The notes under the pieces were generated by a model, which was given only the letters and a program-made list of their open reading frames with translations, was not told where the DNA came from and searched no databases. Source: a virus. Taken from it: a DNA stretch of 64,000 nucleotides. Positions within the stretch are counted from its first letter, which is position 1, and each line of letters starts with the position of its first letter. Below are positions 1 through 64,000 of the stretch, piece by piece. The DNA lies in IMG/VR virus record IMGVR_UViG_3300033153_009093, positions 64,001 to 128,000 of that record; one strand, written 5' to 3'. Both the position numbers and the translations under genes were made by a program.

Positions 1-423
1 TTCATTAATAAAAATATTAATGAAATATTATTAAATAATTCTAAAGATATTTCAGAAATATATATTCAAATTTCTGAAATATCTAATAATAATATAATAA
101 ATGAAAAGTGGTTTGACGGAACAACTTATGTAAGCTCTTTTAATGAATCATTTCCTTATTCATTAAATAATGGTTTAAATGCAATAACATTTACAGATTT
201 TACAGCTAATGAAAATACTGATTATATATTAATATTTATAACAAATAATAATTGCAATTAGTCAACGTCTTTTGATTATACAGATACTGTTAAAATGAAT
301 ATGTCATATAATATTCCTATAGAATTTACATTGGCCGATATAAATTCTATTTCAGAGGTAGAGGTTATACTTCAAAACGTTGATATATTTGCTTATAAAA
401 TATAGTATATAAAAAAGGTTTAA
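1..423 (+). CDS. Partial hypothetical virion-region protein (5' end outside window)
   Basis: Frame 1 is open from base 1 to TAA 421-423 with TAG at 259 and 403. The TAA overlaps the next ATG (TAATG). Confidence 0.6.
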
Positions 424-3089
424 TGATGTTTTATCCTAATAAAATAAAAGAAGCACCGAAATCTAATATTAATGAATATTAGATAAATACTATAGAACTT
501 TTCCCGATAGATTCAATTGATAATGATTTTATAATTGATAATGATTTTATAAATCGATATTATAAAAACTGCAATAAAGTTATCAGAGTAAATGAATTAT
601 TTGATAAATATTTAAAATGTATCGGTGTAAATCAAATTACATCGGAGGAAGAATTTGAATTTTACGAAGAACTGGATAATATACCTTTAACTAAAAAATA
701 TTATTATAAATTAAATGCTATTAATAGCATTGATTCTTCATCTAATTATTATAATATCAATCTTGATATAGATATATATGATTTAATTTATAATAATTAT
801 TTAAAACATAATCTATATAGTAATGGATATTTAACTAATGATGAGTATTTAAACTCTTTAATATTAAATTCAACCATAAATTTAAATATTATATTTGATA
901 AAAATTTATTTTTCGATTATGCAGAATGTATAGCGTATGTAAACTCTTCCAAATTTGAAACAGATTTTTTAGGTCATATAAATTGTATCCTATTCAATGA
1001 TACTATTACATATAACATTATCAATGAAAATATTACTTTAAATATTATATCAGATATTTTCTTTGAAAATAAATTTATATTAAATGTTAATGATAATGAT
1101 TTTTATATAGAGGGTGAAATAGAATCGTTATTATTTGAGCTTACTAATATTATTAGTGATTCGACAATAAATAATATGGAATTAAATATATCCTATACAC
1201 CTTTTTATAAAAACTTAATGTTTTTAAAACGTTACGATGTTGATAATTTAAGTATTATATTTGATATGATTTTTTTAACTAATTTTATTCCTGTAATCCA
1301 AGGAGATGTTGAATATAATAATTTATCTTTAGGTAATGATTATTTTTTAAAATCTTATAAATATTAGAACTCTGCGAAATTATCTAATAAAAAGAATTTT
1401 GTGACCGCAAAAAATTATACACAGAATTTGTTTAATAATATTTATTAGGTAGAAACCATTGATAATAATAATGTAGGCGTTATTAATATATATTCTTTAA
1501 TAAACAATGAACCTATTATAGTTCAACGATATCCATTTTCAAATATAGAAGAAAAATTTAAAATAGCCACTGTGTTAGAACATAATATTTCTATTCATAA
1601 TGTTAATGAGTATATGGCTAATGAAAATATTTTTATTGAATATGACTATACAGGAGGTGGTAGTTTTGAAGATATCAGTATTGAAGATCAATGGGATTAT
1701 ATTGATATTGATTCTCGTAATTTAAAAATTAATACTAATACTAAATTAAACAGTTTTGAAAATAATGGAAATATAACACATACTGAAAATATTAGTGATG
1801 ATCATATTCCCTATCATGGTGATAATAATAATATTACAAATACTTACGGGAGTTTTGAAAATAATATTAAATTTATTAATAGTTGTATCAATTCAACTGA
1901 AATGCAAGGCGATTTATTAATATGTACTTTCAATGGATATACGTCTGTCTTGGATGAAGAAAGGTCAATGGCTGGGAATGTGCCATGTATAAATAATTCC
2001 AATATTTCTCAATCAATTTTAACGAAGTTAAATAATAATTCAAATGAATTCACTTTTGTTTTTCTTACAAATAAGTAGGGATTTAAAAATAATTATTTTA
2101 AAATTGGCAATTTTTAGAAAAATGTCTATGGAAAAATAATTATAATGGAAAAAGAATTAGATTCTATTAATGATATGGTATATCATGTAGATATAGATAC
2201 TTAGGATAATACAGGTTCCTATGATTCTATTTTACATATAATAAAATATAATGATGGTAATTTAAATTATACTGCTTACAATGACAGTACATTATACGCA
2301 TCATTAGATTTGACATCCGTAGATATATCCAATTGTAATATATCTTCATTTAATATTTATAACCATAAAAAAACAATAAACAATACTTCATATACTGACA
2401 GCAGTATAATTGACCCAACTTATGAAGATATAAAATATTATTGTAATACTGTAAATTTAGAAACTCCGATAGAAGGAACAAAGTATAATATAGACATTGA
2501 TCAATATAGAAAAAATTTATCAATACCTGCTGAATACGGAGTATATTCTAATTTTCCCACTGATAAGCATAGTAATTAGGATAATTTTCCTGTGATGATT
2601 TTTGAATTAACTATTCCATCTGATTGCAGTTCATGTAAAATAACATATGACAAATTTCAAGAATCAGTGTTATACTTTTATGAAGGGTCTTTTCCTGATA
2701 ATGTGGATCTAACTTATAATTTCGGAGACTTTTTTGAGTCTGAAGATTTTTCCAATTAGGAAATAATATCAGGCAGAGGAGGAGAAACGATAACTATTAT
2801 TATAAAAGATAAATATTATAGAGAATTAGATATAGATGGAAATTTTTATTTAACAATAGAATATAATGGAGTTTCATATACTGCTGAAAAAGTATTACCT
2901 TCCCCTTATGGAAAAAATAAATAGATATCAGATAAAGGTTTAGATTTACATAAAACTAAAACTGATGAATTTATGGCTGTAGGAAAATATCATATATATA
3001 ATCAATGCATTTCCGATTAGAGAATAGATAAAATAAAGCAGTGTTATGTAAATAATAAATTGTATAACACTGCTTTATTTATAGATTAA
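423..3089 (+). CDS. Hypothetical virion-region protein, 888 aa when TAG is read through
   Basis: ATG 423 follows AAGG. Track ORFs 1176, 1572 and 2310 share this frame. It has 10 in-frame TAG and no TAA/TGA until TAA 3087-3089. Confidence 0.75.
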
Positions 3090-4021
3090 ATCTGAATAGC
3101 TGATTTTATTTTATTTGATATATCTCGTTTAAAATCATAATTATTATTTATAATGGCGGTGGAAGCTTTCTTTATATCCGCCATTTCTTTTTTATAATTA
3201 ACATCATTAAGTAATTTTAATTTATCAGTTTCATTGTTAGTAGCTAATATATTACTTCTGATAACATGATCCATGTCAATCCATATAATAGGCGAATTAT
3301 ATTTTTCTTTAAAAAACAGTACTTCATTTAAAGAATATGCATAGTAATTTATTCGCTTACTATAGTCTTGTATACATTTGTAAGGTTCAATAACAGCGGA
3401 AAGATATTCGAACATGTCATATTTATTACTGAAGTCGTATATTTCGCAAATGACTTTATTATAAAATTCCACTGTCATGTTAAATAATAAATTCATATCA
3501 GGTGAATGGTTATGATTATATATAACAGTCGCCATATCATAAAAATCTTTTAATTTATTATCATTGATATGATCAAAATTCTTATTCTTTATTTGAAATA
3601 TATTTTCTAAAACATATTTAATAATATCCTTATTTACTCCCTTATATAACATTATGCTATCTTTAGCGTAATCAAATATATGTTTATTGTAATTATTATT
3701 TATAACTTGATAATCTATATAATTTTCATCTATCCAATTATAATTAGTATCAATGGGATTTATATTAAATAAATATAAAAATATTCGAGTGATAAAATCA
3801 TATTTATTTAAATTCACCGCTATGTCTAAATCTTTTCTTATCAATTTGGCGGAATAAGATTTTCCGCAATAATGATGACCGCAAAATACAATAAATGGAT
3901 GCTTTAATTTTTTAATAGCTTTTTTAACCATGCAATTTACCTTTAATAATAATAGGTTTCTAAAATTAACAAAAACAGGCCTGTTTTCAATTTTAATTTT
4001 AATGTACGCCCTACTATTCAA
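3086..4021 (-). CDS. P-loop nucleotide-kinase-like protein (dNMP kinase-like); alternative start ATG 3931
   Basis: N-terminal FIVFCGHHYCGKSYSA Walker-A-like motif after a hydrophobic strand. Ends TAA, with no in-frame TAG. Confidence 0.5.
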   Translation of the reverse strand: MNSRAYIKIKIENRPVFVNFRNLLLLKVNCMVKKAIKKLKHPFIVFCGHHYCGKSYSAKLIRKDLDIAVNLNKYDFITRIFLYLFNINPIDTNYNWIDENYIDYQVINNNYNKHIFDYAKDSIMLYKGVNKDIIKYVLENIFQIKNKNFDHINDNKLKDFYDMATVIYNHNHSPDMNLLFNMTVEFYNKVICEIYDFSNKYDMFEYLSAVIEPYKCIQDYSKRINYYAYSLNEVLFFKEKYNSPIIWIDMDHVIRSNILATNNETDKLKLLNDVNYKKEMADIKKASTAIINNNYDFKRDISNKIKSAIQI

Positions 4022-4062
4022 TTTTAATTTAGATTGAAATTTGGCCCCATATAACGATTATT

Positions 4063-5703
4063 TTAATACTGTCTACTAAATATCTTTATAGAGTATGAAT
4101 CGAAACTATTAGAGGGTACTATATTTATTCTTCCTCTACTCTAATTCAACTTAGTATTTAAAGATTCATTAGTATAAAGGTGCTCTTCATTCCAAGTACC
4201 ATCAAGAATATCCATATATTTTATTGAAAATGTTATAGCTGTCGAATCTGATAATAGGTAGACATCACTATCACTTCTTAGGGTTATGTGTTTATCTCCT
4301 GTAATATTCTCATATTCAAGGGGTATAGAAATCTGTATATTACCATCATCATCTTTATATAATTTATTGTCATTTATCAGTACAAAGGGTATAGTATTTA
4401 TATTAGGCTGAACTATATCTATATCATAATAGTTATTTATTACTGTCACTGTATTATCAGTAATATCATATATTTGTATCTCTGAATTATCAATAGAAGT
4501 CTTATCTGTCTACTGATAATTTATATCAACCGTATCAGTAACCCCGGTATTTTCAGTATTTATAATATTATTATAACTAAATTTTAGATATTCTACTAAA
4601 TAAGAATTATTATATTGACTGTTCATTATTATCGCAGATTCATTAGAAAAATTTATTTCCTAAGAATTCTTTGTTTCTAATTTAACAGTATTTTCTATAT
4701 TTATATCAGTATCAGTATATTCATATTCAATAATAAATGAACCGCCCCCTAAATCTATTGTAGTATCAGTATAATTAACTTCCGCTGTAAATAAATCTTC
4801 AGTACAATTTATATTAAATAATTTATTATTTAATAAATCCTTTTTCTAATCTTTAATAAAGAAAGAATCTTTCAATATAAATTCATCAGGATTCAACTTC
4901 TAAGGAAAATCTAGTTCTAATTTAGAGTTATTAAGTTTTATATATCCATTTTCATTATTTGTATTGATATCTATATCATCAATTTCTTTAAGTTTATGAT
5001 AGTGATAGGGTAATTTTCTATAATTATCTATATTAGTTGAATCTTCAAAAACAAAATTATTAACCGTAATTTCTATTATATTTACATTAGTCAAATCACT
5101 TAAGGTTGATTCATTATAATCATTATCTAAATATACAGTTAACTCTTTTGTTTCTATATTCCATAATAATGAATCATAGTAAATCATATATACGTAATCA
5201 TTTAATAAAACATCAACCATCTCTGTTCTTACCGGTATGCTATATGACGAATATTCTGTCAGTTTAGTATATAATGTATCTCCTTCTTCGACATTGTTCA
5301 ACTGAATGACAATAGAAGGAATTGAAGTGGAATCCTATACAGTGGTAACATCATATGTACTATTTATATCATATTGCTTAAATTCATCTTCTTGTAAATT
5401 TATTTCTTCATTAAACGATCCTGTATCAGTCTTATCAAAATTCATAAATTCATCAAAGAAAATTTCAGAAGTCAATAATGATTTTATAACATCTGGATTA
5501 TGTATATCAAGTAATTGTATTATATCAGTATTACCATCAACTACATTTACAGCGTTCGCTTCCATAAATAAATCAGCATATTCATAATCAGGTAAAGATC
5601 TCCTTATAGGGATATTAAGTTTATCCACCGCTGATAATTTATAAATATCAGCTTCATTGGACACTTCCGCATTTGTAAATAATTGATTACCTGTATGTCT
5701 CAT
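4063..5703 (-). CDS. Virion-associated protein, 546 aa with TAG read-through
   Basis: Fuses track ORFs 5335, 4900 and 4141 (same frame, each ending TAG). 6 TAG; ends TAA 4063. Confidence 0.7.
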
Positions 5704-6944
5704 ATTATCATAACCTTCCCTGTTAAATATTCACCAAATGTTATTGTGATAGTGTCAAGCATATTATAATGCGTATTCTCCGGTACTATCTGAGCACCTT
5801 CATCATCATAAACAACTATAGAAGGAATAGCATTTTCGTATTCAATAACCAATTCTTCTACATTGGTAAAATCTTCCGTTATCTTTTCTACATTAGAAGT
5901 TCCACCGCTGCCGCCTCCTGCTCCTGTATTATAAAGATATATATCCGTAGGAATGAATGTTGTTATATTATTTAATCCGATAATAAATCCATAATATGTT
6001 CTTTCTTTTCTTATATTATCCAGTGAATGATTAGATATACTGTCAATCAATAATGCATAATTTGTTTCATTTAATATAGAATCATATAACAGGTCATCAT
6101 TATCATCAATATATATTCCTAATAAAGAATACCCTACATTTAATTGAGCGGGGTCTATTATTACATTCTGGGAATTTATATATTTTAACTTTGAACCATC
6201 CTTATATAATTTGGGTTCTGTTATTATAAGCTTACTTGCACTTTCATCGTATTGTACAAAACTTTGAGCATTAACCCTATATAAATCATTTATAGTCGAT
6301 GATCTTAAAATAGAGCCATAAGTTTTTAATAATACATTTATCTCTTCATTTTGATATTTATTGTCAAATACCAAAGCATTATTTATTTTATCAAATGAAC
6401 AAAGAAATTTGTGTACTGCGGGTTCTTCTGTTACATGCACTGAATATATATCATACTCTATGTATTCATCAACATCTAAATATAAAGGCTATGTAATGTT
6501 TATATTTACTCCTATTGATTCTGAATATAACTGCACTGTTTTATCATTGTATAATTTGACATTATCATCATATTCAATTTCTTCCACTAAATTATTATTA
6601 TTATAAACTGCTATTTTATAAAGATCATCCCCTGATATATCAACATTGATAATCTTTATTTTAATTTTATTTTCTGTATTATTATCCAGTGATATAAAAT
6701 TATTATATACTGTTCTATAATTATTTATAAAGAATAAATGATTTCTACATTTTGCTATTCCTGATATTTCTATATTACTTAAAGAATATGAGATATCAGA
6801 AAATGACTTATATTTATATTGAACGTATATATCTGTCGATGTGTTTTTAATAATATCTTCAAGATGTAACACATTCTCAAAAGTAGATTTATTATAATAA
6901 TAATTCTCCACACTTTCTATTAAGTTTTCATAAAATATTCTCAT
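5700..6944 (-). CDS. Tail/fibre-associated protein, 414 aa, with a Gly-rich linker and C-terminal beta domain
   Basis: Fuses ORFs 6489 and 5700 through one TAG. GAGGGSGG linker, then PSIVVYDDEGAQI...TITITFGEYLTGKVMII, a small beta domain typical of phage virion proteins. Its TGA overlaps the next ATG (ATGA). Confidence 0.65.
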
Positions 6945-6973
6945 TTAAAATCCCGAAACGTTTTAAAAATTAA

Positions 6974-8800
6974 TTATTTCTTGTTATTAATAATATGTAC
7001 AACATCTTCCGGTAAATAATACTTATTATCTTCTGACATTATGTTATAATATTTATCAACTTCGTTTTTATTATAGACATTATTTATTTTAAGTATATCG
7101 ACATTAGTAATATTATACATATAAGTAATATTATTTTCATCATCGGTATAACTGTTTATGAAATTTTCCCTTTTAGGTTCAAATAACATAACCTTTATAA
7201 ATCCAGTATCATAATCCTAATAAGTCAAGCTTAAAGTAATATTATCAATAATCAAATCTATTTCATTATTTCCAATGTATCTATATAACTAATTGTACAT
7301 ACTATGCTGTTTATACTTTATATATATTATAGTATTAAATTTATTTATCTTTCTCCAAAATACATTGATGCTTAAAGAATCTGCCAACATATTAAATACC
7401 GATGTGATATCAGAAATATTAACCGCTGTTGTATTTATTTTTTTAGAATTAAATATCTTTGAAACTACATATTCAGTATTTAAATTTTGAGAAGTAAAAT
7501 CTGTTCTTTCGGATGCATACGTATATTGAAAATTATTTATTAATATATCCGTTGATTGGAATGTATTATAGGAAGGGTAATAAGAATTAAAAGATATCAA
7601 TTGGCTCATTAATGAAAATTTTATATCCTTTGATACATTAAAAGATTTTATATCTTTTATATCTTTTAATGTTATGCTTAATAAATTATCTCTATCATTA
7701 TATAACTCTAAAGGTATAAAATTATTATCCGTTATATAATTATCGCTTATCAATAATGACCTATCAAAATCAACATCAACATAATTAAATCCTATATTAT
7801 TTATGTTGAATAATATTTTTTCTCTTTCTTTTGAATAATACGTTTCTAATTCCGAAGAATTGTATTTTAAATAAGATCCTCTGTTTAAATAATATTCTTT
7901 ATTATCTACAAGGGAATTTATGCTATCTATATTTAATTTAAATATAAATTTACACCCCATATACCAATTAAAATAAAGATTATTATTATATATTTTAATA
8001 TTATCAGAAGATGACTAATTTTTTATATTAAAAAGAATGTGAATATCTTTATAACCATTTCTCAAATTATCTAATTCTTCTTTAAATCTATCACTGTTTA
8101 AAAGAACTGGTAAATTTTTACAAGAATGCTATATATCAGTATTATAATTATCATATTCGGTTGAAGTCATGTCGTAAAAAGTAGAAGAAATTATATTCCC
8201 TTGCGAATATTCTAAATCAATAAGATGCATTTTATAATAAAAAATATTATTACTACTATCAGTACATTTTAAAGTATATTCAGGAAAGTATTCAATGTCA
8301 ACATACCCAGTAAATTCTTCTTTTTCTATCACATCCTATAATAAATCATTATATAAAAATTTACCTTCAGTATTTAATACATAATCATAAATAATATTAT
8401 TATTAACAATATTTCTATATTTATTTATAAATATAGCTTCATTATTCTATTCAGCATTGACGTAACCTGAAATAATAAAATTAAAGTCGTCTAATTTATA
8501 TTTATAATCATCATTGCATAAATCATTGCAGTAATGTTTCATACGGTCATCATGTATTACCATACTTATTATAGCTGTAGAATCCGGTAATATTTCTATA
8601 TTATCAACATTTATAACTGTAGATGTTATATCATATATCGTTGAATCGGATAAAGAAGGCGTATTATTATTGTAATTTAATACATATGAATCCGTTGATG
8701 TTGAATCATCTATATTCGTCTGTTTATAATCGTCATTTTTTAAACTAACAAATATGGCCGATAATAGGTCATTATCGGGATAATATGTCATATTTAGCAT
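6974..8800 (-). CDS. Virion-region protein, 608 aa with TAG read-through
   Basis: Fuses ORFs 8447, 8129, 7289 and 6974 in one frame. 6 TAG; AGGT upstream of ATG 8800; ends TAA. Confidence 0.7.
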
Positions 8801-8805
8801 TTTAA

Positions 8806-9945
8806 TTATACCTAATTTATAACAAAATCAATATTTCTATATGATACATATCGTTTAGTTAATTCTTTATTATAAGGTAACATTATAAAATAGATATTTT
8901 TAGGGAAATATATTAATGCTTCTGCGCTATTATGGTCATATGCGATAGTATTTAATTGACCCCTTTCAACTGTAAAGTTTACATTAGAATTTACTTCTGT
9001 TATTTTTACAATTTCCACACCTGAAGAACTTTTAACAGTTAAATAGGAATATATATCTAAGTCTATATTAGGAGGGGAAGTAAGTTCTAATATAGTATCA
9101 CTGATAGTTAAATTACTATTCAATGCTATTGTGTCAGAGTATGTAATATCTACATTATCAGATAATGATACTAATTTATCATCGCCCTATAAATCAACAA
9201 TTTGATCATACTCATTATTAACCAATGTATATGAATCTTCTTTCCCTAATGAATCGACCATATACTAATTTTTTGTATCAAAGGTATCAATGAATTTAAA
9301 CTTGAAAGGTGATAAATCATTTATTGTTGAATCAGTGAGAATATTAGAATTTATCTGCAATTCATATTTATCATTTTTAAATAATAATAAATCATTTTTA
9401 TAATAATCTTGGTCAATGTCCCTATCAAGATGCACAGTATACGTTGTAGGGTTATCATCAACCGTTTGAATAGTATACTCTTCGTTATAATCCTTGAATA
9501 AAATAACCTTTCCAGTTTCCAAATATGCTAAATCCTTTTCGGCATTTTCAGAACTCTTATCAAATGTAATAATATCTGTTCCTGTTGATATGTTATAATC
9601 CAATAATAATGACGGCCTTTCATATAATTTAAATTCTGGATAATATAAAAAATCATACCCATCATATATTATTTGGAATCTAAATGTAGGAATTTCATCG
9701 GTGCATAATATATTTAACTAACAATCTTTATTATAACTTTTTATTTTTTTATATACAGTATCAATGTCTTTATCTTTTATCTATATCTCCGATGGAATAT
9801 CATTTTGTTCCATCGGAGGTATATTCTTATAAGAAAGTGACATATTTTCTTTACCGCCAGTATTGCAAAAAATTATATCATTAAAAGAATACTATATAGG
9901 ACTATTTATTGTATTACCTACATTTCCTTGTAAATTTACTAACAT
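8806..9945 (-). CDS. Virion-region protein, 379 aa with TAG read-through
   Basis: AAGGAAAG RBS then ATG 9945. Fuses ORFs 9265 and 8812; 6 TAG; ends TAA 8806. Confidence 0.7.
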
Positions 9946-9968
9946 ATTTCTTTCCTTTATAAAAACTA

Positions 9969-11780
9969 TTATTTAAAAACTGTTGTCCTGCAAGTAAAAG
10001 TTGTTGTATTTTTTCCTATGTCCCAATTTACTTTATCGAGTATAAATTCTCTTTCTTTAAAAAAATCTTCCAAATCATCTATTGTAGCAGTTCCTTTAAA
10101 ATTAATATTCATACTTGCTAAATGATTATTAATCATAGCAAAATTATCTGCTATTAATTGAACATCATTATCGCTATAATATACAGCATTGCTATATCCT
10201 ACTGTAGAAAATCTATCGTTACCATATCCAGAAGCTTTAATATCAGAATCTGAACCTGATGAAGCTTTTGAAATATACGTAGGTACTGTGTAAGTTTTTA
10301 AAGGAACCCCTCCCCCTATAAATTCTTTAGAATCATAATCCTGCGAAATTTCTCCTACCTTTTCAGAATGTAATATTCTATGAGAGTTTGTTTTACCTAA
10401 TGGAACCATTTTTATAGTTGACCTTTCAAATCTTTCTCTGCTTATGGATATATTGGCGATATTATTTAATATATGAAGAGAGCCGCCTTTAGCTAATATA
10501 TCTTTTAAAGGTATCATTTCCGTCCCGGATTTGGTATAATAATTTTTTGATGTTTCAAAATCTAACAAAGTTGCATTTTTTATTAATTCTTCTCTATCAA
10601 TAGTTTCTAATAATTGTATTATACTTGATAATCCTTGCTATGTCGTGGCGCCTTTTATGCATTGGTATAGTATTTTTTTATCATCAATATCAGCAACTAA
10701 ACAATCTTCCTACCTGGACTTAACTACTGATGTCTGTTTATAAAATGGTACATTGTCTACTATTTCTTTTTGATAATTATTATGAGTTCTTTCTGTATGA
10801 TTTACAGATTGTATACCATTTCCTTTATTAGCAATAAATACACGTTTAAAATTATTATTATTGCCTACGTGTGCTATTACAATAAAATCATTTAAGTTAA
10901 TATAATTTTCACCATACATATGAGTATTTGTTGTAATTTTCTTTTGCAAAGGATCGGCTCCGATATGAACATATTCATACTCTGTTTCTGTTTTTAATTT
11001 TGTTGAAAATGATTTTTCAGTATAACCACCATCTCCATTATTTTCATAATATAAATTTTGCACAGGGCCGGTATGTTTAGAAGTTATTTCTGATGTAACT
11101 TTATATGGTATTATAGATTTATTATAATAGTCTATATCGTAACCTTTTGAATCATAGGATATTCCTTCTATATACGCATCGCTGCTACCCCCATAATATA
11201 CTTCATGTTCAGATATGACATTTCCAGTTACATAGAATATTCTGTTTTGTTTCGATTTATTAGTTGTAACAGATGCTAATGTACTACATGTGCTATTCAA
11301 AATACCTGATTCCTGATCTAATGATTCCGCAATAACTTCATATTTTTTATCATACTATTTATCTTTATAAACTAAACCGAATCGTTGAGCTATAGTATTT
11401 TCTGATGTTGACGACTATAGAATACTGACAATATTAGGGGGTGTTCCTAATAAAATATTGTCTTCATTTATACTAAATTCCTTATATTTTACATTTTTAT
11501 TTAAAATAGAATATATTTGAGACGGAGGAAACTGTTTTTCGTATGAAATATAAGTAATTACTTCAGTTAATAAACTTTTTTCATCTACCTATAATTCACT
11601 TACATCGTATGTCAATTCTTCTGATGCTCGTGAAGGATATCGTTTTACCATACCCCCAAATTCTTCTTCTAAAATATCATTTGAATCAATTTCAACTAAA
11701 GGTATACCCCGGGGTTCTACGTATATATCAACCTTTTTATTTTTTTGAAGGTCATATATAATTTGTTTAAGGATTTTCAT
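9969..11780 (-). CDS. Putative baseplate hub / tail-tip protein, 603 aa
   Basis: Fuses ORFs 11589, 10710 and 9969; 5 TAG. The C-terminus ILDKVNWDIGKNTTTFTCRT resembles hub-type tail proteins (recognised by eye only). Confidence 0.55.
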
Positions 11781-12150
11781 TATTTATTTCCTATGAAATA
11801 ATTTCATGATATTCATTAGTATTATCAATGATTATTAAATCTAATTTATTAAAAGTTCTATTTAAATATTTTAAATTAAACTCTTCAATACTTAAGATAT
11901 CATTATTAATAATAATATCCCTTTTGCCTATTAAATTAGTAAATTTTACTTCTGTAAATAATTTACAATCTTCATAATATACTTCATTATTATTTGTTGC
12001 AGGTGTAAATATAGACGATAATATAACTTTTATATTATCGTCTATATTTAATTTAGCGATGTCAATAAAATTATAACTAAATATAGAATAAAAATTTATT
12101 ACATTGCCATAAAAATAAATTTTACTTGTAGTGTTATTAAAATATATCAT
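11767..12150 (-). CDS. Hypothetical protein, 127 aa
   Basis: Track ORF 11791..12150 ends TAG; reading through reaches TAA 11767. Confidence 0.55.
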
Positions 12151-12158
12151 ATTGTATT

Positions 12159-13118
12159 TTATATAAAAATTAAATATAAATTTTTATACTCTCCTGAATT
12201 AATATTATTTATAAAATCTATATCCGAAGGGAAATCGTTGATTATTATCTTGTAATTAAATTTATTATTTAACAAATTAGTTGTATTATTAATTAAATGA
12301 TTGAACCTATACATAAAATTTAAAGGAAATTTGAGTTCTGTATTTATATCAAACATTATTTTAAATGTTATTTCATATAATGAATTGGTTTCGCTAATGA
12401 ATTTATTTTTTGATGACTTTGTAACTATTTTACTTAAAATGTTATTATTAAAATTTATTGGAATCTTTATCAAAAAATTATTTAAATTCTAATTATCTTT
12501 TATAAATATATCATTATTATTTAAATCTAATGGCAGTTCATTAAAATGATTTAATAAAAATCTTTTTCTATTTTCAGTATCGGAAGATTTTAAAACCTTT
12601 TCTGATATTAAATAATTAATAATATTACTATTGTATAAATTATTTATGATGTAGTCTTTTGAATATATCATAGTTTCTTCAAAATTAAATAATTTTAATT
12701 TACCATTATGATTTATAGTTTCTTTAATTGTATTATCAAACCCGGAAGGTTTATTGATGAATATTATTATATTATCTTCTTTTATTGCAGAATTAAATGA
12801 AATAATTTGTTTTTTTATAAAAGAATTTTTATTATTAACATTACTAGAATTGTAATAATTTGTTTCAATATCCCCTGTATAATCTGGAAACAATGAAGCT
12901 TTTTCATCAAAGGTGGATAAATTATTTAATTGGCTGTAAGGTATATTATTATCTGATAATTTATTATGACAATTAAATGATATAGGATTTTCAATATTGA
13001 TTACTATATTTTGTTGCAATTTAATATCATTATCATTATCCTTTACCTATGATACATTTTCTGAAAAATTTAATAATGAATCATAATTCTCTAATATCTT
13101 CAGTGCATAATTTTTCAA
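12159..13118 (-). CDS. Hypothetical protein, about 319 aa
   Basis: Fuses ORFs 12489 and 12159; 2 TAG. Probable TTG start at 13118 after AGGT. Confidence 0.6.
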
Positions 13119-13138
13119 AACAATACCTATTAATTTAT

Positions 13139-13162
13139 AATTTATAAATTAATTTATAAATT
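13139..13162. promoter_or_regulatory. Perfect 24-bp palindrome (AATTTATAAATT twice) in a divergent intergenic gap
   Basis: AATTTATAAATTAATTTATAAATT equals its own reverse complement and lies between divergent starts at 13118 (-) and 13184 (+). Confidence 0.35.
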
Positions 13163-13183
13163 AAATATACATGGTAATAATGA

Positions 13184-14128
13184 ATGAGTATAGATAAATA
13201 TAATTTATTTATAAATAAAAGCTTTAATACTTATGATTTTTCAAATAATAAAGATATCAGCATATATAATACTGTAAACGGTAATTTTATAGAAAATACT
13301 GTATATATTATTCATAATAATAAACCTACTTCAAGTACTTCATTTATAACAATGAATGTAGACGATGTACTTGAAGTATATTTATTTCCAACAATGAATA
13401 CGAATATAACGTTTAAAGTAAACGAAATATTACATACTGTTGACAATAATTCAATTTTTATTATAACTAATCATATTGAAGAAAATAGATTTGCAATAAA
13501 GTTAGTATAGAGCAAAAATGATACTGATTATAATTTATATAATAATTTTCCATCATTATTATATAACAAATCTATTGAAGATTTATTTTATAAATTAAAT
13601 ATTAATAAAGATGCTATTGCTGAACAAAAATCCAATTATACTTCAATTTTAAATTCAGGAACAGAATTAAGTGAATTTATAAATTCCAAAATTACAATAT
13701 CTACCGATTATACTGATTCTTATACTTTAAATTTTTCTTTTTCGTCTACAGAAGATTTTTCAAGAATAGCTTCAGTGATAGATAAATTTTATTTAAATAT
13801 ATAGGTATATGATTATAATGAATTTAAATATATTTATTGTAAGGATATTATAGAATCTTCTGGAAACTATACATTATCTAATACTAATCATATTACAGGA
13901 ATATTAAAAAATTCTTATACAAAAATATTACCTCATGCATATTTTAAATTGCAACAAGGAAAAGATTATGTATATTCTGATAATATATTGAATAAATATA
14001 CTTCATATAATAAAAATTATACCGGTCAAAAAATATTGATACTATTTCAATTGTCAATTAATGATAAAAGTACAATTTATGATATATCAAATAATATAGA
14101 AAGTGATTCAATATACATCATTGCATAA
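13184..14128 (+). CDS. Hypothetical virion-region protein, 314 aa
   Basis: Track ORF 13184..13510 continues through 2 TAG to TAA 14126-14128. Confidence 0.65.
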
Positions 14129-14140
14129 GGTAATATTTTC

Positions 14141-15319
14141 ATGAAGTATAAATTAAAACCAAAGAATAATATTCTTAAATATTTATTAGGTGATATTGAT
14201 TAGATTGATATTTCATATACACTTAATTCTACATATAATACATTACTATTATGTTTAAATGAACCGCTATTAGATATATTATATAAATATGACCAATATT
14301 CTATAAATTATTCCTCTGATTAGACAGATACAGGGCATGATGAATGTCTATCGCTGGAAATGGAAATAGTATCTGATACTATTATGAAATTTAATATTAA
14401 ACAAAAATTTGTTAGATGTTTTTCATATTATAAAGAATATACTAATACTACTAATACTAATGATATTGGTATATATACTAATACAAAAAACTTTATAAGT
14501 TTATATCCTAAATTATTTTTAGATTCCGAAAATTCAGAAATCAATAATTTATTAACTACAGAGGAAAAAATAAATTTACAAAATTCTAAATTAATAAATG
14601 CCGAATTTACTGATTCTGATAATTTTTAGATTCCTACTATTAATAATAATGCATCAAAAGGAAAATCCCTTCCTGCTCATATAGAACTCATATCATTCAT
14701 TGATTCAAATTTAGATTATATAAAAAAAGAATATAATTTAAGTGATTCTATAACTGATGAAAATCATATAATAGATATATAGTATGATGAAAATCCTAAT
14801 GTAGATAAATATTCCACATATGCGAAGTCATTTAATATTATTAATGATTCTACTATTATATTTGATTTTGAAATTTATATTAATATTAATCAGTATAATT
14901 ATTTATTAGATATTAATGATATCAATATTGATTATCATATAAATGTCACAGGTGATAATGTAATAACCGGAACTACATTTAACCTTGATATATATGAAAA
15001 TATCAACAATTATTTTAACATCAATGACATTGTATATATTAAAAATATATACACCGATACAATAGTCAGCATTTGTAAAGTTACAAATATTATAAATAAT
15101 AAATTAACTTTATCTAAATTATAGGCCGAAATATCAGGAGATATTAATATTGATTATATGGATAAATATATACTTAATAAAATAAAAAATTTAGAAAATT
15201 GCAACGATGTTCAAGAAAAAAATAACATTTTAAGAAAATTGCTAATTAATAATTTATTTGTTATAGACGATATTGAGTTTAATGAAAATGATTATTTAGC
15301 TATAAATAACTTTGGTTAA
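14141..15319 (+). CDS. Hypothetical virion-region protein, 392 aa
   Basis: AAGGT RBS, ATG 14141, 5 TAG, TAA 15317-15319. Contains track ORF 14360. Confidence 0.65.
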
Positions 15320-15325
15320 TATTAT

Positions 15326-15979
15326 ATGGCAACTTATAGATCAGTGTCTAATTTTCCTAGTAATATTAAATCAATGACCGATTTAATAGGAGATAATTAG
15401 AATTTAAAATCTTATGGATCAAAAACTATAAAGTTTACTGCTGACAATACTATACATTTACAAAATGCAACTTAGACAAAAATGTACAAAAGGTCTATGT
15501 TTAATTTATCGGCAAAACTTTCAGGAGTCGAAAAATATTTTTCTTCGTGCTATTCTCCAAATATATTTAATGTTGGAATTACTCTTAATTGTGAAGGTTT
15601 ATATATGGGAGAAAATGGAGATTTTTAGAAAACGGAATTGTTAGAACCTATACAAAGTTAGTTTACTTCTGCTGTAATTTCAAGAATATTTTCTCCCACA
15701 GATTTAATTCAAACATCTAAAACTATTTCTGAAGATGAAGATGGAGAAACTACATTGGTTAATTCAGATGGTACAATTGATAGTTATAAAAAAACATTCT
15801 TTAATAAAAGTGAACAATATAAACTGTATTTTCCCGCTGCATCTAAAGGAGGCGTAGGTGATAAATCGATAGAACAAGAAGATGATATAATCGATGTAAT
15901 TAATTAGAATAAGATATAGTCTTTATCATTAAGTTGTAATGATAAAATTTATACATTAAATGCTACCGCCCTAACATAA
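15326..15979 (+). CDS. Hypothetical tail-region protein, 217 aa (absent from the ORF track)
   Basis: ATG 15326 to TAA 15977-15979 with 6 TAG, e.g. GDF*KTELLEPIQS*FTSAV. No TGG codons. Confidence 0.65.
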
Positions 15980-15993
15980 ACCAAGGATGAACA

Positions 15994-16458
15994 ATGATTG
16001 AAAGAGTTGATAATATCAATATGGTACCGGAAGATATTAAAGAGTTATTATTTACCGAAAAAGGTGAATTTATTGCTATAGGAGAAGAAGTTTATCGATT
16101 AAAACCTTTTGGTGTAAAAAAATACTTCGAATTATTACATTTTATTTCAATATATTATACATTATATAATGACGTATTTGCAGAAAGTAATAATTTAAAA
16201 ATTACTTCTTTCTTTGGAAGTTTAGCAAAAAAATTAATTGATAATGAATTAATTGATGATTTTATGAAAACTTTCTTTCCTGAAATTCCAGAAGGTGCCG
16301 AAAATATAAACAAACCTCAATTGGATTATTTATTGGGGGTAATATATAAATTAAATTTTTTATTAAAAGATCGCCCGATTCAGGATCAGGCGACTCGACT
16401 GTCGATTCACAAAATGCAGGAAATGTTAGGCTTAAATCTAAATCAGACGACAAATTAA
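15994..16458 (+). CDS. Putative tail assembly chaperone (gpG-like)
   Basis: AAGGA RBS; 154-aa helical protein with a T TTT TTA slippery heptamer at 16356-16362 near its 3' end. Confidence 0.5.
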   Translation: MIERVDNINMVPEDIKELLFTEKGEFIAIGEEVYRLKPFGVKKYFELLHFISIYYTLYNDVFAESNNLKITSFFGSLAKKLIDNELIDDFMKTFFPEIPEGAENINKPQLDYLLGVIYKLNFLLKDRPIQDQATRLSIHKMQEMLGLNLNQTTN

Positions 16459-17534
16459 TAGTCGATGATTCTATAATATAGAATCAATATATTTATTTAA
16501 ATCTTATAACTTTTATAATATATAAAACTGGTTAGTCAATAGATTACATTTTTGGTGATTATATTAAAAAATGTAACCAAACAAATAATAAATGTAATTG
16601 GGGGAGTTGTTTATATTTTCATAATACTATAAAAACAAACTCATCAATAGATTGTGATAATATAAAAAATGAATTAAATGGATTAACAATTAGACAAATA
16701 GTTTTAATAGCTATGTTTTTTAGATATTTTGATTATGAATATTTACTTAATTCAAAATATCAGTTAACTGATATTATTAATGTAGTTTTTTCTAAAGAGA
16801 ATAAATCATTGGATTTTAAAAACATTTATTCTAAATCATTGTTAAGTACAATATTTTCTCAAAAAGAAAATATTGTTATAAATGAAAATGATAAGATGGA
16901 AAATTTAATAAATGAAATATTATTAACAAAAAATAAAAATGAAAAATTTATTAAATTTAATAAATTACGATCATATATAAATTCAACATTTTATAATAAA
17001 GAAAATAGTTTATATATATTCTTAAGATTTATTAATACAAGTTTTGAAGATTTTTTCCAAGATTATTATATACAAAACTCTATATTGCCAAATGATGAAA
17101 GTAAAGATTTTTTCATAAATATATTAATAAATATTTATAAATATATTATGGTTTTTCCTAATCATACTAAAATATATAATGATAAAAATAATTTAAAAAT
17201 GTTAAGAACTAAAGCTAATGCATTAAAATTAAGTAAACGAGAGCCTGATTATTTAAAAGGTGATTAGGATGATCAAAGATTAATGGATTATACTTCAGAT
17301 GATAATGTAAAATTATATATTACATCTATAGATTCTTATTATTATATCTATAAAAAATATGACTCTATAGATGATAAAAATTTTTAGTTAATGATAGAAA
17401 TATTTAATTATTTAGATGATTTGAACAATCTTAAATATAAATCTTTACGAAGCGTTATTATAGAATTAACTAAAATATTAAAGTATAACATAAACCAACA
17501 ATATGATATTGATATAAATGACATTTTTAATTAA
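16350..17534 (+). CDS. -1 frame extension of the chaperone-like gene (gpGT-like), 4 TAG
   Basis: The -1 frame is open from 16350 to TAA 17532-17534, with no ATG before 16713. It begins with the linker-like RSPDSGSGDSTVDSQ. Confidence 0.5.
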
Positions 17535-18064
17535 GTCTAATTAATAATTGACCATTGTATATTAACTGTATAAATATTAGCATTAATTTTTAATATTGGA
17601 ACTATAGAATCTAAATAATTCAGTTCATCATATACTTCATCTTTATATAAAAATGAACTGGTTTTCTAAAAAATATTACTGGTTAATTTCCAATTATTAA
17701 ATTCGTTCTATAAATTAGAAAATATATCCAGTGGCAATCCATCAGGTGCGATTAATAGTATATCATCAATTTTATTCTGAATTTCTGATATTACATCTGA
17801 TGATATATCTATTCCTATATCATCATATGCTAAATTAGCTTGCCATGAATACCCTTTTAACTTATACGAAACCGGTTCAATTGTAGGGGTGGCTTTAAAT
17901 GAAAAAGAATATTTAAAGCCACCCTAATCAGCGTCACAGCCAACTTCGTTACATACACATGCAATTTCCTGATAATCACTTTGAACCTTTCCTACATATT
18001 TCAATGATTGGGATTCTACATTAAAATATGGCATTTTATATAACGATGAACTTTCTTTTATCAT
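17531..18064 (-). CDS. Tail-region protein downstream of the tape measure gene, 177 aa (absent from the ORF track)
   Basis: GAGGA RBS, ATG 18064, 4 TAG and 3 TGG, ends TAA 17531. Confidence 0.65.
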
Positions 18065-18073
18065 TTTAAATCC

Positions 18074-21000
18074 TCATGGCATTAAAATAAACGATTCTTC
18101 ATTATCAGCAGGTGCTATAGCAGGCGATTTATTTAGTAATCCTTCTAATGCCGCTGCATTACTAACTGCTGCTGCCCCTTCCGCTGTTCTATCTCCTATA
18201 TCTGTTTGATGTGTATCAATTGTAATAGGCTCTTGTTGAGTGGCAGTTTTACTAACATCACTATCAATCACAGCACTGCTTATTGTAGCAGTGGCAATTT
18301 CTGACTGTTTGGATACTGTATCAATTTGATGAGTAGATGCTTGTCTAAAGTTATTAACGGCAGAATCAAATTGTTTAGTATCTACCGTTTGAGAAATTAC
18401 ATTACCTAAATTTTCAACTACTGGAATTGCTGCCGCCCCTCCTTTTATTTCCGCCCCAACTTCATTGCCTATTTCAGTTGATAAATTGGGCTGCATTGCT
18501 TGCGCAACACCATCACTACTTACTCTATTTGATGCGTCAATTACAGCTTCTCCCATAAATTTACTATGTTCTTTATTAAAAGTAACATCTTTTCCACCGG
18601 CAGAAATAGCACCATATCCTTTCGATTCCATTAAATATCTACTACGTTCTTCAGAACTAGGAAGTTTTGCGTATTCCATTTTTTCAGTGGCACTTAATCC
18701 TGCGAGTTCTGGAGTTGTTCTAACATCTCCGCCACTTAATAATGATAACATAACATCGCTATTTGTTTTTGCTACTAATTGATCTACTCTTTTCGATGCA
18801 ACTCTATCATATGACCCCGTATCTCCACCTGCAAATTGTGCAACTCCCGCCCTAATTTGATAATCATTTAATCCTAATTTTCTTTGAGATGCTATATTAG
18901 CATCAATGAAGGTAGAGAATTTTTTTCGATCCTGTGGTGTCTGTGCTCCTTCATAACCTTCAAATGCGGTTTTTAATTCTTCAGCGGATGATTGTCGTAA
19001 ACGTTGACGTTGTTGCTAATTAGTACCTAGCATAGTACTTGTAACATTCTGAAATTCTTTACTACCTACAGATGAAGCTTGAAAAGCTAATTGTGCTGTT
19101 TGTTCAGCACCTTGTAAACTCATAGTCTTAGCTTTTAAAGTATCTTTTTCACCTGCTTCATATTCGCTTCTTAATGTTGAAACCTGACCAAATTGTTCAT
19201 CTGATAAAGTTCCCATTTGTCGCAATCTATCAATTCCGGTCATTCCTTCATCATCGACTTTAGATAGATCTTCAACACTTTTAATATCAGTTAAACCGAA
19301 CGCTAATTGTGCCATAGGATCTTTTTTCATTTCTTCAAAACCCTGAGCAGCGGCAAATTGTTTCCCTTTTCCTGTAATATCCATAGTTTGAATAGAATCA
19401 TTTAATGTATCTATAAATGCCATTGTTGTCTTTGAAAAATCACCGGAAGTGGTTAACCCTTCAGAAAATACGTTTACCGCCTTGCCAGCGTTTTCTAATG
19501 AAAAATTAAATTTCTTTTCAACCGATTGACTAGTTGCCTCAAATACTCTACCTAAAGCCAAACTACTTTTTTCAAATTCTTCTGAAGCCATTCTCATTTT
19601 ACCGAATGTATCTAACTTCTGAACACCTTCATCTTGCATAAGTTCAGTTATCTGTACATCTGATAAATCTTTTAATGCAGTATCTTTGCCAAATTTTTGC
19701 TGTGCTATTTCAGTTAATTCATCGCCTCTAATATCACTGACAGATTCTTTTCTACGTTCCATCGCATATTCTAATTCCTGCTTTTTTCCTTTGGAAAGTT
19801 TACTTAAATCTGCACCGGTATATATAGATTGTTGTTTAGCTATTTTTTCAAATGTTTTTTCATTATCAGATATAGCACCAACAAATCCTTTGAAGGCACT
19901 AATTTGTGTAGTATTATAATCTTTTTCTACTGATTGTACCTTTTTTGATGATTCGCTAGTTTTTTGTAATTCTGCTAACTCTTCTTTATCAAATTTACCA
20001 GACTTCTGCGCTACTTCTAAACCTGATCTAAGAACTGGTAATCCTAAAACTGTAGTGGACATTTTTTGATTTAATTGATTAGCACTAGTTATTCCTATTT
20101 CTTTTAATTTGTCAGATGTTGATTCCGCAAGGCCGCCCATTTCGTCTTTAGGAAGTTCAATGTCTCTTTTTTTGAAATATTCAGATTTAGTATCGCCAAT
20201 GGTTTCATAAGGATCTTTTATACCAATTTCCGCTAATTTTCTACCGGTTTCCATTTCAAGAGTAGAATATAAATCCCTTTCTCCTTTAGAAGTAGCTAAT
20301 GAGCTTCTGACTTGCGAAAACATTTTACTTTGAATTAAACTGCCTTGATTTAATTCTTTAAATAACGCCATTCCTTTTTCATCACCTAAAGGAGCAACTA
20401 AAGAATTCAATCTACCTTTTTCAGCTTGTAAAATTGTTTGTGTCTGGTTTTTATCTTCAAAATCAACAACTTGTAAGGTATCAATAAATTTGCCAGTCAT
20501 TTCTTTATTAATTTTAGCAGAGTTAACAATTACTCTTTTTACTTTACTAAAATCTTTTTCTTCAATACCTTCCTGCATCACTTCATTTAAACCTTGCGAT
20601 ACTTGCGAACTTACCGCAGCCGATCCAAGATATTCAGAAACTGTATTTCTAGGGCGAATATCTTGATCTTGTTTTAAATAATTAATCAATCTATATGAAG
20701 CCGAAGACCTTTCATCATCGTAGTTTTCCAAATAGCCTGTATCAGAAGTGCCATAAATATCAGCGACTGTATTAATAGCCTTTAGTTGAACATTTTTATT
20801 TCTTTCTGCATCTGTTTTTAATTTCCTAGTTGTTACTAATTTTGTTTCCTCCGCTCCGGTTAGGCCGCCTCCTGCAATTTCTTTATATTCTAATTCTGCC
20901 ATATCGACATTTAAATCTTCAATTTTTTTATTATAATATTCAGCCCCGCCCATGAATCCAGTAGTTAACCCTTTTAATCCTGTTGCTTCTGTTGTCATTT

Positions 21001-24000
21001 TACTTTTACCAGAAAAATAATCTGAACCTGCCTAAGTAGTACCCATTCCAGCAGCGGCAAGACCTAATAAAGGTAATAGTGTCCCGCCTGACATTATAGC
21101 CGCTGTAGCCCCGCCCCCAATTAATAATGTTTTTAATAATGCATTATCCATCATTGATTTCTTTCCGGCTTGCTTTCTTAATTTTTCATTACCCATTACA
21201 GATCCACCGGCTTTCATTAAAGCTGTTCTATCAACCCCTGCAAAATCAATAGACTCCATATCTAACATATAAGATCCTTGTTGTTCGCTTATTTCTCTAT
21301 CTGATTTTAATTTTGATCTGTATAATTCTAAACCTGTAGTTAAAACTGCAAGGCCTCCGCCTAATCCTCCTACTTTACCCAATGAAGCGGTAAATGCTCC
21401 TACTCCCATTAATGACCTTGCACCTAAAAGGCCCCCGCCTAAAAGGCCAGTGGCTCCTATACCTGCTCCCATTGCTTGGCCTTTCGACATACCGAGTTCT
21501 TTAGCAATGTCATGACTTTGCATACCTACAAGTAAAGGGTCTATGAATGATGCCAACCCGCCTGCAACTCTCCCTATATTTCGCATTGTACCAGAACGTC
21601 TTATTAATGAACTTAATCTATTAACATTTCTTAATGCGCCTAATCTTTTTCCGCCTGTTTCCATTGTCCCTGTAACTTGCCTAAGTAATGAGGGGTCACT
21701 TTCTAACGCCTGTAATGCAACATTTCCGGCTAATGCTCGTTGTTGCTGCGAAGGTGACATTTGCATTAATGAACTTACGCCCCCGGCTCTATATCTTGTA
21801 AATTGTTCACTGCCAACAGCTTCCATTAAATTTAATTGCCGCCTTCCTCCTAATGCGGCTCTTACATTACTAGGAACATCAACAGAAATATTTGCCAACG
21901 CTTCTTTATTTCTAGTTAATAACCTTGTCATTTTATCAGCAATTTTTGGGCTTGTTAATGTACTAAAATCATATGAACCTATACCTTTTAAAGTATCTCT
22001 TGTTTTTGCGGTTGATATCATTTTATCTATTCCGGGCATTACCCGCGAAACTCGTTGTTCCATTGTTGTAACGGCTTTGAATCTATTATTTCTAAATCCA
22101 TCTAATAAACCTCGTGTATGATCAGAAGATTCTCTTAACTATCTTCCATTCTGTTTCAATAACCTCAATTGATCTGTTGATATATTGCCTGTTGATATGT
22201 CAGCTATATTTACATTTAAATCTTTTGCAAACCTCGTTAAAGCTCCTGTATCAGTAACTCTTGATAAATCCCTCACAGATGAAATATTCGCTATTTTAGT
22301 ATAATCTTTTGCGGCTCCTTGAAGTTTTGAAACCATACCGGACGTTATTTCATCGCCTATTTTAAAAGTATCACCGTATGAACTTTTCCCACCTGTATAC
22401 CTAATGGCTCTTTCGGTAGAACGAGCCATGTCATAACCATAGGAAACTCCCGATAACTCTCTTCTTAATGAAGAAACGTCTGTTCGTTTGGCAGCCCTAA
22501 CGCCTTTATTCATATATGTTTGATTTTCTAATGATTCAACGCTTCCCATTTTTAATGTATCAGATAATTTATTTATATCCGATTCCTTAAACCCTACACT
22601 CTTTAATCTATCAAAATAGTTAGTAAATGCCTTTTGATTACTTCTTGACATTGTAGATAAATCCATTGATCTATCTAATGCGCCTCCAATGACATTCATT
22701 CTTGTACTGGCTCCTGCTCCTGCCCGTCTTGTTGAAATGTCACCGCTTACTGATTCAATTTGTTTAGTTGCTCTTGTAATATCACTTGTAAGAATATTGT
22801 CCAATTGAGTTCGTTGAGTTTCTAATAAACTGCCAATATTTCCCCTTGTTATTTTTCTAGGCAAAACTTGTCCCGCACCAACACTATCAGCGAGATTATC
22901 TATAGCTGTTATACTACCGCCAGTACGTGCTCTAAATGCCTCTGTAGTGGACGATGGAGTACCCTACATACCTCCGCCTGCCTTTCTACTCATTCGATTA
23001 AATAGGCCTTGTTCAAACCCTTTTTCAAGCAAGGCAGGTATCAATCTTAATCCACCTACAGCACCAAGAGCCGGTAGCGCTAAATTTGCCATGGAACCCA
23101 TTGTGCCCATGGGACTTTCCATAATAGCACTACCGATTCCAGATATGATACCAGATGCCATATTAGAAAAAGTTTTAGTCGCGACCGCAGCAATATCACC
23201 TCCTATTAATCCTAAAACGTCACCAAATTTACCAGATATGACTCCGTCTATTTTTAATGTGGTATCTTTCTATATTCCTCCCATATCATCAATGAGAGTT
23301 TCAAATCGTTGACCTATCTCATCCATTGACAAGCCTTCAAAGTTTTTTTCCATAGCATCCATAACTTGAGTCATTGGCATAGATTTATATGTACCAACTC
23401 CAACACCCATAAATTTAGAAACCGCCTGATCCATTCCGCCTTGAAATGGTTTAAACATACTGCTGGCGTAATTTAAAAATTCTTTATTGGAACTTAATGT
23501 AGAAAATCCCGTTTGAAATGCAGTAGCCGCACCGGTTACAGTTTTATATAACCCTGTTCTTTCCATAACTTCTTTTGTTACCATTTGTAATGAATCTCCG
23601 AAGTTATCTACTTGTTTACTAAATGTATATTTTTGTTTTTCTAATACATCTAGTCCAACAGCTTTACCAATAAATCTATGCAAACCTTCTACTAATTTTG
23701 TAGGATCTGAAGACATTTCTGCTTTTGTCATACCACTCAATGACTCAATGACTTCGGGCGAAACGTTAAATCTCATTTGCATTGATCGCCATGAACCCGA
23801 CATAGCTTCGACCATTGAAAACATTGCACCTTGCATGCCTTGTTCAGGTGCAATTAAAGATAACCCTGATACTGTTTCCATTAATTGATTTTGAAATTTT
23901 TCCGATGTTAAATGAGGTTTAACTTCGGGATATACTGCCATTTTAGTTAATGCACCTAACGCTTCTTCTGTTTTAATAGGGTAATCTCTTGCCATTTTTA

Positions 24001-24715
24001 AAGCACTTTTCAACGCTTTATCAGCTTGTTTTTCGCCTCCTAATGCAGAACCTAACATTGCCTGACTTTGATATAAACCTTCGTACATATCAAAAGGGGA
24101 AGTTAATTGTGATTTGAAACCTTCGACAGCAGAACCAATCCCAGTAAATCCCTTTGCGAAACTTTTTACAGGAGTAAGAGCTTCATTCATTCCAGTTATA
24201 GGCTCTATAACAGTTTCGGCCATTTTCATTTGAGCAGGAAAAACAGCACCAAACATCATCGCATCTTGTACAAATGCCGCAGGGTTTAATGTATCTTTTG
24301 CCCTGCTTATTGCCGATGGTGCTTGAAAATTACCCATTCCTTTATTTATTCCCGACCCTATAGCAGATGATACATTTCTTGAAATATTATTACTAAAAGA
24401 TGGGTGCTGAAATCCAGACTGAAATAAATCGCCTATATCGGGAACTCTTGGTCTTGATATATCATAACTTGGCGCACGGCCTCCTTGTTGTTGTCTAACA
24501 TTTCTAGTACCCTGAGATATCTCACTTAAGCCAGAAATCAACCCGGTTGTATTTTTACCTAAAGAGGTATCTATTTTTCTTACAGAATTTACTAGTCCTC
24601 CTAAATGTGATACAAAATCATTAAACCCATTATTTGCGTTACCTAAATGTCCACTAAAATCATCTAAGTTATTTAATAAAGTATCATTAGGTAATATATT
24701 TCTATTATCGGCCAT
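18074..24715 (-). CDS. Tail tape measure protein, 2213 aa
   Basis: Six track ORFs (23270, 22964, 22139, 21032, 19016, 18074) share one frame and are joined by 5 TAG (23270, 22964, 22139, 21032, 19016). Ala/Gly/Met-rich helical composition with an N-terminal tape-measure-type domain (QAMLGSALGGEKQADKALKSALKMARDYP). Ends TGA followed by the next RBS. Confidence 0.9.
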
Positions 24716-24740
24716 ATATTTTTACCAAATTTTTTTATAT

Positions 24741-26393
24741 TTAATTAATTATTTTTTCAAAATATCCTCTGATAGACTATTCTGGCATTATTTCCGTTAA
24801 AATATTTGGAATTTGTAAATAATCTTTAACGGAATTTATATTATAATTATTCAATTCTTCCTAATTCTATGAAGGTTCTTGTAATTTATTATCCTAAGAA
24901 TAATCTTCTTTTAATAAATTTATTAAATTATCAGTATTTTTACAAAAAATATTCTATACTGAAGTATATCTTAGCTATAACATAGCCATTGAATTTGAAT
25001 AATATCCTTTTATAAATCCGGCATTTAAATGTAATGGTTGTAAATAATTTCCAAAAAAAGGAGCAAATATATCATAACCCTTTCCGGATTTTAAATTACT
25101 ATTTATATGAGTTAACTTGCCTAAATTATGTTTACTATTCGATGAAGGATTTAAAATTGTATCAATATTATTTATTTTATCATCGTAGTATTGATATTTA
25201 TCATTCAATGCAAAACTACTTTTTATTGTACATTCTGATTTTTTTACATCTGACATATATTCATTATATAAATTAAATATATATTCAGCAGTGTTAATAA
25301 TATTATCATATAATGAAACAGTATTTTCGTTATATAAATCATTATTAATATTAATATCTAACAAATCTTGTTGGTCTCGTTTTTTAACTTCTACTAATAT
25401 TTCAATAATATTATCAAAACTTATTTTATTTACTTCAATTTCATTTAATTCATTTATTGTAGTAGTATCAAATATATAATCATTAAACACTTCACCACTA
25501 CTAGCTCTTATTTTTTTTGAAAATTGATATACTGTATCATAATTAGAAAATTGTGAATGAAATAAATATCTATATGTTAATGCTATATAATTATTAAACG
25601 TAGAATCTTTTCTAAATAACGGCATCGCATTCCTGAATAATATATTATGCACATTATAATCTATAGATTTTATAGGAAAAGTATAAAATTTGATATTAGT
25701 ATACTGGCCCCTTTCTAGTAAACATCTAGGCAAACCTAAAGATAATAAATAATTACACATATATAAACTCCTAGATATATTATAATCCATTGGGTAACAT
25801 AGATTTTCTGTAAAAGCAAAACTGGTTATATTATATGCCACTTTAAATAATTCAAAATATTCAATATCAGTTATTTCTTTTTTCATCTTATCAAATAAAT
25901 ATAACGATCCTAAAAAAATAGGTATAGAATTAAATAACTATTTTTTTATTACATATTTCCTACTATATTCTTCAGGATCAGCTAAATTGATTTTTCTAAA
26001 ATAATAATCATAAGGGTTATCATATGGAAAATCAATACTTGTATATAAATCCGAATCGGTTTTTATTATAGCACGATGAAACGAATTCAAATTAGACCTA
26101 TATGTCACGCTCCTACTTTCTATATTTAATATAGACATGCATGTCATTACGCTTAAAAAAGATGGAGCAGGATTAGATATATTGGACATTAGTCCATATA
26201 ATGTACCAGTGGAAGAAAGTACTGCATTTGTCAATGCTGTACCCAATTTAGAATTTAATGAAGTTGTCAAATATCCATAATCAACCGTACTCTATCTTTC
26301 GGAAAGATAGTTATAATACATATAAATATTATCTTCTGTAGTAGAAAAATATGACTCTTCGTAATGGTGTGCATACAAAAATGTATCATCCAT
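24741..26393 (-). CDS. Hypothetical tail-region protein, 550 aa
   Basis: Fuses ORFs 25938 and 24975. 8 TAG, including EPS*N*EEL and MPE*SIRG. ATG 26393 overlaps the upstream gene's end. Confidence 0.7.
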
Positions 26394-29300
26394 TTTTAAA
26401 CCATTCTAAATCAGGAAAAGATAAATCGCAGCCCGCTGTTCCTTTATATACATCTGTTAATATATTAAGCGATTTGCCGTTTACAGAATCTCCCATATCT
26501 TCCTCTCTAATATTTCCAAAACTATCGGTTTTTTTATACGTAGGATTTTTAACATAATCTAACCGCTTTACTTCAGCTATTAAATATTCATTATCAAGAA
26601 CATCAATCAATTCTACTTTATATCTAATATCCTTTGTTATTGTATAATTTTCACCATTAAATGTATAGTAAATTATTAACGTTGTATAATATTCGCCTGT
26701 TTGATTCGGTACATTAAATCCTCTTATTAATATTTTTAAATTATTTTTATCATATTTATAATAAGTTTTATTTATTATTTTTTCATTATTAGATTTAATA
26801 TTATAAATTTCATTAGTATCTCCGAATATAATACAATAATCTGTATCATTAATAAAATTATCCGCTATTCTTATTTTATCTATAACTAAATACGATTGAG
26901 TCGCTTTAAATATTTGAACCGGCATTTCAAATATCATTTTATAATTTGAATCTGATACAATGGTTATAGGATTTTCATTATAATCTACCGTTTTAATTAT
27001 CAAAGGATTTTCTAATACTTTTCTTTGCATAGCACTATGCAATTTATATGGCGAATTTGGCAAATTATATTTAGTATTATCTATAACTAATTGTAATGTA
27101 TTCTATTTTAAATTTTCAAAAATTATAGATAAATAATTATCTTCAGTATTAAATTTTATAGTATTATCACCCTTAAAATAAAATTCATATCCATTATTAT
27201 CTACTAATGAACTGTTAATAGAAGCGGATATAATATTATCATAATGACCATCGCAAGATAATGAGATATAATGAGATATTTTTAAACCATTATTTAATTT
27301 CATTTTTATATTTGTCTTAAAGTACCCACTACTATTAAAAGTATTAGATAAAAAGTTTGTATTTGTCAAGATATCATTGACATCATCAAATAGCCAATTT
27401 TCCTAATTTATAGTATCTTCTATAGGAATATTACCTGTTTCATTAAATAACTTTAAATGAAATTTTAAAGCTTCATCCTACATACTATGATTAGATTCAT
27501 TTTCTTTAATAGACGGAAATATAAAACTATTAGTATATGTACCACTTAAATCATTATTATAAATTTCCAGTGTTCCAGTATCCATTAATTTTGAAACTTT
27601 TTCATAAGATATTTCTGGCAATATATATTTATGAGATTTCCCAACTAAACTTAAATTTTTTGTTAATGATTTTGATTTTGGTGAATTTTCAATAGCTAAT
27701 TCATCTACTAAATTTGATAATATTTCAATAGTATTGCTAGGTATATTTTTATCTTTTCCTACAAAACTATTAGCTATACTTATGGCTAAATTTTCGCCAT
27801 AATCTCTAAAAAATAAACTTAAAATAGTTACAGGGTCAACTATTTTAAAATTCAATAAAATTCCAAATGTTTTAAAATCTTCTAAATCAAAATCATTATT
27901 TAAAATATATGATAGCAGCGTTTCATTTTTTACAGAAATAATACCATTTAATGAAAAAGAGAATTGATCAATGTTAGTTTGTTTACCTATTAAATATAAA
28001 TAATTTTGGTCTGTATCGATCATATTATTAACTTCTGTAAGTGCTGTCTCATCAGATGGTGAATTTACAAAATTACTAATATCATCTATAATATATTTCG
28101 ATGATGATGGATGTATTAGAGGTATCTTTATATAAATAACATCACCAAATTGAGTAGTCTAATTTATTATATCTGTTAAATTTGATCTATCTATTACAAC
28201 TTTATATGTTTCATTTACGTAAAATAAATAATCAATATCAACTAATGCATTATTATTTTCAACTTGCAAAATTGAAGAATTTATAAAAGATATTTTACTT
28301 GATGAAAATGTCTTTTCTATTTTATATTTATCGTTTTGATTTGATTCGTCTATATAAAATTGATTTTGTTCAAAATCAATTTGTACAATTTTAGCTGTCT
28401 TATCTATAAAGTTCATTACAGCCCTCAAATAATCATCTAATGAAGGTATAGGCAATTCAACTGTATCAATTATCGATGTCACATCAGTTTCTAAATCATG
28501 TTCAATTAAATCATATATAGCTATTCCACTTTCATAACTATCACTATAATCGGTCGCATCTATATCTTCTGTTAAAGATAATATTTTAAATTCTAAAGGA
28601 GCAATATTATATTCTTTATAATCATTAATAATTGTCTTTGGTGTATTATTTTCTTTTAATGAAAATGCTATTTTTTTATTATTGAATGATGAATTAAATA
28701 ATAATAATGTTGATTTTGATTTTGTGGGTTTGTCAATATAATTAACTAAATCCTTCTTATTATTACTACCAGAAAATAAATCATAATAATTTGAAGTATG
28801 GCTATCTTGACTATCCTAAAAAGCATTCTTTGCTAATGATGACAGCTCTTCCTTAGTTTTTTCTACCGAAACTTTTTTATCTATAACAAAAACAGTATTT
28901 GCCGATTCTTTATAAAACATATATGGAACAAACTATTCCAATTTTATATTATGAGAATAACAACCTAATAGCAATGAAGCTATATTAAACCCAAAATATT
29001 TTGGTTTATTTTTTATATTTAAATTTAAAGTAGTTGTAATACAATTATTACATTTATATCTTATTAAATAATTAAAATAATCCAATACTTCATATTTTGA
29101 ATTAGACTAAATTACATTATTTAATTCATCTTCTGGATTTTCTAAATCTTCATAATCCAATGGAATAGCAACGTATAAATCATCTGTACAGTTAAATATA
29201 TCAAAATATAATTCTGATACTTTTACGGCTGTTGAATCTATTGTTGATAATTTTATTTCTAATTCTATATTATGTACTATTTCTTTTTGCTATGAATATT

Positions 29301-32300
29301 CTGGATAAATGTCATAATATTCAATATAATCTAATAATTTAGGTGAATAAGTTGTTGCTGATTCTATATACTCTCCTCTATTTTTTACGTTCATTAAAAT
29401 GGAGCTTTCTTTTGATGAACTAAAATCAGGGTTATAACCAATATAATTATTATAATTATTATATAATTCATAAGTTAAATCAACATCTATAGGTATAACA
29501 ATATTATTATTAACATTATTTGATATAATAAAATTCATATTTATTTTGTATTCTTTTAAAATATCATCAATAGTTGTATGATCCGCAATATCAGTTATTT
29601 TACCATCTAATAATAATGCACCTTTACTTTCATCATAATATTCAATGTTATATAAATTTGTATATTCAAAATCTTCTACTAAATCTGATAATTCATTTAA
29701 TGAAAAACTTGCATATATTCGTATATATTTATTTTGATTATCATTTACTATATAAGGTAATACATTATTTTGATTATCAAATTTATTATATATAGTGCTA
29801 TTTTTATCGATAACGCTTATATCATCAATATCATAAATTGTAGAATCTGTTAATTCATAAAACCCTGTATCAGTATTGCCTATATAATTATTAAAAAATA
29901 AGCATTTCTTATTATCTGGTACATAATTCTATATATCATCATCTATATCAAATAACGAAAGTGATATATTTTTAGAATATATAACTTGAGGTAATATATT
30001 ATCCAATTCTGTATTATAAACTCCTACATTTACATCTCTGATGACTTCATTTATAATATCACTATAAAATATTCCTATTAAAATTACAGCAGTCGTAGAT
30101 ATAAAATTATCAAAATTGGAATAAAATTTTATTGATAAATTATTAAAATATGTAAATGTATTATATTCCATATTTACATATAATTTCTATTCTAATTGAT
30201 CTACTATATGTTCATTGGATGTAATAAGATTTTCTATATTGTAAATTAAATCATTTCCGGAGGTAGTGAAGTCCTCCATTAATATTTCAAATTGTACATT
30301 ATAAATATTATATGTATCAATATTATATACTTTACAATATAAAACCATTTTTGAAATATCGCCATGAATATTGCCGCCATTTTTTATTTCTAATTCTTTA
30401 TAATATATAGGCTTATGTGTGATATCATAACCGGAGATTAAATTCATTGCTCCGTTGATATATGTTATTTTATCAACGGGGTTACTGTCATAAAATCTTA
30501 CATAATTTCTTATATATTTATTACTATTATGTAATTCTAATTTATTAACATGATAATCTATATTTTCTAAATCGTAAATATTTACAATATCATAACTTTC
30601 AGAATATGTATCATAAATCATATAAATATATTCCATACGATTCTTATTTATTAGCGTAAAATCATTAAAATTCCACTGGAAAGTATTAGAATTATATGCA
30701 TTATAAACAACTTTATCATATTCTGTAAGTTCATTATCGCCATTGACATAATTATTTATAATATCTTTATATTGAGTGATATTATAATCCGTAGAATCGC
30801 TAGTTATAGAATGATTTATTATTTCTAATCCTATATAATTATTAATATCATTAATAGAATTATATGAACATATGTTCATATTATTGGAATTTAATAACAT
30901 AGGAACCGGAAAAGGTAATAATTTTATTTTTCCAGAATTAACATTATTAATAAAAGTTGTATAGTTTGTACTATTTAAATAATTAGAATTGCTATTATCT
31001 ATATCTATTGCTAATCCGTAAATTTTAAATCTATCATTGTCTACAAAGTTATTCGTTATTAGAATATTATTTATATTATCCGTAGCGTGTAATTTATATT
31101 CAAAATCATTTAAATTATCATAGTCTGATACAAAATTTATTTCCTCCTTTGACATTATATCAGTATAAGGAGTTAAAGCTACTGAAGAATCTAATAACTC
31201 TTTTCCTAATATTTCACCATAATGATAATTGTCTGCATTAGTATAATCAGATTTACTATAAGTGTAAATTTCTTGATATCTTTTTTTATAATACGGATAG
31301 GATAATATTACATTATCATTCTCTATTAAATCATTATCTATTTCTGAAAGCCTTATAATAAAATTATTATTTATATCTGACCTAAAAAAAACATTATTGT
31401 CTAATAATCTAAACCCACTGACATTCAATAAATTAGCTGTTGTTACATCTATATATAATTCTTTAATTGAGCTTTCTGAATTTTCTATTTCATTTTTTAA
31501 ATTTAGGGCGTTTAATTTTGTAGTAATATCTATTAATTCTAAATATTCCCCTATATTTAGAATTATATCATCATTTATAATACCAGTTTCAGTTATTTCG
31601 ATATTAGAATCTATTAATTTAAATATAAACTCCAACCCATAATAGATATCATCACCTAAAACAATTTTGTAATTTTCTAAAGTATATTCATCAAATACAA
31701 TATCTTTGCCATACTGAGTTGAATGTATTTGATTTGTAGAATCATTATTTATTTCATCAGGTTCATAACTATAATTATAATTCATATAATAAATATCATT
31801 AAATGTGCCGCTATATTTTTTTAATTCACCGGCTATTATGGAGTATTCATTATTAATAGTAATGATATCATATTGAACTTCATCAATATCATTATTATTA
31901 TAGTAATTATAAATGTTTTCTATGCCTAAATATAAATGATGAGTAGATAAACTATTAGGAATACTATAATTATATATTAATTTATCGAAAGAATAATAAA
32001 TTTTATCTATTTCAGTAATATTATTTTCTAAAAAAGAAGGTGTGTCAATATTATATTTATCTATTTTCAATATATGAGTATCATTATTATATAAATTATA
32101 ATTATCAATGTCAGTATATTGTTCATCGAAGTGTCTTTCAATTGATAATAATGATAATGGTAAAATTTCATTACCAAATTTTTCATAATATATTGAATCA
32201 TTATAATCTGATGTATTATAATATTTGTATTCATTTAATGTATATACAGTATCGTAATATAAATCTAACTATATAGGATTGAACCCCGGTGGGTTTCCGT

Positions 32301-32664
32301 TTATATAATTAGAACCTTTCATTAATTGTTGTCCAAATATATAAATACCGCTGATAAAGGGTTTATCTATTCCGTAATTGTCCCCATATAATATATTATA
32401 TTCGAACTGTTTTAAAAATACCGTTAAATATTTTTCATATTTTGGCGACTAATAAAATATGGCAGTATATTTATTTTCTTTATCATTTGCAATATTATTA
32501 CAAATGAATTGAACTTTATCATTAATTAGTCCATAATAAAAATTATTATCCATTAATGTATTGCTAGTTAAAAATAACTGTTTAATATATTTATCTAAAT
32601 ATAAACTTTCATAGTTAGTCAAATAATTATAATAAATATCTTCCAATTTGTAAAAACTTTCCAT
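26386..32664 (-). CDS. Very large virion protein (baseplate-wedge-like?), 2092 aa
   Basis: Track ORFs 32449, 30187, 29929, 29290, 28159, 27478, 27103 and 26386 share one frame. 12 TAG and no TAA/TGA until TGA 26386. Confidence 0.75.
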
Positions 32665-32744
32665 AATGAAACCAATTATATTATATTGTTTTTTGAAATT
32701 AATTATACAATTACAATATTAAATATTTTTTATGGTATCAAAAT

Positions 32745-35700
32745 ATGCTTTTTAAAACTAATTTATATAATAGAAATTATTACCCTATAAAGATTTTTTC
32801 TATTAATGAAAATATTCTCAATGATGATAAATCTACTATTTCAAATGATTAGATTATAACCAGTTCTACTTTCAATAATGATGAAGGAAAATTAATTAAA
32901 CCTTTTCAAACCACATCATAGATAACATCTGTGTCATTAAATGAAAATGTAAATAATTTTAAAGGATATATATATTTAGATTCTACTATATACACAGATT
33001 CTATTGATTATGGTACATTTGGAATATTATCAGGTTAGGAAGCAAATATAAAACATCACTTTGTTACTTTAAAAACTGGTAAGATTTTCAATAATAAAAC
33101 AGGGGGTGTATTTACAAAAGATGACGCTGATAGTTTATCGGAAGAATCTAATATCTCTTTAAAATTTAGTATGAAAGATATATCAGATTAGAATGAGATA
33201 TTAAATCATTTAGAAATGTCAGGATTTAGTGGATATGATATAGAAGATTATGATTTTTTTGGAGATGGAATAAATTCATTAACTATCAACTCTCCGCCTG
33301 ATGACAACTGCACTAATCAATTTGTTAGAGGAAGTGTAATAAATGATTAGGACACATTAACTGAATTTATTGAAAATAATAATGGCACATTGAAATTATA
33401 TAAAGAAAATGACAATATATAGTTTGACATGGAGCTACCCGGAAGATTATTATCTGATATATTTACTTCACTAGATACAAGTTATAAAAACATGATAACT
33501 TCAGAAGATTATGAAAAAAGTTCTAACTCTTCTATTGATTTGCCTATGTTACAATGGTCTATAGGCATGACAGTTATTTTGCAGTTAAAAAATAAAAATA
33601 ATAATACTCCTTATAAAATAAATTTAAAAATTGTTACGCCTTTAATATTCCTTTTATTATTACCTGAAAATGATATAATTGAAGCAAATAAAAGTGATAT
33701 TAAACCATTGCTTAATTTAATTAATAATCCTTCTGATCTTGATAAAAATACATTATTAGTTATACCAACAAAAACAAAATTATTAACTAATCCTTCCAGT
33801 TATTATTCATCTAATATAAAAGTATCACCCTTATCATTAAATACTTTATCGTTTGATACTAATGTAAATAAAGATACTTTTTTTACTATTAATAATGTTC
33901 AATAGAAAGCATCAGATTATTATACTGATAATGACTTAATAACTTTTTCGTCCGAATCGTTTCCGATAAAAAGAATTATACCATCCAGTGCAAATAAATT
34001 GATAAATAATAATTTTGACATATTTATAGATACTACTGGAATAACAGAAAGTTATATCAATACTCTAATTATTAATTATTCTTATGATGGTACAACTTAT
34101 GATATTGAAACTGATATTGAAATAATTCCTACTCTAAATGAAAATGAACCAGAAATAATATATTTACCAAATTCTATACTTGTTGAAAATTCTCATAAAC
34201 ATAAAGTAATACAAAAAGATTTATATAGTAGCAAATTTATTGACTGTATTCATTTTTCAACATTAGGAGAGGATAAACTTAATTTTCAATTAAAAAATAT
34301 AGGCGAAGCGAATGCGATAATTGAAAATGTCGAAATAGAAAATGCCTATAAATAGTTAGACGATTTAGCTAATATAGAAAATAAAACATCTAAGGATTTA
34401 GAAAATATCGAATTACTTACAGAATGTACTAATCATCACATTAGTGCTATGAAATATGTGAATAATTCTTTAACTGATATAGAATTAGAAAATTTAATTG
34501 AAAGATCTTCTATTAAAAAATATATAAATTTTACATTATCAAACATTAATCAATCTTCATATAATGCATATGGGACATCTAATTTTAAAATATTTTTTAA
34601 TATAAATAGATTTAAAACGGATATAAATTATTTAAATGGTATACCTTTAATATTTAAAATAATTTATAGAAAAAAAGATTCACCAATTAAATATACTAAA
34701 TATATATTCAATAAATCTGCTTTTAATTTAAAATTTGTAGTCGGTAAAATGGAATTATTGTATAATAATGAAGTGGAAGATATAAAATATATTAGACCTT
34801 CATCAAGAAATACTTTATTTGTTGATTTATATAGAAATATTAAATTTGACAATATTTAGAATTCTATGAGTAAATTATTATCGACCGGAGTTTCTATAAA
34901 AGATTGTAAAATATTAAATATAAATAATATTAATAATATATCGACTAATGAATATTTTATAGATCGTTCACAATTTCCATTAAGTGTATCTTCATTAAAT
35001 AATATAAATATTAATACGTTATCATTTGATTTAAATTTACAGAATGAAAAATTTTATAAATTTAAATTAAGAATATATACATCTTATGAATATATTCCTT
35101 TCATTGATATCCCTTTAAATGTAATAGCAACAAATGTGGATGTTGAAAGTATAATAAAATTTGATTCTAATGATTTTTATGTAAAAAATAATAAATATTT
35201 TTTATCATTAATAAAATTACAAACAAAAAATAGAAAATTATCTATAGTTAATACTTCTAATATAGATATTATGATATTAGATATAGACATTTACACCATT
35301 TCTGATCATTTTGGAAATGATAATTTTGATATTACATTAAATAATAGTTTTAATTTTCCGTTCAAAATGACTAATAAGAATTCTTTAAAATTAGATATTG
35401 ATTTTATTGGTAAAGATTTTGGACACTATAACAACTTTATAATATTAAAAACAAATTTAGGAGATATATATTTAAGCATTTCTTCTTTCGTAAATACAAA
35501 GTATAAAGATGTATATGTATTAATGGAAAATAGAAAGGGTACAAAATTTACATCAACATTAACTGGCAGTGATGTAGATTATATTAAGTTAATAAACTTC
35601 GGAGATGATAAATGTTTTACTGAAATAACTAAATTAGGAGGATAGAATTTAAATAATTTTAAAATATCCGAAAATGCAAAACTATTACCGAATACTACCA

Positions 35701-36620
35701 ATTATATAGAAAATGTATTTACTCCTACATCAACGGGTAAAAAAATAAGTTAGGCTGATTTTAAATTAAATGATATGCTAGAAACTTATAAATTATTAAT
35801 AGACGAAGAGACTTACATAGCTAAATTACAAAATAGTCATATAATTGCTGAAATGATAGGAACCGCATTAAGTGAAACGGCAGTGCCAGTATTTAGTAAA
35901 AGTATTATAGATTTTGGATATATCTCTACTGATAATAAAAATAGATTAACTAGAGTAGATACCTTTGATATTGAAAATTATGGAATAACTCCTTTTTTAA
36001 TAACAAAGATATCAAATGTAAATTCTAAATCTCCTTTTAAAATATCTTTACTAAATGAAAGTTATCCTATAAAGGTAAATAAGAAAATATCAATTCCAAT
36101 ATATATTGATAATACTTTATTAGATGACAATAATAAAATATATTATGATATATTTAAATTTGAATTGCAAGATTTAAAAACAAAAAATGTTTTTAGTAAT
36201 GATATTATTGTTAAATTAGAACTTACTGAAGATGATAAAAAATATATATCATTAAATTCAGAACTAATAGAATTTGGATATTGTGAAATAAATAATTTTA
36301 AATCTGATTCCGTATCCATTAAAAATTTTTCAACAGATAAGTTATCATTAGATATATCTTATAGTGGCGATATAGAATTACAAACATTGAAAGAATTCGC
36401 TATCAATTTATAGCCTAATCAAACCTTCGATTTGCCTATTTATTTCTATCCTCATGGAATTGATAATTTTGAAGGTATAATACAATTAAAATTTGATGAC
36501 GATTATATTAAAAATATAAACCTTTTTGGGTATGGTGTAGATTTTCAGTTACCTTTGATAAAAATCGAAAATGAATTATTAAAGTATACTAACAATATTC
36601 AACAATATTTAAATAAATAA
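32745..36620 (+). CDS. Large virion protein with tandem Ig-like (ASH / choice-of-anchor-D-like) domains, 1291 aa
   Basis: Fuses ORFs 33429, 33999, 34449, 34866, 35775 and 36432; 12 TAG. Repeated motifs LKNIGEANAII, IVNTSNIDIMI, IENYGITPFLITKI, IKNFSTDKL...LPIYFYP...EGIIQLKF...INLFGYG. Confidence 0.7.
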
Positions 36621-36666
36621 TATTTTACGGAATCGGTTATTTATCGCCTATTCCGTAAAATATTAT
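36617..36666. terminator. Bidirectional hairpin between convergent genes
   Basis: 17-bp inverted repeat ATAATATTTTACGGAAT / ATTCCGTAAAATATTAT located at the convergent stops 36620 (+) and 36663 (-). Confidence 0.6.
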
Positions 36667-37061
36667 AATCCAAATTCCTATAATATTTTATATAAGTTCA
36701 AAGGTTTCTTAACAGGGTAGTATACATTATCAAAATATACCACTAAACTAGAAATGTTATTCAATATTTGCTCAGACACTTCATCATACTTAACATATAC
36801 CATTAATGAATATTCTGTTCCTAATTTAGTATCATTTTCTTGCACAAATAACTTATTATAAGTATATATACATTTCATGCTATCTATATGAATATAGTCG
36901 TCCTGTGATATTGTAGTCATATCAACTGCGCTGTCATCAAAGGGGTTATTGACATTATTATAATTTGGCAAACATAAATCGCACATCGGATTATCAATCA
37001 TATTTGCTATTAAGTCAAACGCTTTTGATTGTATTGCCACTTTTAATTTCGAATATTCCAT
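36663..37061 (-). CDS. Hypothetical protein, 132 aa
   Basis: Track ORF 36678..37061 plus one TAG (KIL*EFGL) to TAA 36663. Confidence 0.6.
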
Positions 37062-39664
37062 TATTCCACCATAACAACATCGTCTAAGGTAACATTAAAT
37101 ATATAATCACTGTTATATGATATATATGAATATTTTAAATTAATATCATATTCATATATATGATTATACTTTCTATAATTTATTAACATTTGGACATAAC
37201 CTTCAGATGATATTTGATAAATTGTTGAGTCGCTTAATAAATCTTTATTTAATATAACAGGATTATTATTATTAGTATTAAATGATAATTCATTTACAGA
37301 TAGATTAATAAATTTATTATCATCAATATTATATAAAGTAATTAAATCATTATAATTATTTATCGAATTTATAAAATAATCAGAAAATGTATAATCATTT
37401 TCATCTGAATATAAACTATAATATGCATACTAATCTATTCCTATTACTTTATTAAATATAATAAATTTATTATCTGTATCCATGATATCATCATATTTAA
37501 AAAATGTTACAAGAAATGTTCCGGTCGTATCTGTTATATTTACTTTGTAAATATCTTCCCCTATTAATACTGACATCACATCTTCATATTCCGCAACATC
37601 TGTATTATCCATATCATAAGATTTAATAATATTAACGTCTGTTAAAATAAAATCTTGTAAATTTTCATAATTAGTTGTATCTATAGTTAAAATATCTTTA
37701 ACATAAGAAAAGGTATAATCGATTACTATAGGATCTTTATATATTTCAGTTAACTGTAATTGTTTTATTTCATTATATAAATGATAAATCAAATCATAAT
37801 TCAATTTATCATTTATATAATATTTATTAGATAATAGATAATAGTAATCAAATGAAATTGTTTGAATATAATCGAAATATAAAAATTTATACTTATAAAA
37901 GCTTTCATCCAATACCGTATTATTTCTAATAAAATGATTATCTAAAATATCTAATGCATCATTTTCATTATCAATCGCTATAATAGATAGCATATTATGA
38001 GGTAATATATTTATATCATCATTTATTAGTATAACATTATCTATTCCATTAGTATGTATATAATAAGATAATGAGTATTCTTCGCTTTTTATAAAGTCGT
38101 TATAGATTACATTTGCAGTATCAAATGTTTTATTAAATTTATACAAGTTATCAAAATCCTAAGATAAATTATATATATAATTATGCAATTTATTATAGTC
38201 CTACTATTCATCCATATAATCATTTACTACAAAATCAATTTCATAATGATCTACATCCAAAGAATATGAGTAATATAATTCATCATTATTTATAGGTATC
38301 AGTCCACCTATAGCAACTTTATATTGTCGTAAATAAAATGTTTCGTAGTTTATATTATCAGACACATATAAAACTATCGGCAAATTTGTAGTAGTGTCAA
38401 ATCCTTGGATATCTATAAATTCCGCTGTCTCTATACTTCCAATATTTGAATCTACAAAATCACCATGAATATCCTAAAATTCTATTTGCTTTGTTAAATA
38501 ATTTCTATACTTTTTAATACTATTATAGCTACTTATAAATTCATCATAATCTTCATCTAATATAACTGTAGAATCATTATTGTAAGCTGTTTTTATATAG
38601 TTATATAAATAATTATTATATGATTTAAATTCTATATTGACTATCTCTTCTTGTTTATATAACTTTAATTGATTTGATGTTATCGAATTACTTGGTACCT
38701 AATCTGATAAAGTGCTTTCCTCAATATCATTAAATGTAAATTTTAAATCCTATCTAACAAATGGATGCGGATAATTATCCACATATTCACTATGTCCATT
38801 TTCTGTTACTTTTATACTATAAGGATATTTATCTGCGCTAGTTACAATATATGAATATTGCTCAAAACTAAATATTGCCGATGGAATGTAACTTTTAACA
38901 TCATTTAAAATATCATATAATGTATTTTTTAATTTATAATTATCTTGGCTTCCGTAAATATATACATACTTTTCATATCCATTAAAATTTATTTTAAAAG
39001 TAAATCCATTATAGATAACTTTATATGGTAAATAATTTGAATATATATATAATTCTTTGTATGATAACGAATTTTGCAATTGTTCAAATTCCGATTCATT
39101 TAATCCTTCAGTTTTTATTAATACTAAATCAGGATATTCTATATTTGATTTAGGATAATATACTGTTGTAGGTGTCTCTATTTTCTTTTCAACTATATTA
39201 AATAAATAATCATCAATGGGATCTATTTCTATTCTATTATACGAAATAGATTTTATCGATGATAAGTAACCGGAGTCCTTTTCATTCTTTATAATATTAT
39301 CTACAAATATACCCTTAGTATCAATATCATTTGAATAGGTCTAAATAAATTTTATATTATTAGGATACTTTATAGATGTTATTATAAATATTTCACAAGC
39401 ATTGAATTTTGATAATATCATCTAATGAATAAGCTATAATTTTTCTACATTAGATAAATTGGCATCAATTTTTACATCATCAATTTTATCATATAGCCCA
39501 TATACATATTTTATTATTGTTGAGCTTTTATTTTCTGAATACTTATGATATAGATATGTTGAAAAAATATAATCCATTTTTTCATTAACGGCATATTGTT
39601 GCATACCTATCGTATCGCTGAATATGTATTCTATATTTAGATTATTAGAATTAAATCCTAACAT
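37061..39664 (-). CDS. Hypothetical virion-region protein, 867 aa
   Basis: GAGGT RBS. Fuses ORFs 39434, 38750 and 37430; 10 TAG including a tandem TAG-TAG at 38201-38206. Its TAA overlaps the next ATG. Confidence 0.7.
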
Positions 39665-40281
39665 TATATAGACCTCTATAAAAATTTACTTAATTCTAAA
39701 TTATTTATATCATTAGATATAAATAATTTTATATCACTATCGACTATTTTATTCTTTATTACATTATCTTTAAAAATATAAGCTATTTTATTATTAGATA
39801 AATTGTAAATTGTAGGAAATATATATACCAATTCGTTATCAACTGATAATAATATTATAGAAGAAAAGTTATTTATATCATTATCAGAATCTATGGTAAG
39901 AATTAACATATTATTAATATAACTAATATTCTTTAATTCAATAATTTGAGTATATGTATTATATAATATAGATGAATAATTTATCCAGTACCTATAAATA
40001 TCACTGTATTCATCATTACCATCATTGTATGATACAGTTAAATCAATATAATCCTTATTTATAGAATTGCCTATATTAATAATTTTAATATACCCTTTCA
40101 AGTTATAAGAAGTGTCCTTTACAATTGTAAAAGGTGTGTTTATATATTCTATATTTAGATTATCCGTTGACGTAATATCGTCAATTTGGAGGTCTGCGGT
40201 TCCTTGATTAATAATATCAAATCCGAAATTTTTTAATGTATATAATTCTTTTATACCAAGTTCAACACTGTATTCATTCAT
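39664..40281 (-). CDS. Ig-like-domain protein, 205 aa
   Basis: FDIINQGTADLQIDDI...PFTIVKDTSYNL motif. Reading through TAG 39676 gives a TAA that overlaps the next ATG (TAATG). Confidence 0.55.
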
Positions 40282-40292
40282 ATCAATTCCTA

Positions 40293-40802
40293 TTAAATAT
40301 TTGTAACATTAGAAAAATTCGTTAATAGATTATCTTGATCTTTTGTATCATTTAAATATTCAAAAAAATTATCTAATTCAATATATCTATTAACTGAAAC
40401 CAAATAATTTAAATCTAATGATAGCATATTAGGAATGATATAGTTTGTATCATCAAATTTTTTTATCTACACTGCTATTAATGTTTTAGTGGATGAAGGT
40501 TCATTCTATTTATAAGCACTATCGGTATTGATAGTAATATTATTAATAGGTTTATAATTTAAATTGTACTCTTCTATATTTAATGATTCTGATAAATTAG
40601 TAACTATTTGATTAAATATATATACATTATTATTTTCAATAAAATTTGAAATATTTATTTCATTAATAATTAAATCATTCTATAAAGTATTAATATATGC
40701 CAAATCTTTTTCTTCGGTATATCTAATGATATATAAATCAAATAACATAAACATCTAAGTAGATAAGCATAATTTAAAATTATCATTCGTGTACTATTTC
40801 AT
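40293..40802 (-). CDS. Hypothetical protein, 169 aa (absent from the ORF track)
   Basis: ATG 40802 to TAA 40293 with 5 TAG (MK*YT, LST*MFML, LIAV*IKK). Confidence 0.6.
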
Positions 40803-40806
40803 AATA

Positions 40807-42069
40807 TTACCCATTCACTAACATTACAGGGATTGTTAAAGTTTCACCTGATTTAGCTATATCAAAAATTAAATCATTAAAATAATTAGCATTGCTACTT
40901 AAAAATGAAAGATTATATAAATTATCTATATTTTTTAATGTACTCTATGGAATATTCTTCCTATCTTGTAATATTCTTCCTATTGAATTTGTTTCAATTG
41001 CTATCGGCATAGAATTTTTAAATCCATCAGAATATTCTTTATATTTCTTTATCTAATAATATCTGGATGAATATTTCGTTTCAATTAGATTTTTAGGTTT
41101 AGCTCCATTATATAAATGAAACAATCCATCATGTTCTAATTGTATTTTATTAAAAATAATATCAAAAAACTTTTTAGTAAATTCAAAAGGTATATATCTA
41201 TAAATGCCATTATTTTTATTTAAAAAAATTCCAACAGTAAATAGTGACTGAACAATAAAATAATTATCATTCAAATTTTCAATATCTGATTTAATAGTTG
41301 TCTAATTAGAATTGTATATAGAATTTAAACTGATATCTATAATACCGCTACTTGTTATTGATGTTAAATATTTATTATTATAATATAATTTAATATTATC
41401 TACGTCATCAGTGGTAGTATAAATAAAAAAATGAACAGGATAATAAACACCATTTAAATAAAATAAATAAAAATTGCTATGGTAAACTTTATGAATATTT
41501 GATTTTATTATTATGGTAGGATTGAAAATTGTTCTGATGTTATCTTCATCATCGATATAATATTTTCCAACTAATTCTTTTATCGAATGAATATTCCCTG
41601 ATAATGTTATTAGTTTTTCTACATTTTCTATTTCATAAAAAGGATAATATTCATTAGAATGAATATTATCATTTTTTAATGTATTATATCGTTTATAATA
41701 ATTATCATTATTAATAATAGAATACTATTCATCTAAAGTTAAATTATCATTATATAATGATAATTTTATTGCTTCATTTGCAGCATCTATTGCAATATTA
41801 TCTGTTTGAGTAGCGGATTTTATAAATCGATCTTTATAAAAATTTTCCTAAGATTCTGATAAATCTCCTGTATAAGAAAATAAATCTATAGGATTTTTAT
41901 TATACATTACATTATACAATGGCATATCGGATTCAAGATATATTAAATTACCAGAATTGATATTTTGTAAATTGAATTTATAGCTCTATAATGTTGGATG
42001 ATTTGATACGGCTTTTATATTATAATTTGATAATATATGCTGCACTTTATCGTAAGAAGAATATAACAA
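40807..42069 (-). CDS. Hypothetical protein, 420 aa
   Basis: TTG 42069 after AGGT. 6 TAG (SES*ENFY, LDE*YSII, IP*STL); ends TAA 40807. Contains track ORF 41053. Confidence 0.65.
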
Positions 42070-42091
42070 TTAATAAACCTATACAACGAAT

Positions 42092-43402
42092 TTAAACATT
42101 TTCAAATATACAATCATCAAATTCGTTTTTTAGTATATTAATTTTAATTTTAATACTTTTAATAAATACATTATTGAAATATTTACTATTATCAATTAAA
42201 TCATATACAATGGCATCTTTTTTATTATCACTTTTTCGTACAATCCGCCCTATTGTTTGAATAAGAGATTTTCTTCCCATTATAGGAGTTGCCAATATTA
42301 ATCGATTTAAAGCGGCATAATCAAAGGCATGCGAAGCATATTTATAAGTTGCTACAATTACGTTATCATTTATTTTATCAATATCATTTTTTTCAGAAAA
42401 TAATTTAGCAGAAGTTATATTTTTTTCTTTTAAATAATCATACACAAAATTAAGTTGTTTTTTTGTTAAACAAATAATTATTATTTTATTATTTTGTTCT
42501 ATTTCTTTTTTTGTGATATTATAAATATTAGATATCCATTCTTTAGATTCATGTAATTTTGAATTATATATCGATCTTGCTTGAATAAAATTTCTATTCC
42601 ATAAATACGAAATCCTTTTACCGTACTTTTCACCTAACCCACTATCGAATTTTATAAACTTTACAGTAGGTTGATAATCATATGAGCCATAAGTAACTAA
42701 TATATCATCGAATATAGATTTAACTAAAATATTTTTTTCTTTATCAAGATAAGGCGTAGCAGATAATCCTATTACATTTTTAGTGTTGAATAACAATGAA
42801 GCTGATGCATATTTAGTACCCATCTTATGCGCCTCATCCCAAAATATTAGATCGATTCCTATTGATCTAAATAATGGATAAAATTCTTTTATATTATTTT
42901 TTACTTTTGAAGCTAATGTCTGAGGTGTTGTGATGATAACTTTTTTATTTTCGACATCAAAAATTTTTCCTTTTATTAATCCAATTTCAGAATCTGTAAT
43001 ATTTGTATGTCGTAAAAATTCTTCTCTCCATTGTTCGACAATTTTTTCAGTATCAATAAGAATTAATGTTTTTTTATTTAAATAATGTGCTAAATATATT
43101 GAACAAACAGTCTTACCAAATCCAGGCCTTGCGTGCAATATACCATTTATACATCCAGTAGTAGTATAAACATTCAATAAATTATCAATTATACTTATTT
43201 GTTCCTTTCTTAATTTAGAAACAAATTTATATTTTAATATTTCTTCAGCTTTAAATTTTTTATCACTATAAGTTAAAATATCTTTATTATGTGCATATTT
43301 TAATATATTTCTAGGAAGGTATATATAATCATCTGTAGAATGTAAAGTATAAGGTTCATACTTTTCAATAAACGGACTATCTTTATTCAATAAACAAAAC
43401 AT
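42092..43402 (-). CDS. Superfamily 2 DNA helicase (UvsW-like)
   Basis: Walker A ARPGFGKT, DEAH, GLSATP, QTIGRIVR. 4 TGG, 0 TAG. Confidence 0.9.
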   Translation of the reverse strand: MFCLLNKDSPFIEKYEPYTLHSTDDYIYLPRNILKYAHNKDILTYSDKKFKAEEILKYKFVSKLRKEQISIIDNLLNVYTTTGCINGILHARPGFGKTVCSIYLAHYLNKKTLILIDTEKIVEQWREEFLRHTNITDSEIGLIKGKIFDVENKKVIITTPQTLASKVKNNIKEFYPLFRSIGIDLIFWDEAHKMGTKYASASLLFNTKNVIGLSATPYLDKEKNILVKSIFDDILVTYGSYDYQPTVKFIKFDSGLGEKYGKRISYLWNRNFIQARSIYNSKLHESKEWISNIYNITKKEIEQNNKIIIICLTKKQLNFVYDYLKEKNITSAKLFSEKNDIDKINDNVIVATYKYASHAFDYAALNRLILATPIMGRKSLIQTIGRIVRKSDNKKDAIVYDLIDNSKYFNNVFIKSIKIKINILKNEFDDCIFENV

Positions 43403-43405
43403 AAA

Positions 43406-43609
43406 TTAATACAAACTCACAGTTAAATAAACAACTTTATTATTCTTATCTATTATTACAGCCTTATTTATTCCATCAATTATATTTGATGTTGTACTTT
43501 CGTAATTATCAATCGATAAACTTATATTATATGTCAAAAACTCTTCTCTTTCAATTTCATTATCCATTGCCGCCTCTGCTATCATTGACTAAATTTCCGC
43601 AATTTCCAT
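43406..43609 (-). CDS. Small hypothetical protein, 67 aa
   Basis: ATG 43609, one TAG (EIAEI*SMIAE), TAA 43406. It fills the gap between neighbours. Confidence 0.5.
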
Positions 43610-43622
43610 ATTAACTAAACCT

Positions 43623-44666
43623 TTAATTATATAATTTTGATATACTATAATCAATAAACGTTGTTGAATCGTTAATATTAATTACATCATTAATAATTCT
43701 ACTTTTACTATATAATTCTAATGCTATATTTTTCAATTCTCTATTATATTTGTTCTTTAAATATATTATTAATTTATATAATCCTATAGAAAAACTAATA
43801 AAATCAAATTTTTTAATTGAGATTAAAAAATAACTATTTATAAAATTATAATCCGTCAATTTCATAGAATTTATTTCTTCAACAAAGAATGTATCAAATA
43901 TTTTGCCATTTATCATTTGATAATTAGTAAAATATTTAATTATTAAATTTTTTATAATATTATCAAATAGTAATATCGTAATATATTTCGCTTCTTCCAA
44001 TTTATTTAATTTTATTAATATATATGCCGCTATTAATATATTACTATAACTAAAATAATTAAAAGGGTATATTATTTGAATATCATTTAAATATTCTTTA
44101 AATTTTTTACTTTTATAATAAGAATAACTATTTAACATTATAGAAAATAATATTTCCGAATTATAATATATTTTTAAATCTTTTTTTAATTCAATAGTAA
44201 TATTTTTTAAATCTGTATCTATTTTTGTTATAAGGCTGTTTACATTTGAATCTTTTTTTAATTCACAACCTAACACCCTTTCATTTGTTTTTGTATATTT
44301 TATTTTTTTTGGGGTTTTATATTTCGATATCAAAATTTCATAAGGATAATAATATTTATTAAAATCAGGAATAATTGAATTTTCATCTTTTATCATTTCT
44401 GGGGCTGGTTTCCCTACAATAAACTTATTCTTATTATAAAAAATATTACAATTTTGCAAACTAACCTTTAATTTACTATCCCTTTTTAATAAAGTATCAA
44501 CATATATAAATTTATTTTTTCTTTTTAATAAATAAGAATTTATTTTTAAACTATCAAAGATTTTTTCTTTTATAATATTATAATCAATTTCTGATTCATC
44601 TAATAATTCTTTTAATAATAATGTTGTTACATAATTTATAACATAATCTTTATTTATTTTTTCCAT
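43623..44666 (-). CDS. Hypothetical protein, 347 aa (true start probably ATG 44666)
   Basis: Long ORF ending TAA. The track's start at 44747 lies inside the tRNA. Confidence 0.6.
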   Translation of the reverse strand: MEKINKDYVINYVTTLLLKELLDESEIDYNIIKEKIFDSLKINSYLLKRKNKFIYVDTLLKRDSKLKVSLQNCNIFYNKNKFIVGKPAPEMIKDENSIIPDFNKYYYPYEILISKYKTPKKIKYTKTNERVLGCELKKDSNVNSLITKIDTDLKNITIELKKDLKIYYNSEILFSIMLNSYSYYKSKKFKEYLNDIQIIYPFNYFSYSNILIAAYILIKLNKLEEAKYITILLFDNIIKNLIIKYFTNYQMINGKIFDTFFVEEINSMKLTDYNFINSYFLISIKKFDFISFSIGLYKLIIYLKNKYNRELKNIALELYSKSRIINDVININDSTTFIDYSISKLYN

Positions 44667-44713
44667 ATAAATTCTTATTATTATATTGTAAATAATTGAT
44701 ATTAATAAAGAAA

Positions 44714-44787
44714 TGGACTCGGTTAAGAGAATCGAACTCCTATACACAGATTTAGAGTCTGTTATCTTGCCATTAGATCAAACCGAG
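44714..44787 (-). tRNA. Amber-decoding tRNA, anticodon CUA, 74 nt with encoded CCA
   Basis: CTCGGTT-TG-ATCT AATGGCA AGAT-A-ACAGA CT CTA AA TCTGT-GTAT-AGGAG TTCGATT CTCTT-AACCGAG-T-CCA. All four stems pair; anticodon at 44753-44755. Confidence 0.95.
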
Positions 44788-44810
44788 TTTTATCTAACAT
44801 ATTTAATTAA

Positions 44811-44839
44811 TCTATATCATTTTTTATTTTAATATACAA
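44811..44839 (-). promoter_or_regulatory. Possible sigma70-type promoter upstream of the tRNA
   Basis: TTGTAT-N17-TATAGA with a TG extended -10, 23 nt upstream of the tRNA. Weak evidence given the AT richness. Confidence 0.25.
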
Positions 44840-45379
44840 TTATGCATATTGCCAAGTTAATTTTAATTTTTTGTCACTAGGATGTTTCCCGGCAGATTCT
44901 CTTTTTCCTCTACAACATTCGGAAATGTGTTGATGTCTTGTATTTGCATGATTACCAGCTTTTCTTAATGAAAGAAACATAGAATTTAATTCAGGACAAT
45001 AGACTTTTTTTCTAGGTTTATTATGTAATCCATTTTCAAAAGCATGATCGCTATTTTCTTGATTAGTCATCCATTCCAAATCTTTCCAATAGTTATTTAA
45101 CTTATTACCATACTTATGATTTACTTGTGGTTTATTTTTAAAATTATCAACGAAATGAATAGCAACTAATCTATGAATAACATACGACTTCCCTTTTCCA
45201 TTATTACTAAACCATACATTAGCATATTTATTTCTAAAAGATGTTTTTAAAATAACACCTTCGGGGTATCTATGAAAACTTTTAACATTTCCCCATGATG
45301 ATATTTGATACAACCCTTCGTATCCTTTTACATCCTTCCACGTTTCAGACTCTCTATTTTTTATTTTTGTATCTGGCAT
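44840..45379 (-). CDS. NUMOD4-HNH homing endonuclease
   Basis: ETWKDVKGYEGLYQISSWGNVKS (NUMOD4) and IHRLVAIHF...VNHKYGNKLNN..DLEWMTNQEN (HNH). 6 TGG, 0 TAG. Confidence 0.9.
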   Translation of the reverse strand: MPDTKIKNRESETWKDVKGYEGLYQISSWGNVKSFHRYPEGVILKTSFRNKYANVWFSNNGKGKSYVIHRLVAIHFVDNFKNKPQVNHKYGNKLNNYWKDLEWMTNQENSDHAFENGLHNKPRKKVYCPELNSMFLSLRKAGNHANTRHQHISECCRGKRESAGKHPSDKKLKLTWQYA

Positions 45380-45411
45380 AATTATAGTATTATTTTAATT
45401 AAATTATTTAT

Positions 45412-46929
45412 TTAAAATAGCGAAACATTTTGTGATACTTGATTATTAGATTTTGTTTTCTTTTCAAATTGACCTAACATTCCGCCCCCTTCTTCGGCAC
45501 TACACTTTTCAAATCTTGCAAAATTAGGACGATATCTACAATTTATTATAGTACCATCTTCATGATATCTATGTTTTTCATTATATAATACGACCATATT
45601 ATATCCTAAATCTTTATAAGTATCTTTTACCTGCATTGTAATAACGATATCGGCATTTTCATATTTTGACCAACCGCCTCCAATGTCCGTACCACTTGGC
45701 ATTTCGTCATCGCTTTTACTTTTTCTTGCGCCTTCTCTATTAAACTGCGATACAGTTAACCCGCAAGTGTCATATTTTTTTGAAACAGCTTTGAAATCAT
45801 CTACAATATTCCCTACAACTTCATCACTTCTCAATGTTTTTCTATTATCAATAGGTAACATTTTATCTACATAGTCAAGCATAATAGAATATACAATAGA
45901 ATCTTTAAACTTTAATAGAGTTCTATCAATGCATGCTTCTATAGCTAACATATTATGACGTTTAGGTGGCAATTCAACTACGACTAATATAGTATTTTTA
46001 TCCTTTTGTTTTAAATATAATTTTATGATTTCTTTTCTTTTCTGATCATCCAATATATCATACTTTAATTTATTAATATCTATATCAGTTATATTTGAGA
46101 TAATCCGTAAAAAAGTTTCTGTTTTAGAATTTTCAAAAGTAAAATAGAAAACAATATTTTTTTTATTACCAGTTTTTTTAGACCGTAAGTGTTCTGCCGT
46201 TGAATGGCACAGAAACATTGATTTCCCGGCCCCGGAAGCCCCGATTAATATACCTATTCGTTTCTTCTCTATAAATCGAATTTCGCTTAATATTGAAACT
46301 TCTCGACACTCTTCTTGAACTACAGCCGATTCTTGTAAAGCTTCATCAATATCATCGATATCATTTTCTAAAACAAAATCGTCATTTATTAAAGAATCAT
46401 CATATGTCAAAAATATTTTTGATAATCTTTGTTCGTATTCTATTGTTGGGTCTTCTATTGTATAAAATTTATTATATAAATCATATAAATCAATAATAGA
46501 TTTATGAAGAGATAAAAATTTAATAACTTTATCAAATTCTATATTTATTGAACTATTATTAAATCTATTTGAATCTTTATTATTAACAATGTAATTTATA
46601 AATTTTTGTACTTTATTAAATGTATTATTATCTATTGTGTTTTCTATTTTATTTATAATACTTTGTTTTATAGAAACAATATCAGCATTTATACTTATTG
46701 TTTTTGATTCTATAATTAAAGATAATATTTTTATGAAGGCAGGATTATCCGTTTCATATACTAATGATAGTGATTTATAGGACTGTTGTTTTGTAGTAAA
46801 AAAATAATTTAAGAAACTATTTATATTTAATAATGATGCGTCTTTAAAATTAGTAATGTCATATCTTAATAAACCTATACATAATAAAGATATATACTCA
46901 GGTGTTAAATATTTTTTATCTATAATCAT
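45412..46929 (-). CDS. DnaB/gp41-like replicative helicase
   Basis: GASGAGKS, YFTFEN, MLDYVD, TVSQFNR motifs. Confidence 0.85.
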   Translation of the reverse strand: MIIDKKYLTPEYISLLCIGLLRYDITNFKDASLLNINSFLNYFFTTKQQSYKSLSLVYETDNPAFIKILSLIIESKTISINADIVSIKQSIINKIENTIDNNTFNKVQKFINYIVNNKDSNRFNNSSINIEFDKVIKFLSLHKSIIDLYDLYNKFYTIEDPTIEYEQRLSKIFLTYDDSLINDDFVLENDIDDIDEALQESAVVQEECREVSILSEIRFIEKKRIGILIGASGAGKSMFLCHSTAEHLRSKKTGNKKNIVFYFTFENSKTETFLRIISNITDIDINKLKYDILDDQKRKEIIKLYLKQKDKNTILVVVELPPKRHNMLAIEACIDRTLLKFKDSIVYSIMLDYVDKMLPIDNRKTLRSDEVVGNIVDDFKAVSKKYDTCGLTVSQFNREGARKSKSDDEMPSGTDIGGGWSKYENADIVITMQVKDTYKDLGYNMVVLYNEKHRYHEDGTIINCRYRPNFARFEKCSAEEGGGMLGQFEKKTKSNNQVSQNVSLF

Positions 46930-46931
46930 TT

Positions 46932-47780
46932 TTATTTTAATAAAGGAGAGAATTTTGTCATTATGTTAGCTACAAATAAATATTTAATATTATTTGTAAT
47001 TAAATCTGTCGGATCTAAACTATTGCTTAATTTATCATGTTCATATCTAAAAAAATCTGTCGGATCAGCATATTCTACATAATCATATAAAATTTCATTT
47101 AATTCTTTTAAACTATTAATATTTCCTATTATAAAATTAACAACATAATTTAAAATTTTACGATACGCTGGAATATTTACCCAACCGCCTGTATATTTTA
47201 TATTGACTATTTTATTATCATTTAAATAATATACTCCATTTTTTTTATTTAATACAATGACATGGTCGTACTTTTTATACTTTGTTATCTTTAAAAATCT
47301 ATCACTCACATACATTTCGGCAGAAACATTAGTATCTAATGTAGAAAATTCAATATCATCATAATTCATTCTTTTTATTATCAATGATTTTGTTGACATT
47401 TTATGTAATTTAAAAAAATTCAAAAAAAATACATTTCTTATAGCTACCATATATCTATTTAGTTTTATATTATTACATAATAATCTTTTATAAAATAATC
47501 CAAACTCTACAACTCTTTTTTGTTTAGACATAGAATTACAAATTGAAATATATTCATCGATAATGTTACTTTTAATAATGTTATTACAAGCTATTAAAAA
47601 ATTTACATTAAATGAAATGATATCAATAGAGTTAATATCATTTAATACCGACTCTTCTTCATAGAAAAAATCAGAATTTTTAGGATATATATTATAATAT
47701 TTTTTTAATAAATTTAAACATGATATATTATTTATAAATTCTTTTGCGCTTGCCTCTCTAATATCATTTATTACGCTCAT
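46932..47780 (-). CDS. Hypothetical protein, 282 aa
   Basis: Long ORF in the operon, ending TAA. Confidence 0.6.
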   Translation of the reverse strand: MSVINDIREASAKEFINNISCLNLLKKYYNIYPKNSDFFYEEESVLNDINSIDIISFNVNFLIACNNIIKSNIIDEYISICNSMSKQKRVVEFGLFYKRLLCNNIKLNRYMVAIRNVFFLNFFKLHKMSTKSLIIKRMNYDDIEFSTLDTNVSAEMYVSDRFLKITKYKKYDHVIVLNKKNGVYYLNDNKIVNIKYTGGWVNIPAYRKILNYVVNFIIGNINSLKELNEILYDYVEYADPTDFFRYEHDKLSNSLDPTDLITNNIKYLFVANIMTKFSPLLK

Positions 47781-48282
47781 AAGTTTTTATTATTTCAGTT
47801 ATAGGTAATAATTTATAATTATTATTATCGTAGCCTACGTCAATAGCTCTATCATTATATTTAATTTTTCCATGAGCATGTCCGTGTAAATGAATAGAAT
47901 TTTTATAATAATCAGGCTATTCGTATAACGGATAATGAAATAAATTAAATATATAATTATTATAATTTAATGTACAAATAGTATTATTTAAAATAATTAT
48001 TTTATTACTAATAGTTATATTATACTTTTTGAATTTATCATGATTACCAATCAATAAATAAATTTTTCCATTTAATTTATTCATTAGATTTATAGTATCT
48101 TTAACTTTCGCAGAACTAAAATCGCCAATATAATAAATTTCATCTGATACATTTATTTGATTGTTCTATTGAGAAATTAAAGATTTATTTACTGTTTTTA
48201 CATCTTTCCCTAATTGATATCTATTATTATGATATAAATAATTACTATCAAAGAAATGATGATCTGCGCTTACATATATCAT
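47764..48282 (-). CDS. Calcineurin-like metallophosphoesterase, 172 aa (absent from the ORF track)
   Basis: AGGA RBS. Motifs SADHHF, LISQ*NNQINVSDEIYYIGDF, LLIGNHD, FHYPLYE*PDYYKNSIHLHGHAH, DVGYD. TAG at 48166 and 47917; ends TGA. Confidence 0.9.
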
Positions 48283-48286
48283 ACTG

Positions 48287-48502
48287 TTATTCCTTAGTAA
48301 ATATATAAATTCCATCCTTATATTTATCAGAAAACGAAAAAGGAAAATAACTTCTGCTAATTTTCCGATAAATATATGACGTGTAAAGTATTATAGATTG
48401 TTCAGGTCTTGGCATAACTTGTACAACTATCATAAAATTTTTATCTAAATTAGCAGGAAATCCATGTTCGTGTATACAATCTTCTAATTTTAAGTCTTTC
48501 AT
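48287..48502 (-). CDS. Small hypothetical protein, 71 aa
   Basis: Track ORF, tightly packed, ending TAA. Confidence 0.5.
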   Translation of the reverse strand: MKDLKLEDCIHEHGFPANLDKNFMIVVQVMPRPEQSIILYTSYIYRKISRSYFPFSFSDKYKDGIYIFTKE

Positions 48503-48511
48503 AGTTTAAAA

Positions 48512-49564
48512 TTATTTCTTATCCTCTAAAATTGAATATTCATAAATAGCATCTTCGCTAAAAATTGAATAGTTATTAGGGAGGTTATTGTTTTTTTTCT
48601 TTAATAGATTATCACAAAATTCAGGATCAAAAGGATTATACATTAACTTAACCTTTTTCAATAATAATTCTGTATAATAATCATAATTTATTTCCAATAC
48701 CTGAAATAAATCCTTAATGGATGAAGTTTCTTTCTGCAAAACTTCATCTGGTATAGTTATATCTTTTATAATATCATCTATTTTTTTATTTTCAGTTTTA
48801 ATATGGTCATACTTAGCAAAGCGTTGTAGTATATCAGGTACATATGACTCATCTTTTAATTTAACACATAACCATTTACCTTTCCCTGTCCGGTTTTCCC
48901 AAAAATTTTCACCTGTTATAGCATCGTATATAACTGTCCCTTTATAATAACCTGCAACATTCTTTAATTCGTCAAGTTTTTTGTTAACGTTGACAGGTAA
49001 CGAAAAGTATGATAAAATATCATAAATATTATCAGCATCTATTTTATAAAAATCAGAAATATACTTCTTGATTATCTTATACAAAATATCAAATCTATCA
49101 TAAACATTACTATCAGCATCTATGTTTTTTATATAAGATATTAAATCTTCTACAAGTATTTTTACAAATTTATTTGTTACCCGTTTTCCTTCTACACCTT
49201 TAAGATCAATATCATAATAGGACGTACCATCATCTTTATATTTTATGATAACAGATATGTATCTTTTTTTTGCATATAATATCATAGACTTAATAAGATA
49301 TTCATTTTTAAAGTCTACTTTCAGTAATGGCTTTTCTTCTTTTTCTCTTATTTGAATATTATGTTTATGTAAGAAATCTAATAAATAATTATCATTAATT
49401 TCATCTTGTAAAATATTTACATATTCTAATGCTTTTGTATTATTAGATTCTATGTCAAACGGCAGTTTTAAAAATAAACTATCCGTATCAATATAAATCA
49501 AATTCTTTAAATTTGTATTTGAATCTATATTTAATAAATCGTCTACTTCTTTAAAATATATCAT
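48512..49564 (-). CDS. Family B DNA polymerase, C-terminal portion only
   Basis: YIDTDSLF (motif C), YAKKRY, LKGVE. No exonuclease domain or motifs A/B; in-frame TAA upstream of the ATG. Confidence 0.85.
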   Translation of the reverse strand: MIYFKEVDDLLNIDSNTNLKNLIYIDTDSLFLKLPFDIESNNTKALEYVNILQDEINDNYLLDFLHKHNIQIREKEEKPLLKVDFKNEYLIKSMILYAKKRYISVIIKYKDDGTSYYDIDLKGVEGKRVTNKFVKILVEDLISYIKNIDADSNVYDRFDILYKIIKKYISDFYKIDADNIYDILSYFSLPVNVNKKLDELKNVAGYYKGTVIYDAITGENFWENRTGKGKWLCVKLKDESYVPDILQRFAKYDHIKTENKKIDDIIKDITIPDEVLQKETSSIKDLFQVLEINYDYYTELLLKKVKLMYNPFDPEFCDNLLKKKNNNLPNNYSIFSEDAIYEYSILEDKK

Positions 49565-49673
49565 AATGATTATTATTAAAATTTATTTTTAATTTAAAAT
49601 ATAAATAGCTATTTCAATATTAACACATTTTATCATCAAATTCATTAACTATTTTTCAAAGCTAATCAGTAAT

Positions 49674-50108
49674 TTAAATAATAATTTCGCTAGAATTAAA
49701 ACTATTAATTAAAAAACTTATTATATTAATATTTCTTGTTTTGGAATATTCTACTTTATTATCATAAATATCTGATATGATTAGTTTATTATTTCTAATA
49801 TAATAAACTAATCTGTATATTATATTTTCTTTTTTATAATTAGTGCAATGTATAAAATTTTTTACAATTTCATGATTATATACTAATTGATTTATCGCGC
49901 CCTGATATTCTGATTTTATAAAATTCTTATGACTCTTTAACTCTAACTATATAGCTTGATTACTCTTTTGAGCAAATATATCTATGCCAGCTGTGGAACT
50001 CCCTTTAGAGTAAATAAAATATCCTTGGGATCTTAAAGCTTTACGTATATCGCCTTCAAATCTTGCACCTGTCCTTTTATTATTAATAGCTTGTTTTCTA
50101 CTCATCAT
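49674..50108 (-). CDS. Hjc-like (PD-(D/E)xK) Holliday junction resolvase, 144 aa (absent from the ORF track)
   Basis: NNKRTGARFEGDIRKALRSQGY...AGIDIFAQKSNQAI*LELKS. TAG at 49947 lies in the hydrophobic strand before ExK. Confidence 0.8.
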
Positions 50109-50648
50109 AAATCCTTCAATTGTAATATAATTTTTAACAAGTTGTCAAATTCTTTTTGTTTATCTTTGGTCTAATTTTCTTCAAAAATGTGTAGTAATCT
50201 ATACCCTTTCTCATTACACATATCAGTTTTCATTTGATGATATTCTTCAGCGTTCATCTTTACTTTAGTTCTTTTCAAAATCATGTCATTAGAATGTCAG
50301 TACTTACCGTTAAATTCAATTGCGAGCATTAAGGAAGGTATCAATATGTCTAGTTCATAAGGCTTGATTATAGAACGATCTGACTGTATATAATCAATAC
50401 TTTTAGAATCAAGAAAAGTGTATATTTCTAGTTCTGCTTTTGAAATGTTATGAGAACATTTTGGACAACCTTGTTTTGAATTTAAATGATTCATCGGAGC
50501 CTGCTCAAATTCTCCATGAATAGGGCAAATAATTTTAACCTTAGTGTTTGTATTAATATAATTTACTAATGAATAATTATAAAAATGATTATGAACTTTA
50601 TCTTCTCGTTTACTGAACTTTCTTTACTTTTTCAATATTTATAGCCAT
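50105..50648 (-). pseudogene. Degenerate Zn-finger-repeat / Vsr-like endonuclease (paralog of 52207-53103)
   Basis: Frameshift about 10 codons after ATG 50648; TGA at the Trp of NGKY-W-HS (50297). Retains CPIHGEFEQAP, GCPKC, YELDI, IEFNG, HIFEEN*. Confidence 0.75.
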
Positions 50649-50683
50649 TAATATAATCCTTTATTTTTACAATTTATTAAAAC

Positions 50684-50775
50684 GGCTGTAATGGCCGCTG
50701 TATTCAATTGTAATTCTTTTGGGGGCATCGCTATATATAATCCTTTTCCGTTCAAAATAGAACGGCCTGACAGCC
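50684..50775. ncRNA. Candidate structured RNA (GC-enriched intergenic element)
   Basis: GGCTGT/ACAGCC and GGCCG/CGGCC nested pairings, plus an alternative CCGTTC/GAACGG hairpin, in otherwise very AT-rich DNA. Confidence 0.35.
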
Positions 50776-50794
50776 TGCATTAACAAATAGTTTA

Positions 50795-50989
50795 TCAGTT
50801 CTTAAAAGAGTCTATTGATATTTTTTTAAATTTATTTGAAGTAGATGAAAAACTTTTTAGTAAATTTCTAACTTTTAATGCATTTGATGAATTACTTTTA
50901 TCTCCAAATACTTGTATACGATATTCCAATTCTCTTACTGAAGATAATACTTCATTTGTTATCTCTTCTAAGTTTGAATAATTCCTCAT
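50795..50989 (-). CDS. Small basic protein, possibly Hc1 histone-like family (divergent)
   Basis: Same length and pattern as 61716-61910 (DKSNSSNALKVRN...KFKKISI). Confidence 0.4.
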   Translation of the reverse strand: MRNYSNLEEITNEVLSSVRELEYRIQVFGDKSNSSNALKVRNLLKSFSSTSNKFKKISIDSFKN

Positions 50990-51171
50990 TATTTATCCTT
51001 ATCTTTTTCAAATTGATTATTTTTATTTTCGGCAACCTTTCTAATTTCATCAGCAATTTCAATATCATTAACTAATGCAATACAATACTCATCAATAAAA
51101 AGATTTAACCATCCTTCACATCCTTTAGTATTAATATTTACATAATTAAAATCCATATCATTACTCACCAT
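50989..51171 (-). CDS. Small hypothetical protein, 60 aa
   Basis: Track ORF with coupled start and stop. Confidence 0.45.
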   Translation of the reverse strand: MVSNDMDFNYVNINTKGCEGWLNLFIDEYCIALVNDIEIADEIRKVAENKNNQFEKDKDK

Positions 51172-51803
51172 TTAATGATATATTCATTTCTATTATTAGA
51201 AAATACTTTATCTTTAAAATCGTGATAGTGATATGTGCAATCATTTTTAATTATAGATACAGCATTTAATGCATCGATATCATTTTTATCATTTGGAATA
51301 TAAACTAAATTATTATCTTTACAAAGATCTTCGAGATATTTATTACATTGAAAATTTGAGTTTGATATAATATATTTTGAATGAATTTTATATAAATCTT
51401 CTTGTTTTTTTCCATTATCAGATAATTTAATTATATAATAATTACTTTCGCCTATATATTTATATATAAGACCTTGAAATATTTCATTATTATAATTAAC
51501 TAATACAATTTTATCATCCCCGTAATCATATTCAGGATCACGTACTATCTCAGTATCTACATTAACAAAATGCGGCATAGTTGCATACGAATCTTGTATA
51601 ATATTTTCAATTCCTTCCATCAACTTATCAGTCAGTATAGTTTTTTGAAAATAGCTATAAAAGTGTTTTTTTTGAATATCGATAATTCCTTTGTCATTAT
51701 CTATATTAATATTAATGGCACCTTCCTCGTTATCAATTTTTGTACCATCATCTATTCTCATATATACTGTAAATTTCATATAATAAATTTCCTCTATTCT
51801 CAA
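51165..51803 (-). CDS. Hypothetical protein, 212 aa
   Basis: Track ORF; AGGA upstream; ends TGG-TGA. Confidence 0.6.
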   Translation of the reverse strand: MRIEEIYYMKFTVYMRIDDGTKIDNEEGAININIDNDKGIIDIQKKHFYSYFQKTILTDKLMEGIENIIQDSYATMPHFVNVDTEIVRDPEYDYGDDKIVLVNYNNEIFQGLIYKYIGESNYYIIKLSDNGKKQEDLYKIHSKYIISNSNFQCNKYLEDLCKDNNLVYIPNDKNDIDALNAVSIIKNDCTYHYHDFKDKVFSNNRNEYIIKW

Positions 51804-51805
51804 TT

Positions 51806-52202
51806 TTATAATTGTTTTATTTCTTCGATCAATTTAGTAGTTGAATATTGTTTATAATGATTTATTGTCATAGTTACTTTTGCAATATCTGAACCAATTA
51901 TTTTATTATGGTCATAATCAGCACCTTTAACAATTATATCCGGCTTAATTTTTTTTATCAATTCATAAGGTGTATCTTCTTCAAATATATAAACTTCGTC
52001 AATATAAATTATACTATATAACATTTCCAATCTATCAATATCATCCATTACAGCACTTCTATTTTTTAATCTATAAATTGAATCATTGGAATTTATACCA
52101 ACTATCAATTTATCATTTGGAAATATATTTTTTATTTCTTTAAATAATGCGATATGTCCTGGATGAAAAAAAAAAAAAACATCCATTAGTGAATATTTTC
52201 AT
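51806..52202 (-). CDS. HldE/RfaE domain-II-like nucleotidyltransferase, frameshifted in an A14 tract
   Basis: MKIFTNGCF...HPGH, LIVGINSNDSI.RLK, IDEVYIFEEDTPYELIKKIKPDIIVKGADY. There are 13 nt between TGT and CAT where 12 are expected. Confidence 0.8.
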
Positions 52203-52206
52203 TACT

Positions 52207-53103
52207 TTACCTTTTTAATAAACTTTTTATTTTATCTAATTGTTTTTGTTTATCTTTAATCTAATATTTCTCAAAGATATGTAATAACTTATACCCTTTT
52301 TCTTTACATATATCAGTTTTCATTTGATGATATTCATCAGCGGTATAATTTTTCTTATATTTCTTTTTTATCATCTCATCAGAATGCCAATAACTGCCAT
52401 TAAATTCAATCGCAAAACTCTTTGAGGGTATTACTATATCCAGTTCATAAGGCTTGATTATAGACCTATTGGACTGTTCATAATCAATATTTAAAGAGTC
52501 AAGAAAAGAACATATTTCTTTTTCCGGTTTTGAAACTTGATTTGAGCATTTTGGACAACTTCTTCCGCTTAAATGACTATTTGGTGTTTGTTTAAATATA
52601 CCATGCTTAGGGCAAATTATTTTTATTTTAACCAGACTACCTTTATATTTTATTAATGAGTAGTCGTATTTATTATTATGTAATTTATTTGATTTATTAA
52701 TAAAAGTATCATCTGTTATAGTTCGTCTATTACATTTTGGACAACCTGAGCCATATAAATGAGAATTTGCTTCTTGCTAAAATATACCATGAACTTTACA
52801 AATAATTTTAATCTTTTTATGAATGGTTATATAATTAACTAACTTATAATTATATTTCTAACAATGTACTTTAATTGCTTTTTCAATAAATTCTTCTGTA
52901 GTTAATTTTTGAAAACCTGAACACTTTAGACAACCTTGTCCGCGTAAGTGTTTATTAGGAGTTTGATTAAATTCTCCATGAATAGGGCAAAGTATTTTAA
53001 CTTTTACATGAGCATTTACATACTTAACTAATTTATAATTATATTTCTAACCATGAACATTTATAGCTCGTTCTATAAATTTTTCAGTCGTTAATCTCTT
53101 CAT
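52207..53103 (-). CDS. Endonuclease with three HxxKYxY..CPxHGxFxQ..GCxKC repeats and a C-terminal Vsr/PD-(D/E)xK domain, 298 aa (absent from the ORF track)
   Basis: ATG 53103 to TAA 52207; TAG at 53047, 52858, 52777 and 52261. YELDIVIP, IEFNGSYWHS, HIFEKY*. Confidence 0.85.
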
Positions 53104-53109
53104 TATTAA

Positions 53110-53835
53110 TTATTCTCCGCAACTTGCACTTAAATTAACAGGTTCGGTATTTCCGGTGATTTTTTCTAATATTATATCCACTGTCATAATTCTAGCAGTT
53201 AATTGAATAGAAAGACTTCCTCCGTCCTTTTTACATTCCAAATTAAAACTTTCTAAAAATTGCTGATTATCATATAATGGTAAAGAATCAAATTGAAATA
53301 ATTCCTATTTTCTTAATTTTTTATACGTCATTACTCCGCTGTTAATATCCATTGTTTGATATAATTTATCATTATAAATAACTGAAAGATTAGACATTAC
53401 ACCTATAGCAATATTATAAATAGTATCAACTATAGGGTTCATGTCTTCTGTTAATGTCGCAGCTAATAAAATTTCATCCAATATATAATCAAAGTGTATA
53501 AGTTCTTCCATGCAATCTATATATGAAAAAGTTTCATTCAATGAAATTTTATTAATAAATGCTCTTATGCACTTTTCATCTACATTTCCATCTTGATCCG
53601 CTATCTAATTTAAATTATGGTATGCTTTCATTTGAGCTTGATAACTCGAAGGTAAACTAGTTACATTTAATATAGTATCATCGTCATCATAACAACCTTC
53701 TAATTTAAATGATACTTCGCATACAATTGTATCATTAATATGCTATATATCAAACATATTATATTTTAATGCTCTTGTCATATACGCAGGAGTTTTATTA
53801 GTATTGACATCATCTGATATTACAACTATATCCAT
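53110..53835 (-). CDS. Hypothetical protein, 241 aa
   Basis: ATG 53835, 3 TAG (FDI*HIND, LN*IAD, RK*ELF), TAA 53110. Confidence 0.65.
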
Positions 53836-53846
53836 ATACCTTACCT

Positions 53847-54839
53847 TTATACAATTTTCTTAATTAATACATCTGTCAATTTATAATTATTATTAATATA
53901 TTGATCATTTAAATCTATAAAATTTTTACTAGGGATAATGGCATACACATTATTATATAATTTATATTTATATATTTTTTTATTATTAGATAATGTATTG
54001 ATAATATTGGTAATAAACTTTAACTTATTAATATCATTATCAATAATTAAATATATATTATCATAAAAAAACTTTCCTGTATTCAATAAAAAATGAAATA
54101 ATTTTTTATAATTCTTGCTACATAAAGCTAAATAATTTGAACTGGTTCCGTTTTGTAAAATGTCAGATACATTAATAGTTATTAAATCAAACAAGCTTTC
54201 AGATATATATAAGTTCGAAAATCTATAATCATTTATCAAATAATAATAATCCAATTTATCATTATTTAATATTGAATAATTTATTTCTTTTATCTTTTTA
54301 TAAGAATTCTTAGATTTAATATCATATTTATATAAAAATTTTGAATAAAAACTTTTATATATTAAAGTATTTTCAATGCAATCAATATTATAATTCTTTA
54401 ATATATTATATGTCCTATTATCATTGCATCCTAATCGATACTTTACAAAATGATAGGCAATGCAATCAGTATTTATAGTATTTTCATTGTTAAATATATT
54501 TACAATATCATATTTATAATCAACATTTATTTTTATTTTATTTCCTTTTTTAGAGAAATCGTAAGTATAAAAATTAAAATACTGATCTAATAAAGTATTT
54601 ATGTATTCTTTATTATTACCACTTTTTAATTCTTTTAATAGATTATAAACTATTCCACCTTCATTACATTTATAACAATAAAAAAATCCATTATTATAAT
54701 CTATTCTCATATGAGGTTTATTGTTTTTACTTCTACCACATAGAACGCAATTATATTGATTTACATTATCGCTGATTTCCTTTTTATTATCTAAATATTG
54801 TTCTATAAAGGAAATTACCTGATATATATATTCATTCAT
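53847..54839 (-). CDS. DNA primase (Zn finger + TOPRIM)
   Basis: CVLC...FYCYKCNEGG Zn finger; LYISESLFDLITI and IIDND TOPRIM motifs. Confidence 0.75.
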   Translation of the reverse strand: MNEYIYQVISFIEQYLDNKKEISDNVNQYNCVLCGRSKNNKPHMRIDYNNGFFYCYKCNEGGIVYNLLKELKSGNNKEYINTLLDQYFNFYTYDFSKKGNKIKINVDYKYDIVNIFNNENTINTDCIAYHFVKYRLGCNDNRTYNILKNYNIDCIENTLIYKSFYSKFLYKYDIKSKNSYKKIKEINYSILNNDKLDYYYLINDYRFSNLYISESLFDLITINVSDILQNGTSSNYLALCSKNYKKLFHFLLNTGKFFYDNIYLIIDNDINKLKFITNIINTLSNNKKIYKYKLYNNVYAIIPSKNFIDLNDQYINNNYKLTDVLIKKIV

Positions 54840-55939
54840 ATTAAATATTTTTTAACAACGGATATTACATTTTCTACATCTATAGTAGACGTATTTCTAT
54901 TTTCAAACATGACCATTAATAATGTCATTAATACTTCCATCTTTTCGCTATTATTTGTATCAATAAATTCATCTAACGTTATATCAAATTTTTCACATAT
55001 ATCATCAATTGATAAAGTTGAATCCATATCATTATTATTTTTTGCCAATTTTAATAATGAATTCAGTTCATATTCTATTTGTATTTCGCCTATAGAATAA
55101 TCTTTATATAGCTCTTCTTTAAAAGTATTATCTATAACTACTGAAGGATCATGAATAATAAATTTTACATATGAATGGTTATTAATATTCAATTTTGCAA
55201 TATTATGATAGACATCACTATCTTTCCAAATATGAAAAGTATAATACTTTATAGAGTACTTATTTTGTAATATTTTAATATTATTCTTTTCTATTAATAA
55301 AAAATTATTGTTATCATAAGAATCATTATAATTCGAATTTATAGCACTGCCTATATTTAATATATTAAAATTATTCCTATTTTTAAAAAAAGGAACATGA
55401 TTATGTCCATTTATTAAATAGACAATTTTATCAACCTTTTCAAATATAGGAATTATATTAAAAAAAGTTGATCGGAATTTATATATTTCAGAAAAATCAT
55501 TATGAGAATACAAATAATAATTCTTATATGATGTATCATTTATATATTCTTTAACATTATTAAATAAGATAGAATAATCTATACTGTTAAAAATATAAGG
55601 AATATAGATATTATTATTTTCAAAAGTTAATTCATTATATATTTTTATGTTATCATTTAATAATAATAATTCATAAATACTTTCTGTTTTAGTTATTAAA
55701 TCATGATTACCAACTAAGATATTAATATCTTTAATATCTTTGTATATCAATATCAACTCTTTAAATAATTTTAAAGAGGCATTATCTATTGTAGACGATG
55801 TAAAAATATCCCCTAAAAAAACAACTGAATCAATATCATATAACCGATTCATTTGTTTAAGAAAAGGATATAGTAATTTTGAATAAAAACTAACATTATT
55901 TTTATTTAAATGAACATCGCCTATAATTAATTTACTCAT
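54836..55939 (-). CDS. Mre11/SbcD/gp47-like recombination nuclease
   Basis: IGDVHL, LGDIF, VGNHD, SHND, NGHNH, IGS. Confidence 0.85.
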   Translation of the reverse strand: MSKLIIGDVHLNKNNVSFYSKLLYPFLKQMNRLYDIDSVVFLGDIFTSSTIDNASLKLFKELILIYKDIKDINILVGNHDLITKTESIYELLLLNDNIKIYNELTFENNNIYIPYIFNSIDYSILFNNVKEYINDTSYKNYYLYSHNDFSEIYKFRSTFFNIIPIFEKVDKIVYLINGHNHVPFFKNRNNFNILNIGSAINSNYNDSYDNNNFLLIEKNNIKILQNKYSIKYYTFHIWKDSDVYHNIAKLNINNHSYVKFIIHDPSVVIDNTFKEELYKDYSIGEIQIEYELNSLLKLAKNNNDMDSTLSIDDICEKFDITLDEFIDTNNSEKMEVLMTLLMVMFENRNTSTIDVENVISVVKKYLI

Positions 55940-55956
55940 ATTTTTAATATTTTATT

Positions 55957-56268
55957 TTATATTATAATTTCTACTAATGTAGCAATATTCATACCATCAA
56001 TCTTAATATGATACAGCGGTTTATACTTTTTGTCAACTATGAATATGTTTTTAATTCCTAATAGTATGTAATTAAAAAAATTAAATAATTGTTGTTTATT
56101 GATCATTCTATTATTGATAAACTTATTATATTCCACTTGTTTCCATTCTGTTAATATATGCTCTAAAAAAATATAAATATCATCAATATTTGACATATCG
56201 TTATAAATATTAATAATTATATAAATATCATTATCATATAAACTTATAGTGTTATCAGAAACATTCAT
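55957..56268 (-). CDS. Hypothetical protein, 103 aa
   Basis: Track ORF coupled to recA. Confidence 0.5.
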   Translation of the reverse strand: MNVSDNTISLYDNDIYIIINIYNDMSNIDDIYIFLEHILTEWKQVEYNKFINNRMINKQQLFNFFNYILLGIKNIFIVDKKYKPLYHIKIDGMNIATLVEIII

Positions 56269-56276
56269 TTATATCT

Positions 56277-57410
56277 TTACCTTTTTTTAGCACCTTCATC
56301 TATCTTATCGATAATAGTTTCTATATCTTGTGATTCTGATGCATTTTCTGAAATTTTCATTGCGGTTGAAATTGATGTAAACCTATCTAATTGAATCTTA
56401 TCATTTTCAAAATAATAATTAAAAATTCTTTCTTTTGATTCTTCTACAAATTTTTTATCATCATCGGGGTAAAACTCATTGAAGATGCTATTAATAGCAT
56501 ACTTCCATTTATTGACACATTTATCGGTTAATAAATATTGATAAAAATCTTTTAATCGATGTTTATTATCTTTATCATCTGCAAAGAAATACCAACCTGA
56601 CCTTGATCCTATATCCTTTTTTGATTTCAAATAATTAATAAGTGTCAACGGGGAGTCGTATCCTGAAGTATTTGTAACTTCGAATTCTATTTTTCTATGC
56701 GGTGATATTATTTTACTTTTTTTAGTTTGTATAGTTGACACAAATCCAAATTCAGGATTAATCAATTTTGACTTCTTTCTTGTTGCATATAATGTCAAAA
56801 ATGATTTATGTTTTACAGCATTACAAGAAGGTGGTTCAACGGGCATATATTGACCTTGCATACTTTCCCTATGCTGATTCAAAGCAAACATAGTTAAATT
56901 ATTATCATAAAATTTTGTAATTCTAAATAATTTAGTAAATGCTCTTGCTTGCATCCCTATCTTTTCATATCCATCCAACTCTTCATTGGCGGGAGTTTGT
57001 TGTAATGTATCCCATATAATAAATAAATCTACTCCGGGATTATTTTCTTTAACCTCGAAAATAATTTGTCCCGCTCTTTCAATTGATTCGGGATTAAGAA
57101 TTATAACATTATCTAGGTTTTCTATTCCTAATGATTTTAATCTCATACCTGTTACTGATTCTTCTGTATCAAAATACAAAGCGATATATTCTTTTGATTG
57201 TTTTATATATGATGATAATATTTGTATTGCCAATGTCGATTTTCCAACTGATGAAGTTGCCCAAATATATTCCAATTGATATTTTGGCATACCACCTGAA
57301 CCAATAAAAGCATCAAATATAGGATTTCCTGTTAAAAAGAAATCATAATTATCATCTATTTTTATAATGTCCTTTTTTAATGTTTTGCGCAAAGCATCTA
57401 AATTTACCAT
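56277..57410 (-). CDS. recA: RecA/UvsX-like recombinase
   Basis: TGNPIFDAFIGSGGMP, ATSSVGKST, YFDTEES, IWDTL, ALNQHR, SGWY. 4 TGG, 0 TAG. Confidence 0.85.
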   Translation of the reverse strand: MVNLDALRKTLKKDIIKIDDNYDFFLTGNPIFDAFIGSGGMPKYQLEYIWATSSVGKSTLAIQILSSYIKQSKEYIALYFDTEESVTGMRLKSLGIENLDNVIILNPESIERAGQIIFEVKENNPGVDLFIIWDTLQQTPANEELDGYEKIGMQARAFTKLFRITKFYDNNLTMFALNQHRESMQGQYMPVEPPSCNAVKHKSFLTLYATRKKSKLINPEFGFVSTIQTKKSKIISPHRKIEFEVTNTSGYDSPLTLINYLKSKKDIGSRSGWYFFADDKDNKHRLKDFYQYLLTDKCVNKWKYAINSIFNEFYPDDDKKFVEESKERIFNYYFENDKIQLDRFTSISTAMKISENASESQDIETIIDKIDEGAKKR

Positions 57411-57432
57411 TTCATATCCTTTTTATTTAATA

Positions 57433-57954
57433 TTATAGCGTATCAGGAGAAAGCATATTATCAATATCATCAATATCCTCACCTGATGATAAGTCCATTT
57501 TTATTCTATCATTATCTAATTTTTGTAATTTTAATAAATTATTGGTTATATCATTTAAAATTGTTCTTCGGTCTGATATAACTTGTCTAATTAAATCTAA
57601 CATCTTTACAATATTTTCTTCATTAGTCATTTCATTATGACTATCAATATATTTTTTAAATAATAGTTTTTGATACTTATATTCCTTAATAGCCAATTTA
57701 AGCATTAGAATTATTGATCTGAATGTTATATTTTTAGACATTGAATCAGTGAGACTTGTTATATTATCTATATCAGAAATTACATCATCTGCATAAATAT
57801 TTAATTCATCATTCTCTTTTAATAAATCAAAAAAGAGTTTAACGCTAGATGTATTATTATAACTGTTACTGTTAACATTTTGTTCGGGCCTTAAATTTTG
57901 AATATTATTTTTTATATTTTCAAAATTCGTTAGTGGTATATTTTTTTGTTCCAT
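57433..57954 (-). CDS. Hypothetical helical protein, 173 aa
   Basis: Track ORF; AGGT upstream. Confidence 0.6.
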   Translation of the reverse strand: MEQKNIPLTNFENIKNNIQNLRPEQNVNSNSYNNTSSVKLFFDLLKENDELNIYADDVISDIDNITSLTDSMSKNITFRSIILMLKLAIKEYKYQKLLFKKYIDSHNEMTNEENIVKMLDLIRQVISDRRTILNDITNNLLKLQKLDNDRIKMDLSSGEDIDDIDNMLSPDTL

Positions 57955-58023
57955 GTTTATTTACCTATAATAAAATTATATATAATTAATTTCATAATCT
58001 AATACATAAAAAGGATTATTATA

Positions 58024-58518
58024 ATGCTTCGGATACCTAATATATTTATAGAAAATATTACCCATATATCAGCTAAACCTTTCTTTGATATAAAATTTGA
58101 TTCCATAAAAGGAGTTAATATAAATAATGATTTTTTAGACATCATTTTTTACAGGTCATTAATAGGAAAAGTATCTTCTAAAAAAAATGGAATCAAAATA
58201 AGATACTTTGATGAAAATAATAATATATTACATAATTCTAATATTTCAAAATTTAAAAAAACTATTTATGAAAACAAAAAAATAGTATCAAATAAAAATA
58301 GTATCAAAATTAAAAAAAGTAATAATTGTAAATACCTAACTCGATTAGAAATTATTTTTACATATAATAGTATAGACACTATTATATTTGATACTAAAAT
58401 TCCACAGAATACAATATTTTCTGAAAACACTAATGGAACTATTAAAAGTGGCATAGCTATTCCTTTAAATGAAACTAATATTGAATTGTATAATAAATTT
58501 CAAATAATATATAAATAA
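58024..58518 (+). CDS. Hypothetical protein, 164 aa, directly upstream of the dead TnpB-like gene
   Basis: AAGGA RBS; TAA ends one base before ATG 58520. Confidence 0.65.
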   Translation: MLRIPNIFIENITHISAKPFFDIKFDSIKGVNINNDFLDIIFYRSLIGKVSSKKNGIKIRYFDENNNILHNSNISKFKKTIYENKKIVSNKNSIKIKKSNNCKYLTRLEIIFTYNSIDTIIFDTKIPQNTIFSENTNGTIKSGIAIPLNETNIELYNKFQIIYK

Positions 58519-58519
58519 T

Positions 58520-59851
58520 ATGAAAAAGTGTATAAAAAATTATTCTATAAACATATCATCATCTAATTATAATAAATTAACCAATTATTTATTATACTAT
58601 AATAAGTGTAAAAATTTATTTTATAATAAATATTAGAATGATATCGGTACAATATATTTACCATATAAATATGAACTACGAGATACATTAGTTTCAAATA
58701 TAAAAAATAATGATTTGAATATTAATGAATTGGATTTATTAAAAAGCGTTCCCGCTAAATTATAGAAAAACGCATTAACTGAATCTATAACTAATTTAAA
58801 ATCTAATTAGTCTAATACAAAAAATAGAATTAGACAAAAAATAAAAAAGAACAAAAATTTTTCTGAAAAAGATACTCATTATTTATATTATGTACTTAAA
58901 TCAAATAACATATTACATAATATAAATAATGGAGATTTGAATATAACCTTAGAAAAATTTGATGTAAATTATAAAAAACTTAATTCATATTTATATCGAC
59001 AAATAAAAAAAGAAAAAAGAAAACCTTATTCTAAAAGTAATAGTTATATTATAGATAGTAGCTCGCAAATATTATACAAACAAATAGATAATAATTTAAT
59101 TTGTTTCCTATCAACATTAAAAAAACGAGAAAGGATTTTAATCCGTTTATCAAATAGTATAAAATATAAAGGCGATATTCGTATAGTATTAAAAAATAAT
59201 AAAATGGAACTACATAAAGTTATTAATATTAAACCTCAATTAAATAACAACAATTCTATTACTGGAATTTATATTGATTTTAATAATTTATTCACAACCC
59301 AAAATAATATTTATGGTAAAAATTTCGATAAACTATTAAAAAAATTTGCACATATTATTCACTGTAAATCAAATAAAAGGGAAATCCTTAAATCAATGAA
59401 TAATATACTAATACAAAAAAATAACTTAGGTACAAAAAAATAGCACAGTAAAAAAAGAAAATTTATTAATGAATTAAATTCCTTTATAAATTTGAATTTG
59501 AATTTATTAATTAAAGAAGAGCGGCCTAAAACTATTATTATAAAAAAAATAAATAAATATTTATTATATAATAATAGAGATAATTTATTTAATATTCCAA
59601 ACCATCATTTATAGATCTTAAATAATTATATAATAAATTACATTTATAAACGATTAGAATACAAAACACAATTAAATCAAATTAATATAATATTAGATAG
59701 TTCAAATTATACAATCAAAGTATGTAATAATTGTAAAAGTAGAAATACTATTATTACAAAAGGGTACTTTAAATGTAATAATTGCATGGTTAGTATAACT
59801 AAAACATCTAATACAATAAACAATATGATTGAGCATCACGGTGTTAATTAA
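58520..59851 (+). CDS. TnpB-like protein with degenerate RuvC active site, 443 aa
   Basis: VPAKL*KNALTESITNLKSN*SNTKNRI, NNLGTKK, KRLEYK, CNNC...CNNC Zn ribbon. RuvC positions read GIYIDF, IIIKKI and ITKTSN, with no acidic catalytic residues. 5 TAG; ends TAA. Confidence 0.8.
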
Positions 59852-59961
59852 TGTTGTTTACCTAACTGGTTTTTGGAAAATGTATATTTATATACATTAC
59901 TGGTTTAACCTAACTTCACGGAAAGAGAAATTTAAATTCAGTTAATAGTAAATTCCCTTAT

Positions 59962-59992
59962 ACCGGAGAAGATTTTCTTCTCCGGTTTTTTT
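59962..59992 (+). terminator. Intrinsic terminator, probably bidirectional
   Basis: ACCGGAGAAGA-TTT-TCTTCTCCGGT 11-bp stem followed by a T-run, between convergent genes. Confidence 0.85.
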
Positions 59993-60443
59993 ATAGATAC
60001 TTTTCAATTTTTTTATTAGTACTTTCATGTAAAATCATATCACTTTTATTTTTATTAAAATATGATTTTGGTGTGCCTTCAAATTTTCTCGACATTCCCC
60101 TCTAATCGGCAATCATTTGAAGTATGTATTTTTTTGGCATTTCAATAGGAATTATTTCATTTTTCCTTGTTACAGATACCTAGTAATTCTAATGATGTTT
60201 ATTTCTTTTTTGATGTTTATTCTACCCTTGTTGAAATAATTTATCGTTTCCATCAGATTTACAATAATTATTTAAGCTATCTTTCTTTTCAAAAAAGATA
60301 GCAGATGGTATAAATTCGGATGGTAAAAATTTTGATAAGTCATGAGTAATTGCATGATAATATAGTCCCATGTTGATACATTCTATTCCTACATTCTTTT
60401 TATGCTCAATAATATATTTAAAATATTTCTAATATTTATTCAT
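59991..60443 (-). CDS. DUF5662-like (HD-type) protein, 150 aa (absent from the ORF track)
   Basis: MNKY*KYFKYIIEHK, AITHDLSKFLPSEF, QQG*NKHQKRNKHH*NY*V, IPIEMPKKYILQMIAD*RGMS. TAG at 60429, 60222, 60189, 60180 and 60102; no TGG. Confidence 0.85.
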
Positions 60444-60453
60444 TTTTTAACCT

Positions 60454-61458
60454 TTAATTAAATAATTTATTATTTAACTTAATAATTTTTGATTTCATAT
60501 TAGCAATAGAAAAGTTTATACTTTTACTTATATCTTTTTCAACGAATATATAATAATACATTACCATTGACATAAATATATCTCCGCATCCTGAAGTAGT
60601 ATTTATATTATTTATAATAGTATGACTTATATCTATTTTAAATTCTTTTATTTCTTTTTCATTACTATTATCAAAATAAATAATATCTTTAATGCCTCTA
60701 GTTATAATAAGGTACTTATAATCATACGCATATATTAAATCTTTTACCGGTTCATATTCTTTTTCATTTAGTTGTATTATAGTTTCGGTATTATATACGC
60801 TCTTTAATTTAGAAATCAATTCTTTAAAATATAATATCTTATGAGGTTTTGTATTTAAAAATAATGTATCTATTTTCCATTCATTATAAATAATATCATT
60901 TAATAAATTTTTTATAGATTCTTCAGTAAAGTACCCCTTATCATAATCTATAAGTATTAAAGAATTATTTTTTTCTTTAAACGCATAATTACAATTGATA
61001 TGTTTCATTTTTATATCATTATCAATATCAAACCGATAAAAAATTTTGTTTTGTTTTTTTGAATAGAATCTAAATTTTACTGTCGGTTTAATAGTATCAT
61101 TAAGATAATATATCGGCCTCATTTTAATTATATCAAAATGGCGATAGTTCTTATTGCTTAGATATTTTATACTTCTATCAAATATCTCTTGTAAATTAAA
61201 TCCATGCAATTTATCGTCATAGTTCACGTAATTAAAATTTGGTAATAAGTATTTAACATTATAGTCAAAATTTAAATCGTTGTTGATAATATCTAATAAA
61301 TTTTCTAATATAAATCCACAACCACCGGGGTATACCGATAATGAATTATAATAACCTTTATATGATTCACTATTTACAATTTCTTGATTTTGTGATATAT
61401 TTACATTATCAATATAAACATCTGCAATATAGTCACCTAAAATTACACTATTATTCAT
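60454..61458 (-). CDS. PfkB-family kinase, HldE/RfaE domain-I-like
   Basis: VILGDYIADVY, PGGCG, DYDKGYF, NTKP, LNEKEY, ITRG, TSGCGDIF. Confidence 0.75.
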   Translation of the reverse strand: MNNSVILGDYIADVYIDNVNISQNQEIVNSESYKGYYNSLSVYPGGCGFILENLLDIINNDLNFDYNVKYLLPNFNYVNYDDKLHGFNLQEIFDRSIKYLSNKNYRHFDIIKMRPIYYLNDTIKPTVKFRFYSKKQNKIFYRFDIDNDIKMKHINCNYAFKEKNNSLILIDYDKGYFTEESIKNLLNDIIYNEWKIDTLFLNTKPHKILYFKELISKLKSVYNTETIIQLNEKEYEPVKDLIYAYDYKYLIITRGIKDIIYFDNSNEKEIKEFKIDISHTIINNINTTSGCGDIFMSMVMYYYIFVEKDISKSINFSIANMKSKIIKLNNKLFN

Positions 61459-61624
61459 TTAATTCTCTTTCTTCTTTTAATAAATTATCATGTCGCTGAG
61501 AAATATTCTTTTCACATTCTTTAAAATTGGTGATTAATAGTTTCAATATTTCTTTTTTTTTATTTACATTATCTATTACATCATATTCTTGTATTAACTT
61601 AATAATGACATCAATGTCTATCAT
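61451..61624 (-). CDS. Small hypothetical protein, 57 aa
   Basis: ATG 61624 to TAA 61451, filling the gap before the kinase gene. Confidence 0.4.
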   Translation of the reverse strand: MIDIDVIIKLIQEYDVIDNVNKKKEILKLLITNFKECEKNISQRHDNLLKEERELNE

Positions 61625-61656
61625 AATATATTTATATCATTTTTTATCTTAATAAA

Positions 61657-61688
61657 TAAAAAAGGCTGCGCTAAAAGCACAACCTTTT
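61657..61688 (-). terminator. Intrinsic terminator after the Hc1-like gene
   Basis: Minus strand reads AAGGTTGTGC-TTTTA-GCGCAGCCTT-TTTTT. Confidence 0.75.
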
Positions 61689-61715
61689 CATCTTTAATTA
61701 TTTTTCTGTCTTAGT

Positions 61716-61910
61716 TCAGAATGTTTTACAATCAGCAACTGATTGACTTCTAAAATCTTTAAACAACTTTGCCAATTCTAAAGTTTGTTTTCTAGCTCGC
61801 TTCGCTGCCACCTTTTTCTTTTTTATCGCATAATCGTCCAGTTCAGCAACTAATTCTTCAATAAGACCTTTAATACCACTTACGATTTCGACAGATTTTA
61901 ATTCTTCCAT
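61716..61910 (-). CDS. Histone H1-like (Hc1-family) small basic protein
   Basis: KKKKVAAKRARKQTLELAKLFKDFRSQSV matches the AxxRARKxxLExxKxxKxFR pattern; AGGAAGGT RBS. Confidence 0.75.
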   Translation of the reverse strand: MEELKSVEIVSGIKGLIEELVAELDDYAIKKKKVAAKRARKQTLELAKLFKDFRSQSVADCKTF

Positions 61911-61947
61911 AAATATATCACCTTCCTTTCTATTTTAATAAGTTAAT

Positions 61948-64000
61948 TTAATCACATCTTGAATATCCACAGGATATACATTTTATACAGCCGCCTTCAT
62001 CTAATAATATTTCCTTACAATTGGGACAGTTATTACTATTATTAGAATATACATTTTCATTTATATATACCTTTAATACCCTTGAAACTACAGCTACAAA
62101 ATCACTAACAAAATTACTAGATTTTTTAAGTTGTTTTATAATGAATTCATGATATACTCCATGTCTCAATGATAATGAAATCATCCTTGTTAATGCTTTA
62201 TATTCATCATTCATGAATAATTCAGTTATTTCATTATATTCAATATATGAGTTTCTAAATGGAATTTTTAAAGTATAATTCCCATGATTTTTTATTATTA
62301 TTCCTTTTTTAACATTTTGCGAAATATTAAAAAATTCATTTTTCTTCCCGGCAAATATTTCATATGGAGCATCGTTTAATATTCCTATAAGAACTATCCA
62401 CTTTTCTCCAGCCACTGAACAGTGATGTATTTTACAACTTAATTCCTTTGGCCTCTTCGGTGCGCATTGATAAGTGATACTATCAGGTCTATATAATTTA
62501 TCAATGCAACTTTTTACTTTTTTCTTATCATATTTTAATTTATGCTCTATTGGATTTTCAAAAATCAAGATACCTTCTCTTGAACCTTCACGATACACTG
62601 ACAACGCTTTTAAGCCTTTATTAAAGGCATCGGAGTATATATCCCCTATTTTTTGAAAATCAAAATCAAAGGGCAAATTATACGTTACAGAGATGGCGGC
62701 ATCAACCCATCTTTGAACCTTGCTCATTAATTCTACCTTTTTAAAGGGGTCAATTTCATGAGCAGGTGATAATAAATCAGTATCGATATATTTATTTACA
62801 ATATTAATTATTTTTTCACCAATTTTACCATCTGTATCTAACTCTGATCCGCTAAAATTATTAATTAAATTATAATCAAATACATCACATTTCCCTATTT
62901 CTTTCATTTTGCTTAATACTATTTTTTTAATAACACTTGGTAAAACAAAATAGTAATCATATTCATTTTTAGAAACTGCTCTTGTTTTTCTCCAATAAGC
63001 AAACCCTATAGTTGGTTCTATGCCAGATGATAGGCAATCATTCGGAAATGTCATTGAAATTGAACCAGTGGGGGCTACTGATAATAAAGCTCCATTTCTA
63101 ATTCCAGTATTGTAAAATAAATCTTTTAAATCACTAAACTCGTTAAATAAATTTTTTAAAAATTTAGTTTCTTTTAATGTTCCTGTTTCTTTTCCACGTA
63201 TCCAAGCAGAACATGGCCCTCTTTCGATGGCTAATTCGCAAGAAGCTTTAAATGCATAATATTGATAATATTTAAAAAATAAATCAACTGCCATAATAGC
63301 TTCATCTGAATCATATTTAATATTATTATTATAAAACCACATATGAAGGTTTGTTACACCTAATCCAATTTCTCTTAAATCTTTAACAATTTTTAATTGT
63401 TCTGGTAATGGAGATTTATAATCATTGTCAATTTCAAATTGAATTACATTATCCATAAACCTAACCAATGAATAAGTTTTCTCTTTCATAAAATCATGAA
63501 AATTATTAGTATCAATAAAAGGCACTTCTTCCATATTTAAAGATGCCAATGCACATACTCCATAATTAGGTAAAGGTTTTTCAGAACAAGCATTTGTTCC
63601 TATAATTTCATAACCTAACGCTTCTTGAATAGAGCCGTCTTTCATCCTATCAATGAATTGTATACCCGGTTCAGCATGATCATACGATTGCTTACATAAT
63701 AAATTAAATATATAAGATGCATCTACAAATTTTGAAATCTTATGATCTTTTAAATCGAAATATAATTCCCATTTTTCATTATTATGAACTGCCTTCATAA
63801 AATTATCTGATATTTGCACAGATATATTCATATTTTTTAAAGTATCTAAATCACTTTTAGCTGTAATAAAATCAATTACATCAGGATGAGAATCTTTAAT
63901 AGCACTAAGAATGGCCGGTCTTCTACCTTTCTGACCGACCTCATCCGCAATAGAATCAAAAGATTTCATCCAATTAATAACACCTTCTGATACTTCAGAA
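61948..64000 (-). CDS. nrdJ: Class II (adenosylcobalamin-dependent) ribonucleotide reductase, 5' end outside window
   Basis: GRRPA, EPGIQFIDR, TNACSEKPL, CALASLN, VAPTGSIS, SSGIEP, AISVTYN, YREGSREG, and a C-terminal RPKEL...CPNC...CISC domain. 7 TGG, 0 TAG. Confidence 0.85.
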   Translation of the reverse strand, partial: SEVSEGVINWMKSFDSIADEVGQKGRRPAILSAIKDSHPDVIDFITAKSDLDTLKNMNISVQISDNFMKAVHNNEKWELYFDLKDHKISKFVDASYIFNLLCKQSYDHAEPGIQFIDRMKDGSIQEALGYEIIGTNACSEKPLPNYGVCALASLNMEEVPFIDTNNFHDFMKEKTYSLVRFMDNVIQFEIDNDYKSPLPEQLKIVKDLREIGLGVTNLHMWFYNNNIKYDSDEAIMAVDLFFKYYQYYAFKASCELAIERGPCSAWIRGKETGTLKETKFLKNLFNEFSDLKDLFYNTGIRNGALLSVAPTGSISMTFPNDCLSSGIEPTIGFAYWRKTRAVSKNEYDYYFVLPSVIKKIVLSKMKEIGKCDVFDYNLINNFSGSELDTDGKIGEKIINIVNKYIDTDLLSPAHEIDPFKKVELMSKVQRWVDAAISVTYNLPFDFDFQKIGDIYSDAFNKGLKALSVYREGSREGILIFENPIEHKLKYDKKKVKSCIDKLYRPDSITYQCAPKRPKELSCKIHHCSVAGEKWIVLIGILNDAPYEIFAGKKNEFFNISQNVKKGIIIKNHGNYTLKIPFRNSYIEYNEITELFMNDEYKALTRMISLSLRHGVYHEFIIKQLKKSSNFVSDFVAVVSRVLKVYINENVYSNNSNNCPNCKEILLDEGGCIKCISCGYSRCD

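Follow-up and report, generated by a model that had tools for sequence, protein, structure and literature searches.

In-frame TAG codons with the apparent meaning of tryptophan in a subset of the genes of an AT-rich phage genome

The stretch of DNA analyzed here (the window; 64,000 nucleotides, positions 64,001 to 128,000 of IMG/VR record IMGVR_UViG_3300033153_009093) is the middle part of a complete phage genome of 180,374 bp with a GC content of 24%. Its features are collected in Table 1, along with three that lie elsewhere in the genome. A block of genes on both strands, in which TAG occurs in frame, is followed by a TAG-free block, in standard code, whose replication genes surround the sole tRNA of the genome, and then by several further genes that carry TAG. 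An earlier note, made from the sequence of the window alone, had described read-through that fuses fragments into genes of 1291, 2092, and 2213 amino acids, and the same open reading frames (ORFs) are obtained with TAG as a sense codon. The assignment of these genes to a virion region can be verified only in part: genes for a terminase and a gp23-like capsid protein sit upstream of the window, but the ten largest TAG-rich ORFs within it have no match in Pfam or PHROG, so they cannot be used for residue tallies or named as parts of the virion. TAG is present in the terminase, the capsid gene, and the large-ORF block, and is absent from the helicases, primase, RNR, and tryptophanyl-tRNA synthetase (TrpRS). 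The phosphoesterase, TnpB, and DUF5662 genes are also TAG-bearing, with no data on the timing of their expression.

Table 1. Positions of the features discussed (window coordinates unless marked as genome; TAG and TGG are in-frame counts).
Feature	Position	Strand	TAG	TGG	Remarks
TAG-sense block, 24 genes	423..42069	both	117	17	Includes the three ORFs below; portion of the 59-kb TAG block
2213-aa ORF	18074-24715	-			TAG as sense
2092-aa ORF	26386-32664	-			TAG as sense
1291-aa ORF	32745-36620	+			TAG as sense
TAG-free, TGG-using block	42092..47780	-	0		SNF2/ResIII helicase, 374-aa ORF, HNH-NUMOD4 endonuclease, DnaB-like helicase, 282-aa ORF; surrounds tRNA
tRNA, anticodon CUA	44714..44787	-			ARAGORN; Rfam tRNA 59.4 bits
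Metallophosphoesterase gene	47764..48315	-	2		
Treble-clef + Vsr-like endonuclease gene	52207..53103	-	4	1	
Gene of unknown function	53110..53835	-	3		
TnpB/Cas12f-like gene	58520..59851	+	5	0	
DUF5662 gene	59991..60443	-	5	0	Pfam E=1.8e-26
59-kb TAG block	genome 47218-106069				Second half falls in window 1-42 kb
Vsr-like paralogue	genome 39814-41268		0		Outside window
Divergent TrpRS gene	genome 134073-135023		0	0	~6 kb past window end

TAG is a sense codon in this phage. The 24 genes of the first 42.1 kb of the window (13,685 codons) contain 117 in-frame TAG (0.86%), 17 TGG, and 307 CAA/CAG, close to the hand counts of about 120 TAG (~0.9%) and 15-20 TGG made earlier. Over positions 1-60443 the numbers are 138 TAG and 39 TGG, 16 of the latter within TAG-bearing genes. 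In-frame TAA and TGA are absent from the same 24 genes, as follows from the definition of an ORF, and the remaining two frames hold 2032 TAA, 1025 TGA, and 678 TAG. Since off-frame TAA is about three times more common than TAG, gene decay would give far more TAA than TAG, and the count of 117 in-frame TAG with neither of the other stops is at odds with the suggestion that the TAGs are untranslated and mark pseudogenes, assembly or base-calling artefacts, or split genes. Nothing favours that suggestion except that the stop codons are there; TAG positions are kept across independent assemblies (IMG/VR, Logan, ENA, and GenBank), a matching tRNA is present, and we regard it as virtually ruled out. 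With TAG as sense, open frames of 100 codons or more, summed over six frames, make up 0.98 of the genome instead of 0.78. Two properties expected of a stop-codon-recoded phage are thus met, namely in-frame TAG in many genes with coding restored, and an encoded suppressor tRNA that matches the codon.

Within the whole genome, 305 in-frame TAGs are spread over 64 of the 180 ORFs and the other 116 have none; genes end in TAA in 150 cases and in TGA in 30. TAG makes up 1.11% and TGG 0.16% of codons in TAG-bearing genes, whereas TGG reaches 0.84% in TAG-free genes. This is a 5-fold depletion of TGG, while Gln codons hold steady (2.07% versus 2.24%), and the use of TAG and TGG is complementary (Spearman rho -0.46, p = 1e-10). 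It is very likely that the phage has a two-part code, in which the TAG-free genes write Trp as TGG and the 64 others write it almost only as TAG.

Conserved columns in protein families bear on the identity of the residue. These were tallied for DUF5662, the phosphoesterase, and the terminase against relatives that use the standard code. Across the three families, nine of the ten Trp-conserved columns have TAG in the phage (the tenth has Tyr), and TAG occurs at none of 17 Tyr-conserved and none of nine Gln-conserved columns. Opposite the 11 TAGs that fall on conserved columns stand W in nine cases and F and G in one each. The sites that had been picked out beforehand as Trp positions of these families (* for TAG) are all there: KY*KY, G*NKH, HH*NY*V, and IAD*RG in DUF5662, LISQ*N and HYPLYE* in the phosphoesterase, and PAKL*K and KSN*SN in the TnpB-like protein. 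In the homologue tally that the earlier note had proposed as a check, all five TAG columns of DUF5662 are W (91-120 of 120 sequences per column) and both TAGs of the phosphoesterase lie on invariant Trp (6/6 cultured phages). For the terminase, three of nine TAG columns are invariant W in distant relatives, the remainder being variable or aromatic, and a close standard-code relative has TGG at seven of the nine positions. Relatives of the TnpB-like protein have W at 2-3 of its five TAG columns, Y, H, or L elsewhere, and never Q. TAG columns are thus rich in W, and none dominated by Gln was found among standard-code relatives of these four proteins, in agreement with the proposal that TAG stands for Trp and not for Gln. 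The HIFEKY* motif of the Vsr-like domain had been reported with TAG in both paralogues; this is correct for the copy in the window, but the TAG-free paralogue lies outside it and has TGG at the site, so the pair itself supports a Trp reading. Comparison of this domain with solved structures yielded nothing beyond a borderline match with a mobile-intron protein (E = 0.012) that does not extend to the TAG site.

Codon exchange between relatives provides a second line of evidence. At seven related loci, the 255 pairs that involve a phage TAG place it opposite TAG 118 times, TGG 33, TAT 33, TTT 12, and CAA/CAG never. Whole-genome pairs with two relatives give TAG 93, TGG 48, and CAR 1 (G001) and TAG 43, TGG 26, and CAR 0 (G002). 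Conversely, phage TGG faces TAG in 29% of its pairs, TAT does so in 1.1%, and CAG never. The minor synonyms TAC and CAG, used as controls, stand mostly opposite the AT-rich codon of the same residue (53% and 36%), and self-pairing accounts for just 10-14%, compared with 46% for TAG. A codon-pair likelihood that includes codon usage gives log10 values of -252 for W, -342 for the runner-up, and -359 for Y, so that Trp leads every other residue by ~90 units and Tyr by 107; Gln is not among the top six. A first form of this test, with TAG-TAG pairs omitted, put Tyr slightly above Trp and was discarded as biased, since a Trp that is shared in these genes takes the form of a TAG-TAG pair. That outcome, and the position of Tyr as the commonest non-synonymous partner of TAG, could be taken to indicate that TAG encodes Tyr. 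However, a rare Tyr synonym is expected mostly opposite TAT, as TAC is, rather than opposite itself, and a Tyr reading would leave the late proteins with almost no Trp (zero in the terminase, for example).

In crAss-like and Lak phages, TAG usually means glutamine ('code 15'), and under this reading host GlnRS would load the tRNA(CUA). U35 is an identity element for GlnRS, and public pipelines already translate this lineage with Gln. Furthermore, a 2025 preprint reports Gln insertion in E. coli extract for 28 of 29 tRNA(CUA) from phages. A Gln reading is nonetheless extremely improbable here, given the Gln-conserved columns without TAG, a single TAG-CAR pair in all comparisons, the unaltered Gln codons in genes depleted of TGG, and the low rank of Gln in the likelihood. 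The Gln found at TAG sites of close relatives is an artefact of public gene calls made with TAG as Q ('with_TAG=Q'). For example, a search of 1.84 billion representatives with a 1123-aa protein that has 19 TAGs returned only lineage-restricted relatives, either as fragments cut at TAG or at full length with TAG=Q. Searches of GenBank phages by tblastn with a 482-aa protein and an SLT-like protein gave no match. Gene callers capable of recognizing TAG recoding take the codon to be Gln, and public collections therefore show Gln at the TAG-encoded Trp of this lineage; such mistranslation damages homology searches and structure prediction.

Bacterial tRNA-Trp has the anticodon CCA, the discriminator G73, and usually A1:U72 as its first pair. 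The phage tRNA meets none of these: its anticodon loop is C-U-CUA-A-A, its first pair C1:G72, and its discriminator U73, with CCA encoded at the end. The tRNAs of G001 and G002 have the same C1:G72, U73, and CUCUAAA loop, and only the C-U-NNN-A-A form of the loop is Trp-like in the three phages. Compared with tRNAs of the relatives and of GenBank phages, the sequence shows no greater affinity to one of the classes available for comparison than to another, and a pattern scan of IMG/VR for tRNA(CUA) with a GAG-U-CCA end found G002 alone. A long extra arm that mimics the Trp anticodon hairpin was considered and is not a feature of the lineage (the extra-arm loop of G001 is UUAAUU, without CCA). 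As an observation in its own right, the dissimilarity of tRNA(CUA) to bacterial tRNA-Trp counts against a Trp reading.

The synthetase gene, which like the tRNA gene is conserved in G001 and G002, encodes what profile and fold identify as a divergent member of the TrpRS family; activation of Trp and loading of tRNA(CUA) are inferred. The LHIGH and KMSKS motifs are invariant, the Asp of the Trp pocket is present in YPVLQ..D, and Pfam tRNA-synt_1b scores 84.8 bits. In the PDB, the best profile match is the Fe-S TrpRS of Thermotoga (1.3e-17, Cys motif included), and the top 44 matches of a fold search are all TrpRS (TM about 0.67). On NCBIfam models, the enzyme of this genome scores weakly, with 40 bits for TyrRS against 32 for TrpRS, and those of the relatives favour TrpRS (TIGR00233, 79.6 and 58.7 bits, below the cut-off of 176.75). 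No sequence match to it was found by tblastn in 50,697 GenBank phage records, and neither GlnRS nor PylS is encoded. The weak TyrRS score would suit a synthetase of the Trp/Tyr family whose specificity has changed to Tyr, as would Tyr4, which is invariant among the three phage enzymes at what we take to be the site of the substrate-binding Tyr in TyrRS, and the C1:G72 pair, which is of the archaeal/eukaryal tRNA-Tyr type. The discriminator of tRNA-Tyr, however, is A73 and not U73, the enzyme is a TrpRS by profile and fold, and TAG avoids Tyr-conserved columns; along with the codon pairs and the full likelihood, this makes a Tyr meaning very unlikely.

RF2 is encoded next to the tRNA in both G001 and G002, whereas no release factor gene and no anti-RF1 function were detected in this genome; the 374-aa ORF beside the tRNA was ruled out as a decayed release factor. 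E. coli su+7, a tRNA-Trp with the anticodon CUA, is charged by host GlnRS and carries mainly Gln. Together with a few TAGs located 2-8 codons ahead of a TAA or TGA, which could serve as stops, these points allow for leaky decoding, in which sites that evolved as Trp are now read as a mixture of Trp and Gln, or terminate in part through RF1 and so throttle late-gene output. This is unlikely, since TAG lies on invariant, structurally important Trp positions and is itself strongly conserved among relatives, which speaks for faithful decoding as Trp. Leaky reading could give no full-length product from genes with 18-20 TAGs, and a dedicated TrpRS has been kept across the lineage. Separately, some misincorporation of Gln in a real host cannot be excluded.

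On sequence evidence, with no peptide or aminoacylation data, the evolutionary meaning of TAG is Trp. About two-thirds of the genes (116/180; replication, nucleotide metabolism, and small early-type genes) would be translatable by an unmodified host, as they are TAG-free and write Trp as TGG. The other 64, among them the terminase, the capsid gene, the presumably structural 59-kb block, and a small number of mobile or accessory genes, would depend on the single tRNA(CUA), putatively loaded with Trp by the divergent TrpRS of the phage. The C1:G72 and U73 acceptor end is the probable mark for this enzyme, in place of the CCA anticodon, and an enzyme that reads this mark would form a private pair with tRNA(CUA). 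An early/late switch is inferred from the division of genes, as is the outcompeting of host RF1, and proteins with up to 20 TAGs would need very efficient suppression. Taken as a whole, it is on balance probable that a large marine-type phage lineage carries a self-contained, naturally orthogonal amber-to-Trp system with late-gene gating, made up of tRNA(CUA) and a divergent Fe-S-type TrpRS that reads C1:G72/U73, joined by RF2 in larger relatives, and with a code undescribed in any virus or prokaryote.

Known phage recodings, TAG to Gln and TGA to Trp, are explained by the tolerance of host GlnRS and TrpRS for mutant anticodons. Host TrpRS should reject CUA and host GlnRS accept it, so this phage would need a solution of its own, and it appears to carry one. 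TAG as Trp would be a third meaning of a stop codon in phages. With its unusual acceptor end, the natural TrpRS:tRNA(CUA) set might serve as an orthogonal pair for placing Trp analogues at amber codons, and would be the amber counterpart to a recently engineered phage TrpRS:tRNA(UCA) pair. To our knowledge, the only other code with TAG as Trp belongs to an equally AT-rich plastid, and this parallel offers a way to test how AT pressure contributes to code change.

Several known systems share parts of this arrangement. In su+7, the CUA anticodon lies in a tRNA-Trp-like C-U-NNN-A-A loop, as in the phage tRNA, but su+7 is mostly loaded with Gln, whereas the phage tRNA differs in its acceptor end and has a candidate cognate enzyme. 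Among phages with a code unlike that of the host, only TAG to Gln and TGA to Trp have been seen (Borges et al., 10.1101/2021.08.26.457843). The earlier note was aware of no TAG-to-Trp code in phages or bacteria, and among the papers searched in full text TAG as Trp came up only for the plastids of the holoparasitic Balanophoraceae (NCBI table 32). The phage formally has the same codon table, in that its TAG aligns with Trp while TAA and TGA still terminate genes, and the plastid genome too is extremely AT-rich; in such genomes, pressure from G to A on TGG could plausibly drive the change. The plastid, however, uses one code for all genes, and the phage uses it for part of its genes, beside TGG, and supplies its own decoding parts. 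Phages with code 15 (crAss-like, Lak, Agate, and others; 10.1101/2021.08.26.457843; PMC9523058) are alike in having in-frame TAG in structural and late-type genes with the standard code elsewhere, a phage tRNA(CUA), and RF2 in some genomes (here in G001 and G002); their amino acid is Gln, whereas in this phage it would be Trp, with its own synthetase. The TGA-to-Trp 'Jade' phages, with their code-change module (TrpRS, tRNA-UCA, and RF1), and the AP1 TrpRS:tRNA(UCA) pair (PMC12636597) likewise combine a phage TrpRS with a suppressor tRNA, a release factor that does not act on the reassigned stop, and a synthetase gene in the standard code. Their codon is TGA rather than TAG, the tRNA described here departs from tRNA-Trp at anticodon position 35 and not 34, and the release factor is RF1 in 'Jade' phages, RF2 in the relatives of this phage, and absent from this genome.

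The phage genome under study (G000), a single virus record of 180,374 bp rated complete by IMG/VR, has a G + C content of 24%, and 180 non-overlapping ORFs cover 90% of its length. The window corresponds to positions 64001-128000 of this record. Its terminase is of the T4 type, with at most 27% identity to cultured phages, and its capsid protein is gp23-like; this makes it a large, distant T4-like phage without close relatives in culture. When window positions 1-42 kb are translated with table 11, many short ORFs result, and reading TAG as a sense codon fuses them into tightly packed genes, including the ORFs of 2213, 2092 and 1291 amino acids described in an earlier note. The 24 genes in positions 1-42.1 kb contain 13,685 codons, with 117 TAG (0.86%), 17 TGG and 307 CAA/CAG, and the hand counts in that note were nearly equal to these TAG and TGG values. 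TAG is the only stop codon found in frame in these genes; off frame, they hold 2032 TAA, 1025 TGA and 678 TAG. This restriction to TAG is not explicable by decay or chance. Coordinates of the features discussed are collected in the table.

Features of the phage genome and its relatives G001 (276 kb) and G002 (233 kb)
Feature	Coordinates	Strand	Remarks
Perfect inverted repeat, 114 bp	G000:C1:1-114 and 180261-180374 (outside window)		Both genome ends; IMG/VR class likewise inverted terminal repeats
2213-aa ORF	window 18074-24715	-	5 TAG, 1 TGG
tRNA(CUA)	window 44714-44787	-	Only tRNA gene in G000
HNH-NUMOD4 homing-endonuclease-like gene	window 44840-45379	-	Adjoins tRNA(CUA); 6 TGG, 0 TAG
Phosphoesterase	window 47764-48315		2 TAG columns
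TnpB/Cas12f-like gene	window 58520-59851	+	5 TAG, 0 TGG
DUF5662	window 59991-60443		5 TAG columns
Class Ic synthetase (TrpRS), 316 aa	genome 134073-135023 = L009:1285-2235	-	6 kb beyond window end; 0 TAG, 0 TGG
tmRNA, full length	genome 171981-172339 = L007:11607-11965	-	Rfam 100.7 bits; tag peptide ADDYAIAMAA
G001 tRNA(CUA)	G001:C1:112953-113043		91 nt; extra arm (stem GGGU/ACCC, loop UUAAUU)
RF2 of G001 and G002	L082:799-1911; L083:796-1938	+; +	0.5-1.2 kb upstream of tRNA(CUA); prfB model 357-371 bits

The earlier note proposed that TAG encodes Trp and not Gln, and a tally of homologue residues at TAG columns, with TAG masked as X in four families, bears this out. In DUF5662, all five columns are W (in 91, 117, 120, 120 and 119 of 120 relatives), as are both in the phosphoesterase in 6/6 homologues from cultured Pseudomonas, Aeromonas, Escherichia, Vibrio and Cronobacter phages. 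The terminase has nine TAG and no TGG; three of these columns are invariant W in seven distant standard-code relatives, and the others are F/Y or variable. The TnpB-like family has W at 2 or 3 of its five TAG columns and Q at none. When columns at least 80% conserved were pooled for the first three families, leaving out the TnpB-like one, TAG occupied nine of the 10 Trp-conserved columns (the tenth is Tyr), none of the 17 Tyr-conserved and none of the nine Gln-conserved columns. The TnpB/Cas12f-like gene itself uses the phage's own code, suggesting a mobile-element gene long resident in the recoded lineage.

Reading TAG as Gln finds apparent support in the public protein collection, where Q stands at the terminase TAG columns in close relatives. 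The collection records that these proteins agree with their DNA only 'with_TAG=Q', so the Q reflects a gene-caller convention and is no evidence for Gln. Lineage proteins translated in this way contain 0-1 Trp per 600-1100 residues, and one relative translated with the standard code has TGG at 7 of the 9 terminase TAG positions. Gene calls of this kind for the lineage, seen in collection proteins P0121, P0122 and P0144 and loci L008, L045 and L043, place Q at every TAG-encoded Trp.

Codon-by-codon alignment with seven related loci also points to Trp. The partners of TAG are TAG (118), TGG (33), TAT (33) and TTT (12), and never CAA/CAG; conversely, TAG lies opposite 29% of G000 TGG pairs, 1.1% of TAT pairs and no CAG pairs. 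TAG faces itself in 46% of pairs, whereas TAC faces TAT in 53% and TAC in only 10%, and CAG faces CAA in 36%, so that its pairing is unlike that of the true minor synonyms TAC and CAG. With TAG assigned to each residue in turn and the relatives' codon usage included, the log10 likelihood is -252 for W, -342 for the next residue and -359 for Y. An earlier calculation without TAG-TAG pairs placed Y level with W; it was set aside for its bias, since these genes express Trp identity as TAG-TAG pairs. The two complete relatives agree with this result: against G001, TAG pairs with TAG 93 times, TGG 48 and CAA/CAG once, and against G002 the corresponding numbers are 43, 26 and 0. A TAG of the Vsr-like gene in the window is TGG at exactly the same position in a TAG-free paralogue within G000.

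Codon usage is complementary between the two gene classes. In the 64 genes with in-frame TAG, TAG (1.11%) and TGG (0.16%) sum to 1.27%, close to the usual Trp content, and TGG makes up 0.84% of codons in the 116 TAG-free genes; Gln codons stand at 2.07% and 2.24%, respectively. Under a Gln or Tyr reading of TAG, no Trp at all would remain in the terminase or in many proteins of 400-900 amino acids.

The tRNA(CUA) of G000 combines C1:G72 and U73 with an encoded CCA and the loop CUCUAAA. Those of G001 and G002 are widely divergent in sequence, yet all of these features are kept; the G001 gene was detected by ARAGORN and missed in the Rfam scan. The divergent synthetase lacks both Trp codons, which makes its synthesis independent of Trp decoding. 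Its homologues in G001 and G002 (44-50% identity) score highest with the trpS model, yet fall under the model cut-off. For a profile built from the three phage enzymes, the top match is the Thermotoga maritima Fe-S TrpRS (2g36, 1.3e-17), Cys motif included, this motif being like the 4Fe-4S site of the Thermotoga enzyme, and the first 44 PDB matches of the predicted model (pLDDT 71.5) are all TrpRS. Searches of G000 for a release factor, GlnRS and PylS found none. The G002 RF2 frame contains one TAG when read from its first listed start codon.

In the most likely scheme, the host would translate standard-code early genes, TrpRS among them, after which tRNA(CUA) and TrpRS would enable ribosomes to read TAG as Trp, opening the late genes. 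We argue that TAG is a stop for the host itself, since the 116 TGG-using genes are strictly without TAG although AT pressure should favour it, TAG is rare as a terminator (at most ~7 candidates), and the TrpRS gene has none. Charging by the phage TrpRS, any function of C1:G72/U73 and the way RF1 is dealt with are inferred.

Several other features of the genome were observed. The tmRNA could be a clue to the host, or to how ribosomes stalled at TAG are dealt with. In composition the 2213-aa ORF stands out strongly (34-45% G + C vs 22% around it), and it is rich in Gly/Ser/Ala/Leu/Arg; it looks like a tape-measure or internal protein, possibly one of recent acquisition. The terminal repeats are inverted in G000 and direct in G001 and G002, and the former may be a true linear-genome end or else an assembly artefact. 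Within IMG/VR, only G001 and G002 have the terminase or TrpRS in common with G000; further members of the lineage were found as short contigs from Logan and ENA, and as one 197-kb contig. The latter (JAOZRH010000001.1, 197,384 bp; terminase 57% identical) is a TAG-recoded relative that stands as contig 1 in a 'Candidatus Neomarinimicrobiota' MAG, where a phage genome has probably been binned among bacterial contigs; it possibly hints at habitat or host.

Among phages with a code unlike that of their host, TAG to Gln and TGA to Trp were the only recodings seen by Borges et al. (10.1101/2021.08.26.457843), later phage surveys assumed Gln for TAG, and a screen of 29 phage tRNA(CUA) assigned 28 to Gln and one to Ala. 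Our full-text literature search, which left most subscription journals outside, found UAG to Trp only in holoparasite plastids (NCBI table 32). The pairing of TAG with Trp is new for phages, although a published report could be missed. G000 shows a minimal kit for such recoding, with no RF2. In overall design the system follows recoded phages already known, and it comes nearest to the Jade module for TGA to Trp, which comprises TrpRS, a tRNA and a release factor.

Follow-up and report, generated by a model that had tools for sequence, protein, structure and literature searches.

The tRNA(CUA) and its locus

Here we analyzed a window of 64,000 nucleotides, the whole stretch of DNA presented above, which is taken from a 180,374-bp virus record (bases 64001-128000). 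The record is rated complete, has a GC content of 24%, and contains a 114-bp perfect inverted terminal repeat. ARAGORN placed a single tRNA with the anticodon CTA in the window (44714-44787, minus strand), and whole-genome tRNA scans indicated that this tRNA(CUA) is the sole tRNA of the entire genome. The 74-nt sequence matches Rfam RF00005 over the full model (1-71) with 59.4 bits against a cut-off of 29 (E 2.6e-10), and it contains the conserved U8, A14, G18G19, and T-loop of the tRNA family, as read from the sequence.

The acceptor stem, 5'-CUCGGUU / AACCGAG-3', begins with a C1:G72 pair in both the sequence and the ARAGORN drawing, and it is followed by the discriminator U73 and a genomically encoded CCA. 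A D-stem of AUCU/AGAU holds the 7-nt D-loop AAUGGCA, a 5-bp anticodon stem carries the loop CU-CUA-AA, and the 4-nt variable loop (GUAU) leads into the T-loop UUCGAUU; the minimum-free-energy fold gives the same cloverleaf. An initial annotation of this DNA, made from its letters alone, had listed the complete cloverleaf with its anticodon loop and encoded CCA, the 74-nt build with these D-, variable, and T-loops, and the C1:G72 and U73 acceptor end, and each of these structural details was correct when compared with ARAGORN, Rfam, and the sequence itself. It did not state the strand, which is minus. ARAGORN labels the molecule tRNA-Pyl, as it does any CUA tRNA. tRNA-Pyl has an atypical architecture, and we rejected this label on the basis of the canonical 7-nt D-loop with GG, the 5-bp anticodon stem, the UUCGAUU T-loop, and the TAG columns of conserved proteins, which correspond to Trp (see below) and not to the Lys-like residues expected for Pyl. 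A consensus scan also picked out a candidate sigma-70-like promoter (TTGGCA-18-TAAAAT; 44826..44855, minus strand) 38 nt upstream of the tRNA 5' end. Evidence for this putative promoter is weak only, as the scan returned 29 sites around the tRNA against 21.5 expected in shuffles, an excess without significance in DNA this rich in AT.

Directly upstream of the tRNA is a NUMOD4/HNH homing-endonuclease gene (44840..45379, minus strand; Pfam PF07463, E 1.4e-12, and PF13392) with 0 TAG and 6 TGG codons. Beyond it, a TAG-free DnaB-like helicase (45412..46929, minus strand; PF03796, E 2.5e-16) marks the upstream edge of a tRNA locus that is conserved in related phages, with orthologues of 57% identity in G001 and 43% in G002. 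Directly downstream is a 347-aa ORF (43623..44666, minus strand) of no known family, which contains neither TGG nor TAG and is kept beside the tRNA in G001 (35% identity) and, by synteny, in the closest relative. We considered a tRNA-modifying enzyme for this ORF and rejected it, as no family was found in Pfam, PHROGs, or Atlas. A TAG-free SNF2/ResIII helicase (42092..43402, minus strand; PF04851, E 2.7e-22), with an orthologue of 65% identity in G001, is the last standard-code gene before the TAG-rich block of late/virion genes (423..42069, no strand assigned). In this block Trp is mostly written TAG, as indicated by the ORF lists and codon counts, and genes of 2213, 2092, and 1291 aa are open only with TAG as sense. 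The presence of tRNA(CUA) is more than chance: it is the only tRNA, its anticodon fits the stop codon that interrupts the late genes, and a CUA tRNA is kept in the relatives tested.

TAG as a sense codon for tryptophan

With TAG read as sense, the longest ORF grows from 822 to 2215 aa; the same treatment of TGA has no effect. Gene calls made with TAG as sense gave 196 genes that cover 91% of the genome and end in TAA (163) or TGA (33). TAG positions are evenly spread along the genes, and no more than about five genes could end on TAG. We found no special base after the sense TAGs: the base that follows is like the one after any sense codon (p 0.85), and after real stops T or A predominates. 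In this phage, TAG is a sense codon.

The premise of the initial annotation, that TAG encodes Trp, is borne out by codon counts and by the conserved columns of two proteins, the DUF5662 protein and the terminase. The 64 TAG-bearing genes contain 1.11% TAG and 0.17% TGG, and the 132 TAG-free genes contain 0.87% TGG. Within the late genes, about 87% of Trp codons are TAG. The DUF5662 gene (59991..60443, minus strand) has 5 in-frame TAGs and was aligned with its family with TAG masked as X. All five of the TAGs (5/5) fall on Trp columns, with W in 91, 117, 120, 120, and 119 of 120 homologues. Columns conserved as Gln in the family carry Gln in this gene, written CAA or CAG and not TAG, while columns conserved as Tyr carry Tyr with one Ser exception. 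The DUF5662 columns are the cleanest proof that TAG is Trp.

For the terminase, the search was made with TAG written as Q, i.e. biased against Trp. The TAGs at residues 134, 276, and 286 align with columns that contain W in 108/140, 127/142, and 114/140 sequences, respectively, and these three are the only columns in the family with at least 70% W. At the fourth TAG column, W is the commonest residue. The same columns in G001 and G002 are TAG or TGG. Tyr-conserved columns contain Tyr in this phage with one Phe, and they are always Tyr in G001 and G002. Two other comparisons were set aside. A pairwise alignment of the terminase with T4 gp17 is too distant for reading single columns, and the terminase is no more than 27% identical to those of cultured T4-like phages. 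The HNH/DUF723 gene has its 4 TAGs in variable columns and gave no answer about the meaning of the codon.

In orthologue alignments across the three genomes, the positions opposite TAG are TAG, Tyr, Trp, and Phe, which is the same spectrum as that found opposite TGG. On the strength of these counts and alignments, TAG is read as Trp, and not as Gln or Tyr; the latter two readings are weighed further below. The share of Trp codons written as TAG is about 87% at 24% GC versus about 67-69% at 26-30% GC. Only three genomes are available for this comparison, and AT pressure could be the reason that TGG gives way to TAG wherever the latter is permitted.

A divergent phage TrpRS

The initial annotation had inferred that host TrpRS may fail to charge this tRNA and had raised the possibility of a dedicated phage synthetase outside the window. 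This inference is supported, as a gene of this kind is present on the minus strand at 134073-135023 of the genome (L002:6073-7023), 6,073 bases past the window end. It lies 25 kb from the tRNA and shares no operon with it. The gene encodes 316 aa, matches PF00579 (E 2e-23), and contains neither TAG nor TGG. It belongs to a clade of 15 proteins with 39-68% identity, most of them from contigs 23-276 kb long. Trp is entirely absent from 13 of the 15. A wide gap separates the clade from ordinary TyrRS (E about 1e-5), and a search of 50,697 GenBank phages returned no match to the phage protein.

Invariant features of the clade include HIGH, YP(V/I)LQxFD, DQ, KMSKS, and four Cys, with residues H15/G17/H18, Y138-P139, Q142, D145, and K200-S204 all unchanged. 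The Asp that aligns with Asp136 of Thermotoga maritima TrpRS (TmTrpRS), which binds the indole N, is also invariant. A profile of the clade matched TmTrpRS (PDB 2g36) with 88.8 bits and all four Fe-S Cys aligned; the 12 matches that followed were all TrpRS, and the best TyrRS reached 28 bits. An AF2 model of the enzyme had a pLDDT of 86 and a pTM of 0.88, and only TrpRS appeared among the top 50 PDB matches listed for it. The enzyme thus meets the criteria for a class Ic TrpRS, with HIGH and KMSKS motifs, a Rossmann fold, and an indole-binding Asp in the YPxLQxxD motif. It does not reach the NCBIfam TrpRS equivalog NF008922, at 32 bits where 572 are required, and it scores slightly higher with the NCBIfam tyrS model than with the TrpRS models (40 bits; cut-off 114). 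The phage enzyme is a very divergent bacterial-type TrpRS, with its Trp specificity inferred from the profile, the predicted fold, and the motifs.

TmTrpRS is the best match in both sequence and fold, and HIGH, KMSKS, and the indole-binding Asp are kept, although the two proteins are only about 19% identical and TmTrpRS is a cellular enzyme that charges tRNA-Trp. The TrpRS subfamily with a [4Fe-4S] cluster is defined by C-x(21-24)-C-x6-C-x2-C in the anticodon-binding domain, where TmTrpRS has C-x22-C-x6-C-x2-C. The four invariant Cys of the clade align with C236, C259, C266, and C269 of TmTrpRS; their spacing is C-x22-C-x4-C-x2-C in this phage, with the middle interval ranging from x4 to x6 across the clade. 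By alignment, the phage TrpRS appears to carry the four-Cys [4Fe-4S] motif of Thermotoga TrpRS, and there are no cluster-binding data. In TmTrpRS these Cys bind a [4Fe-4S] cluster, which a published model places next to C34 of the CCA anticodon (PMC2954223).

The flanks of 33 more distant phage TrpRS/TyrRS-like genes contained no suppressor tRNA. One member of the clade (39% identity) is on L093 (JAOZRH010000017.1), a 21.8-kb contig of 29% GC in a MAG labelled Candidatus Neomarinimicrobiota. The same bin has a contig with a large tRNA array, and no CUA tRNA was found in the 26 tRNA loci of the bin that were scanned. These are probably phage contigs that were binned with a bacterium.

Conservation of the locus in related phages

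The tRNA region is readable in four genomes of the clade: this phage (G000), its closest relative, G001, and G002. The closest relative is a 166.6-kb JGI contig with a TrpRS of 68% identity. G001 (276 kb) and G002 (233 kb) are complete IMG/VR phages with a TrpRS of the same clade, and reading TAG as sense lifts their coding coverage from 0.70-0.72 to 0.88-0.89. TrpRS and tRNA(CUA) co-occur in 4/4 genomes, with the tRNA between the same DnaB-like and SNF2 helicase genes. In viral contigs, searches with the DnaB-like helicase found no related loci, and those with the SNF2 helicase recovered G001 alone; in metagenome contigs, the SNF2 helicase had no relatives beyond those of 27-28% identity. The SNF2 orthologue of G002 (98828-101716, plus strand) is 962 aa long, and its match to the 436-aa protein of this phage is broken into two parts by about 300 residues, a pattern suggestive of an inserted intein, homing element, or the like.

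The acceptor ends of the four tRNAs are alike, and their bodies are not. Compared with the 74-nt tRNA of this phage (CUCGGUU/AACCGAG, U73, no long arm), the tRNA of the closest relative (L152:14600-14690) is 91 nt with the stem CCUCCCA/UGGGAGG, C73, and a long extra arm; that of G001 (112953-113043) is also 91 nt, with CCUCCUG/CGGGAGG, U73, and a long arm; and that of G002 is 76 nt, with CUCCCUG/CAGGGAG, U73, and no long arm. CCA is encoded in every case. C1:G72, a pyrimidine at 73, and CCA are constant, while pairs 2-7 vary with compensation. The tRNA(CUA) of G001 is an ARAGORN call with no Rfam match, and we accepted it because of its synteny and the arm that it has in common with the closest relative. 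These two long arms have an identical 6-nt loop, UUAAUU, and their 4-bp stems (AAGA/UCUU versus GGGU/ACCC) differ with full compensation. The arm was considered as a copy of the Trp anticodon hairpin, an idea that we rejected, as the loop UUAAUU lacks CCA and the tRNA of this phage is armless. As the discriminator of the closest relative is C and 2/4 tRNAs have a long extra arm, the identity set is not sharply defined.

In the tRNA-Gln(UUG) genes that G001 and G002 also carry, the acceptor end consists of A1:U72 with G73. The CUA tRNAs of the same phages differ from this, which indicates that the CUA tRNAs are not Gln-derived. G001 contains 22 tRNAs and no credible tRNA-Trp(CCA); a candidate from a relaxed ARAGORN run had a weak structure, was absent from the Infernal list, and was discarded.

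G001 and G002 each encode RF2 close to the tRNA, at 111431-112543 (L083:11431-12543:+) and 92519-93649 (L070:12519-13649:+), respectively. These genes lie 0.4 and 1.1 kb upstream of tRNA(CUA), score 357 and 371 bits against prfB, and contain the SPF and GGQ motifs. In this phage and the closest relative, a NUMOD4/HNH endonuclease occupies the place of RF2; the DnaB-SNF2 interval of the closest relative yielded no RF2 call, and a search of the genome of this phage found no release-factor gene and no known RF1 antagonist. The initial annotation had proposed looking through the rest of the genome for a TrpRS-like synthetase and RF2. The former turned up, and the latter did not in this phage.

Charging of tRNA(CUA) and alternative explanations

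The major identity elements for Trp are the discriminator, the 1:72 pair, and the anticodon, with G73 in bacteria (PMC9976931), and all three are changed in tRNA(CUA). In place of the G73 of canonical bacterial tRNA-Trp there is U73 in this phage, G001, and G002, and C73 in the closest relative. The A1:U72 pair of E. coli and B. subtilis is replaced by C1:G72 in 4/4 clade tRNAs, and the anticodon is CUA instead of CCA. tRNA(CUA) works like a tRNA-Trp, since TAG is Trp, yet it is not a member of the canonical tRNA-Trp. A likeness to short bacterial tRNA-Trp had been noted previously, and it can be seen in one bacterial example from a MAG, which has A1:U72 and G73 together with the same CU-NNN-AA anticodon loop and a similar D-loop. 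The background on which the initial annotation relied, namely the identity elements for Trp and the mischarging of an amber suppressor with Gln, agrees with the literature: in E. coli, an amber suppressor made from tRNA-Trp receives Gln (reviewed in PMC9976931). U35 is a GlnRS determinant.

We think it likely that tRNA(CUA) is a phage amber-decoding tRNA that inserts Trp at UAG and is charged by the phage TrpRS, though no expression, charging, or proteomic data stand behind this. At the start of infection, the host would read TAG as a stop, and the TAG-free early and replication genes would be translated. tRNA(CUA), which lies among TAG-free genes, would be transcribed early, and the TAG-free, Trp-free TrpRS would be made. 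Both tRNA(CUA) and TrpRS are inside TAG-free gene blocks, so the host code can express both first. The split between TAG-free and TAG-bearing genes is seen directly in the gene calls, and the timing of expression is inferred. TrpRS would then charge tRNA(CUA) with Trp via a changed identity set consisting of C1:G72, a pyrimidine at 73, and U35; that this enzyme performs the charging is again an inference. The late genes, with about 87% of their Trp codons as TAG, would become translatable at this point.

The identity elements are changed alike across the clade, which fits a co-evolved pair that also avoids GlnRS, but this is inferred and has not been shown. The odds are, in our judgment, even that the Fe-S-type TrpRS and tRNA(CUA) are naturally specific for each other, with an undescribed Trp identity set that bacterial TrpRS and GlnRS ignore, and orthogonality to the host likewise remains an inference. 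Several caveats apply, including the distance of 25 kb between TrpRS and the tRNA, the scores below the NCBIfam cut-offs, and the frequency of Tyr opposite TAG. At this time, it is unexplained how host RF1 is outcompeted at UAG, with this phage having neither RF2 nor a known RF1 antagonist.

The strongest alternative retains Trp at UAG and assigns the charging to host TrpRS, with the phage TrpRS as a general auxiliary that boosts the supply of Trp-tRNA, a role proposed for other phage synthetases, and not as a dedicated partner. The separation of the two genes would be consistent with this, as would a tRNA body like that of short bacterial tRNA-Trp, including the example with the same anticodon loop and similar D-loop, and a dependence on host synthetases has been proposed for many recoded phages (Borges et al., 10.1101/2021.08.26.457843). 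However, a host TrpRS would need to accept a tRNA in which all three classes of major Trp identity element (73, 1:72, and U35) are changed, when in E. coli the tRNA-Trp amber suppressor receives Gln (PMC9976931). The TrpRS clade and the odd acceptor end also co-occur in 4/4 genomes examined, and the lack of a match in 50,697 GenBank phages indicates that this TrpRS is not a common auxiliary gene. Host charging is thus unlikely, but it should be kept in mind.

A second alternative, UAG as Tyr, would require a supF-like derivative of tRNA-Tyr, with C1:G72 as in archaeal tRNA-Tyr, and a short class Ic TyrRS. In the orthologue alignments, Tyr is indeed the commonest ordinary residue opposite TAG (150 versus 126 for W), and a BLOSUM likelihood places W first and Y second by a margin of only 6.3 log units. 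The choice of W over Y is settled because of the family-column tests, in which the DUF5662 and terminase TAGs fall on invariant Trp columns and Tyr-conserved columns carry Tyr codons in all three genomes, one Ser and one Phe aside. The slight lead of the tyrS model over the NCBIfam TrpRS models is countered by the clade profile and fold, which match TrpRS, and by an Fe-S motif that is TrpRS-specific. The long variable arm in the tRNAs of two relatives could also be taken as a sign of Tyr, but the discriminator is not A73, and TGG is depleted only where TAG is used. We give this reading very little credence.

An ordinary code-15 phage, in which UAG is Gln and the suppressor tRNA is charged by host GlnRS, would agree with the usual meaning of TAG in recoded phages and with U35 as a GlnRS determinant (PMC9976931), but this reading was dropped and is virtually ruled out by the codon counts, under which late proteins would keep only 0.17% Trp, by the DUF5662 alignment, where Gln-conserved columns carry CAA/CAG, by the orthologue alignments of the three genomes, where Gln is opposite TAG in only 5 of about 650 aligned positions, by the failure of the test for a Gln-type amber suppressor (TAG does not align with Gln in conserved proteins), and by a tRNA(CUA) with neither a weak 1:72 pair nor G73.

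Comparison with known recoding systems

The only phage reassignments that Borges et al. (preprint) observed were TAG to Gln and TGA to Trp, and published surveys of recoded phages suggest that this limit comes from the host synthetases available for hijacking (10.1101/2021.08.26.457843). The same study describes Jade phages that carry a module of TrpRS, tRNA(UCA), and RF1 (10.1101/2021.08.26.457843), and Seki et al. (preprint, PMC12636597) showed that the UGA-reading phage pair AP1, whose tRNA has G73, is orthogonal in E. coli. Our full-text literature search found no published report of TAG to Trp in a phage.

The Jade modules and the AP1/HF2 TrpRS:tRNA-Trp(UCA) pairs resemble the system here in that a phage TrpRS and a stop-reading tRNA are both encoded in the standard code, and in the proposed switch from stop to Trp for late or lysis genes. 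The Jade modules use UGA, the anticodon UCA, and RF1, whereas this phage uses UAG, the anticodon CUA, and no release factor, with RF2 in its relatives G001 and G002. The AP1 and HF2 tRNAs have G73 or A73 in contrast to the U73 and C1:G72 here. The Jade genes form one operon, while the TrpRS of this phage is 25 kb from its tRNA and, unlike those of Jade, AP1, and HF2, is of the four-Cys Fe-S type. The test for a Jade-type code-change module is not met, as there is no single operon and no release factor, with all parts in the standard code.

Code-15 phages, including crAss-like phages, Lak phages, and others, likewise recode TAG, restrict it to late genes, and use a suppressor tRNA, and some of them encode RF2. 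They read TAG as Gln, whereas this phage reads it as Trp, its tRNA lacks Gln identity features, and a putatively dedicated synthetase is present. TAG is also Trp in NCBI genetic code 32, that of Balanophoraceae plastids, which to our knowledge is the only NCBI table with this reading. The Balanophoraceae plastid genome is extremely AT-rich, as is the phage genome at 24% GC. In these plastids the change is genome-wide with no stage-specific switch and no relation to phages, and we know of no dedicated TrpRS in them. E. coli su+7, a tRNA-Trp with a CUA anticodon, has a tRNA-Trp-like body with C35 changed to U, as seen here. Its acceptor end is still that of the host, and it receives Gln (PMC9976931), whereas the phage tRNA has another 1:72 pair and discriminator and its codon is Trp.

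Judged from these comparisons, the phage would have a code-change kit of a known type with a new pairing of codon and amino acid and a new tRNA identity signature. If this clade does read TAG as Trp with its own TrpRS and a tRNA changed in all three main identity elements, the reassignments open to phages extend beyond TAG to Gln and TGA to Trp, and phages can bring along a whole decoding pair. If the pair is also mutually specific, a clade of jumbo phages installs UAG as Trp in the infected cell with its own parts. The pair would also be a natural test of rewired anticodon and acceptor recognition by TrpRS, possibly through the Fe-S domain beside the anticodon. It could additionally serve as a ready-made, amber-suppressing orthogonal TrpRS/tRNA pair for code expansion that complements the UGA-reading AP1. 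Annotation of genomes of this kind goes badly wrong under code 11, and under code 15 as well.

Additional features of the genome

The phage contains a full-length tmRNA outside the window, at 171981-172339 of the genome on the minus strand (L092:1501-1859). It matches Rfam RF00023 with 100.7 bits (E 2.3e-41), and ARAGORN predicts the tag peptide ADDYAIAMAA. In G001 the tmRNA match is merely weak and sub-threshold, and G002 lacks one. With late genes full of host stop codons, a ribosome-rescue RNA could be relevant to the code switch.

Two genes of mobile-element type in the window also use TAG. A DUF723/HNH-type endonuclease (52207-53103, minus strand; phrog_559, E 2.7e-73) contains three tandem Zn-ribbon-like repeats, and with 4 TAGs and 1 TGG it is a mobile-element gene that writes TAG as well. 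The other is a TnpB/Cas12f-like gene (58520-59851, plus strand) with a PF07282 TNB domain match below the cut-off (E 5.4e-5). It has 5 in-frame TAGs and no TGG, and this transposon-type gene appears to have adopted the late-gene code of the phage.

Follow-up and report, generated by a model that had tools for sequence, protein, structure and literature searches.

A new clade of TldR-like, predicted nuclease-dead TnpB derivatives in large, probably lytic phages

Background

Nucleases of transposons have repeatedly been turned into RNA-guided transcription factors, the TldRs. To our knowledge, all characterised cases are bacterial or prophage-borne.

[quoted passage not shown] Clades associated with fliC_P, oppF and csrA have been distinguished (Wiegand et al., 10.1101/2023.11.30.569447; Xiao et al., 10.64898/2026.09.22.753285). 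Their guides are 9–16 nt long and lie next to the scaffold, those of the oppF type measuring 9–11 nt (10.1101/2023.11.30.569447; 10.64898/2026.09.22.753285).

Here we describe a TnpB-derived gene in a 64,000-nt window (the whole stretch of DNA analysed) that comprises positions 64001–128000 of a virus record; the record is complete at 180,374 bp, bears inverted terminal repeats and has a G+C content of 24%. Like the TldRs, its product has a mutated RuvC DED motif and is fixed beside non-transposon genes without TnpA or other transposon context. A structured RNA lies at the 3′ end of the gene in both, and one known TldR clade is likewise phage-borne. Unlike the described TldRs, the window protein belongs to a clade of its own, sister to intact metagenomic TnpBs, and is encoded within a replication and recombination module of phages of 180–276 kb, whereas the phage-borne TldR case concerns temperate prophages and a position next to fliC. 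Further differences are that all three catalytic residues are lost and the zinc ribbon is kept, that the RNA ends in an intrinsic terminator 3–16 nt past the scaffold, that the gene appears to be written with TAG for tryptophan, and that no match between guide and target was found in four genomes.

Two other systems are close by structure. ISDra2 TnpB with its omegaRNA (PDB 8H1J, 8EXA) is the best structural match, and its RNA also overlaps the 3′ end of the ORF, but sequence identity is 13%, the D/E/D triad of ISDra2 TnpB corresponds to Y/K/T here, and the window gene is single-copy and syntenic, with neither transposon ends nor TnpA. Cas12f (AsCas12f, 7WJU/8J12; OsCas12f, 9NZS) supplies the top profile and Foldseek matches and has a similar size and domain order, and dCas12f (9N9C; PMC13472631) is a naturally dead member that still uses guides. 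In contrast to Cas12f, the window locus has no CRISPR array, tracrRNA or adjoining sigma factor, and the nearest NCBIfam model of the family is guided_TnpB. A limited literature search found no report of the dead clade described below, nor of large lytic phages in which a dead TnpB is fixed. Our analysis identifies a new clade of TldR-like TnpB derivatives, predicted to be nuclease-dead, in large, probably lytic phages.

Results and discussion

A TnpB fold without the RuvC triad

Standard family models barely recognise the window protein. Pfam Cas12f1-like_TNB (PF07282) gave a weak match under the family cut-off (E 5e-5), PHROGs returned nothing above chance (best E 0.23) and NCBIfam gave no match. 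An exhaustive search collected 213 relatives, the nearest intact ones, which form the sister clade, matching the NCBIfam guided_TnpB model over their full length (~E 1e-27). A profile of 82 family members reaches Cas12f/TnpB structures down to E 1e-20. The AF2 model of the protein (pLDDT 94.6, pTM 0.85) was matched by Foldseek to Cas12f/TnpB with probability 1.0, the best matches being Cas12f, TnpB, CasLambda and Fanzor; VIA-align placed ISDra2 TnpB (8H1J) first, with Z 18.5 and 333 residues aligned across 1–443, followed by Cas12f with Z 17 or more. TnpB homology, which a first-pass annotation had proposed and for which it had suggested a Foldseek comparison with TnpB/Cas12f, is thus borne out by the family profile, by Foldseek and by VIA-align. 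A WED-REC-RuvC-TNB architecture and a CCCC zinc ribbon place the protein in the TnpB/Cas12f superfamily.

We assigned the catalytic triad in an alignment of 105 full-length family proteins, in which the consensus RuvC motifs are GIDKG, xxxEDL and DADxNAA. The corresponding motifs of the window protein are GIYID, IIIKKI and TKTSNT, so that D/E/D is replaced by Y251/K342/T429 (Table 1). In the model these positions lie at the end of strand 246–251, at the end of strand 336–342 and at the start of helix 428–442. An alignment of four sequences had suggested D253 as a retained catalytic Asp, but the 105-sequence alignment overturned this assignment, and since the closest relatives have G or N there we reject it. 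The zinc-ribbon cysteines C402, C405, C419 and C422 are all present and are nearly invariant in the family. Replacement of all three acidic positions and an intact zinc ribbon had both been read from the sequence at first pass; the former holds in the 105-sequence alignment and in a repeat alignment, and the latter stands as well.

The intact RuvC D-E-D of an active TnpB is therefore absent, and three of three positions are mutated against the two or more required in the TldR definition of Wiegand et al. These replacements support the view that the protein is a domesticated TnpB derivative whose nuclease activity is predicted, from the triad, to be lost. Because the three cutting residues are gone and a conserved folded RNA is kept (see below), the protein most likely binds DNA and does not cut it.

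The window protein falls in a clade of seven proteins (support 1.0), all of which lack the whole triad (Y or S / K or Q / T, A or I) and keep the CCCC motif. This dead clade groups with a sister clade of intact D-E-D proteins, also with support 1.0, and the intact sister TnpBs are known from metagenomes only. Elsewhere in the same family there is a second, independent triad-replaced clade (A or S / P / K or R), which includes P0041, P0045 and about 20 others, and large clades have a change at the third Asp alone, to G, H or N.

Table 1. Positions of features at the TnpB-like locus, in window coordinates
Feature	Position	Strand	Remarks
Conserved upstream neighbour, 164 aa	58024..58518	+	mostly beta-strand predicted (pLDDT 70)
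TnpB-derived ORF	58520..59851	+	443 aa, 5 in-frame TAG, no TGG
Y251 codon	59270-59272	+	first RuvC position (GIY for GID)
K342 codon	59543-59545	+	second RuvC position (IIIKK for xxxED)
T429 codon	59804-59806	+	third RuvC position (TKTSN for DADxN)
Conserved nested RNA hairpin, 123 nt	59691..59813	+	candidate guide-RNA scaffold; over zinc-ribbon codons
Outer helix of nested hairpin	59691-59699/59805-59813	+	
Middle helix of nested hairpin	59707-59716/59788-59798	+	
Inner hairpin of nested hairpin	59773-59777/59783-59787	+	
CCCC zinc ribbon coding region (TNB domain)	59723..59785	+	C402...C422; Pfam PF07282
Phage-specific stretch	59852..59899	+	first ACCTAACTGGTTT copy and 8-bp AT hairpin (59880-59899); not conserved
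Hairpin P1 (CUGG...UCAG)	59900..59941	+	loop with conserved AACCUAACUU and AAAGAGAAAU blocks; arms covary
UUAAU	59942..59946	+	directly after P1; part of GTTAAT invariant in five loci
15-nt linker AGUAAAUUCCCUUAU	59947..59961	+	place where a TnpB-type guide would begin
Intrinsic terminator	59962..59993	+	11-bp stem, 6 G-C pairs, then T run

A single-copy gene at a conserved place in phage genomes

Loci were sought by protein, by the RecA-like neighbour and by DNA pattern in IMG/VR, metagenome and genome collections, which gave five in all: the window and the loci L001, L002, L005 and L006. Phage and plasmid collections yielded only distant TnpBs and no close relative. L001 (276 kb) and L002 (233 kb) are both complete phage genomes, and L005 is a 30-kb metagenome contig. 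L006 is a 21.8-kb contig (JAOZRH010000017.1) binned into a Candidatus Neomarinimicrobiota MAG; the contig shows phage gene order and in-frame TAGs and is probably phage DNA binned together with that of a bacterium. The lineage that carries the gene consists of large AT-rich phages that are probably lytic (virulent). Frames of 433–473 codons are intact in four of the genomes, at 36–47% identity to the window protein.

All five loci share a local order of a RecA-like region, a small minus-strand gene, a plus-strand gene of ~170 aa, the TnpB-like gene and a convergent gene of ~335 aa. The TnpB-like gene is single-copy in each of the three complete genomes. No Y1 TnpA adjoins it or occurs elsewhere in the 180-kb genome, and the marks of an IS200/IS605 or IS607 context (TnpA, transposon ends, multiple copies) are lacking. 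Single copy, synteny and the lack of TnpA together argue that the gene is domesticated and is not a live, decaying or recently dead insertion sequence, in agreement with the first-pass annotation, which had noted the missing tnpA next to the gene and called the protein domesticated. In the window, a DUF5662 gene with five TAGs (59991–60443, minus strand) separates the terminator from the 334-aa gene; the other four loci have no DUF5662 gene at this place. The conserved 3′ RNA element remains beside the TnpB-like gene.

The neighbourhood also suggests a different role. The protein might be an RNA-guided recruiter and not a repressor, activating transcription as dCas12f-sigmaE does or bringing factors for recombination or replication to a site on DNA. 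The gene lies between RecA-like, primase, Mre11-like and RNR genes (DUF5662 and unknown proteins are also encoded nearby), transcription-activating dead Cas12f homologues have been published (PMC13472631), and an upstream partner ORF of 164–184 aa is conserved in five of five loci. This ORF, however, belongs to no Pfam or PHROG family and has no PDB fold match, so to speak for a partnership it offers no informative fold, and neither a sigma factor nor a recombinase was found adjoining the TnpB-like gene. In the window phage the stop codon of the upstream neighbour abuts the TnpB-like start (TAA-T-ATG), whereas in the other four of the five loci the two are set apart by a terminator and a TTGAATTAATT motif, the TnpB-like gene being bracketed by its own upstream terminator, the TTGAATTAATT motif and a ribosome-binding site. 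We consider the recruiter role distinctly improbable. A scan for sigma-70-type promoters gave results at chance level, and TGAATTAAT was rejected as a genome-wide promoter or operator since it is not enriched (7 found vs 18.7 expected).

TAG is best read as tryptophan

The 443-aa ORF with five in-frame TAGs is present as first annotated (Table 1). The TAGs are at codons 39, 82, 97, 308 and 365, and the standard code leaves open no more than a 168-codon piece. Two of them fall on tryptophan columns of the family, codon 97 on one that is Trp in 92 of 102 sequences and codon 82 on one that is Trp in 58 of 102. With a family HMM built without TAG-using members, the window protein scores 301.4 bits when TAG is read as W vs 285.1 bits when it is read as Q, and W ranks first of the 20 residues substituted at TAG. 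In L006, the TAG at codon 419 is aligned with the Trp of the 'TPW' tail in L002, which supports the same reading in the phage group. As judged from these alignments, TAG in this phage is best read as Trp and not as Gln; the Gln reading is disfavoured by the family columns and by 16 bits in the HMM. A gene of this kind is split under the standard code or mistranslated if TAG is taken as Gln, and such proteins are therefore under-counted in databases.

The virus record holds a single tRNA, with anticodon CUA. TnpB-like genes at the relatives' loci have 4–7 TAGs each, and in the window phage the RecA-like, primase and RNR neighbours of the gene have no in-frame TAG. Because all Trp codons of the TnpB-like gene are TAG and those neighbours have none, its translation should depend on the phage TAG-reading tRNA, and the protein should be made only once this tRNA is active. 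The idea that expression is gated by TAG thus survives in part: dependence on a TAG-reading tRNA is expected for a gene with five TAG and no TGG codons, but the residue inserted is Trp and not Gln.

A conserved RNA structure at the 3′ end of the gene

We used RNAalifold on a codon alignment of four genes, in windows of 150 nt, and found values of ~0 kcal/mol nearly throughout, with at most −2.2 near the 5′ end. The sole consensus fold along the gene is at its 3′ end (−8.5 kcal/mol), where a 123-nt nested hairpin of three helices overlies the zinc-ribbon codons (Table 1). On an independent MAFFT alignment, 92.7% of cells of its 24 pairs are paired, vs 79.9% after shuffling and 19–44% with slid partners, and 0 of 500 shuffles reach any of the pairing measures. 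Compensatory changes on both sides occur in 11 of the 24 pairs, a covariation count that is based on only 4–5 sequences and on a structure derived from the same alignment. Third-codon-position identity shows no excess at the 3′ end of the ORF, and no Rfam family matches the 3′ RNA.

A covariance model built from the nested hairpin finds a second copy in an intergenic region of L006 (E 2e-11). This copy, at L006:6303-6560, was left by a tandem duplication of ~225 nt as a non-coding second version of the gene's 3′ end. It lacks 36 nt of zinc-ribbon coding sequence between helices and 21 nt of tail coding sequence, and all three helices are kept, with changes from G-U to A-U, U-G to C-G and U-A to C-G that improve pairing. 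Adding this copy raises the compensatory pairs to 12 of 24, with four different Watson-Crick types at one of the pairs. No extra scaffold copies were found in the genome of the window phage (G000).

Downstream of the ORF stop, ~110 nt of DNA are non-coding, and this DNA holds duplicated ACCTAACT and ACTGGTTT. The first-pass annotation had singled out an 8-bp hairpin and these duplicated motifs as signs of a guide RNA. They are present, but the stretch that contains them is missing from relatives; AT hairpin and motifs are thus phage-specific and not the conserved RNA features. ACCTAACTGGTTT directly follows the ORF stop, and an exact 13-nt copy of it stands isolated outside the window, at G000 174828-174840 (−), with a chance expectation of ~0.004 for such a fairly G+C-rich word.

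Conservation resumes at hairpin P1. Its arms occupy homologous positions and read CUGG/UCAG, CUUGGU/ACCAAG, CUAUUUUUUU/AAAAAAAUAG, CCAGU/ACUGG and CCGGU/ACUGG in the five loci, for which anchored-stem shuffle tests gave p = 0.44, 0.04, 0.007, 0.19 and 0.10 (combined ~0.004). A 36-nt block at 59922–59957 is 83% identical to L001, vs ~66% in flanking genes. The UUAAU that follows P1 may close the scaffold by pairing with AUUAAU (59679–59684), which immediately precedes the large hairpin on its 5′ side; the minimum-energy fold of L002 contains this helix. GTTAAT lies 3–16 nt before the terminator, whose stem sequence differs among loci, and occurs upstream of only 2 of the 36 predicted terminators of the genome, so it is not a generic terminator feature. 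The terminator itself, reported at first pass as a strong one after the non-coding stretch, is there, at 59962–59986, and is the sole strong one within 57900–60100. An 11-nt complementarity between the 3′ element and ORF codons 86–89 was discarded, as the other loci do not share it.

A guide RNA at the 3′ end had been proposed for about 59750–59965. A conserved RNA does occupy this canonical place, but it begins ~160 nt further upstream than the non-coding DNA, within the ORF.

The relative at L005:4001-5143 is truncated to 380 aa, with the zinc ribbon and the large RNA hairpin deleted, and L005 still has hairpin P1, UUAAU and the terminator. Having lost both zinc ribbon and large hairpin, L005 implies either that the RNA is dispensable or that this copy is decaying; the truncation may parallel the C-terminal loss described for some TldRs, or may be decay. 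That the whole gene is a functionless, decaying relic of an old IS insertion, with the RNA covariation a by-product of shared ancestry in AT-rich sequence, would agree with the truncated copy, with the small number of sequences (4–5) on which the RNA rests and with the ease with which spurious helices arise in AT-rich DNA. Such a relic would not be expected to keep frames of full length in four genomes at so low an identity, a confident predicted fold (pLDDT 94.6), a consensus energy confined to the 3′ end against ~0 in the other 150-nt windows, or up to four different Watson-Crick types per pair, and we regard this explanation as highly improbable.

Guide candidates and the probable mode of action

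If the protein uses a guide in the manner of TnpB, the guide would begin after UUAAU. The linker at this place is similar in L001 and L005 and is only 3 nt long in L002 and L006; since the terminator stem starts 3 nt after UUAAU in the latter two, their guide would be short or would overlap the stem. The first-pass annotation had suggested searching for matches to the 3′ end of the RNA, and in none of four genomes were there any beyond chance: guide candidates from the stretch after UUAAU have no such match in the phage genome G000, in either of its two completely sequenced relatives or in the MAG to which L006 belongs, a search in which guides of 9–11 nt are too short to be sought blindly. 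Self-targeting by the 3′ stretch was considered and rejected, as a 14/16 match at G000 1652 (vs 0.68 expected) and an 11-mer at G000 71910 are both at chance level.

These results bear on whether the RNA is a guide at all. It might instead be a structural or autoregulatory partner only, for example with the protein acting on the 3′ end of its own mRNA in stability or translation, or DNA might be bound through the TAM-reading surface alone. Several observations would fit: the conserved RNA is part of the protein's own mRNA, located inside and at the end of it; past the scaffold the sequence is conserved and not variable, and in L002 and L006 it runs straight into the terminator; and the target search was negative. 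On the other hand, the non-coding copy in L006 is an RNA kept though uncoupled from the ORF, and a trans-acting RNA fits this copy better than a cis element of the mRNA does. Moreover, guide use persists in every dead TnpB or Cas12f relative characterised so far. We therefore hold a role without a guide to be possible but rather unlikely.

The explanation we favour, with modest confidence, is a TldR-like complex in which the dead TnpB and a scaffold RNA bind DNA without cutting it, at a target that is probably in the host. The gene, fixed as a single copy beside recombination and replication genes of large AT-rich phages in which TAG is apparently a sense codon, would form a transcription unit of its own. 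The transcript's 3′ end, ~59680–59990, would provide the scaffold, made up of the nested hairpin, P1 and UUAAU and followed by the intrinsic terminator. The protein would bind this scaffold RNA as TnpB binds omegaRNA, and would appear only after the TAG-reading tRNA of the phage has become active. The complex would then bind DNA and leave it uncut, most likely blocking transcription where a site complements the short stretch after UUAAU, and, as none was found in the phage, the target site is probably in the host. Of the RNA-guided repressor originally proposed, the dead, domesticated TnpB and the conserved 3′ RNA have been retained, but no target was found in four genomes.

A broader picture can be offered only tentatively, and we would sooner doubt than accept it as a whole. 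Large, probably virulent phages might carry, as a conserved component of their genomes, an RNA-guided DNA binder that is translated late because every Trp codon is TAG, that has a short, fixed guide next to or partly within the terminator, and that acts on a conserved host target in late reprogramming of the host.

Conclusions

The clade would extend the TldR idea to large phages, where the gene occupies the same place in every genome of the lineage that was found. The compact 443-aa protein and its defined RNA of ~300 nt make a testable pair. Should the broader picture above prove true, a TldR-type regulator would be known for the first time outside temperate phages and bacteria, and its RNA would represent a new layout of scaffold, guide and terminator.

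Follow-up and report, generated by a model that had tools for sequence, protein, structure and literature searches.

The window is a 64,000-nucleotide stretch of DNA covering bases 64001–128000 of a 180,374-bp IMG/VR record, which has inverted terminal repeats, is rated complete, and has a GC content of 24%. A DUF5662-family gene of 150 sense codons is located on the minus strand of the window at 59991–60443, running from an ATG at 60443–60441 to a TAA at 59993–59991. Its reading frame contains five TAG codons, which appear as CTA on the plus strand: codon 5 (60429–60431), codon 74 (60222–60224), codon 85 (60189–60191), codon 88 (60180–60182), and codon 114 (60102–60104). Three of them (74, 85, and 88) fall inside 15 codons, and the gene contains no TGG. 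Our recount agreed with a preliminary description of this DNA, which had given the same counts. Under table 11, the longest in-frame pieces were 49 and 34 aa, so the standard ORF list with its usual 60-aa cut missed the gene, as the preliminary description had also observed. When TAG was read as any residue, a full-length DUF5662 (PF18907) protein was obtained. The interior of the gene has no frameshift and no TAA or TGA; its sole "defects" are the five Trp columns. A six-frame search indicated that the gene is present as a single copy in the genome (92.9 bits when reading through the five TAGs).

Three elements precede the gene on its own strand, in this order: a TAG-free gene for the large subunit of ribonucleotide reductase (10 TGG), a terminator-like hairpin, and a TAG-free 334-aa gene of unknown function (phrog_8133; 60454–61458, minus strand). 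The last of these ends 10 nt upstream of the DUF5662 start, and the two genes are probably in one transcription unit. On the other side, a TnpB/Cas12f-like gene encoding 443 aa (58520–59851, plus strand) is convergent with the DUF5662 gene, and a terminator-like GC-rich hairpin with a T-run (59962–59986, plus strand) lies between them. The TnpB-like gene contains five TAG and no TGG, and its TAGs face W or aromatic residues in three homologs. The DUF5662 and TnpB-like genes form a two-gene TAG island within an otherwise TAG-free block of replication and nucleotide metabolism genes (117.8–136.5 kb of the genome). A UvsX-like recombinase gene is also found near the DUF5662 gene.

TAG codons occupy the Trp columns of the DUF5662 family

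The protein sequence with X at the TAG positions was used for a homolog search, which returned 200 homologs, and the best 120 (57–71% identical) were aligned. Inspecting the five columns after such a search was a check put forward in the preliminary description, and Trp was found in all five. At the columns of codons 5, 74, 85, 88, and 114, W was present in 91, 117, 120, 120, and 119 of the 120 standard-code homologs, respectively. Column 5 was the least uniform, being W in merely 76% of the family and otherwise L, F, or I. No other column of the family, out of about 150, is W-dominant, and the odds that five random positions match these five exactly are 1/C(150,5) = 1.7e-9. None of the 120 homologs had Q at any of the five columns, and the conserved Gln columns of the family (Q71, Q78, and Q109) are spelled CAA or CAG in this gene. 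The nearest homologs sit on phage-like contigs. P0018, the sole near homolog with readable DNA, translates by table 11, indicating that its Trp codons are TGG.

An HMM was built from the homologs only, and 20 readings of TAG were scored with it. The W reading gave 260.5 bits, followed by F (243.2 bits) and Y (243.0 bits), whereas Q gave 234.3 bits. W was thus the top reading by 17 bits over F and Y and by 26 bits over Q, and K was 28 bits below W. The Pfam PF18907 score was 114.1 bits with TAG as W and 91.6 bits with TAG as Q, the gathering cut-off being 27. In a 56-sequence alignment, all 29 invariant columns were kept with TAG as W, including W74, W85, and W88.

The homolog consensus contains the motifs MYWxYFKY, GWNxHQKRNKHHWNYW, and MIADWxGM. 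The motifs KYWKY and MIADWRG, which the preliminary description had given for the homologs, were approximately right. In the alignment, W74 is near H77 and Q78, W85 comes directly after the invariant H83–H84 with W88 close behind, and W114 comes directly after the invariant D113. The conservation of four of the five Trp residues is explained by these flanking invariant His and Asp residues. For a test on a single gene, comparative evidence could hardly be cleaner.

TAG usage across the genome

With table 11, ORFs of at least 300 aa took up 33% of the window; with TAG read as sense, they took up 81%. Reading TGA as sense brought no gain in ORF coverage of the window. Reading TAA as sense gained only short ORFs, with coverage rising from 74% to 90% for ORFs of at least 100 aa and from 33% to 36% for those of at least 300 aa, which is chance-like at 22% GC. 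The 178 ORFs of the genome contain 300 in-frame TAG and 270 TGG codons, and they are closed by TAA (148) or TGA (30). The resulting codon table is NCBI table 32, the Balanophoraceae plastid code, in which TAG is Trp and TAA and TGA are stops.

TAG and TGG are distributed unevenly. In the 62 TAG-bearing genes, TAG accounts for 1.11% and TGG for 0.17% of codons, whereas TGG accounts for 0.85% in the 116 TAG-free genes. Tyr codons (7.0 vs 6.6%) and Gln codons (2.1 vs 2.3%) are unchanged between the two gene sets. The TAG:TGG ratio of 6.7 falls inside the range of A:G ratios of ordinary synonymous pairs (5.2–10.8), indicating that, under AT pressure, TAG is to TGG what an A-ending codon is to its G-ending synonym. 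These codon statistics agree with the claim of the preliminary description that TAG is Trp in the DUF5662 gene. In the last 10 codons of ORFs, nine TAGs were seen and 7.6 were expected; without such enrichment near ORF ends, there is no sign that TAG still serves as a stop.

Four or more Trp codons occur in 54 genes. Of these, 19 use TGG exclusively, and in 27 at least 80% of the Trp codons are TAG. This bimodal usage was taken to argue for a host that uses the standard code and for a need to read the TAG-free genes ahead of a switch. The main TAG block (47–106 kb) contains the largest genes, most of them without a family match, and we take it to be the virion block. Terminase and capsid-like genes are located at 22–32 kb. 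Pfam searches with a further 20 TAG-rich genes yielded little: a weak match to Terminase_6N (23.1 bits with W, 19.7 with Q), nuclease domains of the DUF4379 type, and a TNB domain of Cas12f.

TAG in the terminase and in related phages

The terminase (TerL) gene has nine TAG and no TGG, and three of the TAG columns are W in distant standard-code homologs. In close TerL relatives, Q and W alternate within the same columns. Two of these relatives, P0122 (78% identical) and P0123 (64% identical), match their DNA only when TAG is translated as Q, indicating that the public collection translated the clade by code 15. Another relative, P0127, is read by table 11 and has W at the alternating columns. 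The Q/W alternation is therefore attributed to mistranslation. When the TAGs of this phage were compared with the codons of close relatives at 59 positions, the partner was TAG at 32, TGG at 17, an aromatic codon at eight, and CAA or CAG at none. The close TerL relatives carry a different DUF5662 paralog (~31% identical) beside TerL, in which the codon at the four invariant W columns is TAG, with TGG in one case. An IMG/VR search with the TerL protein alone found no related locus.

A comparison with two distant complete phages (178 ORF pairs) gave a similar result. The partner was TAG at 13.3% of G000 Trp codons, at 1.35% of Tyr codons, at 0.56% of Phe codons, and at 0.07% of Gln codons, the last being one of 1351. 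TAG and TGG have matching partner spectra. Two complete IMG/VR phages, G001 (276 kb) and G002 (233 kb), encode members of the synthetase family described below, which are 47% and 42% identical, respectively. Both use in-frame TAG, and TGG is depleted in their TAG genes. Their tRNA(CUA) genes have C1–G72, U73, an encoded CCA, and the loop CUCUAAA, while the rest of the molecule differs. Both also carry a TAG-free RF2 gene with SPF and GGQ motifs no more than about 1.2 kb from the tRNA(CUA) gene, and the synthetase gene lies elsewhere. The DUF5662 HMM found no homolog in G001 or G002. A search for papers citing the accessions (run and project) behind the relatives gave no information on ecology.

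The tRNA(CUA) and the TrpRS-like synthetase

A tRNA gene with a CUA anticodon is located at 44714–44787 on the minus strand of the window. It was detected by ARAGORN and matched Rfam RF00005 with 59.4 bits. Its anticodon loop is CUCUAAA, its acceptor end has C1–G72, U2–A71, C3–G70, and U73, and CCA is encoded. It is the only tRNA gene in the 180-kb record and sits in a TAG-free gene block. This tRNA is presumed to decode TAG. Bacterial tRNA-Trp is marked by G73 and a CCA anticodon, and the phage tRNA has neither. Its amino-acid identity is not readable from its sequence. Its anticodon arm, which we take to resemble that of tRNA-Tyr, is common to unrelated phage CUA tRNAs. In a blastn search against 50,697 phage records, the anticodon arm alone matched, and an IMG/VR scan with the 17-nt arm gave unrelated CUA tRNAs and chance matches in coding sequence.

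A TrpRS-like synthetase of class Ic is encoded outside the window on the minus strand at genome positions 134073–135023 (L006:8076–9023). It has 316 aa, its gene contains neither TAG nor TGG, and it matched Pfam tRNA-synt_1b with 83.6 bits. The alignment showed the motifs HIGH, YPVLQ..D (YPxLQxxD), DQ (GxDQ), and KMSKS. The family is divergent: eight representatives among 1.8 billion matched at E < 1e-30, and the next match was at ~1e-7. All members are free of Trp, and the three relatives whose contigs were read, P0142–P0144, are on phage or phage-like contigs. Members of the family match both the trpS and the tyrS models of NCBIfam below the cut-offs. For the synthetase of this phage, tyrS gave 40.3 bits (cut-off 113.8) and trpS NF008922 gave 32.1 bits (cut-off 572).

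The synthetase was modeled using AlphaFold 2 (pLDDT 81.8). The Foldseek PDB matches listed were all TrpRS, with 2g36 as the best (E 4.8e-12). The family profile matched 2g36, the TrpRS of Thermotoga maritima, over the full length (positions 1–327) with an E of 5.5e-22, whereas the best TyrRS match was 8e-8. The profile match to 2g36 includes the four-Cys motif C-x22-C-x6-C-x2-C, which in the T. maritima enzyme binds a 4Fe-4S cluster near the anticodon site. The tRNA gene (108.7 kb) and the synthetase gene (134 kb) are 25 kb apart and do not form one module. No GlnRS/GluRS-type gene, release-factor gene, or PylS homolog (TIGR02367) was found in the genome of this phage.

Alternative readings of TAG

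Public pipelines assume for this clade that TAG is Gln, as in phage code 15. Code 15 is the sole TAG reassignment reported in phage surveys, and in E. coli, tRNAs with a CUA anticodon tend to receive Gln (Borges et al., 10.1101/2021.08.26.457843). The stored TerL proteins P0122 and P0123 have Q at TAG, but this is explained by the mistranslation described above. No homolog of the DUF5662 protein has it at a TAG column, the conserved Gln columns use CAA or CAG, and the Gln reading is 26 bits below W. TAG stood opposite CAA or CAG at 0 of 59 positions in close relatives, and Gln codons faced TAG once in 1351 cases in the distant phages. The Gln codon frequency is equal in both gene sets, whereas TGG is depleted five-fold in TAG genes, and the genome lacks a GlnRS/GluRS-type gene. 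We therefore regard Gln as extremely improbable. Pyrrolysine has still less to recommend it. The ARAGORN label "tRNA-Pyl" follows from the CUA anticodon and from nothing else, PylS is absent from the genome, and the TAG columns are Trp and not Lys, the K reading scoring 28 bits below W. Its probability was considered negligible.

A different amino acid with an aromatic side chain, most plausibly Tyr, could in principle be inserted by a TyrRS-like class Ic enzyme charging a C1–G72 tRNA. C1–G72 is a determinant of archaeal and eukaryal tRNA-Tyr, the NCBIfam tyrS model is the top, sub-threshold match of the synthetase of this phage, and Tyr and Phe rank second among the partners of TAG in the alignments. 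A phage TyrRS:tRNA(CUA) pair inserting Tyr at UAG has also been described (PMC12636597). However, Y and F were both 17 bits below W on the four invariant W columns, and TAG was found opposite Trp codons at ten times the rate at which it was found opposite Tyr codons. TAT and TAC are not depleted in the TAG genes but TGG is, and a Tyr reading would leave those genes with 0.17% Trp. Structure and profile searches group the enzyme with TrpRS, with a margin of 14 orders of magnitude, and it has the four-Cys motif found in the T. maritima enzyme. The residue two positions before the conserved Gly near the N-terminus, which is Tyr in TyrRS, is Y or F across the synthetase family, and this was also counted against Tyr. 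The Tyr reading is very improbable on this evidence. Finally, the TAGs might be real stops in a decayed pseudogene or be passed by rare read-through, as table 11 splits the frame into pieces of at most 49 aa and neither an RF2 gene nor a known anti-RF1 factor is present in the phage. A decayed gene would hardly be 57–71% identical to intact homologs with all invariant residues kept, or have no frameshift and no internal TAA or TGA, with "defects" confined to the five Trp columns. Moreover, the 300 in-frame TAGs in 62 genes of a complete genome, including the terminase and the presumed virion block, obey the same rule. Real stops are thus scarcely tenable. We conclude with very high confidence that the gene is an intact member of the DUF5662 family and belongs to a tailed, AT-rich phage of 180 kb in which TAG is Trp and TAA and TGA are stops. 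This conclusion rests on comparative evidence without evidence at the protein level.

Predicted function of the DUF5662 protein

The 3D structure of the DUF5662 protein was modeled using AlphaFold 2 with TAG as W, giving a pLDDT of 92. In VIA-align, the top rows were HD domains of HD-GYP and PgpH proteins, with Z scores of 6.1, 6.0, and 5.6 over 115–122 residues, which is within noise for helical proteins. The residues H14, H34–D35, H77, H83–H84, and D113, invariant in the DUF5662 alignment, resemble an HD metal site. No Pfam HD match was found in the protein. Foldseek found no match of the model in the PDB at E up to 0.001, and the sequence profile found nothing significant among PDB sequences. 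With moderate confidence, we predict that the protein is a small HD-type phosphohydrolase that depends on metal. This prediction rests solely on weak structural support and the motif, and no member of the family has a tested function.

Discussion

The table 32 code has been described in the plastids of Balanophora and Thonningia, and Balanophoraceae plastids are like this phage in being extremely AT-rich and in having TGG largely replaced by TAG (PMC10268348). The parallel suggests that strong AT pressure may repeatedly drive TGG towards TAG once a decoder exists. The two systems differ in scale and in equipment. The plastid genome is 15–20 kb and its whole gene set is recoded, whereas the phage genome is 180 kb, about one-third of its genes use TAG, and the others can still be read in the standard code. 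Unlike the plastid, the phage has its own tRNA(CUA) and a TrpRS-like enzyme.

Among phages whose code is unlike that of the host, only TAG-to-Gln and TGA-to-Trp have been seen (Borges et al., 10.1101/2021.08.26.457843). The code 15 phages, including crAss-like, Lak, Agate, and other phages (10.1101/2021.08.26.457843; PMC9523058), resemble this phage in recoding TAG, in concentrating the recoding in structural genes while leaving other genes in the standard code, and in carrying a phage suppressor tRNA(CUA). RF2 is encoded by some of them, as it is by G001 and G002. They differ from this phage in the amino acid, Gln instead of Trp, and in their proposed reliance on host GlnRS instead of a TrpRS-like enzyme of their own. 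Jade phages, in which TGA is Trp, have a module of a suppressor tRNA, TrpRS, and RF1 (10.1101/2021.08.26.457843). Phage TrpRS:tRNA(UCA), GlnRS:tRNA(CUA), and TyrRS:tRNA(CUA) pairs and a UAG-to-Ala tRNA have been reported, with no UAG-to-Trp system among them (PMC12636597). Phrase searches found no paper on TAG- or UAG-to-Trp in phages, although most subscription papers were outside reach.

The Jade module and the TrpRS:tRNA(UCA) pairs of AP1 and HF2 are alike this phage in having a phage TrpRS and a stop-reading tRNA in standard code and in a proposed switch of a stop to Trp. Several features set this phage apart. Its codon is TAG and not TGA, which requires a synthetase that accepts an anticodon with U35 in place of C35. 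The base at the discriminator position is U73, with C1–G72, in contrast to the G73 or A73 reported for AP1 and HF2. The Jade module is one standard-code operon, whereas here 25 kb separate the tRNA gene from the synthetase gene and there is no release-factor gene. The release factor for the two remaining stops is RF1 in Jade phages and RF2 in the relatives, but it is absent from this phage.

A possible mechanism can be outlined from the gene content. Early genes in standard code would be translated first. These TAG-free genes include the tRNA(CUA) with C1–G72 and U73 and the Trp-free, divergent TrpRS-like synthetase. The synthetase would then charge tRNA(CUA) with Trp, and the TAG-containing genes could be completed. 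With a TAG at codon 5, translation of the DUF5662 gene would be wholly dependent on the decoder, and the gene would yield no useful product before the switch despite its position 10 nt behind a TAG-free gene. At 24% GC, TGG would drift to TAG in genes that are not needed before the switch. The TAG at codon 5 is compatible with translational timing of the kind suggested for other recoded phages, or with plain TGG-to-TAG drift in a gene that is not required early. Host RF1 would have to be outcompeted in this phage, which has no release-factor gene, and the means are unknown. The best evidence for a dedicated pair is correlative: TAG recoding recurs together with the synthetase family and the signature at the acceptor end of the tRNA. 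While the code is well supported, the mechanism with the phage's own tRNA and synthetase is only plausible, as no step has been shown biochemically and Trp charging is inferred.

More broadly, we lean towards the view that these phages form an AT-rich jumbo phage clade (180–276 kb) with a self-contained TAG–Trp code, though considerable doubt remains. Such phages would use a Trp-free, probably Fe-S TrpRS that accepts a tRNA with a CUA anticodon, C1–G72, and U73. The two would co-evolve and might be orthogonal to the host, with RF2 present in some members. The pair would be unlike any described pair, and gene callers would mistranslate the code as Gln.

This has practical consequences. Gln stands at every recoded Trp in public proteins such as P0122 and P0123, which distorts alignments, profiles, and structure predictions. 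Software that selects among tables 4, 11, and 15 will settle on 15 for such phages. If the pair works as inferred, it would be a naturally occurring Trp pair that suppresses amber codons and has an unusual set of identity elements, of interest for genetic-code expansion. For phage biology, the known forms of stop recoding are TAG-to-Gln, TGA-to-Trp, and, with hosts that recode likewise, TGA-to-Gly, and TAG-to-Trp adds a third route. A TAG-to-Trp code implies that recoding in phages is not confined to the two side reactions of host GlnRS and TrpRS.

RF2 and tRNA(CUA) genes

Two complete relatives of the phage, G001 (276 kb) and G002 (233 kb), encode a TAG-free RF2 with SPF and GGQ motifs. Its gene lies upstream of tRNA(CUA), at a distance of at most about 1.2 kb, in regions G001:C1:111431–113043 (locus L119) and G002:C1:92519–94839 (L120). 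The window phage genome contains no release-factor gene. The tRNA(CUA) of G001 is 91 nt long, has a long extra arm, and was not matched by the Rfam tRNA model.

The 17-nt anticodon arm ACAGACTCTAAATCTGT was identical in the window phage tRNA and in six otherwise unrelated phage CUA tRNAs (L019:6561–6636, L023:3197–3272, L027:2801–2890, L029:7996–8072, L030:11748–11823, and L032:1928–2017), two of which (L027 and L032) have a length of 90 nt and a long extra arm. This identity among unrelated tRNAs suggests that they have converged on a single arm that reads amber codons efficiently. Directly upstream of the window phage tRNA(CUA) gene is a TAG-free HNH endonuclease gene with six TGG codons (window 44840–45379, minus strand).

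TrpRS-like family and the overlapping gene

The TrpRS-like gene of the window phage is located at G000:C1:134073–135023 of the full record (L006:8076–9023, minus strand), and its relatives are proteins P0142–P0151. Trp was absent from all ten family members; among the distant class Ic hits, 13 of 52 lacked it. The family keeps a C-x22-C-x(4-6)-C-x2-C motif, and in the alignment this matches the position of the Cys motif in TrpRS from T. maritima (2g36).

The gene overlapping the end of the TrpRS-like gene was found in relatives at L013:2314–3603, L014:10998–12251, L034:10983–12242, and L035:10992–12233. It contains two in-frame TAG codons in L034 and one in each of the other three; the window phage ortholog (genome 132851–134086) has none. 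In L013–L015 the first TAG is at about codon 33, so gene callers give two ORFs of 33 and about 382 aa.

TAG in other genes

TAG was found exactly two codons ahead of the TAA or TGA stop in three ORFs (genome 81531–82064, minus; 72806–73945, minus; 55925–58711, plus), and the total TAG count near ORF ends was in line with chance.

Terminases P0123 and P0122 of the relatives (L009:3880–5685 and L010:10001–11812) are stored in public protein collections with TAG translated as Gln. Because of this translation, single alignment columns alternate between Gln and Trp among terminases 60–78% identical.

Neighbors of DUF5662 genes

With five TAG and no TGG, the transposon-type nuclease gene (TnpB/Cas12f-like, TNB domain; window 58520–59851, plus strand) is fully adapted to the phage code. 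It is convergent with the DUF5662 gene, and a hairpin common to both lies between them.

The PolyA_pol homolog of the window phage (genome 25022–26269) has no DUF5662 neighbor. In the relative's locus L010 (12046–13832), a DUF5662 paralog overlaps the end of a PolyA_pol/CCA-adding-like gene by 4 nt, and the terminase gene adjoins them. This overlap is a possible clue that DUF5662 acts at RNA ends or in tRNA repair.
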